DNA of 63,825 bases, counting the filler, from Folioceros fuciformis (taxonomy: Eukaryota): assembly GCA_049999805.1 (NCBI GenBank). It is 31 parts of 31 records of this genome, joined end to end, with 100 filler letters (N's around TTAATTAATTAA, not from the genome) between each part and the next. Parts side by side here need not be neighbours in the genome. Positions count along the whole stretch, not along the records: positions 22,098 to 23,954 come from JBNGIO010002431.1; positions 24,055 to 25,963 come from JBNGIO010002432.1; positions 26,064 to 27,388 come from JBNGIO010002433.1; positions 27,489 to 28,604 come from JBNGIO010002434.1; positions 28,705 to 30,255 come from JBNGIO010002435.1; positions 30,356 to 31,543 come from JBNGIO010002436.1; positions 31,644 to 34,788 come from JBNGIO010002437.1; positions 34,889 to 36,190 come from JBNGIO010002438.1; 23 more parts are not named here. One strand, 5' to 3'. The position numbers were made by a program, and so were the translations under genes. How positions within the stretch are numbered: the first letter of the stretch is position 1; each line of letters begins with the position of its first letter. Shown here in pieces: positions 1-63,825 of this stretch. The notes beneath the pieces are model-generated. The model was not told where the DNA came from. It saw only the letters and a list, made by a program, of their open reading frames with translations, and made no database searches.

Positions 1-685
1 GTTGCCATTCTTACGATGGGTTATAGGATGAGTAGGCAAGCATTGCTTGGAAAATTTTCACCATACATCTTGTTTGGACGTAGACCATAGTTATCTAGGA
101 TATTCGAAGACACGGTGAATACTATAGTGGATCTGGATGACCCTAATAAACGGTTGAAGATAGTTACACATACAGCGGAATTGTTCAGGAGAATTATGCC
201 TATGGCAATGGATAACTTGTTAATAGCTTAACATAGAGATGAGTTGAGGTACAAAAAAACAAGGAGTGGACATTTCAAGCCTAAGGTGAAGAAGTTTGAA
301 GTTGGAGATTATGTATATTTGCAGAGGAAGACAATGACAACAATTGATACGAGTGCGAGTAGGATAATATTAAGGGTGAGAAGTGTGAAGTTGAATGGAA
401 TTTTGGAGTTAGAGGGAAAGGATGGCACAACTTGTTTGGAACACATGAAAAAATTGTGTGCCATGCCATTTGCCTTACTTGAATTCAGCAATTGATGTGC
501 AAGTTTCCATACCAAGAAGGGGATTTGCTTGTACAAGCTGTGGAGATTCTAGAAGTGATCATTGCATATTTTTGTGCGATAAGTGTAATTATGGGTGGCA
601 TACCTTTGGTGTAGAGCCTCCATTAGAAGCAGTGCCTGATGGGCAATGGTTTTGTCCAATGTGTGTAGCAGTTGATACATTGTGA
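1..685 (+). mobile_element. Degenerate Ty3/Gypsy integrase C-terminus ending in a PHD finger
   Basis: The track shows KFEVGDYVYL and CAMPCHLP (frameshifted), then CTSC..LCDKCNYGWHTF.VEPPLEAVPDGQWFCPMC, a PHD pattern with one ligand Cys mutated to G. A polypurine tract and an LTR follow. Confidence 0.8.
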
Positions 686-779
686 GGAGCAGTGTGGTCA
701 GCATGTATGAATTTTGATGTTAAAGTTTGTTAATCTATCTTACCAACAAAAGATGGTCAGTAGATTAAGGGGGGGGAAG

Positions 780-2501
780 TGATGGTGCCACATCGAAGGA
801 GGAAGAGTAGAGGAAAGCTACTCCTTTCGTCGATCTTGTGTGTAGTAAACCACCAAAGAGTGGTAGGATGACCAGTAGCCTTGGTGTGCACGATGGGGAG
901 GAAGCCATCAAGGGGAGGCATCCATGAATTATAAGTGTGATCACTATACTCATATCGAGGGAGGAGGAGTAGAGGAAAGCTACTCCTTTCATCGATCTCG
1001 TGTGTAGTAAACCAAAGAGTGGTAGGATAACCAGTACCTTGGTGTGCACGATGGGGAGGAAGCACTCAAGGGGAGGCATTCATGTGCACTATTGCAAGAA
1101 TATACGCGTATATCATATTGGGGCTGGCCACCCCATATATACATGAATGTATGTGTGGACTCCACATCCTGAATAGGTCCTTGGAAAATGGTAGGATTTC
1201 TCGTTTTGGGAATCTCAAAGTGAACCCTGTGGTGAAATAGTTAAAAGATTAGGAAAGATTAGTAGCTAGATTAATGGTGAGGTGAGATGTGTCTTTGAAG
1301 GGTTGCTAGAATGATCTGAGAGAAGGGATGGAATGATTTGAGAGAGGAGGGAGAGGGTTGAGAGGCACTGACCATTTTGGTAGTCTTGAGAGGTTGGTCA
1401 ATTTTGGTAAGGGCACCCAGTGGTGTCCATGGGACACAACCCCTTTCAGGTCAGAACTAGGTTTGGGTCAAAGTTAGGGTTAGGTCAGAGTTAGGTTTAG
1501 GTCAGAATTAGGGCCGGCTTAGGTCAGAGAGACATTGCTGGGTGGTTGACTGAGGCTAACCCTAATAGATAGAGATGGAGGTTTGGGCCAAGGTAGTATA
1601 AGAGGCTAGACATGCCATTGAGGAGGGGGCTGTCTACAGTGCGATTTCCCTGGACCTTGGGTGCAAAACTCCTGGCTTAGGGCGTTGAGCTGGTTGAGAC
1701 TAAACCAAGGCCTTGATTTCCCTTGCCACTAGGGGAACGTGGAGGATCCTAAGACTGCCAAGATTCGTGTGGCCGGATCCGCAATGGCTGACCACCTTGC
1801 ATGCTGGCTGAGGTGAGGTTGCAGGGCCGTGAGCCAAGGAGGCTACCCAGCCCTAGGCCTCGCCTTTGCCTTGAAGGCTGCAAGAGGGAAGGCTGTTGTG
1901 TTCCAAATTGCAGGAGAGAAGGGTTGAGTTGCAGATTTTGGAAGTGGAAGTGTTGAAGTGAGGAGTTGAGCTGAAGTGAAGGACTGAAGTGCTGAAGAGA
2001 AGGACTGAAGTGCTCAAGTGAAGTGCTGAAGTGGTGGAATGACGTGTTGGAGCTGGAGTGAGGAGCTAGCTGAAGTTGAGGTTCTCGTTCAGCTGCGGAG
2101 GTAGCTAGCACCAGGTGCTGAGAGTTGGAGGCCAGACTTGGGGCTGGAGCCTCCTCTTAGCACTGAAGTGATTGATACTTGGAGCTGGAAATGAAGGCTG
2201 AAGACAATGCTGGAGTTCTCATTTTGTTGAGGCTGGGGTTGGTGTTGTGGTAGGAGCCGAAGATAGGACCGAGACTTCTGACCTATTGCTGTAGCACTCG
2301 GTATATGCTGATAGATAGGGTGAGATTAGGGAGATGTAGGTAACCTTGACATTAGTTCACTCCCTTGGGAGCGAATCATAAGACTGCAACGATAATAAGG
2401 GGAAGTGTGGCCCCTTGGTGGTTCTTGGGTGCAAGTTTCACTCCACAGTATGCTAAATATATATAATACATATGTGTTTAGAGATGCCTAGGGTTATGTT
2501 C
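780..2501 (+). mobile_element. 3' LTR of the PHD-bearing Gypsy element, interrupted by a solo LTR at 1154-2447
   Basis: A polypurine tract (aag-G run-aag, ~767-779) immediately precedes TG at 780. An internal ~160-bp duplication lies at ~790-925 and ~951-1084. The right end (...gttatgttca, ~2501) is tentative. Confidence 0.6.
1154..2447. mobile_element. Solo LTR (1294 bp) with target-site duplication
   Basis: Termini are TGTGGA...TCCACA, flanked by the direct repeat GTATG at 1149-1153 and 2448-2452. The same terminus recurs inverted at 46625. Confidence 0.85.
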
Positions 2502-4430
2502 AGATGTTGAAGGGCAAGACTTCTTGAAGCACGACAAATCCCATGGTGTTCCCTCACCACTCTCTGTATACATGCACACGCTTCCATGATCCTGACTTTG
2601 CAAATAAGCAAGGCTAGGAGATACTATGTTTAGCAACAATACATCATTGTTTGCAATGCACAAAGCCTTTTGAAAGGCGCTCTTTACTATTTGCTCCTGC
2701 TTTGAGTTCTTAAGCATGCCATCTCCTTTACATTATGCCACATACCAAAAATGTCTGTTCACTTCCTCAAACAAATTGTGTGGAAGCCAGTCTAAACGCC
2801 GACTACGTAGGGTTTTTTTGGATAGCAAGCATATGTACTTCAAATGCTTGTGGTATGCCTCCATATATGAGTTGCAAACTTGTCTTGCATGTGGCACTGT
2901 ACGCATAGCTTTAATCCACTAATGCATGTTACAACCCCACTGGTCCCTAAAGTACTTGACAAAGCTAGGAGCGTGCTCACAAAAGGTGTCATAGAAGTGT
3001 ACCAATTTTTCTTTGCAGGCTTGCTTCACATCGACACTTTCATCAAAGTCCATATGCACAATGTCACCTAAGCACTTCATAATGGCATGTCTTATGTGGG
3101 GTTCCTTTACCTTTTTCAGCAGCTACTATAACCAAGCTCTCCTAACATGACACAAGCATAAAAAGATTTGCACAAATGTTCCAAACACAACTTGGATGAC
3201 ATTGATTTCTACTGTACAATCATCTACAAGAAAAGTAGTGGGCTGCCATGTAGACTGATGTTGTACCATCTTCTTATGCAAGCAATGCAACCATTGTGAA
3301 ATAGCATATGATGTGGCCTTACTTGTGACAACCTAAGCCATAGGAATGCCATTGAAGTGGTCATCAAATACCAAAACTGTGAAGAGCTGGAACTTCCATT
3401 TGTTGGTGCTAAATGTAGCATCCATTGCAATGATCGAGTTGTGATCCCAACGGAGTATTGTCTGCATTTGAAAATCACTATGGATGCCTAGCATGAAGTC
3501 TGTGGCATGGTATCTGTTCTTGGTAGTGGATATCTTCAGATCTATGGATATCCATTCATAACTTAACACTCACCATCCATCCATAACTTAACACTCACCT
3601 CATCTCGTGCATGGAAACGCCACACCATGGCATCAAGTTCAGCTTGTAAATTCCTAATGTCATTAGGAAGGAGAAAATCATCCTCTGAAGCACTGCTTGT
3701 GGATCACCTTGCTTTCGTAAGAAAAAATCAGACTCATGATCTTTCATGATCTGAAAGGCTGATGTCTTGCGCAACAACTTGTACTCCACCCATTCCTTTT
3801 TGGCCACAAATAAGTAAGGAGCCAGAGTGCAATTTGGACTTGAGTTGATGGTAAGCGCTCCATCACAATACTGCCCAAATTGCACTTGAGTTGATGGTAA
3901 GCGCTGCATGAAAATACTGCCCTGTGGAATCGATGTGGTGTGTTTCGTGTAATCGTAATTCAGCTACATTAGGGAACATTTCAAGTTGGCTAACAAACAC
4001 CAAAATTGGCATCCATGCTTCTTACTCTCCCCATATGTCACCTTAGAGCATCTACTGCCAGCATTTGTCTTTGGTTTGTTAGTGAGATTAGCAAAAATGT
4101 CTAATTCCATGAAACTAGATTTTAGGGAACCAAAAGCACAATTGAATTTCATGTAATGGCAAGGAGTGGTTGGAGAGATTGCATTTTGCGTGATGCTTGA
4201 TTGTGTCCACACGCTCACCTTATCAACTTCGTTGGAAAGAATTTTGATGCCTCCTCCCTAGCAATGAAATCTGCATCTCTTCCCTATGGAATGTAACAAG
4301 TTTTGACGGGACTAACTTTCTTCCTAACTGTGTGCGCAACATCTTGCCATTCCAGGGTTTCCTTTGAGAAAGGTCATGGGCAAGGAGTCGGAATAGTGAA
4401 AAGGCACGTTTGTGGCTTAACGAGAACATC
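2502..4430 (-). pseudogene. Decayed MULE (Mutator-like) transposase
   Basis: Minus-strand fragments read IAMDATFSTNKWKFQLFTVLVFDDHFNGIPMA, FLCLCHVRRAW (~3133-3168) and EAYHKHLKY. There are many stops and frameshifts, and the boundaries are approximate. Confidence 0.7.
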
Positions 4431-4444
4431 TTCTAGATCCAACT

Positions 4445-4600
4445 TCCATCATGATCTTTGGAATCTAGAGACAACCAGATTGTTCAAGTTCACTCAATCG
4501 AAGCACTCAATTGTGCACGCCGTCCATCATGATCTTTGGAATCTAGAGACAACCCGATTGTTCAAGTTGACTCAATCGAAGCACTCAATTGTGCACGCCG
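4445..4600. repeat. 78-bp tandem duplication
   Basis: tccatcatgatctttggaatctagagac...gtgcacgccg occurs twice (4445-4522 and 4523-4600). Confidence 0.9.
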
Positions 4601-5352
4601 CTTGGGTGTGCACGTTGCTTCAGACGCAGTTCGGAATAGCAACATGCGCGGGTTGTCTTGCATTTGTGGCTTAAAACATTTGAAAGGTAGTTGCGGTGTC
4701 TCCTCTTCAAATTTCCGCGCCGTAGATGTATACAGCTAGAATACAAACAGTTACGGTTACGCTGCAGTGAGATTACAATGATCCGGAACGGCATGCATTA
4801 CGGCCAGGCACTCTGTTATTAGAGCTCAGATTATGAACACGGTGACTTTGCGCTTAGCATGATCCAAACAAAAGACATGACCCTGTCGACATGGCGCTTC
4901 GTGTTTCGTGCCTTCAATTACTTTGTAGTGACGAATAGCGCCTGGCGTGGCTACACATGGATCTTATCCATTGGAGGGAAAGTAGGCAATGCCATTTCCC
5001 CTTCAGCTCTGTTTCTTGGCTCAGTAATTGCAATTCCTTTGACGGGCTAAAGAAGATGCGAGCAGCGTCGAGCCTACGCCTGTTCAGTTCCTGCGTCATT
5101 CCTCATACTTCACATTTGGCATCGCGCCTTTCCCAGGGATGTCCGTGTGTGGCGGGCGATTGTGAATAGTTTGCTCACGTAGAATGCGCAAACCGAACGT
5201 TGGTGCTGCCTGCGCATTCTGCATCGAGTCTGGAAGTTTCTGAGTGGCTGGTGGGGCCTTGAGTATCGGCTCGGCTCGTACTCTTCCGTCCCGGGCGTCC
5301 TCTCTGTGTTTGTCCAGACAACAATACGTGTGGTGGGGGAGCTCAGTACGCT

Positions 5353-8300
5353 ATGAGAACCGGCAAGCTCTCCAGTCTATCGCTGCGCTCTTGCTGCTCA
5401 CACCCGCTGCCGTCTGCGGCGGGCCGTGCGTGGTTGCGGACTGGGAAGGTGCTCGACCATCTATCCTTGCCTCTTCGCCAAGGGTATTCGTTCCTTTCTT
5501 CCCGGTACGGGCAAGTAAGCAGGCCCAGCCTCGATCTCGTGCGGGCCACGTCCATGATGCACTCCAGGTCTCTGGTGCGCGCTCCCATCCCTGCCTTGGC
5601 TCGAGCTGAGGGTGCTGATGGGGCAGGATTGGCGTCGTCCAATGCCGCCTCCGCAGCGGATGATGGTGCGTCTGTCATCTCTCTTGTGCCTTTCTTTAAT
5701 TCAGCAGCGTTGCCGTGACTGTGAGTGGGGATCGAAGATTGACAGATGGAATTGGTTTATATGGTGCGTCTGCTGGATGGATGGGAGTCACATTCTTGCT
5801 TGAAGTGAGGAGTGGAGGTGGGAGTTCTGTGTGTGGGTGGGACGCTTTGCAGAGCTGATGTTTTGCAGTTGTGGGGTTCATCCAGTTAATGTTGATGATT
5901 CCTTTGTGGTGTGGCGTGTGACAGACATTGGGTATCGTCTTCCACCATCGCAGATACGAGACATAGTTGATGCACCACCTATGCCTGCTTTGTCGTTTTC
6001 GCCTGATAAGGATGAGATCATGTTCTTGGGCCGGAGGTCCTTGCCACCTCTGGCGGAGATTTCGAAGCCTGAACTCAAGCTTGCGGGCCTCCGCATTGAC
6101 CCGGAGTCCAATGCCCGTAGTAGGATGTAAGTTGACGGCACCATGCACATTATGTTACCTGAGGATGAACTAGCATGGTTCCTGATGTGCAGGGATTTCC
6201 AGCGGACCGGTTTTGTGCTATCCGTAGCTGGCCAACCTTGAGTCTGACTGGTGGTGAGTTTTACGTCCAGGTCATTTTACTCGGGGATTAAAATTCAAAA
6301 GCTGCTGGATGACGGATCCTTGGGGCCGGAGAGGGTGGTTGTTGGATACCCCCCAGATGGCAAAATAAACCATGTAACCTGGTAGCGTACTTTGTGTGCA
6401 CCTTATCCCTTGCACTTGCATCTGTCACCTCCATTGCCAGCTCAGCAGTGATAATGGGCATACTCTGCTGACAAGGATCTGATTCTTGGATGTTGTGTTT
6501 GTGGTTGCTGACCAGGTCTCCAGATGGACTTCATTTTGCGTTCACAATTCGAGGAACTTCTCAGGTGCTCATCCATCTGACCTTCAGAAGCACACTTGGT
6601 TTGCACAGTCCACATTCTAGTTAGATGTAATAGTGTGCCTTCTGTCTTAAGAACGGGCAGCTACGATGTCTTGGGTCGCTGCAGGGGGATGTCTATGAAC
6701 CCCGGTTGGGTTTATGGGTTGCAGACGTAAAAACAGGCCAGGCGAGGGAGCTTGTTGGACCGCAGACACATGCCCTCAACACTATTTTTGAATCGTGAGT
6801 TCTTTGAGGCTGGCCTTGCCTGCTTCACTTCAGCATGGAATCGGTTTGTGCTAGCCTAGGCCATAGTTATTGACTCGCCAAAGACTAGTGAGAAGTTGCT
6901 TGGTTTTCTGGTTACAGATACTGATGCAATCTTGGGACTTTGCGCGACAGTTATTCATGGGTGGATGACGCAACTTTGGTTGCATGCACAATACCCCAAG
7001 GCCGTGGCTCAGCTCCAACGAGGCCCTTGACCCCATCAGCCCCAAAGCTGCAGTCAAATGAACAGGGAAATGTCGCTCAGAATCGAACATATCAAGACCT
7101 ATTAAAGGACAAGTTTGATGAAGATTTGTTCGACTACTACGTAACAAGTCAGCTACTGCTTATCTCTTTAGATGGATCTGTGAAGCCAATTGGAGCCCCT
7201 GCTGCATATGTTGATGTGGGTGCGTCAAATGACGGAAAGTACTTGCTCGTCAGCACAATACACAGGCCATATTCCTTTGTCGTTCCTTGTGGTCGTTTCC
7301 CCAAGACAGTGTATCTATGGAAAGCCAATGGAGATTTTGTCAGAGAGATCTGCGATCTGCCACTTGCTGATGACATCCCAATATCTTTTGATAGTGTTCG
7401 GAAAGGCCCTAGGTCCTTTCGATGGCGAGCTGATAAGCCATCAACCTTGACATGGTAAGGGATCTGGTTATCTGATTGTAGGTGCGATTGGCGCAGGAGG
7501 TCTGCTGTACATGCGCCCAAACCAAATCTCAACGCCTGAAAAAAGCGTTGTGGACGGTCATGCAGGGTTGAAACACAAGATGGCGGTGATGCTAAAGTAG
7601 AGGTGTCACCTCGGGACATCGTGTACATGGTGGACGCAGACGGTGGAAATCCAGTGATTCTACAGAAGCTTGATTGGCGCTATGGGTATGGTCTCATCAA
7701 TTTGATTTTGATAACCAGCATAATTTTGTTCTAATGTTGGGAGAAGCTGCTGCTAGGTGCCTGACAAGAACAAGGCCGTGGAAGGTGGGCGGCTTGTTCC
7801 TGCCGCCTATTTCAATGTGGTATGGTTGGTGTGCAGAGGTATCACGTGGGGTGATGAATCTCTTGCCCTCGTCTCAGAGTCATGGCACAAAACACGAAGA
7901 CTTCGCACTTGGGTTATCAGCCCGGGAGACCCGGAGAAAGAGCCCCGGCTATTGGTTGACAGGTCTTCTGAGGATGTGTACTCGGACCCTGGGTCTCCCA
8001 TGCAAAGGAGGACAGTCTTTGGAAGTTACGTGATAGCTAAGTTCAAGGATGCAGACGGCCGCATTTGGTTGTTGCTGGATGGTCAAGGAGCTAGCCCAGA
8101 GGGAAATGTGCCCTTTCTCGACCTCTTTGACATGTAAGGCGTGCGGTTGATGCATAGATGGTGCCAGTATGTTCATGTTTCTGTCTGTATCTTGAGCAAT
8201 GTTATTGAGCCAACTGTTGGTGTCACAGAGAGACAGGTGAAAAGAAGCGCATATGGAATAGTGACAAGGAGAAGTATTATGAAAATGTTGCGGGCCTGTT

Positions 8301-9897
8301 GTCAGACCCAGTCAATGAGGATCTGTACGTGGATAAACTGAAGGTTGTGCTGTCCAGGGAGTCTCAATCAGAACCTCCTCAATACTATCTGAAACAGTGG
8401 CCAGAACAATCTCTGAGACAGATCACAGATTTTCCTCACCCCTACCCTCAACTGAAAGACATCAAGAAGCAGGTGATACGGTACAAAAGGAAGGACGGTG
8501 TGGAACTTCAAGCCAATCTTTACCTACCTCCTGGTTATGATCCTGTGAAAGACGGTCCTTTGCCAACGCTGCTTTGGGCTTACCCGAGGGAGTTCAAAAG
8601 TAAGGATAATGCTGGACAGATGCGGGGTTCCCCTAATGCGTTTGCTGGAATTGGATCAACTTCACCACTTTTGTGGTTGGCCAGACGGTGAGGGGCTGCA
8701 GTGTGGTGAAAATTTGTTCTTCACACACTCGGCATTCACTTCTGTTGACTATGTCTGTGCTCCCGTGCTTTGCAGTTTTGTTATTCTGGATGGGCCAACC
8801 ATGCCTATCATCGGGGAAGGCGACAACGAAGCTAATGACAAGTGGGTGTCAGCTGGTCCACCCATTTGTTCGTTATGTTTTCGAAGTGAACTGTATAGCA
8901 TTTACTTTTTAACAAGCTCTATGGCTCTGGAAAACTTATTCATTGCCCTGACCCATGCGGGAAAACTTGGAACAGTTACGTGGAGCAGCTGGTGCTTAGT
9001 GCTGAGGCCGCGGTCGATGAGGTCGTACGCCGAGGGGTAAGCCTTGGTGATCTCCTGAGTGTGAGTGCTTGCCGGGTTCTTCATGACTAATTGTGACTTC
9101 CATGCAGGTCTCCCATCCGAAGAGAATTGCTGTCGGTGGTCATTCTTATGGCGCGTTCATGACAGCGAATCTTCTTGCACACGCTCCCCACCTCTTCAGC
9201 TGTGGTATAGCTCGATCGGGTGCTTACAACAGAACACTGACGCCATTCGGGTTCCAGGTATTTTCCGCACTCGGTTTTCATGCAAAAGCTTCATCAATGT
9301 TGGGCAGGTCCACTGCATCAGAGCACTGAACGGCAATGCCCTCGTGCAGGCCGAGGAGAGGAGTTTGTGGGAAGCGACCAAGACGTACGTTGAGATGAGT
9401 CCATTCATGCTGGCTGACAAAATTAAGAAGCCCATTCTTTTGATTCATGGAGATGAAGACAACAACTCCGGCACTCTCACCATGCAGGTAGGTGATGTAG
9501 ATTTTCCGACGGGAGTGCCAGCTACAGCAAGTGCCACGTCCGAGATTGTATCTGACACCGATGTGTGCTGCAGTCGGAGCGATTCTTCAGTGCTTTGAAG
9601 GGGCATGGAGCAGTGTGCAGACTGGTGTTGCTGCCTCTTGAGAGTCACTCTTACGCTGCAAGAGAGAGTGTGATGCACTGCCTCTGGGAGATGGACAGAT
9701 GGCTGGAGAAGTACTGCGAGCATGTCGCGATTAATGATTCCAAGTCGACATCGGGTACACTCTCGCCGGCGTCTACGGTCAGCGCGGTTAGTACTACTAC
9801 AAGCTCGGATCTGGTGGCCTTAGCTGGGGAGAGGGAGAGGGAAAGGGAGTCGAACTTTCCGAGGTCTGAGAAGGGAATGTTGTTGTCCTCTCTGTGA
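5353..9897 (+). CDS. GEP: Chloroplast glutamyl endopeptidase (S9 prolyl-oligopeptidase family), 14 exons
   Basis: Approximate exons are 5353-5665, 5925-6126, 6271-6381, 6516-6564, 6685-6794, 6951-7454, 7566-7685, 7837-8133, 8230-8687, 8776-8841, 8975-9036, 9108-9257, 9350-9487 and 9574-9897, with GT-AG introns. The N-terminus resembles a transit peptide, followed by GYRLPPSQIRDIVDAPP. Catalytic motifs are GGHSYG, DNNSGT and ESH. Confidence 0.92.
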
Positions 9898-10441
9898 CAT
9901 GAATACTAGGATAGTAGGATGCTGACAACCTTTAACACAATTCTGAAACCATCCTCCTCGTGCTACACTTTCATGATTCCCATCCGAGCGCTTTGCGCAA
10001 CTCGTGCTGACATGAACAGCGCTTAGGAAACGCCAGATCCCACAAGGCGCACGGGCGTCATGACTGAGATACGAACCTTTCGTGTGAAATTCTATCTTTT
10101 GCACAAAAATCGAACACGAGGTGTTCAGTGGTTGAGTCGCGATCCTCCTGGCACGTGTCCCGTGTCTTGCCTGCAAAGAGATTTCCCAGACGACACATTG
10201 CTGGCATAGATGGTGCTTCTGATGAATGTTCAGACTGACGCTCGCTGCCTCAGGTTCTCGGGGCTTGTAGTCACATTATCGCGAACTGGCAGTGGCAGAC
10301 GAAGAGCCCAGCCAAACTCCAAACGCTTGAACAAACTCCACACACAGGCAGCATTGGGATCGTGTTGGCTGTCGCCAGTTTGTTACTGCTATACAGCTTG
10401 AGCGTGAAACAGAAGGCGGTTGTCACAAGTGCGCACAAGTC

Positions 10442-11845
10442 ATGATGGATGTGGTGAGACGCATTCCATACGCTGCAGCAATCTTACCCTTTGTGCTGTG
10501 CTTGTTGCAGCTCGGAGCAACACGAGGATCTGCACCCTCATTCTCCACCCCGGCGGGGACAGGGGTCGGGCTTCGGGTGGAACTCATCCACCGGGACTCC
10601 CTCTTCCAGACTCCAGCCGGGGCGACATCGACAGCATCGTGGCGAGCGCGAGGCGCGCGGAGCAGAGCGCGGGCCGAGCGGATATCCTCCTCCACCAACC
10701 CGGCATCGGTGGACGGGTTTCCGCCATCCGGCGGGTACACGTCCCCGGTGAGCGCAGCCGACGGGGACTACCTGGCCACCATCCTGCTGGGCACGCCGGC
10801 GCAGAGATTCTTGGTCATCGTCGACACAGGCAGCGACCTCACATGGCTGCAATCCGAGCCCTGCAAGATATGCTACCCGCAGGACGGGCCGCGCTTCAAC
10901 CGGACCGCCTCCTCCACGTTCCGCACGCTGGACTGCGCGTCCCCGTTCTGCGTGGCCCTGCCGCTTATCCGATGCCAGGCCGACGCCTCCTGCGAGTACG
11001 CCTACCAGTACGGCGACGGTTCCTTCACCGTGGGCAACTTCTCATCCGATAGCATCACTCTCACCAGCGTCTCCGGGAGCGAGCAGTCCTTCCCGGCCTT
11101 CAGATTCGGATGCGCCTTCCGCAACGAAGGCCGATTCTTGGGCGGCGGGGGAGTGCTGGGCTTGGGGCGTGGCTCCTTCTCCTTCATCTCGCAGCTGGGT
11201 AGTGAGTTGGGGCAGTCGAGGTTCTCCTACTGCCTGCTCCCGCTCTCGGACTCCTTCAGTGGGAAGACATCTCCCCTGTTGCTGGGCGACGCCGTGCCGT
11301 CGCTGCCCCTATCCTCCTCCACTCCGCTGCTCGCCAACCCGATCCGCCCGTCGTATTACTTCGTGCCGCTGTCGTGCATCCTGGTGGACGGGGTGGTGGT
11401 TCCCATCCCCCCCGGGAGTCTCGACATGGACGCGTCCACAGGGGAGGGGGGCACCATCGTTGACTCCGGCACCACATTCTCCGCCCTGGTGGAGCCCGCG
11501 TTCAAGGCCGTCATGGCCGCTGTGCAATCCGGGTCCCGGTACCCCACCATCCCGGACCCGACCCCCCTGGGCCTCGAGCTGTGCTTCTCCCTGGACCCGC
11601 GGCTGCAGGCGCAGGATGTGGTGCTCCCGGAGATCACCCTCGTCTTTCAGGTCGCCCGAATGGTCCTCCCCGTCGGTAACGCCTACGTGCTGGTGCAGCA
11701 GGGCGTGGTGTGCTGGGCGTTTGTCTCCGTCCCCTCCACCTTCTTTTCCATCATCGGCAATGTGCAGCAGCAGAACTTCCAGGTCGTGCACGATCTGGAA
11801 TCCAATCAGATGGCGTTCGTGCCTGCCGATTGTGCAACCCTGTGA
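10442..11845 (+). CDS. Secreted nepenthesin-like (A1 family) aspartic protease, intronless
   Basis: 467-aa ORF with a signal-peptide-like N-terminus, ELIHRDS, catalytic DTGS and DSGT motifs, FSYCL and IIGNVQQQNF. Confidence 0.93.
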   Translation: MMDVVRRIPYAAAILPFVLCLLQLGATRGSAPSFSTPAGTGVGLRVELIHRDSLFQTPAGATSTASWRARGARSRARAERISSSTNPASVDGFPPSGGYTSPVSAADGDYLATILLGTPAQRFLVIVDTGSDLTWLQSEPCKICYPQDGPRFNRTASSTFRTLDCASPFCVALPLIRCQADASCEYAYQYGDGSFTVGNFSSDSITLTSVSGSEQSFPAFRFGCAFRNEGRFLGGGGVLGLGRGSFSFISQLGSELGQSRFSYCLLPLSDSFSGKTSPLLLGDAVPSLPLSSSTPLLANPIRPSYYFVPLSCILVDGVVVPIPPGSLDMDASTGEGGTIVDSGTTFSALVEPAFKAVMAAVQSGSRYPTIPDPTPLGLELCFSLDPRLQAQDVVLPEITLVFQVARMVLPVGNAYVLVQQGVVCWAFVSVPSTFFSIIGNVQQQNFQVVHDLESNQMAFVPADCATL

Positions 11846-14370
11846 TGATATCTGGATTATGGATTTTCACCATTCACCGCGCTGTGAAAGATCGCGAGGT
11901 GTGGCACCTAGTCAATCATTCTCTCATGCAGTGGAGTGGAAAACTGGACATGTGGGTAGGGTGCAGTATCACCACTGACAGCCCATGCATGTTAGCCTAG
12001 CCTGTAGCGCACTGCGCTGCGCTGTGCTGTGCATCTAGCAACAGTGTGGGAGTATCAGGTGTGCAGCCCACGTAGGTGCAGTGCACATGGTCCGCGGGCA
12101 GTGAGTGCAGATGGGAGGGAAAGGAGTGAAAATGGACAGCTACGACGGCCACCGCGCAAACGGGAGGTTGCACGTGAGCCAACAGAGAGCCATGGCCCGT
12201 TGGCGCTCAAATTGTGAGCCCCTCTCGACCCATTGGCCGTCAAAGGGCGTGGAACGGCGAAGCAAGGGCCATCATTTAATTAGCACTGCTCACAGCCAGC
12301 ATTGCAGTTGCAGCAATCCAGGGCTCATGGGCAGCATGACAGCAAACATTCAACACAACACGCGCACTGTTCGCCCTGTGCAGCCTTCAAGTACAGACAT
12401 GTAAATTCCTGTCTGCGTGTGAAGTCCTCAACAGCGGGCTATTCCCAGGCAGTGCGCCAGTCCCACATACTGTATGTACATGTAGTACAACAGGCTTTAA
12501 ACGGGTAAATGGGAGCAGCTTTCGCTGCCAGAAGACGCACTGCCGCGAAGAAGGGGAGCGATGTCCCGGGGTAGGCGCCATCCAGCGTCCAGCCGCGTCT
12601 TTGCTATTTCGTCGATCCTGCGGCCCCACCGAGGCGAGGAGCATTTGGCGCACGCGGCATGGCCTGCTAGATTGCACAAGCTTGGCAGCAACGTCACAAA
12701 TTATTTAACGTTTGTTGGCACGAGGAAAAAGTAAAATTTCTTTTTGGAAGTATCCTGACGGAGGTAGGTATGGAGGGCTGTCGGTGCGGCAGCTTCTCTG
12801 TCTGGACGTGCTTTGCCGCAAGGCCCGGGAGGGGAGTCAACAGATGGGACGAAGCTGCGGATGCCCACTTGCAGCAACTTGAGGGGCAGGCCTTTCTAGG
12901 CACCTTCGAATTCGTTTCCACAGCCTCGCAGATCGATCCACATCGAAGGCGCAGAGATAAGCAGATGCCCGAGGAAGAGACAAATGACATGCTCGCCAGC
13001 CTGACATATATTCTCTTGACCATCTGGGTGTAAAGGTGGGTAGGGCAGGCGGGGATTGCGGCCAGCCCGTGCTACGGACTGCTACGGTCTTACGGCTCCC
13101 GCCCAAGAGCAGCGCGCTGCCTTCCTCCCACCTTCGGTCCACCCAAATCCCTTGCTGGACCTCCTCTACTTTCTGCCTTCTTATTAACAACTCAGGACCA
13201 CGTGCCTTGCCTGCAAGTTGCAGGCACGAGATAGGCTATGGAGAGGGCAGTCTTGATCGTAACAATTATGTACTGTATGCACTTAGTGTGGTCGCAGGTG
13301 CGATCACTGGTCTGGGAGGCTCGTACTGCTTGTGGCGCTGTAGCTGGGGATTGTTTACAAAAAAATGCAGCACTATCTCTCGATTGCCGAGGCCATTGGC
13401 CTAACCTCCTTGGTTATCTAACGCTCTCCAATCAGGGCGTGATGCTTCCGGATTTCGAGGCCAAGGAAATCGTGAGCTGCCCTTTACATGCAACAGGCTT
13501 CACTTGAAGGTGAAGGGATGCTGTTCATGATTCAAGTGTTTTGGACAAAGTTATCAGGGTATTGTCACACGTGACGCGGACGATAGAAACAAGGACACAA
13601 GGAGAGAAACAAAGGACGAAAGGTATATCCAAAGAATACGCGCGGAGATGCATTTTTCCCAATGTGTATGGATGGGGAAGACGGGAATGTGGAAGTACAA
13701 CCTCAGCCTGTAGGCTTGCCCCTTAGAGTTGTTTGTTCGTAAGCTTCTCGCACACAATAGGGTACAGTAGACACACTTCGCCGGTCTACAATGAGAATCG
13801 GATTGTGGACGATCCCCCATGCCAAAAGAGTGCTAGACATTATGCAACCAAACCACAGCCAAAGCTTGCTACCTACAAAACGAGTGCACTTGTGACGCCG
13901 GCGGGCCGGCATCTCGTACTCCTACACAGCAACTGCTCGTGTTTGTAAACGAAATGACATGAACGATCAATCCCCGGGCAATCCTTGCATGAAGCTTGAA
14001 CTTCGCTCCAAGCTCAAGCCCCGTTCCATGTTGATTGCTTCTTGCCCCATACATGCTGACAGTGATCCATGATGAGATTTCACCCACCCCTCCTGCAAAC
14101 CACCCGAAGCTGCACCGTGCGTTTCCTTCTCATGCCACGGCCTTGGATCTTTCAAGGTCCTCATGACAATCCCCAAGTACGATGATCATCCTCTTGAGTT
14201 CCTGCTGTAGTTGGGGATCCGGGAAGCACTGATGGTGCCTATGATCAGTGAGAGGATTCTTGCGACTCCCTCAGGCTGCTGCCAGATACCGATCTGGGCA
14301 TGATGTAGTGTGTGGCCAGCGAAGCGACAGAGCACTTCGATGTGCCACTTGAGACTTCATAGCAGTGTCC

Positions 14371-14470
14371 NNNNNNNNNNNNNNNNNNNNNNNNNNNNNN
14401 NNNNNNNNNNNNNNTTAATTAATTAANNNNNNNNNNNNNNNNNNNNNNNNNNNNNNNNNNNNNNNNNNNN
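14371..14470. other. Artificial contig spacer (first of 30; last at 62476-62575)
   Basis: N44 + TTAATTAATTAA (stops in all six frames) + N44, repeated in the same form throughout the window. Confidence 0.98.
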
Positions 14471-15434
14471 TTATTTCCAAGCCAAACACATCCTTTCCTA
14501 GTAGCATCATAAGTGCTAAACCACTCCCTATGCGGAGTAACATGGAAAGATGCTCCAGAGTCAATTATCCAAGTAGAGAATAAGTGACTCTCCACGGCTG
14601 TCAGTTGTGTAGAATCAAAGGAAGAAGAGGTAAGAACATCTCCATCATCAACAGAGTTCACCTCATCATGCTTGACACTCGGACTTGCCTTGTTGTCGCT
14701 CTGCTTCTTCTCCTTGCCTTTGTCCTTGCAGTTCCTTCTGATGTGACCCTTCTTGTGACAATGGTAACATAACATTGTTACGACTACGAGACTTGCTACG
14801 GGAACGACTTTACTCCTTGCACTTCCCCTTTGAAGAGGACCTTCCTCTCACCATGAGGACATTGGAACCTTTCGAAGGTTCCATATTCTTCCTGTTCACC
14901 TCCTCTGTTAACACACTACCTTCTACATTTACAACGGTAAGACCACTGGTAGGAGCGAAATTACTCAGAGCTGTACGAAAGGTGTCCCAGCTCTCTGGTA
15001 ATGTGACCAACAGAAACATGTCTCTCGCGGAATTTGGGAACGAGATACCTTGAGATGAGAGCTGGCTAAAAATGGTATTGAACTCGTTCAAATGATCGGA
15101 CATTCTCATCCCTTCCTTCATCTTCAAGTCCACCATCTGTTTCAACCAATACACCTGAGAAGCCGCACTTTGCTTCTCGTACAGGTCACACAACTTCTGC
15201 CATAGCTCGAAACTTGTGCTCTTGTCTTTCACGTTGAAGTAGACCGACTTCGATGATGTTAGCATGATGGTAGACCTAGCAAGCTCATCTAGATCCTGCT
15301 ACTCATCTTGAGTCATGCTAACAGGTTTCACTCCTAGCAGCTTAATGGGCTTGATCTGCTTGTTCTTTCCAGAACGGGAAGTTAGTACCATCTAACTTCT
15401 CGATATTAAACATGACATTTTCTGAGGACGTCAT
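14471..15434 (-). mobile_element. Ty1/Copia gag-protease (degenerate)
   Basis: Reads MTSSENVMFNIEKLDGTNFPFWKEQ, a UBN2-like LKMKEGMRMSDHLNEF, the zinc knuckle CYHCHKKGHIRRNC, and the protease motif WIIDSGASFHVT. Confidence 0.9.
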
Positions 15435-15783
15435 ATTTCAAAATCGATGCAAATCAATTAAAAGGCTAGTTAGCAATTGTCGTAATGGAATGTGGATTTT
15501 GTTACCCTCACACCTCGTGTCGAATTGGCTGTTCACAATTTGGCTCTCGGTCGCTCGATCGAGATCGTGGCTTCCGGTTCGGCGCCCACACCCTCACTCT
15601 CGGCGATCGCGATCCTGCGTTCGCTTTCCGACGCTCACTGCTCCCCCGCTTCGACGCCCGTAGCACCTGTGGCCTAGTCGTGCNNNNNNNNNNNNNNNNN
15701 NNNNNNNNNNNNNNNNNNNNNNNNNNNTTAATTAATTAANNNNNNNNNNNNNNNNNNNNNNNNNNNNNNNNNNNNNNNNNNNN

Positions 15784-16826
15784 ATTCTCTAATTGGATAA
15801 TTGACTCTGGAGCATCTTTCCATGTTACTCCGCATAGGGAGTGGTTTAGCACTTATGATGCTACTAGGAAAGGATGTGTTCGGCTTGGAAATAAATACGC
15901 GTGCTAGATTGTAGGCGTTGGTGATGTGCAGCTGAAGTTCGACAACGGATCTTCATTCACACTGAAGGATGTTAGGCATGTTCCGAAGTTGACAAAAAGC
16001 ATGATTAGCGCAGGGCAGTTGGATGACGCTGGCTACCATTGTTGGTTTGGAGATCGTTCTTGGAAGATCTCCAAAGGTTCTCTGGTGTTAGCTCGTGGAT
16101 CGAAGTGTGGCACTTTGTACTCACTTCAGGTAGCCACTGTCAAGGATCATGTGATTTGTGTAATGGAACAGCCAAGTGTTTGCTTGTGGCATAGTCGGTT
16201 AGGACATATGTCTCAAAAAGGAATGAAGATCTTATTTCGTTTTGGTTACGTCCCTACATTTAACTTCTTCGATTTCTTCGTGTGTGAGCTTTGTCTGTAT
16301 GGGAAACAGACGATGTCACCACATGGAGAGGTAAACACAAAAGTAAACCTCTTGAATTGGTTCACAGTGACATTTGTGGACCTATGCCCACTGTATCGTT
16401 AGGCAGTGCATCCTATTTTGTCACTTTCATTGATGACTTCTCACGCAAGGTGTGGGTTTATCCTTCAAGGAAAAAGGATGATGTTCTGACACTGTTTCAA
16501 AAATTCGTCACCCTTCTGGAGAATCAATCTGGCCTTCGTTTGAAGTGTCTGAGAACAGACAATGGGGGCGAGTATGTCTCGAAGGCTTTCTAGTCATTCT
16601 GTGATTCCAAGGGAATCAAGAGAGAATTGACTGCGCCGTATACTCCTCCCCAGAATGGTGTGGCTGAACGGATGAACAGGACCATCCAGGAGAAGATGCA
16701 TAGTTTGCTGTCAAACTCTGGATTGCCTAACGGATTTTCGGCAAAAGTAGTGGTTACTGTGGTGCATCCTATTAACAATTCTCCTAATAGGGCTGTGGAT
16801 GAACAGGTTCCAGAGGAGATGTGGTC
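15784..16826 (+). mobile_element. Ty1/Copia protease-integrase fragment, same family as 14471-15434
   Basis: Contains WIIDSGASFH, LWHSRLGHMS, LVHSDICGPM, FIDDFSRK, LRTDNGGEY and PPQNGVAERMNRT. The first ~110 bp are near-identical to the reverse complement of 14471-14580. Confidence 0.92.
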
Positions 16827-17519
16827 NNNNNNNNNNNNNNNNNNNNNNNNNNNNNNNNNNNNNNNNNNNNTTAATTAATTAANNNNNNNNNNNNNNNNNN
16901 NNNNNNNNNNNNNNNNNNNNNNNNNNACCTTTGGCTCTGCTAGAGTTGTTGGCCTTGGGCCCAGCTCGAGTTGTCCTCCAGGAGTAGATGGGATTTTTTG
17001 GCTTGAGGGTAGACTATGGGGAAAGACTCCCTAGAAGTTCTCGCTAATAGGCACAAGCACATAGCAACCAGTCTAAGGAAAAACTTGATGGTCGTTGGAC
17101 GTAAGGAGACGAGTAGCTAGATTGTTGGGTTGAGGAAGGCGTCGTAGGGAGCCTTGTGAGGAAAAAGGTATTGAGAGGAAGGAGGTAGAAATCGGTAGGG
17201 GAGAGTACTGGGGTCCTTCTAAATGAGGGAATGGTGCCCTCCCACTGTCCGGAAGTGTTGTAGGATTGGTAGGTATGTGATTGGGAATGTTGACTATTGT
17301 AGGGAAACAATAGACGTAGCTAACTAGGCTTGGAGGGGAGCGATTCCAAGGAAGCCTACAAGCCATCCATCCGTGGGATTGATGTGGCCACGATACATGT
17401 GAGCAGGTGCTTGGTAGGGGTACCATACCTGCTTGGCCACAAAGAGAGTCCCCATAGAAGCAATTCCTAGATGAAGAGCAGCCCAACCAAGCATTAGAGA
17501 GTGCGGGGGCTGTAACGGA

Positions 17520-18395
17520 AAATTCACTTGAAGGAAGAATGGTGCTACAACCGGAGTTCCAACAGCTGAGCACTAATGGCCCTCCCCTGCCAACACATGA
17601 GAAAGCTAGCAAGAGGAAGGAGGAGGGAGTGCTCATCATGCATCCAACACGTTGCAATTTCAAGCTTGGAGATGCGCTGATTTTCCAACCAGCTGAGATC
17701 TTGGACATGAGAGAGTGGGCACTTCGAGGATGCACTGTAAAGGAGTTCCTCATCCGATGGGAAGGGGACCATAGTATGGATCCTAGCTAGGAGAATGAGA
17801 CATTTATTCAAGCCTTCCAGCATCTCATAGACTCCACAACAAGTGATGGAAAGCGAGGCCCTACTAATCCTCGCTAAGAGGAAGGAGAAGGATGTCATGG
17901 TGAGGACTATGATTGGACAATAGATAAGGTCTAGCTGCCTGATCGGCTGCTATATGGACTCTGTAGCCGAGGGAGGCAAAGAGCAATTTAAGGCGCAAGG
18001 AGCAAATTAAGGCGGAAGATCACATGTGCAATAACCCTCCCTTGGACTGCTGGTTTGAATGATTTTTTTGTTTGGGTGTGTGTTTTGAGTGATAAAGTGT
18101 TTAGGTACTGCCGAGGCAAGGTCTTTTATACTTAAAGTGTCCTTGGCCTATGGTAGCACCAATCCTTAGCTTTTTTTTTTTCTTTTGCAAATAACTAGTC
18201 CTTAGCCCTTGAACTGTGAATGTCACGTGAACCATAGCAGAAGTGCTAATATATGCCGAAGTGTGCTCACAAAAGAAAAAAGAGCAATTAATTAGTTAAG
18301 GACCATGTGTCCTTAAATACAAAAAATGTTTGAGTGTCTTTTGAGTTAACTCCTTAACTATAGTATAAGTCATGTTAGGGTTTCCATCCCTAACA
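17520..18395 (+). mobile_element. Chromovirus-type Gypsy 3' end: chromodomain remnant, PPT and putative LTR
   Basis: Reads FQPAEILDMRE..LRG..VKEFLIRWEG...S*ENE. The purine tract gaggaaggagaagga is followed by TGTCA at 17893. A tentative end ..ccctaaca lies at 18395. Confidence 0.6.
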
Positions 18396-18582
18396 CTCCC
18401 ACTAAACCTANNNNNNNNNNNNNNNNNNNNNNNNNNNNNNNNNNNNNNNNNNNNTTAATTAATTAANNNNNNNNNNNNNNNNNNNNNNNNNNNNNNNNNN
18501 NNNNNNNNNNCGCAGATTCGAGACCTGGTGGGACAAATGAGCAATGCGTCCATAGCTAGGATCCACAATGCTGGGATCCATG

Positions 18583-18850
18583 GCTCTGATACCATATCAA
18601 GACATGGACTAGGATCGGCCGAACAGGAGCGAGACGTGTGTGAGAAAAAGATTGTGAATTATGTTGTGTCCTTCGGCCTTTGTGGTCGCGCGAACAGGAG
18701 GTCGGTACGGTAGTTAGCCGTTACCTAGCAATTGGTCGTTGGCCTTCTGCCCATATAGCCAGGGTAGCGTTTCGTATCTAAATATGTAAAACCCTAACTA
18801 GCATAAGTGTTTGAGTATTAAAGGAATTAGGGCACAGCCCTTTTCTAACA
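18583..18850 (-). mobile_element. Short (256-bp) 5' LTR plus tRNA-iMet PBS, nested in a Copia RT
   Basis: gctctgatacca (reverse complement of TGGTATCAGAGC) lies at 18583-18594. The LTR spans 18595-18850, begins TGTTAG on the minus strand, and truncates the RT. Confidence 0.75.
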
Positions 18851-20832
18851 CTGTTTGTCTCGACGAATACGCATGCCAAGAATATGGCTTGCCTCTCCCA
18901 AGTCTGTCATGTCAAAGCGACCATTTAACTTTGACTTCAACGCTGAAATCTCATCACTGTTAGTCCCAACAATTAGCATATCATCCACATGGAGGACCAG
19001 AATGAACAAGCTTTCATCCTTAGCTTGCTTTGTATAGAGGCAATGATCGTCATCGCTACGTTTGTAGGCTTGAGAAAGCATAAACGAGTAGAATTTGAAA
19101 TACCACCCCTGGGTGCCTGCTTCAAACCATAAAGGCTCTTCTTTAACCTGAACACGAGACTCTCTTTGCCCTTCTCAATGAAACCCTCTGGTTGCTGCAT
19201 GTATACCTCTTCCTGGAGATCACCATGCAAAAATGCCGACGTCACCTCCATCTAGACAAGTTCCATGTCGAGCCTCGCAACCAGACCAAGAACACATCGC
19301 AAGGTGGTCATTTTGACAATCGGTGAGAAAATCTCATCAAAGTCAATACCTTGTTGTTGCTTAAAACCCTTCGCAACCAATCGTGCCTTGTACTTGGGTT
19401 TGTCATAATGGGGTATGTCCTTCATCTTATACACCCATTTGCATGGCAACGCCTTCTTGCCCTTAGGCAACCGAACCAACTCCCAAGTTTGGTTCTTGTG
19501 GAGCGAATCCATCTACGACTGCATCGCCTTCTCCCACTTGTCCTTGTCAATCACTGACATGGCCTCTTGGTAACAAGAGGGCTCCCCACAATCCGTCAGC
19601 ATGACATAATCAAGAGATGCAACATACCTATCATGAGGACGTGAGATCCTTCCTGACCTACGAAGCACTGGCGTCTCGACCGGAGCTGGTTGCACTCTCT
19701 CCTCTTGTACAAGTGGAGGAACTTGTTCCTGCACATCACGTCGTTCAACCTGCGCAGGACGGTCAAGTCCATCTTCTTGGAAGGCCACCTGTCGCACCTC
19801 CACAGTTGGAGTAGGCTTCTTGTGCATCTTGGTCTCATTGAAGAACACGTCACTGCTGCGAACCATCCGCTTGGCTTCTGGATCCCATAGACGGTATCCC
19901 ATCTCACCAGATTCATCATAGCCAAGAAAAATACATTTCTTGGACTTTGGTGCCAACTTGTCCCGAAACTCCTTGAGAACATGGTAGTATGCCTCGTAGC
20001 CAAACACTCGTAGATGCTTGTATGACGGCTTCTTTCCAGACCACATCTCCTTTGAAACCTGTTCATCCACAGCCCTATTAGGAAATCTGTTAATAATATG
20101 CACCGCAGTAACCAATGCTTCTACCCAATATCCGTTAGGCAATCCAGAGTTTGACAATAAACTACGCATCCTCTCCTGGATGGTCGTGTTCATCCGTTCA
20201 GCCACACCATTCTGGGGAGGAGTATACGGCACATTCAATTCTCTCTGGATTCCCTTGGAATCACAAAATGACTGGAGAGCATTCGAAAAATACTCTCCCC
20301 CATTGTTTGTCCTTAGACACTTCAATCGGAGGCCAGATTGATTCTCCACAAGGGTGACAAATTTCTGAAACACTGTCAGAACATCATCCTTCTTCCTCAA
20401 GGATAAACCCACACCATGCGTGAGAAGTCATCAATGAAAGTGACAAAATAAGATGCACCGCTCAATGATGCAGTGGGCATAGGTCCACAAACGTCACTAT
20501 GAACCAACTCAAGAGGTTTACTTTTGTGTTTACCTCTTGCTCCATGTGGTGACTTCATCTGTTTCCCATACAAACAGTGCTCACACACGGAGAAATCGAA
20601 GAAGTCAAAAGCAGGGACGTAACCAAAACGAGATAGTATCTTCAATCCTTTTTGAGACATATGTCTTAACCGACTATGCCACAAGGAAACACTTGGCTGT
20701 TCCGTTACACAAATAACATGATCATGGACAGTGGTTACATGAAGTGAGTACAAAGTGCCATACTTCGATCCACGAGCTAACACAAGAGAACCTTTGGAGA
20801 TCTTCCAAGAACGATCTCCAAACCAACAGTGG
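18851..20832 (-). mobile_element. Ty1/Copia integrase-reverse transcriptase (degenerate)
   Basis: Contains an integrase core, [32 protein letters not shown] and HVDDML. Confidence 0.93.
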
Positions 20833-20932
20833 NNNNNNNNNNNNNNNNNNNNNNNNNNNNNNNNNNNNNNNNNNNNTTAATTAATTAANNNNNNNNNNNN
20901 NNNNNNNNNNNNNNNNNNNNNNNNNNNNNNNN

Positions 20933-21997
20933 GCCCCCAATGTAAGGTTTTTTTTAGATCGTATACGGTCTGTATACTAATCCCCCCATGTATTTTATAC
21001 GGTTTAGATACATATACCCATATTTCTTCTTTTTATTTTCCTAATTCCCCTTCTCTATTTTCACCCCTATTTTTCTGGATTTAATTCCAGAAATTCCAAT
21101 TCAACTATGTTTCACCTGCTTTCTTTTCCTCTTAGTTCGGGGCCTATTCCAGCACCTCGGGGTCAGTCTTCCATGGCCAAGGAACCATTTCGGTTGGAAG
21201 CTGATCCCGCTGAATAAGCTACCGTTTTCAGGCCAGGTTCCGGCTGCTGATCCCATTGCCTCCCACCTCCTGTCTATCTTTCCCACTTCTCATACTCCTC
21301 CCCTGGAGGCTGGCTCAGCCACCAAAGGTGAACAGTTGCGGGGGAAGACTTAGCGGGTGGCCATCCAGCAAGGAAGAGGCGGCGTCCGCAGATCTTTGAA
21401 GATCAGACATCCTCCGAAGTCTCAGGATAGTCTAAGAGGTGGTAGATCCTTGTGGTGGTAGGGCCAGGAGCTCATTGGTGGCAGGATGTGCTAGAAGTCT
21501 AAATAAGTGGCTGGTGATAGCCGACTAGGCTAGTGGTCCTATTAAAATAATATTTCTCAAGCTAGAGAGAGGTGAAGTCAGAGAGAGAGAGAGGCTCCTA
21601 TAAGATCAGGTGAGCCTATAGAAGGAGGGAGTCATTCACTTTGGGAGTTAGTCTACCTCTTCGTGAGCTCTTAGAGGTCCTCTCTTTATGAGCTCTTGTG
21701 GTCTGTCCCTGCTTGGTTTAGGACCTGCAGTGTGTTGCCGGCTGTACAATGTCTGGTAGGATTGCAGGTAGCGTGTTGCCGGCTGTATAGTGTTTGGTAG
21801 GATCGTGGGCAGCGTGTTGCCGGTTGTATAGTGTCTGGTAAGATCACAAGGTGTAATGACCAGGGTGAAGGGGCGTCCACTAGCTCTTGATTGTAAAGGA
21901 TGTGTCTTTCTCTCGACCTGTCCACTCTTGTTCCTTGCTTGGACAAGTGCTGTAGGCCGGCCATGTCTCATGGCATCTGGTAAGGTTGTGGGGAGGA
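20933..21997. mobile_element. Internal part of a long LTR (family TGTGAACC...GCCTCCACA)
   Basis: Highly similar to 28705-29660. Non-coding, with ~41-bp internal repeats at ~21730-21845. Confidence 0.6.
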
Positions 21998-22265
21998 NNN
22001 NNNNNNNNNNNNNNNNNNNNNNNNNNNNNNNNNNNNNNNNNTTAATTAATTAANNNNNNNNNNNNNNNNNNNNNNNNNNNNNNNNNNNNNNNNNNNNCTC
22101 GAATCCATCATCGAGTTCATCAAGTCCGACCCTCCATCCACAGCAGCAAGGAACCCCATCGCTCCTTCGTGGGAACGAAACCCAATGTCTCAACGACAGT
22201 GGGATAAGTGTGGCCACTAAAGGTGGGACCCTTCGGCAATCAGTGCCCGGGGTTTTGCCTCCACA

Positions 22266-23779
22266 CTCTGCTTCCTTCTGCCCCAGCATGCTCAACCAGG
22301 TCAGTGCCCTGGCAACTTGGTCCAACATATCTGCTTATGCCCGCACCATGGCCGTAGCCAGGCCTGGCAAATCCACCTGCTGTGGTTTGCCCCCATAAGC
22401 CATCCTTCTGTCTAAAATTTGCCTCCCCAGCAGCATGCGCACCCTGGCCAAATCCTCCTCCTACAGCCTGGTCACTAGAGGAACACTCTTGAAAATCCCT
22501 TCCCATCCTGAAAAGGGTTCTCCCTCCTGCACTTGCCCTAACTCACCCGCCACCTCAGCTGGGCCTGCTTCCTCTCTTGGCACTTTTTCCTGAGGTGCCT
22601 CCAGTGCTGTGTCGGCCAGCTTCTGGACGACTTCCTATTGCGCTGATTTGCTTGTCACTCTGGCAACTCGCCCACCAACCTTCCTCTTCTTGGCAGGGGT
22701 CTTCCGCCCTGCTCCTGCCTTCCGCTTCCTACTGGTCGGGGCTTCCTCCTCTGAGCTCCCTATGGCCACCGATTCCCAACTGCAGGAGTTGGTTTCTTCC
22801 TTTAGCTCCTCCGGCTTCCACTTCACCTCTCGGACCGGCTTCCACATGTGCAAGGAGGCAACAACTTCGATCTCGGGTAAGATGTTAGCGTGACAATACA
22901 AATGAACAAGGAATGGCGAGATCATCGATGGGCGGGGAGTGGGGGAGGTCAAGTTCTGCCTCTCCTCATTCAGTTGGTCATATAGGATTTTCCCCCAATC
23001 AACCCGACTGCCCTTGACCACCTCGTGTAGGAATAAAAGCATGTGGTCAGATAGGTAGTCCTGCTTCTGGTTCTGTAGGAAGCACCGGAGCCACCTTGCC
23101 AGCCCCATGAGTTGGGCTATTGCCATCTCCCGTGCCAACCAACCATTGGCTTCTCTCCCTATCCCTGCCTTGAACAGCGTCGCCGCTGCTCCTGTGGTGC
23201 TGCGCTTCTTCAACGACTCAAGGACCAGTCCTCCTGCCTCCTCCTGGTTGCGCCCATACACCGTTTGCACCATGTCAACACTCCAATCCTGGGGATTTCC
23301 TCTTATTCCTTTCTCCTTCGCCAGGCTTCTCAGGCGCCGAGCACACTCCTACACCAGGGCAGGAGCTGCGTGGTTCCATCGCAGGGCCATGAACTCGAGG
23401 CCTAGCTCTTCCACCAGCCCTCCGGCTTTGGCCCTCCAGTGGTCCATATTCGACCAGAGAGCGACCTCAACATGAGGCACAGGGACCTGCCCCTCGTTCC
23501 TGGCCATGCCCGCTGGCACCAGTTCTGCAGCGACTCTCTCCTTCTTCATCTTCCTCTATTTCCTCTTTGTCCCGTTCGTCCCCACTTGGTTAGTTGACGC
23601 CTACGCTGTCGTTGTCTTGCTCAGAAGCCGCTACATTGGAAAAAATGCGTCTCCCGCTCACATCTCGTCCACCACTTCTGCTCCCCGACTTCTCGGTTGC
23701 GCTCCCTTTTTGAAATCATGTCTGGACCCTCATGATCCTTACTTAGGGTTTTTTCCCCTGCCTGGTCATTCTGGTTCCG
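22266..23779 (-). mobile_element. ORF-X repeat family, N-terminal half, bounded by nested LTR termini
   Basis: Reads W.NMDHWR..AGGL, QDYLSDHMLLFLHEVVKGSRVDWGKILY and SMISPFLVHLY. An LTR end (..gcctccaca) sits at 22265 and an LTR start (tgtgaacc) at 23780. Confidence 0.85.
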
Positions 23780-24324
23780 TGTGAACCTCCAAAGTTTGGG
23801 GTAGTAGTTTGTTTTGGTTGAAAAAGGGTTGATAGTGGTATGGTTTGGTTTTCTTTTTCAACTTATTTTCCCTAATTTTCCTTGATTTTCTGGTCATTTT
23901 TCCTATTTTTCTTTGTGCTAATTAGGTTAATTGACCAGGAAATAGTTGGTTTGGNNNNNNNNNNNNNNNNNNNNNNNNNNNNNNNNNNNNNNNNNNNNTT
24001 AATTAATTAANNNNNNNNNNNNNNNNNNNNNNNNNNNNNNNNNNNNNNNNNNNNGAAAAAGAAAACCAAACCATACCACTCTTAACCCTTTTTCAACCAA
24101 AACAAACTACTACCCCGAACTTTGGAGGTTCACATCCTCCTAGAGGATCTCCACCTTATTACTTGTGGGCAAGCAGGTGTGGTATCCCTACCAGGCACCC
24201 ACTCACATATATCGCGGCCACAATAATCCCACGGTAGTTGTAGGCTTCCTCATAATCGCTCCCCACTAAGCCTGGTTAGCTACTCCTATCATTCCCCTAC
24301 AATAGTCAACCCTCCCAACCACGT

Positions 24325-24775
24325 ACCTACCAATCCTGCCACACGTCCAGTGAGTAGGTAGGCACCATTCCTTCACTTGGAAGGGCCCCAGTACCTCCCC
24401 CTACCGATTTCTACCTCCCAATCACGTTCCTACCAATCCTGCAACACATCCAGTCAGTAGGTTGCGGCACCATTCCTTGACTTGGAAGGGCCCTAGTACC
24501 TCCCCTACCGATTTCTACCTCCCTACACTCAATACCTTTCCCTCACAAGGCTCCCTACAACACCTTCCTCAACCCACAATCTAGCTGCTCATCTCCCTAC
24601 GCCCAACGACCAAGTTTTCCTCCGAGCCTACTCCGCTCCCTCCAACTGTGTTTATCACTCACCTTCGACATTCCACCTTCCTTAGCGCATACCTTCAACA
24701 CGTCCAATCGGTAGGAAGGCACCATTCCTTCACTTGGAAGGGCCCTAGTACCTTCCCCTACCGATTTCTAACTAC
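24325..24775. repeat. Three ~95-bp direct repeats in a repeat family also present inverted at ~17090-17430
   Basis: The core ggcaccattccttcacttggaagggccc.agtacc..ccctaccgatttcta occurs at ~24361, ~24466 and ~24718. Confidence 0.75.
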
Positions 24776-25756
24776 CTACACCCAACACCCCTTCCTCACA
24801 AGTCTCCTCACAACACCTTCCACAACAATCCAACTACTCGTCTCCCTACGTTCAACACTCCCAACCAGACACCACAAGAACCTTTGCGATCGGCAACAGA
24901 AAGGGCACTCGCAGCTCCCCCTTCCGCCAAGATATCCACGCAGGCTTACGAAAGTTGGTTTACTATTTGTCACGAAACACTCACAATCCAAAAAACGGTC
25001 CAACAAGTCTTTCCTTGGGCCGGTTGTTGCGTGCTTCTGCTTGTTAGTGAGAACTTCCAGGGATTCTTTCCCTGGAGTCTACCCTTAAGCCAACAGTCAC
25101 ACAGGTATTGCCACACACCTACAGCAGCACAACATTCCCAAAGGAAGCAACTTGCAGGGGTGCCCATGGAAGAATATGAGCCTTCCGCGAAGCACTTCAA
25201 CCACTGCAACTCTAGCCACAACCATGCGCTATGATGGCACACAGCCGACAACGAGATTCCTACGCTCTACTGAGCATGAGAACTCGCCATGAGAAGAGTG
25301 CAGAATGTGGTGGTTCATTTCTTTCTGTAGCCCCTCCTTATAGGAGAGATTGACACATGAACCCTCTCCTACATGTAGGTGGTGGGCTACCCTTCTCTCA
25401 CACTAGGCGCCACCAACTTTAACTCTACACACCTACCAAGAGGCTAAGTCCTACCAATAATTGCTAGGGCAGTGCGCGCCACTGAAGATTAGGACTATCG
25501 GCACTGCCATAGAAGATTCATTGACCCTCTCTCCAAAAAGGTGTGGCTAGGACTGCTCCTGAAGGGAGGCAAAGTCTGAAGGTTGAGCTACTAGCCCTCC
25601 CTCCATTATTGGGATTCGTCTTCTTTTGGATCCACCTAACTTCCAAGTGGATCTCTTGGGATATCCCTTCACCACCACCTACAGGTTTGGTAGGGAAGGG
25701 ATCCACTCGTTCTTCAACATGAGGTTCCTTCCCTACGTAGGGTGAGGATGTCCCCT

Positions 25757-25963
25757 TCGTAGGTAGGGTCCTTGTTGCTGCCTTCGTAGGTAGGTTCCCT
25801 ACCCCTCGTCTCGTAGGTAGGTTCCCTACCCCTCGTCTCGTAGGTAGGTTCCCTATCCCTCGCCTCGTAGGTAGGTTCCCTACCCCTCGTCTCGTAGGTT
25901 CCCTACCCCTCTTCATGTAGGTAGGTTCCCTACCCCTCGTCTCGTAGGTTCCCTACCCCTCTT
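25757..25963. repeat. 27-bp tandem minisatellite
   Basis: The unit gtaggtaggttccctacccctcgtctc and shortened variants run to the contig end. Confidence 0.9.
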
Positions 25964-26063
25964 NNNNNNNNNNNNNNNNNNNNNNNNNNNNNNNNNNNNN
26001 NNNNNNNTTAATTAATTAANNNNNNNNNNNNNNNNNNNNNNNNNNNNNNNNNNNNNNNNNNNN

Positions 26064-27388
26064 GCTGCCATCACCTGATCCTGTGGCTCCTCGGGTCTTG
26101 TCTCACCCTGACCTTGCTCCTCCAGCCTTTGGTCCTTGATTCCCTGGACAGCTGGTTCTTGTTTTGCCTCCTGCTGACTTGTCTGCTCCAGGGTGGTCCC
26201 CCCTTCCTCCTGATCAGCCCCCATGCTCACACTTTGTCCTCTGGTCCTTTTCCTCCTGGCAGGAGTTTTCTTTTGTGGCACCATCCTCTTCCTGGGCTTG
26301 ACGGGGGTTTCCTCCTGCGAGCTATTCCCACTGTCAGCTTCCCAACTGCTAGAGGCAGCCCTTGCTGGCTCAGCGGGCTTCCACTTCACATCGCGAACTA
26401 GCTTCCACAGGTGCAGCGAGGCCAGCCTTTCTAGCTCAGTGACCAGGTTAGCGTAACTGTACACATGGATTAGAAACGGGGAAATCATAGAAGGTTCAGG
26501 GGTGGGTCGGATCAGGTTCTGCCTCTCCTCATCCATCCAGGTGTATAAAATCCTCCCCCAGTCGATCCTGGTGCCCTTCACTACTTCATGCACAAACAGG
26601 AGCATATGATCAGACAGATAATCCTGTTTGCGTACCTGGAAGAAGCTCAGGAACCACCTGGCCAATCGCAACAGCTGGGGACTTGCCATGTCGCGCACCA
26701 GCCACCCGTTCGCTTCCTTTCTCGTGCCTGCCTTGAGCAGCGTTTCCCCGGCTCCCGTTCCGCCACGCCTCTTCAAGGACTCCAGCACTAGTCCCCCTTC
26801 CTCCTGTTGGTCGCGCCCGTAGACCCTCCTTATCAACTCCAGGTTCCATTCCTGGGGTCTGCCTCTGATCCCCTCCTCGCGTACAGGCTCTATTAGCCTC
26901 AGGGCGCACTCCTTGACCAGCTGGGGTGCTGCATGGTTCCACTTCTGGGTCATAAAAGTCAGACCTAGCTTTGCCACCAACTTTCCTGCCCTAACCCTCC
27001 AGTGCTCCATATTTGGCCACAGGAGTAGGTCGATTCGAGGGACAGGAGGTCCCCCCTCCTGTCTAGAGGCTGCTGCTCCAGGGATCAGTTCAGGCCGCGA
27101 CCTCATCCTGGCTGTCCTCCTCCCCTCACGCTCGGGCTCGGAACTCTTCTGTCCTGGTCACGCTCTTGCTCTTCCTCTGTTCGCCCAGCTCTCTCCACCG
27201 CTCGCGCCTTGGAGGTCTCCCACTCCCCTGTGCCTGCTCAATCCTCACGCCCTACGCCGTCTGCCTCGTCGTCCTGGCGCTTTCTCCTCCTTCAGCCGCT
27301 TCACGCTTCAAGTTACTCCCGCTCCCCGCGCTTTCGGATGGTGGACAAAGCTCCCCTTTCTCTAGGGTTTTTATGCCCTGCCTGCTTT
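26064..27388 (-). mobile_element. ORF-X repeat family; uninterrupted N-terminal ORF (27106 to contig end, ~347 aa)
   Basis: The frame MRSRPELIPG...IDWGRILY...SPFLIHVY...KPRKRMVPQKKTPARRKR is open with no stop before the gap. Confidence 0.9.
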
Positions 27389-27719
27389 NNNNNNNNNNNN
27401 NNNNNNNNNNNNNNNNNNNNNNNNNNNNNNNNTTAATTAATTAANNNNNNNNNNNNNNNNNNNNNNNNNNNNNNNNNNNNNNNNNNNNATTCTACAGGTT
27501 ACCCTCACAACTTCTTCCGAATCGTATGTCCACAACTTGGGCCTCTGTCGCTCATAACAGGAATGTCCTCCTACGTCTGATCGAGATCCTGACTCCCTCA
27601 GTCGGGGTCAATACGGGGCCCACACTCTCGCTCCCGGCGTCTGCGATTTCTTCACTTTCCGGCGCTCGTCAATCGGGTCCTCGCTTCACTGGCATGCTCG
27701 TTTCGCGCGTAACGGGCAC

Positions 27720-27863
27720 CCACGTGGTGCCCAATGGCGCCTAGGTGGCGCCCAGGTGGCGCCTAGGTGGAGCCCAAGTGGCGCCGAGGTGGTGCCCAAG
27801 TGGCTCTCACATGGCGCCTAGGTGGCGCCTACATGGCGTCGAGGTGGCGCCTGCGTGGCGCCC
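27720..27863. repeat. 11-bp tandem array (tggcgcctagg) in an LTR-element leader
   Basis: About 13 degenerate units, each built on the palindrome GGCGCC. Confidence 0.85.
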
Positions 27864-27908
27864 CTCCCCCTACTAGATGGCCATCTTCATGGTCTTGCTC
27901 CACAACCT

Positions 27909-28247
27909 GCTCTGATACCATTTGTAGGATCACTAGAGGAGCATGGTGGAGGAGAGGAGAAGAGGAGGCAGAGGAGAGGAGAAAAAGAGGTCACATTGAG
28001 AGTAGTTGGCAAGGGAGCTCAAGGGGGTATTTATACCCTCTAGAAGAGCTCCCTAGGAAGCTTCACAAGAAGCTCACAGGAAGCTGCGCAAGAAGCTCCC
28101 TACAGATTAGCTTAAGCTAATCTAAACTAATGATACTTAACTAGACACTAATCTTAGACTAAACACATTAGTCTAAGCACATTAACTAGACACTAATCTT
28201 AGACTAAACACATTAGCCTAAGCACATTGGGCTTTAATAACCCTACA
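27909..28247 (-). mobile_element. 325-bp 5' LTR (TGTAGG...CCTACA) plus tRNA-iMet PBS
   Basis: The PBS reverse complement gctctgatacca lies at 27909-27920. The LTR spans 27923-28247 with 6-bp terminal inverted repeats. Further copies occur at 30116-30255 and 45446-45610, and a related one at 36291-36420. Confidence 0.85.
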
Positions 28248-28704
28248 GGAGGTCCGCGCCATAGTTGATAGAAGGAAACCCCAAGAATGTCGGTTGCCCT
28301 CCTTTACGCAAGGTTATACCCCTACCTCCGTAGGCAATTGCTCCCAGCTTCTGTGCAGCGGATTTCACGTCCCTTGCACGTTTCTCTCTATGGCTCTCAC
28401 CACAGCAAAGCCCTTTCTCTCTTTGAGTCCGCTTGGTCACAACAAGTAGGTCCCCGGCGTAGGTGTCTTGTCGCACAACTACTTCCTTATTCCCCGCTAT
28501 GTAGGTAGATGTAGTTCCCTACGTGGAGGTGAGCACCCTTTGTTGATGGGACACCTAAGGTAGGGACCCCTTTAAATACCCTCTTGTCGTAGGTATACTT
28601 CTATNNNNNNNNNNNNNNNNNNNNNNNNNNNNNNNNNNNNNNNNNNNNTTAATTAATTAANNNNNNNNNNNNNNNNNNNNNNNNNNNNNNNNNNNNNNNN
28701 NNNN

Positions 28705-30115
28705 CATATACATATCCCCGTATTTCTTTTCTTTTTATTTTCCTAATTTCCCCTTTTCTATTTTCATCCCTATTTTTCTGGATTTAATTCCAGAAATTCC
28801 AATTCAACTCTGTTTCACCTGCTTTCTTTTCCTCCTAGTTCGGGGCCTATTCCAGCACCCAAGGGTTAGTCTTCCATGGCCGAGGAACCATTTCGGCTGA
28901 AAGCTGATTCCGCTGAATAAGCTACCGTTTTTAGGCCAGGTTTCGGCTGCTGATCCCACTCCTTCCCACCTCTTCTCTATCTTTCCCATTGCTCATGCTC
29001 CTCCCGTGGAGGTTGGCTCAGCCACCAAGGGTGAACAGTTTTAGGGGAAGACTTAGCAGGCGGCTATCCAGCAAAGAAGAGGCAGCGTCTGCAGATCTTT
29101 GAAGATCAGACATCCTCCGAAGTCTCAGGATAGTCTAAGAGGTGGTAGATCCTTGTGGTGGTAGGGCCAGCTCATTGGTGGCAGGATGTGCTAGAAGTCT
29201 AAATAAGTGGCTAGTGACAGCTGGCTAGACTAGTGGTCCTATTAAAATAATATTTGTCAAGTTAGAGAGGTGAAGTCAGAGAGAGAGAGGCTCCTATAAG
29301 ATCAGGTGAGCCTGTAGGAGGAAGTAGTTATTCACTTTGGGAGTTAGTCTGTCACTTCGTGAGCTCTTGGAGGTACTCTCTACATGAGCTCTTGTGGTCT
29401 GTCCCTGCTTGGTTTAGGACCTGTAGTGTGTTGCCGGCTGTGCAACGTTTGGTAGAATCGCAAGCCACGTGTTGCCGGTTGTCCAGTGTTTGGTAGGATC
29501 ACAAGATGTAATGACCAGGGCGAAGGGGCTTGCCCCTAGCTCTTGATTGTAAAGGATGTATCTTTCTCTCGACCTGTCCACTCTTGTTCCTTGTTTGGAC
29601 AAGTGCTATAGGCCGGCCATGTTTCATGGCATCTGGTAAGGTTGTGGGGAGGAGATATCCGAGAGGGGAGTGTGTTCCCTTCTTTCTTTTCTTTGGGGTT
29701 AGTCCAGTGACTCTTGCCGAGTAGGAGGAGTTAGTAGGGAAGTGTAGAAGGTAGTGGTGTCGTTGTTGGTTGCTGGTGTTGGTGTTGGAGCGAGAGAGTG
29801 AGTGAGTGAGTGAGTGAGGGAAGTCGCAGATCTAAGAGGTCAAGGTCGTTGTAGTGACTAGAGTGAGTTTGTGGGCACCAAGAGAGGTGCAGCTGACTGC
29901 TGGACAGCGAGGCCTGTCCTACACCTGATCGGAGCTGGAGGGGAGCCCTCAAATCCATCATCGAGTCGATTGAGTCCGACCCTTCATCCACAGCAGCAAG
30001 GAACCCCATCGCTCCTTCGTGGGAACGGAACCCAATGTCTTAACGACAGTGGGATAAGTGTGGCCACTAAAGGTGGAACCCGTCGGCAATCAGTGCCCGG
30101 GGTTTTGCCTCCACA
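28705..30115. mobile_element. Long-LTR fragment ending ...GGTTTTGCCTCCACA
   Basis: The same terminus occurs at 22265 and inverted at 31501 and 55861, each with different flanks. Confidence 0.75.
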
Positions 30116-30355
30116 CTAGTTAAGTATCATTAGTTTAGATTAGCTTAAGCTAATCTGTAGGAAGCTTCTTGCACAGCTTCCTATGCGCTTCTTGTGAAGC
30201 TTCCTAGGGAGCTCTTCTAGAGGGTATAAATACCCCCTTGAGCTCCCTTGCTATTNNNNNNNNNNNNNNNNNNNNNNNNNNNNNNNNNNNNNNNNNNNNT
30301 TAATTAATTAANNNNNNNNNNNNNNNNNNNNNNNNNNNNNNNNNNNNNNNNNNNN

Positions 30356-31500
30356 CTGTATACATTCTGCCCGTCTTAACAGTCGTCAAATCACTTCCAC
30401 TCCGCTTCACTTCCTGCTTCCACTCCTTCTGGCTTCCTTTTCGCATTCGCTCTTACCCACTACTCGGCCACTCGCTCCTCCTCCTTCTCACACACGCGCA
30501 CCCTCGCGCTCCCTCTTTCTCCGGTTCTTTCGTCTTCTTTCTCAGCAATGCCCCTCCTGGGCTCCTATGAACGTTGAGGAATGGTGAGGTACCGGAGCTA
30601 AGGGAAGAGGAATCCCTTCCACTCCGAACTCGCGGATTCGGCTCCGTCACCCACACCAACCACGTGACCACTTTGAGGATAGCTGGGGAGTTTCTCTCCC
30701 ACTCGGCGAGGCACCTCCTCCTGATTCGTCCCCGGACCAGATCACGGAGCGCCCACCACCTACACCCGCACCCTAGGTTGCTACGTGCGCTCGCTTGCCT
30801 AGACCTCCCGTCCAGCAACGGCCATCGCTAGGTCCCTGCAGGGTCGACTATCCGGCTGGTTCTTGCTTCTTTCTTAGGCCTTCAAACCGGCCTCTTGTAC
30901 ACGGTGATGGCGGTTTTCCCGCCATAAACTCTGTCAGGCAGGGGAGCTGCGCTCTTAAATTTTGAGCGACTTGGGTCCAAATAAAACACACTAAAAAAAA
31001 AACTAATCTAGCCTGCATTTACTATCACCCTGTCCCACGCCGCTGACGGCTTCCTCCTAGCCTTCACACGCCACCCCTCGCTGCTCCTCCTCTCGCTCTT
31101 CTTCCTCTCCATTGGTCCGGCAGATCCTCCCACAGGATCTCCACATCACTGCTGCTACTGCTGGGCCTGGTTGGTGGCGCAGGTGGGTCCCACCACTGTG
31201 GTCCACCACCCCTCCTTCTTCTCTAGTTGCTGAGGACAGCCACAGGCTCCCGCTCTACCCAGCGCTGGGCCTCCTCTTTCGTCAATTCCTCCAGAACTGC
31301 CTCCGCATAGCAGTGGGGCAGGACTGTCACCCACCATCTGTAGTGGTAGAGTCCCAGGCGCGTCCTCAGTTGTAGGACGTAGCCCCGCGTCCCTCCTGTG
31401 CCCGTATGTACATACAGAAACAGCTTCAGAACTCTGGCCCCTTCTACATACAAGCCTGGCACATAGGAGGCCTCCTCCTCATACTGCAGCACAATCCGAC
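30356..31500 (-). mobile_element. ORF-X family, C-terminal domain plus 3' non-coding region
   Basis: Reads RIVLQYEEEASYVPGLYVEGARVLKLF and is cut by an LTR terminus at 31501. Confidence 0.85.
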
Positions 31501-31857
31501 TGTGGAGGCAAAACCCCGGGCACTGATTGCCGACGGGTTCCACNNNNNNNNNNNNNNNNNNNNNNNNNNNNNNNNNNNNNNNNNNNNTTAATTAATTAAN
31601 NNNNNNNNNNNNNNNNNNNNNNNNNNNNNNNNNNNNNNNNNNNGGCCAGTATAAAACCCTAGGGAGATGGGGGACTTAGTCGGTATTCGAGCACGAGCGT
31701 GACTGCGAGTCGGGGAGCGGGAGCGGAAGTAGCAGTGGAGCGCAACCTCTACGAGGAGCAGGCGCAGCTGCAGCGGAACGGAGCGGAAGGAGGACGACGG
31801 GCGATCCACGGGTGCAAGAGAGCAGCGGCAGTTACAACGAGTAGGTGATCAGGCAGG

Positions 31858-34295
31858 ATGAGGACTATCATGGCACCACTGCCAGGACTAGCTGCGACTA
31901 GAGAGGAGGAGGGACCTCCTATCCTGAGGATCGACATGGCCTACTGGCCAAATATGGAACACTGGAGGGTCAGAGCCGGAGGGCTGGCCGAAGAGCTAGG
32001 CCTCGGGTTCATGACCCAGAGGTGGAATCATGTTGCGCCGCGGTTGGTTAGGGAGTGCGCCCTGAGATTGAGGGTGCCAGTCCGCGAGGAAGGGATTAGA
32101 GGCAGACCCCAGGACTAGAACCTGGAGCTAATCAGGTGTGTGTATGGGCGCGACCAGGGGGAAGAAGGAGGACTCATGCTGGAGTCCATGAAGAAGCGCA
32201 GCACTGCAGCAGCTATTGTGGCATTGTTCAAGACAGGAACGAGTCGAGAGGCCAACGAATGGCTAATCCGCGACATGGCCAACCCTCAACTGATGGGTCT
32301 GGTGAGATGAATTTTGAGCTTCCTGCAGGTTTGCAAGCAAGACTACCTCTCCGACCAAATGCTTCTGTTTGTGCACGAGGTCGTGAAGGGTAGTAAGGTG
32401 GATTGGGGAAAAATTTTGTATGAGAGGATGGACGAGGAGAGGCTGAATCTGACCCTACCTTCTCCTCGACCTTCGATGATTTCCCCATTCCTCATGCATA
32501 TTTATTGCAATGCTAACCTTCTGCCTGAACTTGAGGTAGTTGCCTCTTTGCACATGTGGAGGCCGCTGAGGGAGGTTAAGTGGAAACTCGCAGAGCCAGA
32601 GGGAGCCGCCTCCAGCAGCTGGGAGTCGAGAGGCGCGGACAGTTCAAAAGAGGAGACCCACACCAAGCAGAAGAGGAAGGCGGGGACAGGGAAGAGGACT
32701 CCTGCCAAAAGGAGACGGATTAGCGGACAGGTCACCAGGAGGGGAAGTGGGTCAGCACCATAGGAAGCAACCCCGGAACAGGCTAAACAGGAACAGGAGG
32801 TTGTCCAGGAGCCGGCAGAGTAGGGTCAGGCCGAGGAAGAGCTGGAGGCACCTCAAGAGCAGGTGCCAGAAATGGAGGTGGCCCCACCTGAGGTGATGAG
32901 CGAATTAGGGCACGCTCCGGAACAGGAACCCTTTCAGGGATGGGAAGAAGTTTTTAAAAGGATTCCTCTGATGGATAGGCTGCAGGCAGGGAACCTGGAG
33001 AGGTTGAAGGAGTTGCTGGGAGGCAGATCACGAATAGGGGAATGGCCCCTGTGGAGTCACAAGAGGTGGATTTGCCGGGACTGACCACATTAATGGTACA
33101 GGCTCAAGCGGATCTGCTGGACCAGGTGGCTAGGGCGCTGACCTGGCTGAGTTTTTTTTTTTTTTTTGAGGCTGAGGCCCGAAGCAAGGAGGCGGAAGCG
33201 CGAGGGAAGGAAGCCGAAGCCTGGAGGCAGTTGGCGGAGTCCGAGATGGCACGGCGACTCCTGGAAGAGAGGCAGCAGGTCCTGAAGCGAGGGCAAGGCG
33301 CAAGTGGAGGAAGAGGCACACCAGGCAAGGGCAGAAATTCAAGTGCTGAAGGAGCAGCAGGAGTCGCTCCTAGCTCAGCTGAGGGAAGCCCATGGAACTA
33401 ACTTGGAGATGCAACAGGAGGTAGCCAAGGCACAGGAGCAGAAAGCGGCCTTGGTGGAGCAGGCCTAGAAGCTGGCTGACAGGTACAAGTGAGAACGGGA
33501 CGAGGCCAAATAATGGGTGAAGGGGAAGGGCAAGACTCGACGAGGTAGCCGAGCGAGAACGGAGGTAGTCGAAGAGACTACCGGTAGAGGAGAGACAACG
33601 CCGGTAGCGGAAGCCCCGACCCCTATAGCCGAAGAGGTGGTAGTGGAGGCGCCTGCGACTAGACGTTCTGGAAGGGCAATTCGCGCCAGAAGGACTGAGT
33701 AGGGAGGAGCAGTAGCTGGGGGAATGGAGAAACCTCCAGCACTCCAGGAGAACAGAGGGCAGACAGCCCGAGGTAGCCCAAGGGAGGAAGGGGTAAGCAC
33801 TTCCTTTGCAACAGAGGGTCGGGTTGTGCTGCAGTATGAGGAGGAGGCCTCTTATGCACTAGGCCTCTATGTGGAAGGAGCCCGAGTATTGAAAGTGTTT
33901 TTATATGTGCGTATGGGCTTAGGAGGGATGTGGGGCTACGTCCTGCAAATGAGGATCCGCAGGGGGTCTTACTACTACCGCTGGCGGGTGTGGGGACTGC
34001 CTCACTGCTATTCCGAAGCAATCCTGGAGGAGCTGACAGATGAGGAGGAGCAGCATTGGGTAGAGTGGGAACCCGTCCTCATCTCCAGCAATCGGCGACG
34101 GAGGGAGGAGAGGAGTTCCCCGCGACGGGACCCACCTCCGCCGCTGCAGCGAGGTCCAACAGCAGCAGCAGTGAGGTGGAGGTTCTTTGGGAGGATCTGC
34201 CCGACCAACAGCGGGGTAGAAGGGCCAGAGGCGGGCCAGTGAGGGCACGAGCGCGACGGTTAGGAGGAAGGCGACCGCGGCGAGGAGAGAGGTGA
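31858..34295 (+). pseudogene. Full-length ORF-X copy (~800 codons) with stops and frameshifts
   Basis: All ORF-X domains are colinear. Preceded by TATAAAACCCTAGGG at ~31650. Confidence 0.8.
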
Positions 34296-36816
34296 TAGTA
34301 AATGCATCCTAGGCTAGGTTTTTTTTAGGTTGATTTTGCTTGGATGTAAGCCGCTCAGAAATTAAGAGCGCTGACTGACCCATGACAAACTTTATGGCAG
34401 AAGGGACCGCCACTATCGTGTACAAGAGGCCGGTTTGGTGCCTCAGAAAATTAGCAAAAACCAGCCCGACATTCCAATGTTGTAGAAGCCTAGCGATGGC
34501 TGTTGTTGGGCAGGGAGGTTCAAGCAAGCGAGTGCACGTAGCGTTCTAAGGGTGTGGCGTGCATGTGGTGGTTGCTCCATGACTGAGGTTTCGAGGACAA
34601 ATCGGGAGGAGGAGCCTCGCTGAGTGGGAGTTGCGCTCCCTAGCTATCCCCGTGACTGTCACGCAAAGTGGTGAGAGTGTTGGAGGCTGAATCGGTGAGT
34701 TTGGAGTGGAAGAGGGTAACCCTTCCCTTAGCCTCTAGTGATTCCTGTTGAGATGTCACCCCCGCCATGCTCAAAGGAGGTTAAAACANNNNNNNNNNNN
34801 NNNNNNNNNNNNNNNNNNNNNNNNNNNNNNNNTTAATTAATTAANNNNNNNNNNNNNNNNNNNNNNNNNNNNNNNNNNNNNNNNNNNNACTCCGCGCGCT
34901 TCTGGCACATCACCCTGTAACAGTCCTCTCTACTCTCCAACCTTGCGCACGCCCTCCTTATCGTTTCTTGGCAGCTCTGTGACCTTTTCGACCTCTTGGA
35001 CTGCAGGCGGAGTGCTTCTTGCAGACTTCATATTACAGGTTGGGAGTGTGACTTCGAAGAAGTCACACTCCCAAGCTTTTCTAAAGCACCTCAAACTTCA
35101 ACAAGGCTATATGTCCTTCATATAATCGAACATTCTTTTGATAGTAACAAGTTTTAAGATATCGATCTGATGATGCTCTGTGCTACGCCATTGCAACGCT
35201 TTCCTGTTCACTAACGTGTACAAACGCTGATTGACAACACAGAACCTTTGATTCAATTGTTCAATTCGCTACAAGCTTCTAAGTTCTATCACACATTGAA
35301 AATCACTCAGTGCGCCACCGCTCATCAAGCTTTCTAAGCGAACTATCAAAAGAATGTTCGATCATTCTTCCTTTGTCCCTATATGCCTAAAACATACCGT
35401 TACTAACCACCTGAATGGTCATTGTTAAACCATTATCAACTGTCTACAAAGTTATCCATCAAAAACCCTACTCTTCAACCGTTCCTTCGCGAGAACTTTT
35501 GCCTTCTAACTGTCTCTTTAGTCAAAACGTAAGGGATTTACCCTCTATACCAGCGTGTTCGTCTCAAGCAAACAGCCTTTGCATTTGCGACCTGCACAGA
35601 AAGTTCTCACAGATGCAAAACTCTAATAGACTTTCTAAGTCATGACACCTGATTACCGTTGCCAAGGTATAAATTTTGTGTTTGAGCCAGCTGATGCAGG
35701 TTGTGAGAAATCAAGAGGAACAGACTGACAGAGTTCGTGAAACTTTACTTGGGAGTTGATAGGGCAGCCTATTGCTTTGAACTTGAAGTGGGCCAGCTGT
35801 ATATGTACTAGGTAGTCGTGTTCCCTAAGTGTGGTACTGTTGAGTGTAACTTCGTTGTGAGGTGGCTAACCCAAGATTATGACCTTGTCCAGTCATTATG
35901 ATACTTAACCTAGCAGCCTACTCCACTTTGTTGGGGCTACCACAGCCTTCGGAGACGGCAAGTGGTGAAGAAATGTTTGAAAAAGGAGAGGAAGCGTGAA
36001 TTCAGCTGAGGTGGCTAGCAGCTGCTCCAGTACGTAGTGTTAGAAGCCCGTAGGGTTTAAGCAACACATCTAGTTTGTATTCGAGGTATATTATAGGTTG
36101 TCTCGAGATGAATTATCTTTCCAACGAATAGGCCTAAGTTTATATAAGTGTGTAAGGACTACCTGCTATGAATGAACATGTCCAAGGACTNNNNNNNNNN
36201 NNNNNNNNNNNNNNNNNNNNNNNNNNNNNNNNNNTTAATTAATTAANNNNNNNNNNNNNNNNNNNNNNNNNNNNNNNNNNNNNNNNNNNNGGTATAAATA
36301 CCCCCTTGAGCTCCCTTGTATTGTGTGACTCTATTGTGAGGGTGTGACCTATGTTTCTCCTCCTCCTTGCCTCCTCCTCCCTTCTCCTTCACCATGTAGC
36401 TCCTTGATCATTCCTTTAAGGTGTCTATATATGTACCCCCACCTGGAAAATAAGAAATAGGAAATGGGGTAGGGGCTTAGGTAGTTGTGGAATTAGGCAA
36501 AAAATCGGAGGGTGATGACTGGGAGACGATAGCCAGTTGGGCGACCGTCGTGGAATGGAAACCGGCGGTAGCCCAACCGGTGGTAGTGGAACGGGAACGG
36601 CAGCATAAAACCCCAGGGTGACTCAAGGGAGGACCTGGGTAGTAATCGAGGCAGAAAATTTTGCAAGTTGGAGCAGGAGCGGGAGTACCCGCGAAGCGCG
36701 ACGACGGCCGGAGGGGAGTAGAAGCTTAGGCAGCACAGCAGAGCGAGCGGAGAGCACCGGCGACCACATGTGCAGGAGGGCAGCCGGGTATGGATTACGA
36801 GGAGGAATCAGGCAGG

Positions 36817-39448
36817 ATGAGGTCACGGCCAGTGTTGCTACCGGGAGTAACGGTACCTGAGCAGGAGGGAGACTCCCCTGTACCGAGGATTGACGTGCTC
36901 CTGTGGCCCAACATGGAGCACTAGAGGGTCAAAGCCGGAGGACTAGTCGGAGAAGTAGGCCTCGGGTTCATGACCCAAAGGTGGAATCATGCGGAATCGC
37001 AGCTGGTTAGGGAGTGCGCCCTGAAAATGAGAGAGCCGGTCCAAGAAGGGGGAATTTGCGGAAGACCCTAGGCATGGAACTTGGAGCTGGTAAGGCGAGT
37101 GTATGGCCGCGACCAACAGGAGGAGGGGGGACTGGTGCCGGAGTCCCTGAAGAAACGAGGTGGCACAGCGGAGGCCGAAGGGCTACTCAAACCAGGCACC
37201 AAGAACGAAGCCAACGGGAGGCTAGTCTGCGACATGGCCCACCCTTAGGTGATGGGTCTGGTTAGGTGGTTCCTATGTTTCCTGCAGGTTCGCAAGCACG
37301 ATTATCTATCCGACCATATGCTCCTGTTTGTGCACGAGGTGGTCAAGGGGAGCAAGGTGGACTAGGGGAAAATCCTGTATGCTAGGATGGACGAGGAAAG
37401 GCAGAATCTAACCCTGTCCTCTTCCCAACCTTCAATGATTTATCCCTTTCTAATTCATATCTACTGCTATGCTAATCTCGTGTCTGAGCTGGAGGTGCTC
37501 GCCTCACTGCACATGTGGAGACCAATAAGAGATATAAAGAGGAAGTCCACTGAGCCAGCAGGAGCCAACTCCAACAGCTGGGAGTCAGGCGATGTGGATA
37601 GTTCGGAGGAGGGGACTCCTGCCAGGCAGAAGAGAAGGGCAGGGTCAGGGAAATAGGCTCCCGCCAAGAGGAGACGGGCCAGTGGTCAGATTGTCAGAAA
37701 AGGAAGCGGGTCAACGTCACAGGAGGTAGGCCTGGAACGGGCTAAGAGGGAGCAGGGAGCTGTTCAAGAACCAGTAGACCAAGAGTCAGCAAAGCAGGAA
37801 CCGAACGAAGAGGAACTAGAAGCACCCCAGGAACATATGCCAGCGATGGAAGTGGCCCCTCCTGAGAAAAGGAGTGAATTAGGGCACGCTTCGGGGCAGG
37901 AAGCCTTCCCAGAATGGGAAGAGGTTTTTAGGAAAATTCCTCAGGTGGATAGGTTGCAGGCAGGGGAGCTGGAGAAGATACGAGCGCTGCTGGGGAGGTA
38001 GATAACCAAGAGGGGAATGGCTCTTGTGGGGTCGCTGGAGGTGGATCAGCCAGGACTAACCTCAGCCATGGTGCAAGCACAAGCGGACGTGTTGGACCAG
38101 GTGGCTAGGGCATTGATATGGTTGAGCAGGCAGGCGGAGAAGGAGGCCGAGGCCCGAAGTGGGGAGGCCAAGGCAAGAGGAAAGGAGTCCAAAGCCTGGA
38201 GACAGCTGGCGGAGTCTGAAACGGCACGACGGCTCATGGAAGAAGAGCGGCGGGTCCTAGCGAAGGCAAGGCACAAGCAGAGGAAGAGGCGCGCCAGGCC
38301 AAGGCAGAGATCGAGGCGCTGATGGAGCAACAGGAGTCGCTCCTAGCTCAGGTGAGGGTAGCCCATGAGACTAATTTGGAAATACAGCAGGATGTGGCCA
38401 AGGCTTAGGAGTAGGAGATGGCTGCGATGGAACAAGCCCAGAAGCTGGCGGACAGGTACAAACGGGAGCGGGACGAGGCCAGAGAGCGAGTAAAAGGGAA
38501 GGGCAAGGCTGGGCGCAGTGGTCGAACGACGACGCCGGTAGCTGAAAGGGCTACGGGTAGTCCAATTCCAGACCGGTAGCCGACGGGGCTACTGGTAGTC
38601 GTGTTCCAAAACCGGTAGCTAGAGGGGCTACCGGTAGTCGAATGGCCACATCAGTAGCCGGGGGGGCTACCAGTAGTCTCGCAATGCCCGAGGTAGTTGA
38701 AGGGGCTACCAGTGGGGGAGGTACGGCGCCGGTAGCTGAAGCCACGACCCTGGTAGCCGAAGAAGTAAGGGCAGAGGCGCCTCAGCCCAGGCATTCCAGG
38801 AGGGCGACTCGCACCAGGCGGACTAAGCTGGGGGAAGCAGTAGCAGCTGGGGTGATGGAGGACTCTCAGGTACCCTAGGAGGGTAGGGATCAGGCAGCCT
38901 GAAGTAGCCCAAGGGAGGAAGAGGTAAGCACCTCCCTTATGCCAGCGGGTCAGGTTATGCTGCAATATAAGGAGGAGGCCTTTTATGTGCCAGGCCTCTA
39001 TGTGGAGGGAGCCCGAGTTCTGAAGCTGTTTTTGTATGTACGTATGGGCACAAGAGGGGCGTGGGGCTATGGCCTACAACTGAAGACCCGCAGGGGCATC
39101 TACTACTACTGCTGGCAGGTATGGGGGCTGCCTCATTGCTATTCTGAGGCAGTCTTGGAGAAACTGACGGAGGAGGAGGCGCAGCGGTGGGTTGAACGGG
39201 AGCCTGTCTCATCCTCAATAATCGGCAACGGAGGGAAGAGAGGAATTTCCTGCAACGGGACCCACCTGCGCCGCCGCCAACGAGGGCCAGCAACAGTAGC
39301 AGTGAGGTGGAGGTCTTGTGGGAGGACCTGCTTGACCAGCGGCGGGGCAAGAGGGCTAGAGGCAGACCAGTTGGAGGAGGAGCGCGATGGCCAGGAGGAA
39401 GGCGCCAACGGCAAAGAGGGAGGTGATAGTAATTACAATCTAGACTAG
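36817..39448 (+). pseudogene. Second full-length ORF-X copy, degenerate
   Basis: Colinear with 31858-34295, with an expanded ctaccggtag-type repeat block at ~38530-38760. The end is approximate because of frameshifts. Confidence 0.8.
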
Positions 39449-39765
39449 TTTTTTTTAGATTGTTTTTGCTTGGACCTAAGCCGCTCAGAATTTAAGAGCG
39501 CTGACTGACTCCTGACAGACTTTATGGTAGAAAGATTGCCACTACCGTGTACAAGAGGCCAGTTTGAGGCCTCGGAAAAATCAGTAAGGAACCAGCCAGA
39601 CATTCCGACATTGTGAAAGCCTAGCGATGGCCGTTGTTGGATAGAAGGTCCTGGCAAGCGAGCGGNNNNNNNNNNNNNNNNNNNNNNNNNNNNNNNNNNN
39701 NNNNNNNNNTTAATTAATTAANNNNNNNNNNNNNNNNNNNNNNNNNNNNNNNNNNNNNNNNNNNN

Positions 39766-41477
39766 GTAGTGCGGTAGTCCACGGGACTACCGGTAGTCGG
39801 GTAGCCGACGGGGCTACTGGCAGCCCAGCAAGGCCTAGGATAGCTGAAGCACCAACCCTGGAAACGAAGGAGGAAGCAGTAGCGGCGCTTGCCCCTAGGC
39901 GCTCTAGGAGGGTGACCCGTACCAGGAGGATAGAGCCGGAGGAGGCAACAGCTGGGCAGGCAGAGAACCTTCAGGTGCCCCAGCAGGAGGGGGAGCAGGC
40001 AACCCGAGGTAGCCCAAGGGAGGACGGGGTAAGCACCTCTGTTATGACAGAAGGACGAATTGTGCTGCAGTATGAGGAGGAGGCCTCCTATGTGCCAGGC
40101 GTGTATGTAGAAGCCGCCAGAGTTCTGAAGCTGTTTCTGTATGTACGTATGGGCACCAGAGGGACGCGGGGCTACGGCCTACAATTGAGGACGCGCCTAG
40201 GACTCTACCACTACAGCTGGTGGGTGACAGGACTACCCCACTGCTATGCGAAGGCAGTTCTGGAGGAACTGACAGAAGAGGAGGCCTAGCGCTGGGTAGA
40301 ACGGGGGCCTGTGGCTGTCCTCAACAACCAGAGAAGGAGGAGGAGTGGTGGACCACAGCGGCGGGACCCACTTGCGCCGCCAGCCAGGTCCAGCAGTAGC
40401 AGCAGTGATGTGGAGATCTTTTGGGAGGATTTTCGGACCAAGGTAGGGGCAGAAGAGCGAGAAGAGGGGCAGCAAGGGGTGACACTCGAAGGCCAGGAGG
40501 ATGCCGCTAGTGGCGTGGGAAAGGGCGATAGTAAATGCAGGTTAGAATAGGATTTTTTTAGCGTGCTTTATTTGGACCTAAGTCGCTCAGAATTTAAGAG
40601 CGCAGCTCCCCTGCCTGACAGACTTTATGGTGGAAAAAACCGTCATCACCGTGTACAAGAGGTTGGTTTTAAGGCTTAAGAAATCAGCAAGAAGCAGCCG
40701 AACAGTCGACCTTGCAGGGACCTAGCGATGGCCGTTGCTGGACAGGAGGTCCAGGCAAGCGAGTGCACGTAGCAACCTGGGGTGCGAGTGTAGGTGGTGG
40801 GCGCTCCGTGATCAGGTTCGGGGACGAATCAGGAGGAGGAGCCATGCCGAGTGGGAGAGAAGCTCCCTAGCTATGCTCGAGGTGGTCACGTGGGGTGGTG
40901 CGGGTGTCGGAGCCGAATCCGCGAGTGCGGAGTGAAAGGGACTCCTCTTCCCTTAGCTCCGGTACCTCACCATTCCTCAATGTTAATAGGAGCCCAAGAG
41001 GGGCATCGCTGAGAAAGAAGACTGAAGAACTAAAGAAAGGAGAGCGCGGGAGTGCGCGTGTGTGAGAAGGAGGAGGAGCGAGTGGCTGAGTAATGGGTAA
41101 GAGCGAATGCGAAAACAAAGCCAGAAGGAGTGGAGCAGGAAGTGAACCGGAGTGGAAGTGATTCGATGACTGTTAAGATGGGCAGAATGTATACAGCAAA
41201 CTGGTGAGTGGGGTAAGAGAGAACAAAGTCGGGGAAACCCCGGAGGCAAGGTAGGTAATGAGTTGCAACGAGACGTGGTGTGTATGTGTGACTGGTCGCG
41301 ATGAGACTGGAGAGGCTGTGAAGAAGGTGAATTGAGACTGCAGGGGGTGTACCTAAGGTGTGAGATCACACAAGTGGAAGGCGTCCAACAGATTACTGCT
41401 GTTCATGTGTGCGTGAGTTTATTTCTGAGGTGAGTGAGGCGGTTTTGTGGTGAACCAAGGAAGGGAAGCGCAAAAGG
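39766..41477 (+). mobile_element. ORF-X family, C-terminus plus 3' region
   Basis: Contains the EGRIVLQYEEEASY domain; the 3' region matches 48790-49700. Confidence 0.85.
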
Positions 41478-41577
41478 NNNNNNNNNNNNNNNNNNNNNNN
41501 NNNNNNNNNNNNNNNNNNNNNTTAATTAATTAANNNNNNNNNNNNNNNNNNNNNNNNNNNNNNNNNNNNNNNNNNNN

Positions 41578-42166
41578 TGCCAGATCCACGCTTATACAGA
41601 GAGCTGGACTCGAAAGAAGAGACTTCATGGCCCATTGGATGTGGCAGTGCTGGGTTTCTTACACTGCTGCCCCTGGAGCCCATTTCACCACCTGTACGCC
41701 TTCCAGGTTCAGGATCATCTGGAGAGCTGGAGGTGGAAGGAGCGGAACCGTGATCCATCTGCATATCCAAGGAGACGAGCCTGTCATCAACCCAAGCTGG
41801 CTTAAACATGTTGTCCAACCACAGCACCTCGCCGGAACCCTTACGCCGGAAGTGAGGGGAACGGGAGCTCTTGTCTCGTCTGTTATCCCACCACATGGTA
41901 GGGTCCAGAAAAAGTTGTTGCCACAAATGCTCCTGCTGCTCCTGGCAACTACCAGCATCGTCGGAAAACCCGTCCCTGCCCACACACGTTCTCGTTCTCG
42001 GAGGTGGCAGTGCTGGGCTCCTCACACTGCTGCACCTGGAGCCTTTGTTTGCAAAGGGTTCACTCCCGAAGCTGAGGTGAGCGGGGGTTCCTGGTAGAGT
42101 CCTTGTACACACACCAATTCCAATTTGTTGGGTCCACGACAGGTCCGGTTGCCATACTGTGGCCAT
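41578..42166 (-). CDS. Partial ORF with an OSB-type 'PDF' ssDNA-binding motif
   Basis: LWQQLFLDPTMWWDNRRDKSSRSPHFRRKGSGEVLWL..KPAWV matches the WWDNR..K...PDF.....GEALW pattern. The ORF is open to the gap. Confidence 0.65.
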
Positions 42167-44541
42167 CGTTCAAGCACCGCTGTCGGAAGATGACTCTAAC
42201 AAAAGTCTCGTCTAGCCAGATCCCCGGCCTGGTACACTGTACATACCTATGTATGACCAGAGCAGCCTGAAGGGGTGAACAGTGAGCCGTCCTGCCTAAA
42301 TGGGTGAGCCGTCCTATAACACCTGTGGCCGAGCTGTCGGACTGGTCCTTCAGACCACTTGACCATGTGACGGATATTAGGTGGTAACTTTATGTTTCAG
42401 TTTAGTTCCAGTTTAGACTTGTCAGCTGCCATCAGAAAAAGAAGATTTTCATCTAAGACTTGTCAACGTTAAGTGCATGTCAACCTACATACGCCACGAA
42501 ATTTTAAACGAGCCATGGTATCACGGTCTCTGTTTCTCATCACGCAGTTGGGTCAGTTGGTATCTTGAAGGCCGAAACGGCAACGCGGTCCTGGATGTGA
42601 CTAGACGAGGAATTGCCGTTAAGTAAAAGTCTAGATATGTGCCTCGCACTGCCTGGATTGTGANNNNNNNNNNNNNNNNNNNNNNNNNNNNNNNNNNNNN
42701 NNNNNNNTTAATTAATTAANNNNNNNNNNNNNNNNNNNNNNNNNNNNNNNNNNNNNNNNNNNNATGAGCGAGAGTAGTGCTAGTGCTCACGCCCATCATC
42801 TGAGCCGTGATCGCTTGCGCGCGCAAGCGTGATGGTAACTGTTCAGACACACCGATGGCGGTGACAGAGTAGCGTACGTTTGTACCTTGTACATCAAACA
42901 TCCATTGACATGAAGGAAGGCCATACAGGTGGCTAAGCTAGGTGAGTATACATATATCCCATATGTACCCAACTCAAATATTTGCTTCCTTTATCACCTG
43001 GGGATCTCTTGAGTGCTTGCTCGATTCGTTCCACGACGTGTGTTAACGGTCTCCGCTTTATGAGGACACCGAACGGATTCAATTACTGCAGTTCAGTTCA
43101 ATCACTGCAGTCTGCCCTGCCCAGAGATGCATGCACCAGGTAGGTCCTGAGGTTCTCCGTGGTATTCGTATGCCTGGAACACAATCAGTGCCCAGTCAGG
43201 CACTGCCCCCTGTTGCACAAAACTTCCGTGGGAAATGTAGAAATTCGCTGTGCCATTAACACTATCTTAGTAAACAGCCGCCACTTTGGGTGGAGTATCG
43301 TCTCAATTTATTTGCCACCAAGTGATGTAGGCAAGGCAAGGCAAGCATATAAAATAATGCTATCAGCACTAAAAGAAGTTGTTTAGCCAGAGAGAACTAA
43401 ATGTGAGTACTATGAAGAAGATGTGGATCACCAAGGCAGGCCAAGAAGTTAAATGTTATTCAAACAATGTTTAGTTTTCGGATTGGACTCGGTTGCACTT
43501 CTTTTCTTTTGCTGAAGTAGAAATAGAATATCCAAAATATTCAACTACCAAAAATATTACAAAGTTTCAACTTGTGTTTCATGACATTGAAAGATGACTT
43601 CCTTTTTATTTCTGAATTGAGTGGTGCAAAGAAAAGGTACGCATATTGTTAAGTGCACCAACCAGCACATGGCACATTGGGTTGGGTGGGTGTTTGTTTG
43701 CAAATTTTTTAAAATAATTATAGAATATAAATCTAAAAAAATAAAATATTTTGTTGCAATGTATTCGGGCAAAGATAGGCAAAGATTTTCAATAGGTGGA
43801 TTAAGAGCTGGATGGATGGATTTTTTAGCATAAGTACTTCCCGCATGGGCATGGATTATCATTATGCTTGGAACACTATTTCTAAATTCTATATCTATAA
43901 AAGATAGTTTAGTATACTTCTCTGTAGTTTCACCCCATACCTGGGGAATCGTCCCTTGTTCACAGGGGGCTTGGGGAGCCGGCTTTGTTAACAATAAAAT
44001 TGGCTTCTTGCTAGAACAATCTAAGTGGAAATTGACTGCTTGGGGGAAGGCCTTGGAGCGAACAAGGGAAGGCCCCAAAGCGGACAACCATCAACTAGGG
44101 AAGGCCTCTCGAAGTTGATGTCGCTATGATATGCCGTACCAAAGCTTAGGGAGAAGTGTACACACTCATTTTAATCCTTCTAGAAACCGTAGATTTGGGT
44201 AGGCTGATATTGATAAAGGCAAGCTCAACTTGGTGAAGGCAAGGAAAATTTCAAAAGCAAACGGGTTGTTCCTTCTACCTCTACCTCTACCTTTGTAGGT
44301 ACAGAGACTACAAGTTGCCAATCTTGGCGGTCCACCCGAATTGTCAAAGTCTACAAGCTACAAACCATCAAGATTCCTCTATACTTGCAAGTAACCAAGT
44401 TTCCTAGCACTCTATCCGTCCCAACAAGCTTGTAGATACACNNNNNNNNNNNNNNNNNNNNNNNNNNNNNNNNNNNNNNNNNNNNTTAATTAATTAANNN
44501 NNNNNNNNNNNNNNNNNNNNNNNNNNNNNNNNNNNNNNNNN

Positions 44542-45445
44542 GCCCACCACCTACACCCGCACCCCAGGTTGCTACGTGCGCTCGCTTGCCTGGACCTCCC
44601 ATCCAGCAACGGCCATCGCTAGGTCCCTGCAGGGTCGACTGTCCGGCTGGTTCTTGCTTCTTTCTTAGGCCTTCAAACCGGCCTCTTGTACACGGTGATG
44701 GCGGTTTTCCCGCCATAAAGTCTGTTAGGCAGGGGAGGTGCGCTCTTAAATTCTGAGCGACTTGGGTCCAAATAAAGCACACTAAAAAAAAACTAATCTA
44801 GCCTGCATTTACTATCGCCCTGTCCCACGCCTCTGACGGCTTCCTCCTGGCCTTCGCACGTCACCCCTCGCTGCTCCTCCTCTTGCTCTTCTGCCTCTCC
44901 GTTGGTCCGGCAGATCCTCCCAGAGGATCTCCACATCATTGCTGCTACTGCTGGGCCTGGCTAGCGGCGCAGGTGGGTCCCGCCATTGTGGTCCACCACC
45001 CCTCCTCCTTCTCTGGTTGCTGAGGACAGCCACAGGCTCCCGTTCTACCCAGCGCTGGGCCTCCTCTTCTGTCAGTTCCCCCAGAACTGCCTCCGCATAG
45101 TAGTGGGGCAGCCCTGTCACCCACCATCTGTAGTGGTAGAGTCCCAGGCGCATCCTTAGTTGTAGGACATAGCCCCGCGTCCCTCCTATGCCCATACGTA
45201 CATACATAAACAGCTTCAGAACTCTGGCCCCTTCTACATACAGGCCTGGCACATAGGAGGCCTCCTCCTCATACTGCAGCACAATCCGACCTTCTGTCAT
45301 AACAAAGGTGCTTACCCCACCCTCCCTTGGGCTACGGGTTGCCTGCTCCCCCCTCCTTCTGGGGTACATGAAGGTTCTCTGCCTGCCCAGCTGTTGCCTC
45401 CTCCGGCTCTGTTCTCCTGGTACGGGCCACCCTCCTAGAGCGCCT
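44542..45445 (-). mobile_element. ORF-X family C-terminus, interrupted by the 325-bp-type LTR at 45446
   Basis: The 185-aa ORF at 44812-45369 has an intact C-terminal domain and an Arg-rich tail. Confidence 0.85.
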
Positions 45446-45710
45446 TGTAGGGTTATTAAAGCCCAATGTGCCTAGACTAATGTGTTTAGTCTAAGATTAG
45501 TGTCTAGTTAAGTATCATTAGTTTAGATTAGCTTAAGCTAATCTCTAGGAAACTTCTTGTGCAGCTTCCTGTGGGCTTCTTGTGAAGCTTCCTAGGGAGC
45601 TCTTCTAGAGNNNNNNNNNNNNNNNNNNNNNNNNNNNNNNNNNNNNNNNNNNNNTTAATTAATTAANNNNNNNNNNNNNNNNNNNNNNNNNNNNNNNNNN
45701 NNNNNNNNNN

Positions 45711-46624
45711 TGCCATACTTCTGCAACATATCCTTAGCATATTGTTTTTGGAATAGCTAGATTCCTTGAGGTGTAGACACAACCTCAATTTCTAAGAAGT
45801 ATCTGAGTTCACCAAGATCCTTCACCTTGAACTCTTTTTGCAGATTCGCCTTGACATTTGCAATACCATCTGCATCATCTCATGTTATGATCAGGTTTGT
45901 CAACATAAACGACAAGACACACTTGTCCTACCTTGGTCTGTTTTACAAACAGACTGTGATCTGCGTCTCCAACCACAAACCCTCGCTCCTTCAAATAGCT
46001 TGTGATACGAGCATTCCATGCTCTAGGGGCCTGTTTGAGTCCATACAATGTCTTCTTCAGTTTGCAGACGTATGTTGGAAACTTAGGATGAACATAGCCT
46101 TCAGGCTGTTCCACGTACACTTCCTCCTGCAACTCACCATTCAAGAAGGCATTCTTGACATCCATTTGCCATAACTTCCATCCTTTAGCTGCTGCTAATG
46201 CTATGATTGTCCTTACAGTTGTCATCTTGGCTACTGGACTAAAGGTTTCCTCATAATCAAGACCATACTGTTGTGCATATTGCTTTGCAACCAACTTGGC
46301 CTTGTAACGCTCCAACGTTCCATCTGACTTGAACTTTAGCTTGTACACCCGCTTAGAACCAATAGGAACCTTGTCATCAGGCAATTGAACCAAATCCCAC
46401 TTTCCGTTCTCAACTAATGCTGAGTATTCTTCATCCATGGCTTGACACCACTTATAGAGATGGAGCAGCTGAATTCATTTTCAGCATGCTTTTTGAAGTC
46501 CTTAAAAGACTCGAACACTTCATCCTTATGCTTCAGTATGTACAGCCACGTGTACCTACTGAAATCATCAATGAAGGAGACATAGTAGTGGGCTCCTCCA
46601 AACGATGCATTCTGTGAAGGACCC
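45711..46624 (-). mobile_element. Ty1/Copia fragment with integrase start fused to RT by an internal deletion
   Basis: FIDDFSRYTWLY..AENE directly abuts [32 protein letters not shown]. An LTR terminus is inserted at 46625. Confidence 0.88.
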
Positions 46625-48273
46625 TGTGGAGTGATTTCTTGCACCCAAGAACCACCCAAGGGGCCACACATTCCCCTATTATCGTTGCAGTCCTATGGTT
46701 CGCTCCCAAGGGAGTGAACTAGTGCCAAGGAACACTACCTATCACACTTCTACCTATCAGCCGGTCTATAGGCCTGNNNNNNNNNNNNNNNNNNNNNNNN
46801 NNNNNNNNNNNNNNNNNNNNTTAATTAATTAANNNNNNNNNNNNNNNNNNNNNNNNNNNNNNNNNNNNNNNNNNNNGTTGTGTACAAATGTAAACATCAA
46901 TTTTTACGAAATTATAAGCAAATTTGCGGGTGTCCTTGCATTCAAATACGTGACAAAACTCCATAATATGGCGGGTATCTCATAATTCAGGTGTTATCTG
47001 ATTCCATGTAAAGTCCTGCGTGTTTCAGCTACACCTCATATCAGTTGACCCTATTCTTGAAAATTATCACTCGTCGATGTCTATCTGCATTTTCCAAAAA
47101 TTTAAGCGGGATAGACCGCCAGTCAACCGACATACAACAAGTTGAAGTGCGCCCCTAGACCGGCGCACTTTACCAAAGTGTGCGCCGGTTGACCGGCGCA
47201 CATTACCAAAGTCACATATTTGGCAATTGAAAAGCGAAACTTGCCTGCCGCTCAATACAAAAGTTATCATACCGGTTTGAACTTAATACTTTTATCCAAA
47301 CGTCTAACAAGTTTTCATTATTTTCATGCAGTAGTGTTTCCTGGTCGTGATTGAGGACGTATAGGTTTTTGCGAATCAGGGTCCTTGTGCGGGAGTGAAG
47401 CTGTTTTTGGCGTGTTAAATCAAATCCATACGCTAGAATGAAAGTGTCTTCAATCAATAATGTATCTATATTCTTCCGAAGTCTTCTGCTTGGCCTGCGT
47501 CTGCAACCTGCTCATAACCCTCTTGGCGGATCTTCATGTGGTAAAATAATCTCTTCTTGGTAATGACCCTCAAAAGCATCTGAACATTTGGTGACCCACC
47601 AGTGCACTTTCACATATGGTTTTTTGTATGTAACATCAGCCTCTAAGACTTTAGCAATCCAAAACGGCCTATTGTCTTCATTAGTCTCACAAGGGACAGC
47701 AATCCTATGCCCTTTTTATATTTCTATTATGTCTCCGTTCAAACTTTCACAGTCGTCAAGGAGTTACGCCTCCCTACGGTGTGCACCCACATACATGTTT
47801 CTTCTGGGAATCTCGTGGATCCGTGGATTGTGAACAACGATTTCGTCCAGAACAGTTACGGGTGCATTCAATAATTCTGGCTCCTCTCGATTATACCACC
47901 TTCAAGAAGAATCGAGGTCTCTATCTACACTGGAGTTGATTGAATGCACGATAGCCTCTTACTCTGCCCAAAACCCATCCCACCACGAGTTCTCGCCTGC
48001 TTCTAAGTGTTGTCTTAATCTCAACTCCAGTTTTGATCTGATTTGTGCTAGATGATATTCAAGCACATTGTCCGGAATTGTCCTCTGTTTTTTGCTTAGG
48101 GTTTAGGGTTTTTCTCTCTCTTGTGATCTTGAACTGGTGTTGGAACGAAATATTGTGCAGTGGTTGAACAGCTNNNNNNNNNNNNNNNNNNNNNNNNNNN
48201 NNNNNNNNNNNNNNNNNTTAATTAATTAANNNNNNNNNNNNNNNNNNNNNNNNNNNNNNNNNNNNNNNNNNNN

Positions 48274-49845
48274 GGGTAAGCACCTCTGTTATGACAGAAG
48301 GTCGGATTGTGCTGCAGTATGAGGAGGAGGCCTCTTATGTGCCAGGCCTGTATGTAGAAGGGGCCAGAGTTGTGAAGCTGTTTCTGTATGTACGTATGGG
48401 CACAGGAGGGACGCAGGCCTATAGTTGAGGACGCGCCTGGGACTCTACCACTACAGTAGGTGGGTGACAGGACTGCCCCACTGCTATGCGGAGGCAGTTC
48501 TGGAGGAACTGACGGAAGAGGAGGCCCAGCGCTGGGTAGAACAGGGGCCTGTGGCTGTCCTCAGCAACCAGAGAAGGAGGAGGAGTGGTGGACCACAGCG
48601 GCGGGACCCACTTGCGCCGCCAGCCAGGTCCAGCAGTAGCAGCAGTGATGTGGAGATCCTCTAGGAGGATCTACCGGACCAATAGAGGGGCAGAAGAGCG
48701 AGAGGAGGGGCAGCAAGGGGTGACACGCGAAGGCTAGGAGGAAGCCGCCAGCGGCGTGGGAAAGGGTGATAGTAAATGTAGGCTAGAATAGGATTTTTTA
48801 GCGTGCTTTATTTGGACCTAAGTTGCTCAGAATTTAAGAGCGCAGCTCCCCTGCCTGACAGACTTTATGGCGGAAAAAACCGCCATCACCGTGTACAAGA
48901 GGCCGGTTTGAAGGCCTAAGGAATCAGCAAGAACCAACCGAACAGTCGACCTTGCAAGGACCTAGCGATGGCCGTTGCTGGACAGGAGGTCCAGGCAAGC
49001 GAGCGCACGTAGTAACCTGGGGTGCGGGTGTAGGTGGTGGGCGCTCCGTGATCAAGCCCAAGGACGAATCGGGAGGAGGAGCGTCGCCGAGTGGGAGAGA
49101 AGCTACCCAGCTATCCTCGAGGTGGTTACGTGGAGTGGTGCGGGTGTCGGATCCGAATCCGCGAGTTTGGAGTGGAAGGGACTCCTCTTCCCTTAGCCCC
49201 GGTACCTCACCATTCCTCAACGTTAATAGGAGCCCAGGAGGGGGCATCGCTGAGAAAGAAGACTGAAGAACCGGAGAAAGGAGAGTGCGGGAGTGCGCGT
49301 GTGTGAGAAGGAGAAGGAGCGAGTGGCCGAGTAGTGGGTAAGAGCGAATGCGAAAAGGAAGCCAGAAGGAGTGGAGCAGAAAGTGAAGTGGAGTGGAAGT
49401 GAGTCGACGATTGTTAAGACGGGCAAAATGTATACAGAGAATTGGTGAGTGGGGTAAGAGAGAACAAAGCCGGGGAAACCCCGGAGGCGAGGCGGGTAAT
49501 GTGTGTGGGGTGCAACGAGACGTGGTGTGTATGTGTGACTGGTCGCGATGAGACTGGAGAGGCTGTGAAGAAGCTGAATTGAGACCGCAGAGGGTGTATC
49601 TAAGGTGTGAGATCACGCGGGTGGAAGGTGTTCAATAGATTGCTGCTATTCATGTGTGCGTGCGCTTGTTTCTGAGGTGAGTGAGGCGGTTTTGTGGTGA
49701 ACCATGGAAGGGAAGCGCAAAAGGGGATGCGTGGGCAGGAGGTAATAAGTCGGGTAGGAACCACCCGGTGGGAGAGAAAACCCTAGAGAGAGGGAAGTGA
49801 GAGAGAGAGGGAGAGTGGGACCCACGAGCGGTAGACCGTCAGGCG
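48274..49845 (+). mobile_element. ORF-X family, C-terminus plus the longest 3' region
   Basis: Nucleotide homology to 40027-41477. Confidence 0.85.
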
Positions 49846-50779
49846 NNNNNNNNNNNNNNNNNNNNNNNNNNNNNNNNNNNNNNNNNNNNTTAATTAATTA
49901 ANNNNNNNNNNNNNNNNNNNNNNNNNNNNNNNNNNNNNNNNNNNNAGGCTGAGCGTGATCTCTTAATTCTGGAGAATTATCGGCGCAACACAGGCCGTCA
50001 TAATCAGCATAATAGATCTCCTACAATTGGCACTGTTGTTCCGTGCTGTAACTGTGGGCATTTATTTAAGAAAGATCCTTACTCATCAAAGCTATTTTTG
50101 AAACGACCAATTTCTGCACTGCATCCACGCACTGAGCCAGCCAATACATCTGCAAGTGATGCATTGAATTCTGAATCAGCGGTACAAATTCTAGAAGGTA
50201 CCCTGAATGCAGTTGTCCAGCGACAAGAGACATTCTCTAAGCGTTTGGATTCTACATATTTTAAAATTCAGAAATTAATCTCTAAATTTTCATTTGAAAT
50301 TAGTTAATTTTCTAGACAATTTGAGATTTTGAACATTGCCCTTCGCTCCTCTTACGAGAAGCGATCAAATTGAACTGACATTTGCTACCCTTTTCTAGTG
50401 TAGGCACTTTGCATTTAGATGTCTGTTGATTTTCGTGGATTTTAGGCCCCTTTCTTTTGCTGATTCATTTTCATTGGCGGTTACTAACCGCTTCACCTGA
50501 ATCCAAACGTGCCCTAGAAACGAAGGCAATAGTTTAAGTTAGACTTTTTCTACTGAAACCCTAAAAAAATGTCTTTTCAGATCTAATTGTCCCTACTTGT
50601 TTTGTAGTGAATTCCCTAATGTATGTCTATGAGAGACCATCTTTTAAATTTTCCTCTGTCACCTTATCTCCGTCGTCGACGAGCATTTGTGCATCCTTCC
50701 AGTCCACCACCTAATCCGGCCCCTATTCCCCCGACACCTCCACCTCTTCCTCCTGTACAGCCACAATTTGTAGTCAGCA

Positions 50780-51349
50780 TGTCTTCCTCTACTCCATCCT
50801 TCACAACAGACCTCAGAGGCCTTGACAGGTTCAATGGAACTAAATTCGAAGTATGGAGAGTTTGAATGCTGACTACATTACGCGCAAGAGGCCTGTGGAC
50901 GGTTGTTGACGGCACATATGTGGAGCCTGTGCTTCCTGCTGTGGAACCACTACCACAATTGGAGGCACTCAAGTTACACAGGCTAGTGTAGACAAATGGA
51001 ACACAATGAACGAAATTGCTGTTGCCATCTTAATTACAGGCCTTGACGAAGTGCTGATTCCTGACGTGGAATACCTGACCAAGGCACATCAGATTTGGAG
51101 TCAGCTCAATAATACTTATGTTGTCTGGACTATGATGACTAAGTGCATAGTGAAACATGAATTCTATACCTTGAAAATGCAAGAGGGTGATAGTGTGGCT
51201 GCCCACACCAGCAAGTTTCGACAACTTCGATCCCATCTTGCCCAGTTGAACTCGACTATTTCAGAGGAGGATGCTGTGGCTCATCTTTTGCTCTCGCTCC
51301 CCCCATCATATCAGACTTTTGTATCTCTACAAAATGGTCCCTTGGCCAT
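50780..51349 (+). mobile_element. Ty1/Copia gag fragment (second family)
   Basis: Reads LDRFNGTKFEVW, LRARGLWTVVDG, LKMQEGDSVAAH and LLLSLPPSYQTF, with in-frame stops. Confidence 0.8.
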
Positions 51350-51449
51350 NNNNNNNNNNNNNNNNNNNNNNNNNNNNNNNNNNNNNNNNNNNNTTAATTA
51401 ATTAANNNNNNNNNNNNNNNNNNNNNNNNNNNNNNNNNNNNNNNNNNNN

Positions 51450-53067
51450 GGCTACCCGACTACTGGTAGTCCCATGGACTACCGGACTACCGGTAGCCCC
51501 CTCGACTACCGTTCCCTTGGTTCAGCTACCGGTAGCCCCGTCGGCTACCCGACTACTGGTAGTCCCATGGACTACCGGACTACCGGTAGCCCCCTCGACT
51601 ACCGTTCCCTTGGTTCAGTTACCGGTAGCCCCGTCGGTACTGGGGTCGTCATTTGACTCGGGCGCCCAGCCTTGCTCTTCCTCTTCACTCTCTCTCTGGC
51701 CTCATCCCGCTCCCGTTTGTATCTGTTCGCTAACTTCTGAGCCTGGTCCACAGCGGCTATCTCCATCTCCTGTGCCTTGGCCATTTCCTGTTGCAACTCC
51801 AGGTTAGTCTCGTGAGCCTCCCTCACCTGAGCTAGCAGGGCCTCCTGTTGCTCTTTCAGGGCCTACACTTCCGCCCTCGCCTCGCGCGCCTCTTCCTCGG
51901 CTTAAGCCTTCTCCCTGTCCAGAACCCGCTGCTTCCCCTCCAATAGTTGCCGCGCTGTCTCTGACTCCGCCAGTTGCCTTCTTACTTCAACCTCTCGCTC
52001 ACGAGCCTCCTCTTCCTTCACCTGAGCCTTGGTTTCTCGCTTGGCTTATACACTTAACCAGGTCAGGGCCCTAGCAGCCTGATCCAGGAGGTATGCTTGG
52101 GCTTGTACCATTGCAGCAGTCAATCCGGGTAAGTCCACCTCCTGCACCCCTCCAGTGCCCATTCCTCTCGCCGTGATTTGTCTGTCCAGGAGTTCTCGCA
52201 ACTTGTCCAGGTCCCCCACCTGCAACCTGTCTCTCTGAGGCCTGCACCTGAAAATGTCCTCCCAACATGAAAAACCCTCCTGTGCTGTAACGCGCCCTAA
52301 CTTATCCTCCTGTCTGTGTCGGCTGTCATCACCTGATCCCGTGGCTCCTCGGGTCTTATCTCACCCTGACCTTGTTCCTCCAACCTTCGGTCCTCGATTC
52401 CCTGGACAGCTGGTTCTTGTTCTTCCTCCTGCTGGCCTGTCTGCTCCAGGGCTGTCCCCCCTTCCTCCTGATCAGCCCCCATGCTCACACCTGGTCCTCT
52501 GATCCTTTTCCTCCTGGTGGGAACCTTCTTCTGTGGGGCCATCCTCTTCCTGGGCTTGGCTGGGGTTTCCTCTTGCGAGCTATCCCCACTGTCAGCTTCC
52601 CAACTGCTAGAGGCAGCCCTTACTGGCTCAGCGGGCTTCCACTTCACATCACGAAGTGGCTTCCACAGGTGCAGCGAGGCCAGCCTTTCTAGCTTAGTGA
52701 CCACGTTAGCGTAACTGTACACGTGGATTACAAACGGGGAAATCATAGAAGGTTCAGGGGTGGGTCGGATCAGGTTCTGCCTCTCCTCATCCATCCGGGT
52801 GTATAAAATCCTTCCTCAGTCGATCTTGGTGCCCTTCACTACTTCATGAACAAACAGGAGCATCTGATCGGACAGATAATCCTGTTTGCGTACCCGGAAG
52901 AAGCTCAGGACCCACCTGGCCAATCCCAACAGTTGGGGACTTGCCATGTCGTGCCCCAGCCACCCGTTCGCTTCCTTTCTCGTGCCTGCCTTGAGCAGTG
53001 TTTCCGCCGCTCCTGTTCCGCCACACCTCTTTAGGGACTCCAGCACCAGCCCCCCTTCCTCCTGTTG
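51450..53067 (-). mobile_element. ORF-X family, central part
   Basis: Closely matches 26064-26810. Includes the coiled-coil segment and a 93-bp tandem duplication at 51450-51635. Confidence 0.85.
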
Positions 53068-53167
53068 NNNNNNNNNNNNNNNNNNNNNNNNNNNNNNNNN
53101 NNNNNNNNNNNTTAATTAATTAANNNNNNNNNNNNNNNNNNNNNNNNNNNNNNNNNNNNNNNNNNNN

Positions 53168-54481
53168 CCCGCACCCCAGGTTGCTACGTGCGCTCGCTTG
53201 CCTGGACCTCTTGTCCAGCAACGCCTATCGCTAGGTCCCTGCAAGGTCGACTCTTCGGCTGGTTCTTGCTGATTTCTTAGGCCTTCAAACCGGCCTCTTG
53301 TACACGGTGATGGTGGCTTTTTCCGCCATAAAGTCTATCAAGCAGGGGAGCTGCGCTCTTAAATTCTGAGCAACTTAGGTCCAAATAAAGCACGCTAAAA
53401 AAAATCCTATTCTAGCCTGCATTTACTATCGCCCTTTCCCACGCCGCTAGCGGCTTCCTCCTGGCCTTCGCGCGTCACCCCTTGCTGCTCCTCCTCTCGC
53501 TCTTCTGCCCCTTCGTTGGTCTGGTAGATCCTCCCAGAGGATCTCCACATCACTGCTGCTACTGCTGGACCTGGCTAGCGGCGTAGGTGGGTCCCGCCGC
53601 TGTGGTCCACCACTCCTCCTCCTTCTCTGGTTGCTGAGGACAGCCACAGGCCCCCATTCTACCCAGCGCTGGGCCTCCTCTTCCATCAGTTCCTCCAGAA
53701 CTGCCTCCGCATAGCAGTGGCGCAGTCCTGTCACCCACCAGCTGTAGTGGTTGAGTCCCAGGCGCGTCCTCCGTAGCCCCGCGTCCCTCCTGTGCCCATA
53801 CATACATACAGAAACAGCTTCAGAACCCTGGCCCCTTCTACATACAGGCCTGGCACATAGGAGGCCTCCTCCTCATACTATAGCACAATCCGACCTTCTG
53901 TCATAACAGAGGTGCTTACCCCGTCCTCCCTTGGGCTACCTCGGGTTGCCTGCTCCCCCTCCTGCTAGGGTACCTGAAGGTTGTCTACCTGCCCAACTGT
54001 TGCCTCCTCCGGCTCTGTCCTCCTGGTATGAGTCACCCTCCTGGAGCGCCTAGGGGCAGGTGCCCCTACTGCTTCCTCCTTCGTTTCCAGGGTTGATTCT
54101 TAGCTATCCTGGGCCTTGCTGGGCCACCGGTAGTCTCGTGGACTATCGAGCTATCGGTAGTCCCGTGGACTACCAAACTACCGGTAGTCCCCTCGACTAC
54201 CGTTCCCCTGGTTCGGCTATCGGTAGCCCCTTCTGCTACCGGGGTCGCCGACTGACTCGGACGCCCAGCCTTGCCCTTCCCCTTCACTCTCTCTCTGGCC
54301 TCATCCCGCTCCCGCTTGTATCTGTCAGCCAACTTTTGAGCCTGCTCCACAGCGGCTATCTCCATCTCCTGTGCCTTGGCCATTTCCTGTTGCATCTCCA
54401 GGTTAGTCTCGTGAGCCTCCCTCACCTGAGCTAACAGGGTCCCCTGTTGCTCTTTCAGCGCCTACACTTCAGCCCTCGCCT
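53168..54481 (-). mobile_element. ORF-X family, coiled-coil to C-terminus
   Basis: Contains REAHETNLEMQQEMAKAQEME, the repeat block and the C-terminal domain. Confidence 0.85.
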
Positions 54482-54944
54482 NNNNNNNNNNNNNNNNNNN
54501 NNNNNNNNNNNNNNNNNNNNNNNNNTTAATTAATTAANNNNNNNNNNNNNNNNNNNNNNNNNNNNNNNNNNNNNNNNNNNNACACAACAAAAATCCAAAT
54601 GGCACAAGAATAGCACAACATACGCACAGAGTCCATGCTAAGAAGTGGTGGCAAGTCTTGCAAGCCCGCAACTCGTGAACCCCAAGGACGTGTGCGAAGG
54701 CAATGTTTGTTAAGTGCTACGTTTGTGGCATTGCTATTCAAGTATTTAGCGTAAGGGCAGATGTAGATCGAATGCATGCTAGATCTGCATTTGTAGGCAA
54801 TTTGATGAAATGGAAACCCGCAAAGGAGGTGGTGAGAGGATCGCTTGTGGTGGAGGAATCTACCACAAGGTGAAAAAAGAAAACCGGAGGTCGCACCAGG
54901 CAAATGTGGAGCGATCGCCTTGCCCGCGTGGCACTTGCTAACAA

Positions 54945-55600
54945 TGACCATGTCCGCCCTACGACAGCAATGACTCCTTTTTGCCCCCTAGTCCAGCCTG
55001 CGGTGGCCATGACTCCCTTTTTTCTCCACGACTTTGCCATGCAATGGCCATGACCCTTTTTTTTTTCCATGTGTCCGCCTCGTGGCAGCCATGACTCCGC
55101 CTACGGTAGCCATGCCTCCTTTTTTCTACCCTTGTCCATCTTACGGGGGCAACTACCCCTTTGTTGTTGCGCCAGTTGGCCCTACGGCAGCCGTTACTCC
55201 CTTTTGTTTTTCCTAACTCTTGCCATCGGCAGCCATGACTCCTTTCTTTCCTCGACTCTGCCTTGCAAAAACCATGACCCCGTTTTTTTCCCCAACTTTG
55301 CCTAGTGGCTATTATCACTTTATTTTTTTCCCTCTAGTCGGCCTAGCTGTGGCCATGACTCCTTCATTTGCACTAGTCCGCCTTGAGGTGGCTATGACTC
55401 CTTTGTTTTCCATGACTCCACCTAGCGACGGCCATGACCCCTTCCTTTTCCCTAACTTTTCTCAGCGATGACCATGACTCATTATTTTGCCCTTGTCCAT
55501 CCTGCATCAGCCATGACTCATTATTTTGCCCTTGTCCGTCCAGCATCGGCCATGACTCGTTATTTTGCCCTTGTCCTAAGCTGTGGCCAGGACTCTCCCA
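54945..55600. repeat. Degenerate minisatellite (ccatgactcc core plus T-run, ~35-40 bp period)
   Basis: Recurrent gccatgactc/ccatgaccc followed by T tracts, with three near-exact units at ~55470-55577. Confidence 0.75.
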
Positions 55601-56157
55601 TGCTCATCATCATGCTATAAACATTTACCAATGCCATTTGAAGAGCATTGGATAGCCATTATCGAAAGGTGACAATAATGTGAGGGAGAGGAGGACCAAC
55701 TCCATTTTTCTTGTTTTGCTATGCTTTGGCTTATGTCTTCAACAATGTCCCACCTACATAGGGGTGTACTTGTGAATCTTGGTTTACATGCACCCCTCCA
55801 CCACCCAACCTAGAGGGTTGAGGGAAAAAAACTCTCCCACAAGACATCGAGCTAGGTGTGTGTGGAGGCAAAACCCCGTGCACTGATTGCCAACGGGTTC
55901 CACCTTTAGTGGCCACATGTGAACCTCGTTTGGGGTAGTAGTTTGTTTTGGTTGAAAAAGGGTTAATAGTGGTATGGTTTGGTTTTCTTTTTCTACTTAT
56001 TTTCCCTAATTTTCCTTTATTTTCTGGTCATTTTTCCTATTTTTCTTTGTGCTAATTNNNNNNNNNNNNNNNNNNNNNNNNNNNNNNNNNNNNNNNNNNN
56101 NTTAATTAATTAANNNNNNNNNNNNNNNNNNNNNNNNNNNNNNNNNNNNNNNNNNNN

Positions 56158-57324
56158 CATAAAGAATCATGAAGCTAATTCTAAAGGGAGTAAGGATACA
56201 TTTTATCCCAAGGTTGAGGAGGCTTTGTTTTCATGGTTTGTGACTATGGAAGGAAATGTCACTATCTCTCACGATATGTTGTGTGAAATGGAAAAACAGT
56301 TCTTTGATAGAATACCATAAGCAGAAAGGTTGGAAAAAGCACGAACATATTTTTATGGTTGGGTGGCAAAGTTTAAATATCGACATGGCATCAAAGATTT
56401 TATGAAGCATGGAGAAGCTGCAAGTGCTGACACATCGTAGGTGATCCAAGATAGAATGGAAGACGCTAAAAGAGGTTGAGTGGGAAGAAAACTCCAAAGG
56501 AAAGGCTAAATGTTGCTTTGACAGCCAATACGGATAGTAGTTATAAATTACCACCCTTTGTGATCAACAATTTCTTGAGGCCTAGAGTTTTTACTAGTCG
56601 CAATAGTGGAGGAGTGGAGAATTTGGTTATTCATTAGTCATCAAACTCAAATGCTTGGATGTCGGTACCTTTATTTGAGCAATTTATTCTTTTTTTTAAT
56701 GCGAACCTGAGAGTTAGGGGCCATACTAATGTCTTGCTTCTTTTGGATAATGCTCATGTTCATAAACTATCAGCTGAGACACAAAGTAGGCTTCAAATTA
56801 CAAGGGTTGAATCTTTTCCTGCTAATATTACGATTCATTACTAACCTATGGATGCATGCATTGTACAATCTTTTAAGGCCAAATTATAGGAATAGGCTTG
56901 TTCAGCATCAAATCGAAGAGATTCAAAATGATAATACTCCTCTTATTGATGTATATCATGCTGTGACTATGCTGGAAAAAGCTTGATGTATCAATGTTAA
57001 AGGGAAAATCATTCAAAATTGTTGGAAACACTCCAAGTTATGGCAGGAGAGAGCAAGTGCTAGCGTGTTGGATATAGACTTGAATCAACTTAGTTTTGAG
57101 ACATGGAATGCTAACAGTGATGAGCAACAGCAAGACAACCAAGCAACACGTGAAGATTTGTTTAATAGAGATTACGTAGACATAGAAATGCTTCTTTGTC
57201 AGCTAAGGGATTTGGGACTTGAAACAACAGGATTGACCTCTACTATGTCTACACAAGAATTTGTTGATTATGAGGTGATAAATGCATGTACTATCTTTTC
57301 TACTTTGGATGCAAATGATATATG
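56158..57324 (+). pseudogene. pogo/Tigger (CENP-B-like, DDE_1) transposase remnant
   Basis: Fragments read VEEALFSWF, HGEAASAD, LLLLDNAHVH, FPANIT...PMDACIVQSFK and IQNCWKH, with frameshifts and stops. Confidence 0.82.
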
Positions 57325-57470
57325 NNNNNNNNNNNNNNNNNNNNNNNNNNNNNNNNNNNNNNNNNNNNTTAATTAATTAANNNNNNNNNNNNNNNNNNNN
57401 NNNNNNNNNNNNNNNNNNNNNNNNTTTTTCAACCAAAACAAACTGCTACCCCAAACTTTGGAGGTTCACA

Positions 57471-58531
57471 AGGGGTTCAGAGGGAAGACTATGGCTGGCC
57501 TCCGGAGAGGGAATGGGAGTCTGTGTCCTAGAATGGGTGACTAAGGGTTGGCTGGTTGCTAGCACAGACTCAGCTGGTGTCGGCAATGAGGGAAGTTCAA
57601 CACGGCGGTGGATCACTGGTTTCAATAGGGACACATGGAATGTTCAGCAGAGGCGCCAGTCGACGGGCAGTTCAAGCTGGTACGTGACCTTGTTGATGCG
57701 TTTCAACACCCAGAAAGGACCTGCAAAGCGGTAGGTGAGTTTGTTGCGTTGCTGAATCATGTGAGGATACCTGTGGGGCTTGACTCGGAGCCAAACAAAC
57801 TGGCCAACGGAGTAGTTGACGTCGCGTTGGTGACGGTTTGCTGTGATGCAAGTCCGGTCTTGTGCTGCTTGGAGTTTTGCTGAGCCATCTTGGCCTCGTG
57901 CCAAATGTCCTCGGCGATTTCAACAGCACTTCACCACTTGTCTTGACTATTGGGCCATAAGCCTGAAGGTGGGGGTGTCTCACCATACAGGTGTTTGAAG
58001 GGAGTAACCCCTGTGGCTGTGTGCTTCAAGGAATTGTATGCATACTCCAATAAGGGAAGGAGTTCCTCCCACTTCGTCTGCTTCTCGTGTGTGACGAAGC
58101 ATGTCTTCTAACACCTGATTCTGCTTCTCTGTCTGGCCGTCCGTCTCTGGGTGATAGGCTAAAGACATGTTCTGTTTGATGCCTAGTGTGTCCATGAAGT
58201 TCCGCCAAAACCCAAAGGTGAATTTCGCGTCCTTGTCCGACACAATGTCCTCTGGTGTTTCGTGTAATCGGAAGATTTCACAAACAAAAAGGGTGGCCAG
58301 CTTGGGGGCAGTGATAGTCGAGGTGACTGGAATGAAGTGGCAGACCTTGGAAAACCTATCTGTCACCACCCAGATGCTGTCCTTACCAGAGCAGGTACGA
58401 GGTAGGTGTGTAATGAAGTCCATGGCTGTTGATCGGAAACGGCCACTGGGGATTTGGAGGGGTTGGAGTAGACCTGGGTATTTCTGATGGCTAGGTTTGG
58501 CTTGTTGGTAGGATTGACAGGAGCGCACCTA
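57471..58531 (-). mobile_element. Ty3/Gypsy integrase fragment
   Basis: Reads PGLLQPLQIP, MDFITHLP, IVSDKD.KF, AYHPETDGQTE and RFAGPF..YQLELP. An LTR terminus is inserted at 57470. Confidence 0.9.
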
Positions 58532-58631
58532 NNNNNNNNNNNNNNNNNNNNNNNNNNNNNNNNNNNNNNNNNNNNTTAATTAATTAANNNNNNNNNNNNN
58601 NNNNNNNNNNNNNNNNNNNNNNNNNNNNNNN

Positions 58632-59998
58632 GCACAACCCACAACTTATCTTCTTCATCCTGTCCTTCCAAGGAAGTTGTTATGTTTACTACACATGCAT
58701 CTTGCCCATCCACCTTGCAACTGCAACTTGAGTGGGATTGTTGCCAAGCTCATTCCCGCCCTTGTTGCCAACTCGGACGACAATAAAATTCTTCTGTCCA
58801 TAAATCCACACCTCCTCTTGGCAAAAACAAAGCTTCCATTCCTAGAATGACATCAAAATTTCCAAATTTGATAATCAAGCACTTCATTTTTATGGTGATC
58901 TCCTCCTCAGTTCCGGGCCTAAAGTACAATTGCACCTTTTCCCTTGTTTCTCCCATCATTGCTTCCAAACCCCCTATTAGCCATTCTAAATTCCCACTTG
59001 GTCTCCTGTATATCCCCTCTCATCAACCTCATCCCGTATGCCGTGCCACAATGTATCAAAGTGGGCTAGGCTCCTGAATCAATCAATACTTTGGTGGTGT
59101 AAAGCCATCTATCAAGTCCTGTTGACTATTGTCTAGAAATGCAATTCTTAGCTTAACTTTCACTCTTTGTTCAAAACTTCTTTTATTATTGTCCACACAT
59201 ACTGCTACAACTTTTCTTAGCCCAACCATATGTTTAAGTTGAAAAGCAGCTACTTCTTGTCAAAGTTCCTGAGTTTTTGCTTCAACTATTTCTGCTTTAA
59301 CACACAAACTCCAACAAATTTCTGATACAAGACATCAGATCCCGCTACATAGCCTTTACCTTTTTACCTCCCTATTGATCCAGCACGCTTGTAGCCTTCT
59401 CCTTTACCCTCACGCTAAAGTTGTTCAGATCCACGTCCATAACTTCAAATGACTAAGGGTACTTCCATCTTAAGGCATCTTCTCTTTCTTCTTTTCCACA
59501 ATTTGAACCTCTTTGATCTTAACTCTATTACTCTAAATATTGGCAGCCTTCAATATGCCTATTTCAACTTTTAGATCTGATATGTGCAGTTCTAACATCA
59601 TGTGAGACTTTTTATACAACTATCCTTCGACTCTTCACTTATTCCCACCAACAGACTTTCTCTAGCTCTTTGCACTTGTCTAACATTTTTAATGTTATGT
59701 CCTTTCTGACCAAATTTAGTAGGTCTAAGAGACAGATGTTTCTGCTAACAAACACCTTCTTAATGCCCTTTCTTTCCACAATGATTACAACTTACATCTT
59801 TTAACCATGCACTCTATCATCACATGTGTACTGCTTCCACATCTCAAACATTTGATCTCTTTGCTTAATCTATATCTATTATCCACTCGTCTGGCATTCG
59901 CATGCTATTGCCAACCTGGTCTCCATCTTGGTGTTACTGCAGAAATAAACATTCTTTTTATCTACCCCAACTTTTCTACCCATAGCCTTCAACAATGC
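58632..59998 (-). mobile_element. Highly degenerate Gypsy gag-protease region
   Basis: TKVLIDSGA at ~59070-59096 and FDVILGMEAL. Confidence 0.55.
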
Positions 59999-60098
59999 NN
60001 NNNNNNNNNNNNNNNNNNNNNNNNNNNNNNNNNNNNNNNNNNTTAATTAATTAANNNNNNNNNNNNNNNNNNNNNNNNNNNNNNNNNNNNNNNNNNNN

Positions 60099-61750
60099 CA
60101 GTGGGTACATCCCACCGTCGCGAACTGCTGAGGCTTACAACACGTCAACTAAGAGCTTCGAATTTGCGGAGGAGCTGGGATCGAGGCGGACGAAGGAGGG
60201 AGCGGACGACACGTCGATTCTGTTCGCTCAGCGCGTCTTCGGGAGGTAATTGGTGTGTAAGAAACAAGCAGAAACCCACTACTCCAGCAGGTTTTCACGA
60301 CTCCGTGAGCAACGTTTTGCAGAGTTCCGACGACTCCGGTGGCCATGGCGTTAGACTACTTCAACTACGACTACGAGTACGCAGGTTTTGATCCGATGAA
60401 AAGGGTTGCCTCCTCCTTGCTGATGGTCGCATTTTTTTGCTCCCGTTTGAGAACCTCGTTGCAAGCATTGTAGAGCCTCCCAGGACAACGAGTCTGGAAA
60501 ACACCCAGCCGTTGCCTACTTTCGTCAACTACGGCTATGACATATATTTTGTGGCGGATAAGCGAGGTTACGTGGCTGTTGTTCAACACTTAGCACTCAG
60601 CTATCTTGAGCATGACGGGGAGGAGATTCATGATTCTCGCTTGAAGCTCAACAAGGCAAGCCATCACTGTTGTGTCTTGAAGAACCGCTTACTGAATGCG
60701 TGACCAGGCGATTTTGCGGTCCTGAACACAATGCTACAATGTTACATCACTTCCAGGTGGTAAAGCAGATCGAGCACTCCTCCAAAGGAGTGAACATAGT
60801 GACGCGCGATGGGACCAGGTACAATGCTAAGGCCGTCATCCTCACAGTCAGTCTCGGGGTGCTGCAAAGTGGTGACATCCAGTTCCAGCCTCCCTTGCCG
60901 GTACAGCCTCCCTTCGATCACTCCTGATGTTAGCTGCATCTGCCGGTGACGATGTCAACGTAAGTTGTGGTACTTCTGCAGGATTGGAAGCTGGACGCAC
61001 TGTGGCAGTATGATATGGCGATCTACACCAAAATCTTTCTCAAGTTTGCCTACAGATTCTGGGATCGGTCACAAGAATTCTTCCTGTACGCTGATAGGAG
61101 AAGGGGGTATTATCCAATATGGCAGGTAGCAACCGATGAATATGTGTGTTGTTCGTTGTGACTCAGGCAGGTTCTTTGATTCTCTACTAACTCTGCCTTC
61201 ACAGTCTCTGGAAAATGAGTATCCAGGTTCCAACATACTGTTCGTGACGGTCACAGATGATGAATCCAGACGGATAGAGCAGCAGGATGACAGCCTGACG
61301 TTGGCAGAAATTACGGTTGTGCTCAGAACCATGTTTGGGGAAACCGCGCCTCAGGCTCGAGACATCTTTGTTTCAAGGTGGTGGACAAATGAGTATTTTC
61401 GGGGATCCTACTCCAACTGGCCCATCGGGTTGAGTCAAAAAGATTTCGCGCTCCTGCAGGTATCGCGCACCTCATTAGGTTTGTCAACCCGCAATTTTAT
61501 ATGCTGGTGCAACGAGGGCTGATGTCACGAATTGTTGCATGTAGACTCCAGTCAACGCCGTTCACTTTAGCGGAGAGTACGTGTCTGAAATATACAATGG
61601 ATACGTGCATGGTGCATACTTAGCAGGTAAGTCCGAATGCTTGTTTCGGTGCATCTACGTCAGCACCACGTGACGAGGCTGGTTCCGTGCACAGGTACAG
61701 AGACTGCGGAAGCTGTAGCGAAGGATCTCATGACGCATTCAAAAAGATAG
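60099..61750 (+). CDS. PAO: Polyamine oxidase (FAD amine oxidase), 5'-truncated
   Basis: Approximate exons are <60245, 60290-60655, 60757-60900, 60982-61124, 61205-61459, 61545-61626 and 61695-61750. Motifs include VSLGVLQS, YTKIFLKF, RRGYYPIWQ, GSYSNWP and GYVHGAYLAG; the stop TAG is at 61748-61750. Confidence 0.9.
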
Positions 61751-62575
61751 TGGCCTTCATCGTGAAAAATTAAGTTTCAGAATAACCTGGGGACCCGTAT
61801 TCCATGACGAATCATGGAATCATTCGATGTTGTCGCGGCCCCTTCTCCCTTCCAGAGTTCCAGATTCTGGGTTGGAATGCTGGCTTCGAGATGTTCGCAC
61901 ACGCTTATCAGGTTTCATGAACAGTTGGAACTCGAATCTGACGAACAGTGGCCAGGATGTCGAAGCATTTGGACAAATCGTGCCCCAGACGAGGCAGATC
62001 CTGACGGCCCGACGAGTACGGGACCCCACAGGACTCGAGCGTCTGCATGACTGATCAGTTGCCGCTTCTTCACCTCCTCCATCTCTGCTCGGTCTCTGCA
62101 TTTCTTAGCCCGTACTTGACAGCTAAGGACCTCGACTGGCAGTCTCATTGCAATCGACCCTCTCTAGATGAGACCTCCTAAATGTTAAATGTTAGAGGTT
62201 TGGGTAATCCTAGTTGAGGAGTAAGGTTAAGTATTATTTTTTTATAAATATTATATATTATTTTATAAAAATAAACACTCCAAATCATTAGTTTAATTTT
62301 ATAAATATTATTTTAATTTATAATATAAAAATTATATATATTATTTTTAAAATAGTATGGATAATATAGATATCTAACTTATCCAATCACAATGCTATAA
62401 AAAAACTTGGCGTTCTTAAAGAGAAAATCATTAAAAATTGTTGGAAACATTCTGGGTTACGGGTTATGGTAATAGNNNNNNNNNNNNNNNNNNNNNNNNN
62501 NNNNNNNNNNNNNNNNNNNTTAATTAATTAANNNNNNNNNNNNNNNNNNNNNNNNNNNNNNNNNNNNNNNNNNNN

Positions 62576-63825
62576 TTTTTAAGATAGATATTAATAATAT
62601 TTCTACTCTTACTATTATTTAGCTAGATAGAGAACTCTAAAAAGAGCTATAAGTACTTAAATCTAAGCTTATTAAAGATACTAATATAAGTACTAGCTAA
62701 CTATATTATCTAGAATTAAAGCTCTCTTATTCTACTAACTTTTATAACTAGTAAAATAAGAATTCTTACTTCTTTAAGTTTAATTTTAAAGTAGATATTA
62801 AATTCTTTCTTACTAAAACTAATATCTTAAAAGAAGTAGTAAAGTTTAGTAAAGTCTATACTACCTTTAAGTTATATAATATATACTAGTCTTAGTACTA
62901 TTTAACTCTTACTACTATTAAAGTATAGATTAAGATACTTTAAGAGTATAATTTAGCTAAGCTTAATTAACTTATATATATCTTAAAAGTATATTTACTA
63001 TCTAATAAAGCTAAGATATAGGCTATTACTATAAATAACTTTCTTATATACTAGTTTATTATAGATAACTTACTACTATTTAAATATAATATTCTTTCTA
63101 CCTTAGACCTTAATTACGTTAATACTATAATTAAAGTAATAGATTATATACTAGATAGAATATATAAGATAAATACTAAGTATAATTTTATTTAATATAT
63201 TAAGCGTAAGAACTATATTAAAGAAACTATTAAATAGTTAAAAAATCTAAAGTATATTCTATTACTATCTACTAAGAAGTAAAAGAAGGCTAAGAAACTT
63301 TATTACTAAGACTTACTAACTCTTTATAATAAAAAAGAGATAATTTAGAAATAAGTAAAGAAGCTTTATAAAGATATTAAGTCTAATAATAATAAAGAGA
63401 CTAGTAATAAGAAAGTAGAGTTAGTTAAGCTAGAATAAACTACTAAAAATATTAATAAGTATATTAATAAGTTCTAAAAAAATAAGAATACTTTTAATAT
63501 TAACTTTTAAAAACTTACTACTATTATACCTACTACTAAGTATAGAATATTAACTATAGGTAACTTAACTATAAAGAAAGATAATATAATAGCTATTTCT
63601 TATAAGTAGTATATACTTAATCTAAATAATCTCTAAGATTACTAGTTCTAGAATAGTAAAGTTATTAGATATAAAACTAAAGTTATTTAAGAGCTTATAA
63701 ACTTTTAAAAAACTAATTAAGTTTATAATAATAATAAAGTAGAGCTATAATTTTTACTTAGTATAGTAGATAGAAAAACTCTAGTTTACTAGTAGTCTAA
63801 GAATTCTAATAGTATTATTAAATTT
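62576..63825. repeat. AT-rich segment with a RIP-like mutation signature
   Basis: No CpA or TpG found by eye, only two CpG noticed, and a heavy TpA excess. The remaining C is almost always in CpT and G in ApG. Confidence 0.8.

What the first reader, a model, noticed from the sequence alone, without database searches (positions are those of the whole stretch)
22266..54481. Abundant repeat family encoding an uncharacterised ~800-aa multidomain protein (ORF-X)
Seen: ten fragments on both strands in ten separate contigs. Two of them (31858-34295 and 36817-39448) span the whole ORF, and one has ~347 uninterrupted codons. The domain order is a ~240-aa Trp-rich globular domain (..DYLSD.MLLFVHEVVKG..IDWG.ILY..M....SPFL.H.Y), a Ser/acidic patch with a bipartite-NLS-like basic stretch (KRKAGTGKRTPAKRRR), an E/Q linker, a coiled coil, a variable repeat block, a second globular domain and an Arg-rich tail. 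I see no gag, RT, integrase or DDE motif in any copy. Known: some Tat/Retand/Athila-type LTR elements carry accessory, often antisense, ORFs with plant-mobile-domain or Transposase_28-like and SMC-like coiled-coil regions. Inference: this is a lineage-specific TE accessory nuclear protein, possibly for anti-silencing or targeting, and the best candidate for an undescribed system here.
Basis: partly seen in the sequence, partly recalled or inferred. Interest (0 to 1): 0.75.

Follow-up and report, generated by a model that had tools for sequence, protein, structure and literature searches.

The report
Decayed plant transposon accessory-protein gene family
A gene for a roughly 800-residue, probably nuclear protein is scattered in ten broken copies through this plant genome fragment; it was once kept intact by selection and belongs to a poorly understood class of extra genes that plant retrotransposons carry.

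Summary
Ten of the window's 31 contigs carry pieces of one repeat (about 28% of the non-N bases) in four subfamilies. Two copies span the whole ORF of about 810-880 codons, and one has 347 open codons counted from the conserved Met. Every copy is broken, mostly by C-to-T type stops. Between subfamilies dN/dS is 0.09-0.17 in the N domain and 0.26-0.40 in the C domain, so this was a real, selected gene.

The N domain is a sub-threshold relative of Pfam Transposase_32 (21 bits against a cutoff of 45). An exhaustive search of 1.84 billion proteins gave only 7 weak relatives; the named ones are liverwort hypothetical proteins. They share the order N domain, acidic patch, basic NLS-like motif, coiled coil.

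In two metagenome contigs a relative lies directly after a Ty3/gypsy integrase on the same strand. In other contigs, and for ORF-X itself, no gag, pol or LTR is seen nearby.

Verdict: a new, distant variant of the known but functionally uncharacterised plant retrotransposon extra ORFs. The carrier element and the function remain open.

The parts
31714..34788 (+). Copy A (its own subfamily): 5' leader, whole ORF-X (31858-34295, about 812 codons, two frameshifts, in-frame stops) and about 490 bp of 3' flank
36598..39665 (+). Copy B (its own subfamily): 5' leader, whole ORF-X (36817-39448, about 877 codons, two frameshifts, in-frame stops mostly TAG) and about 215 bp of 3' flank
22263..23779 (-). 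Copy S4 (most divergent subfamily): 5' leader, N domain, NLS-like motif and start of the helical region. It is cut on both sides by termini of another abundant element.
26064..27388 (-). S1 subfamily piece: 5' leader and N-terminal 347 codons open from the Met at 27106; the longest intact stretch
51450..53067 (-). S1 piece: N domain (from about residue 100), NLS-like motif, linker, helical region, start of the 9-aa repeat block
53168..54481 (-). S1 piece: end of the helical region, 9-aa repeat block, C domain, tail, start of the 3' flank
39766..41477 (+). S1 piece: repeat block, C domain, tail and about 930 bp of 3' flank. The contig ends on a purine-rich tract.
44542..45445 (-). S1 piece: C domain (45031-45318), Arg-rich tail (44815-44907) and 3' flank. 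The 181 codons at 44815-45357 are open.
48274..49845 (+). S1 piece: C-terminal part and about 1.05 kb of 3' flank, with a second copy of the 21-nt flank motif at 49777-49797
30356..31500 (-). S1 piece: C domain, tail and 3' flank; cut at 31501 by the terminus of another element
26369..27106 (-). N-terminal globular domain (about 245 aa, Trp-rich, modelled as mostly helical) in the best-preserved copy. It is a distant relative of Pfam Transposase_32 and of liverwort and metagenome TE proteins.
32671..32718 (+). Bipartite NLS-like basic motif (KR-x10-KRRR) in copy A. Equivalent motifs lie at 26240-26296(-), 22680-22730(-), 37630-37677(+) and 52498-52554(-).
51638..52306 (-). Conserved helical module of about 75 aa followed by a charged, coiled-coil-like stretch of about 150 aa (one frame in this S1 copy, three stops)
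38535..38678 (+). In-frame tandem block. TRF gives a 27-bp (9-aa) period at 39766-39817, 51450-51637 and 54126-54201, and a 39-bp period here in copy B. No array is reported in the corresponding part of copy A.
33790..34077 (+). C-terminal domain (96 aa) in copy A; also at 38921-39208(+) and 45031-45318(-). No family or homologue found and no usable fold model.
27351..27371 (-). Conserved 5'-flank motif (TATA-like run followed by a telobox-like AAACCCTAG), 205-265 bp upstream of the ATG. Equivalents lie at 31653(+), 36607(+) and 23744-23752(-). It is a candidate own promoter or cis-element.

Best explanation
ORF-X is the decayed remains of a transposable-element accessory gene.

The protein had about 810-880 residues, built from:
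- a helical N-terminal domain that is a distant branch of the plant-transposon domain superfamily around Pfam Transposase_32;
- an acidic patch followed by a bipartite basic motif, probably a nuclear import signal;
- a helical, coiled-coil-like region, probably for self-association;
- a variable 9-residue repeat block;
- a small C-terminal domain and an Arg-rich tail.

The most likely carrier is a Ty3/gypsy-type LTR retrotransposon, or a non-autonomous derivative of one, in which the gene is an extra ORF with its own upstream TATA/telobox-like element.

Shown here: it is multi-copy; it was under purifying selection while the four subfamilies diverged; all ten copies in the window are now inactivated, mostly by transition-type mutations, as expected of methylated repeats; and relatives in other plants lie directly downstream of a gypsy integrase.

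Inferred: the protein enters the nucleus and binds nucleic acid or chromatin of its own element through the N domain, as the DNA-binding anti-silencing protein VANC21 does, to favour that element's expression or integration.

My odds: TE-borne accessory gene about 0.75; carried by an LTR retrotransposon about 0.55; DNA-binding counter-silencing role about 0.25.
For: Repeat family:
- Present in 10 of 31 contigs and four subfamilies. DNA identity is 66-78% between subfamilies and 88-94% within S1.

Coding constraint:
- N domain: dN/dS 0.09-0.17 in the 7 between-subfamily pairs whose dS could be computed; 2 further pairs were saturated (pS up to 0.77).
- C domain: dN/dS 0.26-0.40 in the 7 between-subfamily pairs.
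- The start Met is conserved in 3 subfamilies.

Decay:
- 30 in-frame stops: 22 TAG, 5 TGA, 3 TAA. Of the 27 with a homologous codon, 17 are single transitions from CAG, TGG, CGA or CAA.
- Within S1, transitions to transversions are 419:139, and CpG observed/expected is 0.46-0.74.

N-domain kinship:
- Transposase_32 is the top hit for 4 of 5 copies, best E 3.1e-4, covering profile positions 3-169 of 177.
- A profile search of 1,835,955,588 proteins gave 7 hits at E <= 1e-3, best 6.8e-10. The named ones are Riccia and Marchantia hypothetical proteins.
- hhalign of ORF-X copies against the metagenome/bryophyte subfamily gives probability 98.5%, E 1.5e-15 over 209 columns, running on through the acidic patch and the KRK motif.

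Context of relatives:
- In L006, an Integrase_H2C2 + rve ORF is followed 268 bp later, on the same strand, by an intact 853-aa ORF with the domain.
- In L007, an integrase C-terminus 88% identical to L006's is followed by an intact 1082-aa ORF.
- The L006 ORF hits ORF-X directly by tblastn: E 1.7e-5, 24% identity over 244 aa.

Literature (passages read with the find function):
- A sunflower Athila 3' extra ORF has partial similarity to PF20167 and carries a predicted NLS (PMC11728184).
- Grande gene23 protein is nuclear and has its own promoter, PvRetro13 ORF2 has an SMC coiled-coil domain, and Retand ORF4 has Transposase_28 (PMC7264820).

Fold lead:
- Independently, the language-model look-alikes included PMD and DUF1985 clusters at 0.85-0.86.
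- A preprint reports structural similarity between PMD-C and the DUF1985 domain of VANC (10.1101/2024.09.27.615353, passages).

Cis-element:
- A TATA/telobox-like motif lies 205-265 bp upstream of the ATG in all 4 subfamilies.
- Its 21-nt form occurs 3 times in the window, against 0 in 100 shuffles. One of these is in the S1 3' flank.
Against: - No LTR, PBS, PPT, gag, pol or transposase was found next to any ORF-X copy. 0 of 21 six-frame translations of up to 526 bp upstream and 1,056 bp downstream hit Pfam at E <= 0.1. tblastn with the L006 and L007 integrases hits only unrelated contigs. So ORF-X is not placed directly after an integrase as in L006 and L007.
- In the P0013-like relatives (L001, L003, L004) homology starts sharply about 235 bp upstream of the ATG with unrelated flanks, including a jacalin ORF, and no repeat of the leader follows within 590 bp. 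These units stand alone, and ORF-X may too.
- The Transposase_32 match is far below Pfam's cutoff (21.1 against 45 bits). PMD and DUF1985 give no Pfam hit at E <= 1.
- The relatives themselves hit no Pfam family at E <= 0.01: 0 of 7.
- The helical and C-terminal parts have no detectable homologue.
- Nuclear localisation, self-association and DNA binding are untested.
Confidence: 0.6

Rival explanations
1. ORF-X is the single gene of a stand-alone mobile or non-autonomous unit of about 4 kb or more. It would not be an internal ORF of an autonomous LTR retrotransposon. It could be a gene of a DNA transposon, since PMD-C and VANC-type proteins are encoded by DNA transposons, and it would be moved in trans.
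For: - Homology among the four subfamilies starts within about 30 bp upstream of the TATA/telobox-like motif. Two contigs break there, and one copy continues into unrelated sequence.
- No pol or gag lies within the flanks.
- The P0013-like relatives show the same layout: a sharp 5' boundary about 235 bp before the ATG with unrelated flanks.
- The best fold match is VANC21, a protein of the DNA transposon VANDAL21 (PMC5735166, passages).
- The 21-nt flank motif recurs about 990 bp after the stop in S1.
Against: - No TIR, transposase or target-site duplication was seen.
- The contigs are too short (1-3 kb) to show either end of the unit, and the 3' end was never reached.
- The only relatives with informative neighbours (L006, L007) are inside gypsy elements.
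- The two copies of the flank motif share little beyond 21 nt, so they are not a pair of LTRs or TIRs.
Confidence: 0.2
2. ORF-X is a host (domesticated) gene family related to TE proteins, like the Arabidopsis PMD genes MAIN and MAIL1. The ten pieces would be its pseudogenes.
For: - Strong purifying selection between subfamilies.
- A conserved upstream promoter-like element with a telobox-like core, as in many host genes (10.1101/2024.09.27.615353, passages).
- The liverwort relatives are annotated as ordinary hypothetical proteins.
- L001 has a jacalin-domain ORF next to a relative.
Against: - All 10 copies seen are broken.
- The copies make up about 28% of the non-N bases of the window.
- They show a transition-biased decay pattern typical of silenced repeats.
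- They are themselves cut by insertions of another repeat.
- Subfamily structure with about 90% identical members is typical of TE bursts.
Confidence: 0.08
3. ORF-X is a divergent structural (Gag-like or ORF1p-like) nucleic-acid-binding protein of an unrecognised retroelement. The coiled coil would drive oligomerisation and the Arg-rich tail would bind RNA.
For: - The N domain is modelled as mostly helical.
- There is a coiled-coil-like stretch and an Arg-rich C-terminal tail.
- In the P0013-like units the ORF is the first and only ORF after a short leader.
Against: - No gag, zinc-knuckle, RRM or capsid family was hit.
- No RT or endonuclease lies within 1.05 kb downstream.
- In L006 and L007 the homologue lies after the integrase, not at the gag position.
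- A capsid chain appeared only at Foldseek E = 4.
Confidence: 0.05

Closest known systems
Extra ORFs (aORF/eORF) of plant Ty3/gypsy retrotransposons of the Athila, Retand/Tat and Ogre lineages. Examples are the sunflower Athila 3' aORF with partial Transposase_32 similarity, Retand ORF4 with Transposase_28, PvRetro13 ORF2 with an SMC coiled coil, and Grande gene23 (nuclear, own promoter).
   Same: - A large extra ORF found across the copies of a repeat family.
- An N-terminal transposon-type domain; Transposase_32 is the only Pfam family hit.
- A basic NLS-like motif and a coiled-coil-like region.
- A candidate promoter of its own.
- Relatives sit in the pol-to-3'-LTR position.
- Function unknown in all of them (PMC7264820, PMC11728184, PMC6317226, passages).
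   Different: - The score is far below the Pfam cutoff, and identity to the nearest proteins anywhere is only about 21-25%.
- Its own C-terminal domain, 9-aa repeat block and Arg-rich tail have no homologue.
- The nearest relatives are in liverworts and metagenome contigs, not seed plants.
- Its position in an LTR element is not shown.
VANC21, the DUF1985-domain anti-silencing protein of the Arabidopsis VANDAL21 DNA transposon (PDB 9lnk), and the structurally similar plant mobile domain (PMD) proteins
   Same: - A TE-encoded accessory protein.
- PMD and DUF1985 clusters are among the language-model look-alikes.
- One liverwort relative carries a UniRef name with 'plant mobile domain'.
- A short conserved motif in the non-coding flanks recalls VANC's target motifs in the non-coding DNA of its own element (PMC5735166, passages).
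   Different: - No sequence similarity was detectable: Pfam PMD and DUF1985 are not hit at E <= 1, and no PDB chain is hit.
- The structural score is within the noise range stated by the tool, and the model is of low confidence.
- VANC is carried by a Mutator-like DNA transposon.
- DNA binding and loss of methylation are untested for ORF-X.
Liverwort hypothetical proteins KAL3698783.1 and KAL3691606.1 (Riccia sorocarpa) and OAE21223.1 (Marchantia polymorpha), and the unnamed metagenome proteins P0009 and P0013
   Same: - A homologous N domain (hhalign 98.5%).
- The same order: N domain, acidic patch, KKRK-type motif, coiled coil.
   Different: - 21-25% identity only.
- The helical and C-terminal regions are not alignable.
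- None has been characterised.

Membership tests
Pfam PF20167 Transposase_32 (putative plant transposon protein) | Whole-protein score at or above Pfam's gathering cutoff (45 bits) | tested here: not met
   Best score 21.1 bits, E 3.1e-4. 4 of 5 copies match at E <= 1.
Pfam PF20167 Transposase_32 (putative plant transposon protein) | Match covers the whole domain model rather than a fragment | tested here: met
   Profile positions 3-169 of 177 are aligned to residues 47-210 of the S1 copy.
Plant LTR-retrotransposon extra ORFs (aORF/eORF) | Lies in the internal region of an LTR retrotransposon, 5' of gag or between pol and the 3' LTR | tested here: inconclusive
   For ORF-X, no pol, gag, LTR, PBS or PPT was found within 526 bp upstream or 1,056 bp downstream; the contigs are too short. 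For the relatives L006 and L007, the ORF follows a gypsy integrase on the same strand.
Plant LTR-retrotransposon extra ORFs (aORF/eORF) | Conserved across copies and subfamilies of the element, not a one-off transduced fragment | tested here: met
   Four subfamilies keep the frame and the domains, with dN/dS 0.09-0.40.
Plant mobile domain (Pfam PF10536 PMD) | Sequence match to the PMD model | tested here: not met
   No PMD hit at E <= 1 in 5 copies. The only pointers are an Atlas neighbour cluster (score 0.86, PMD on 18% of members) and a UniRef name on one relative.
VANC / DUF1985 (Pfam PF09331) anti-silencing proteins | Sequence match to DUF1985 | tested here: not met
   No DUF1985 hit at E <= 1 in 5 copies. 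The PDB profile searches do not find 9lnk.
VANC / DUF1985 (Pfam PF09331) anti-silencing proteins | Shared fold with solved VANC21 | tested here: inconclusive
VANC / DUF1985 (Pfam PF09331) anti-silencing proteins | Sequence-specific binding to motifs in its own element, and loss of silencing marks | not testable with these tools
   Only a conserved flank motif was seen.
Canonical TE enzymes and structural proteins (gag, RT, integrase, DDE transposase) | Any Pfam match to these families within ORF-X | tested here: not met
   None in the N domain, middle region, C domain or flanks.

The most novel reading that the evidence does not exclude
ORF-X and its bryophyte relatives would be the retrotransposon counterpart of VANC. 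The helical N domain of the PMD/DUF1985 fold class would bind a short motif in the element's own non-coding flanks, with the conserved TATA/telobox-like 21-mer as the candidate site. The protein would be multimerised by the coiled coil, and it would shield the element from Polycomb- or methylation-based silencing. That would make TE-encoded, sequence-specific counter-silencing an ancient land-plant trait shared by DNA transposons and LTR retrotransposons.
Probability: 0.18. Interest if true: 0.75.

Novelty: new variant of a known kind. Interest (0 to 1): 0.42.

Why it matters
Extra ORFs of plant retrotransposons are widespread, yet their functions have not been determined (PMC7264820, passages). 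This family adds a well-constrained, multi-subfamily example from outside the seed-plant examples described in the papers I read. It comes with relatives in liverworts and with a defined architecture: N domain, NLS-like motif, coiled coil.

If the weak fold link to VANC21 and PMD is real, it would connect the Transposase_32-type retrotransposon ORFs to the only TE accessory protein class with a demonstrated counter-silencing mechanism. It would also give a concrete, testable DNA motif.

As it stands, this is a useful annotation and a hypothesis, not a discovery of a new system.

Tried and rejected
- Word-indexed protein searches: near-length search with the 364-aa ORF gave none. The N-domain alignment against longer proteins gave only 3 unnamed relatives. 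The C-domain alignment against longer proteins gave none.
- PDB sequence profiles: none at E <= 1. At E <= 10 only two chance hits, ribosomal protein L14 and EF-Tu.
- Foldseek of the N-domain model against the PDB: nothing at E <= 0.001.
- AlphaFold of the C domain: mean pLDDT 34, unusable, so no fold search was run on it.
- ESM Atlas for the C domain: no usable hit.
- Whole-genome search: no genome is held for this window. Earlier findings of the scan: nothing by place, sequence or words.
- Homodimer prediction of a 66-residue coiled-coil piece: no verdict (score 0.24, mark 0.32). This is evidence neither way.
- hhalign of the helical middle region against the relatives: probability 10.6%, no homology shown.
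- A PBS upstream of the ATG: no conserved TGG-type stretch across the four leaders.
- LTR reading of the two copies of the 21-nt motif: similarity beyond the 21 nt is far below the roughly 90% expected for LTRs of one subfamily, so rejected as a simple LTR pair.
- Tandem head-to-tail units: copy B's upstream 300 bp does not match any 3' flank.
- The sequence cutting copy S4 on both sides (end ...CCTCCACA on one side, start TGTGAACC... on the other) was considered as ORF-X's own LTRs. It was rejected because the same termini abut unrelated sequence in other contigs, and no PBS or PPT adjoins them.
- A conserved antisense ORF over the C domain: the long antisense frames lie at different positions in different copies, so they are taken as by-products of purine skew.

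Full report
WHAT THE WINDOW IS. The 63,825-base window is 31 short contigs (one of 14 kb, the rest 1-3.4 kb) joined by N44 + TTAATTAATTAA + N44 spacers. It comes from a land plant. An intact 504-codon gene at 10331-11845 carries the plant-type aspartyl-protease domains TAXi_N and TAXi_C. The other contigs hold Ty1/copia gag, integrase and RT pieces, one Ty3/gypsy integrase piece, and exons of an amine oxidase and a prolyl oligopeptidase. No whole genome is held for this window.

blastn with the two long copies finds the family in exactly ten contigs, on both strands, between 22266 and 54481. This is about 17,250 of 61,185 non-N bases.

The copies fall into four subfamilies:
- Seven overlapping fragments, 88-94% identical to one another (S1).
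- Copy A (31644-34788).
- Copy B (36291-39665).
- A fourth, most divergent copy, S4 (22098-23954).

Between subfamilies DNA identity is 66-78%, and protein identity in the N-terminal part is 52-64%.

A and B span the whole reading frame (31858-34295 and 36817-39448, about 812 and 877 codons). Each has two frameshifts and several in-frame stops. The S1 fragment 26066-27157(-) is open for 364 codons, 347 of them from a Met that is conserved in S1, A and B.

- A Trp-rich N domain of about 245 aa (10 Trp) with the quoted motifs.
- A Ser/acidic patch.
- A KR-x10-KRRR type basic motif, present in all four subfamilies.
- An E/Q-rich linker.
- A conserved helical module of about 75 aa and about 150 aa of charged helix.
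- A tandem block of 27-bp (9-aa) units whose copy number differs between copies.
- A 96-aa C domain and an Arg-rich tail.

No gag, RT, integrase or DDE family is found in any part of any copy. None is found in 21 six-frame translations of the flanks either.

IT WAS A REAL GENE AND IS NOW DEAD. Nei-Gojobori estimates were made on codon alignments, skipping stop codons.
- N domain, between subfamilies: dN/dS 0.09-0.17 in the 7 pairs where dS could be computed. In 2 further pairs synonymous sites were saturated.
- C domain, between subfamilies: dN/dS 0.26-0.40 in 7 pairs.
- Within S1: 0.33-0.61 in 4 pairs, as expected if part of that divergence arose after insertion.

All ten pieces carry stops or frameshifts. 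Of 30 in-frame stops, 22 are TAG, 5 TGA and 3 TAA. Where a homologous codon is available (27 cases), 17 are single transitions from CAG, TGG, CGA or CAA. Within S1, transitions outnumber transversions 419 to 139, and CpG observed/expected is 0.46-0.74 against 0.89 in the aspartyl-protease gene. That is the pattern expected of methylated, silenced repeats (inference from general knowledge).

Copies are also cut by another abundant element. Its termini (start TGTGAACC..., end ...CCTCCACA) abut four different sequences each.

WHAT THE N DOMAIN IS RELATED TO. Against Pfam, Transposase_32 (PF20167, 'putative plant transposon protein') is the top-scoring family and the only one below E 0.1. It matches 4 of 5 copies, best E 3.1e-4 and 21.1 bits. 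That is far below the 45-bit cutoff, but the match covers profile positions 3-169 of 177.

A profile of the five copies was scored against all 1,835,955,588 representative proteins. Only 7 proteins reached E <= 1e-3, the best at 6.8e-10 and none at 1e-10. So the ORF-X family itself is not in the public protein collections.

The named hits are hypothetical proteins of the liverworts Riccia sorocarpa and Marchantia polymorpha. One bears the UniRef name 'Aminotransferase-like plant mobile domain-containing protein'. None of the 7 hits any Pfam family at E <= 0.01. One gives Transposase_32 at E 0.04.

In the alignment the relatives share blocks such as LG.GF..W.W, RG.P..W, EEGG, NGY, K(V/I)(D/N)WG and SPFL.HLY. 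An acidic stretch and a KKRK-type motif follow at the same place, and several relatives continue with a coiled coil.

Profile-profile comparison of the ORF-X copies with a subfamily of these relatives gives probability 98.5%, E 1.5e-15 over 209 columns. The helical middle region is not detectably homologous (probability 10.6%). The C domain has no relative at all.

WHERE THE RELATIVES SIT. A scan of metagenome contigs with that subfamily returned 7 loci.

In L006, an ORF with Integrase_H2C2 and rve domains (a Ty3/gypsy-type integrase) is followed 268 bp later, on the same strand, by an intact 853-codon ORF whose N-terminal part is the homologous domain.

In L007, an integrase C-terminus 88% identical to that of L006 (139 of 158 residues) is followed by an intact 1082-codon ORF. 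The two extra ORFs are only 33% identical in the domain. The arrangement has therefore been kept through substantial divergence and is a feature of the element, not a nested insertion. The L006 ORF also hits ORF-X directly by tblastn (E 1.7e-5, 24% identity over 244 residues).

This is the position (pol to 3' LTR, sense) described for Athila-type extra ORFs. The sunflower Athila 3' aORF is reported to have partial similarity to PF20167 and to carry a predicted NLS (PMC11728184, passages). [quoted passage not shown] The review PMC7264820 (passages) describes antisense extra ORFs with nuclear localisation and an own promoter (Grande gene23), an SMC coiled coil (PvRetro13 ORF2) and Transposase_28 (Retand ORF4).

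WHAT SPEAKS AGAINST A SIMPLE 'ORF BETWEEN POL AND LTR'. For ORF-X itself I could not find the carrier.
- Copy B has 526 bp upstream of the ATG with stops in all frames and no integrase similarity.
- The S1 copies have up to 1,056 bp downstream without any coding signal, and the 3' end of the repeat was never reached.
- Homology among the four subfamilies begins within about 30 bp upstream of a conserved block: a TATA-like run followed by AAACCCTAG, the telobox core. This block lies 205-265 bp before the ATG. Two contigs end there, and copy B continues into unrelated sequence.
- The closest metagenome subfamily (L001, L003, L004) shows the same picture. There is a sharp common boundary about 235 bp before the ATG with unrelated flanks (in L001 a jacalin-domain ORF), and the leader is not repeated within 590 bp downstream.

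So genes of this kind occur both inside gypsy elements and as units that look self-contained at contig scale. ORF-X may be of the second sort.

The 21-nt form of the upstream motif occurs three times in the window, against none in 100 shuffles. The third copy lies about 990 bp after the stop in an S1 3' flank, shortly after a purine-rich tract where another S1 contig ends. Similarity around it is too low for an LTR pair of one subfamily. What it marks is open: a reiterated cis-element, an old internal duplication, or the next unit.

FOLD. AlphaFold2 with the 12-row alignment gave a mostly helical model of low confidence: mean pLDDT 56, with the core around residues 117-231 at about 70-80. Foldseek against the PDB found nothing at E <= 0.001.

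I keep it as a lead for two reasons. Before that search, the language-model look-alikes had already listed PMD and DUF1985 clusters at 0.85-0.86, themselves below the 0.9 mark. [quoted passage not shown]

VANC21 binds a 9-base motif reiterated in the non-coding DNA of its own transposon and causes loss of DNA methylation there (PMC5735166, passages). There is no sequence-level link from ORF-X to PMD, DUF1985 or 9lnk.

The C-domain model was unusable (pLDDT 34).

MECHANISM, WITH ODDS. I take ORF-X to be a TE accessory gene (about 0.75), most likely of gypsy-type LTR retrotransposon origin (about 0.55). The protein would be imported into the nucleus through the bipartite basic motif and self-associate through the helical region. 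It would contact DNA or chromatin through the N domain and perhaps the Arg-rich tail.

A counter-silencing or targeting role at its own element, with the conserved flank motif as the candidate site, is the most specific reading that the data allow (about 0.2-0.25). None of its steps is shown.

Rivals are a stand-alone or DNA-transposon-borne unit (0.2), a host gene family with pseudogenes (0.08) and a Gag/ORF1p-like structural protein (0.05).

NOVELTY AND SCORE. The kind (large extra ORFs of plant retrotransposons with a transposon-type N domain, NLS and coiled coil, function unknown) is in print. This family is a distant, unannotated variant with its own C-terminal half, and it extends the class to relatives in bryophyte-grade plants.

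My literature searches turned up nothing on this family or on Transposase_32-type ORFs in bryophytes, but they were keyword searches of open-access text only. Steinbauerova et al. 2011, the main survey of such ORFs, was not available and is known to me only from reference lists.

Interest is moderate. It is a sound annotation, and the hypothesis linking retrotransposon extra ORFs to VANC/PMD-type counter-silencing is testable but weakly supported.

AN UNEXPLAINED POINT. Synonymous divergence between subfamilies is saturated in the N domain (pS 0.60-0.77) but only 0.37-0.49 in the C domain. The non-coding 3' flank is 76-84% identical, as against 68-71% in the 5' leader among A, B and S1. A mosaic history (recombination between subfamilies) or a constraint on the 3' half at the nucleic-acid level would explain it. 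I did not test either.

Noticed in passing
22098-22267 (end ...CCTCCACA), 23780-23954 (start TGTGAACC...); also 30117, 31501, 55860-55918, 24134, 57473: A second, very abundant element. Its 5' terminus (TGTGAACCTCC...) and its 3' terminus (...GGGGTTTTGCCTCCACA) each abut four different sequences, and in one place one copy is inserted into another. The TG...CA ends suggest an LTR. It cuts two ORF-X copies and probably causes many of the assembly breaks.
   Followed up: partly
49777-49797 (+), with 27351-27371 (-) and 31653-31673 (+): The 21-nt TATA/telobox-like motif of the ORF-X 5' leader recurs about 990 bp downstream of the stop in an S1 copy, about 50 bp after a purine-rich tract followed by TG, where another S1 contig ends. 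It makes 3 matches in the window against 0 in 100 shuffles.
   Followed up: partly
N domain (e.g. 26258-27106) versus C domain and 3' flank (e.g. 33751-34532): Synonymous divergence between subfamilies is saturated in the N domain (pS 0.60-0.77) but only 0.37-0.49 in the C domain. The 3' flank is better conserved (76-84%) than the 5' leader (68-71% among A, B and S1). This could reflect a mosaic history or a constraint on the 3' half.
   Followed up: partly
L001:522-760, L003 and L004 equivalents: In the P0013-like metagenome relatives the repeat unit starts sharply at TGTCGCGGCCCGC, about 235 bp before the ATG. The reverse complement of GCGGCCCGC lies just before the start codon, so the AT-rich leader is bracketed by a 9-nt inverted repeat.
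   Followed up: no
L005:409-3105 (-): A truncated relative of ORF-X abuts, on the other strand, a gypsy-type gag (zinc knuckle), protease and the start of RT. It is a nested or rearranged TE junction in a metagenome contig.
   Followed up: no
10331-11845 (+): An intact, intron-less 504-codon aspartyl protease of the plant TAXi type (TAXi_N 9e-46, TAXi_C 3e-30) in a region of about 61% G+C. It is the clearest host gene in the window.
   Followed up: no
14473-16590, 18848-20831, 45878-46474, 50910-51347: Ty1/copia fragments (Retrotran_gag_2, gag_pre-integrs, rve, RVT_2) spread over five contigs. Two contigs overlap at 90% identity (15784-16826 with 18511-20832).
   Followed up: no
57647-58528 (-): A Ty3/gypsy integrase piece (rve plus a Tf2-1-type SH3). 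It is the only gypsy pol fragment in the window, is cut by the abundant TG...CA element, and has no visible link to ORF-X.
   Followed up: partly
39766, 51450 (contig ends) and 54126-54201: Two family contigs begin exactly inside the 27-bp in-frame tandem block, so this repeat block is an assembly breakpoint and its true copy number per element is unknown.
   Followed up: no
60634-61519 (+) and 9087-9326 (+): Exon-like pieces of a flavin amine oxidase (Amino_oxidase) and of a prolyl oligopeptidase (Peptidase_S9). They are host genes with introns.
   Followed up: no
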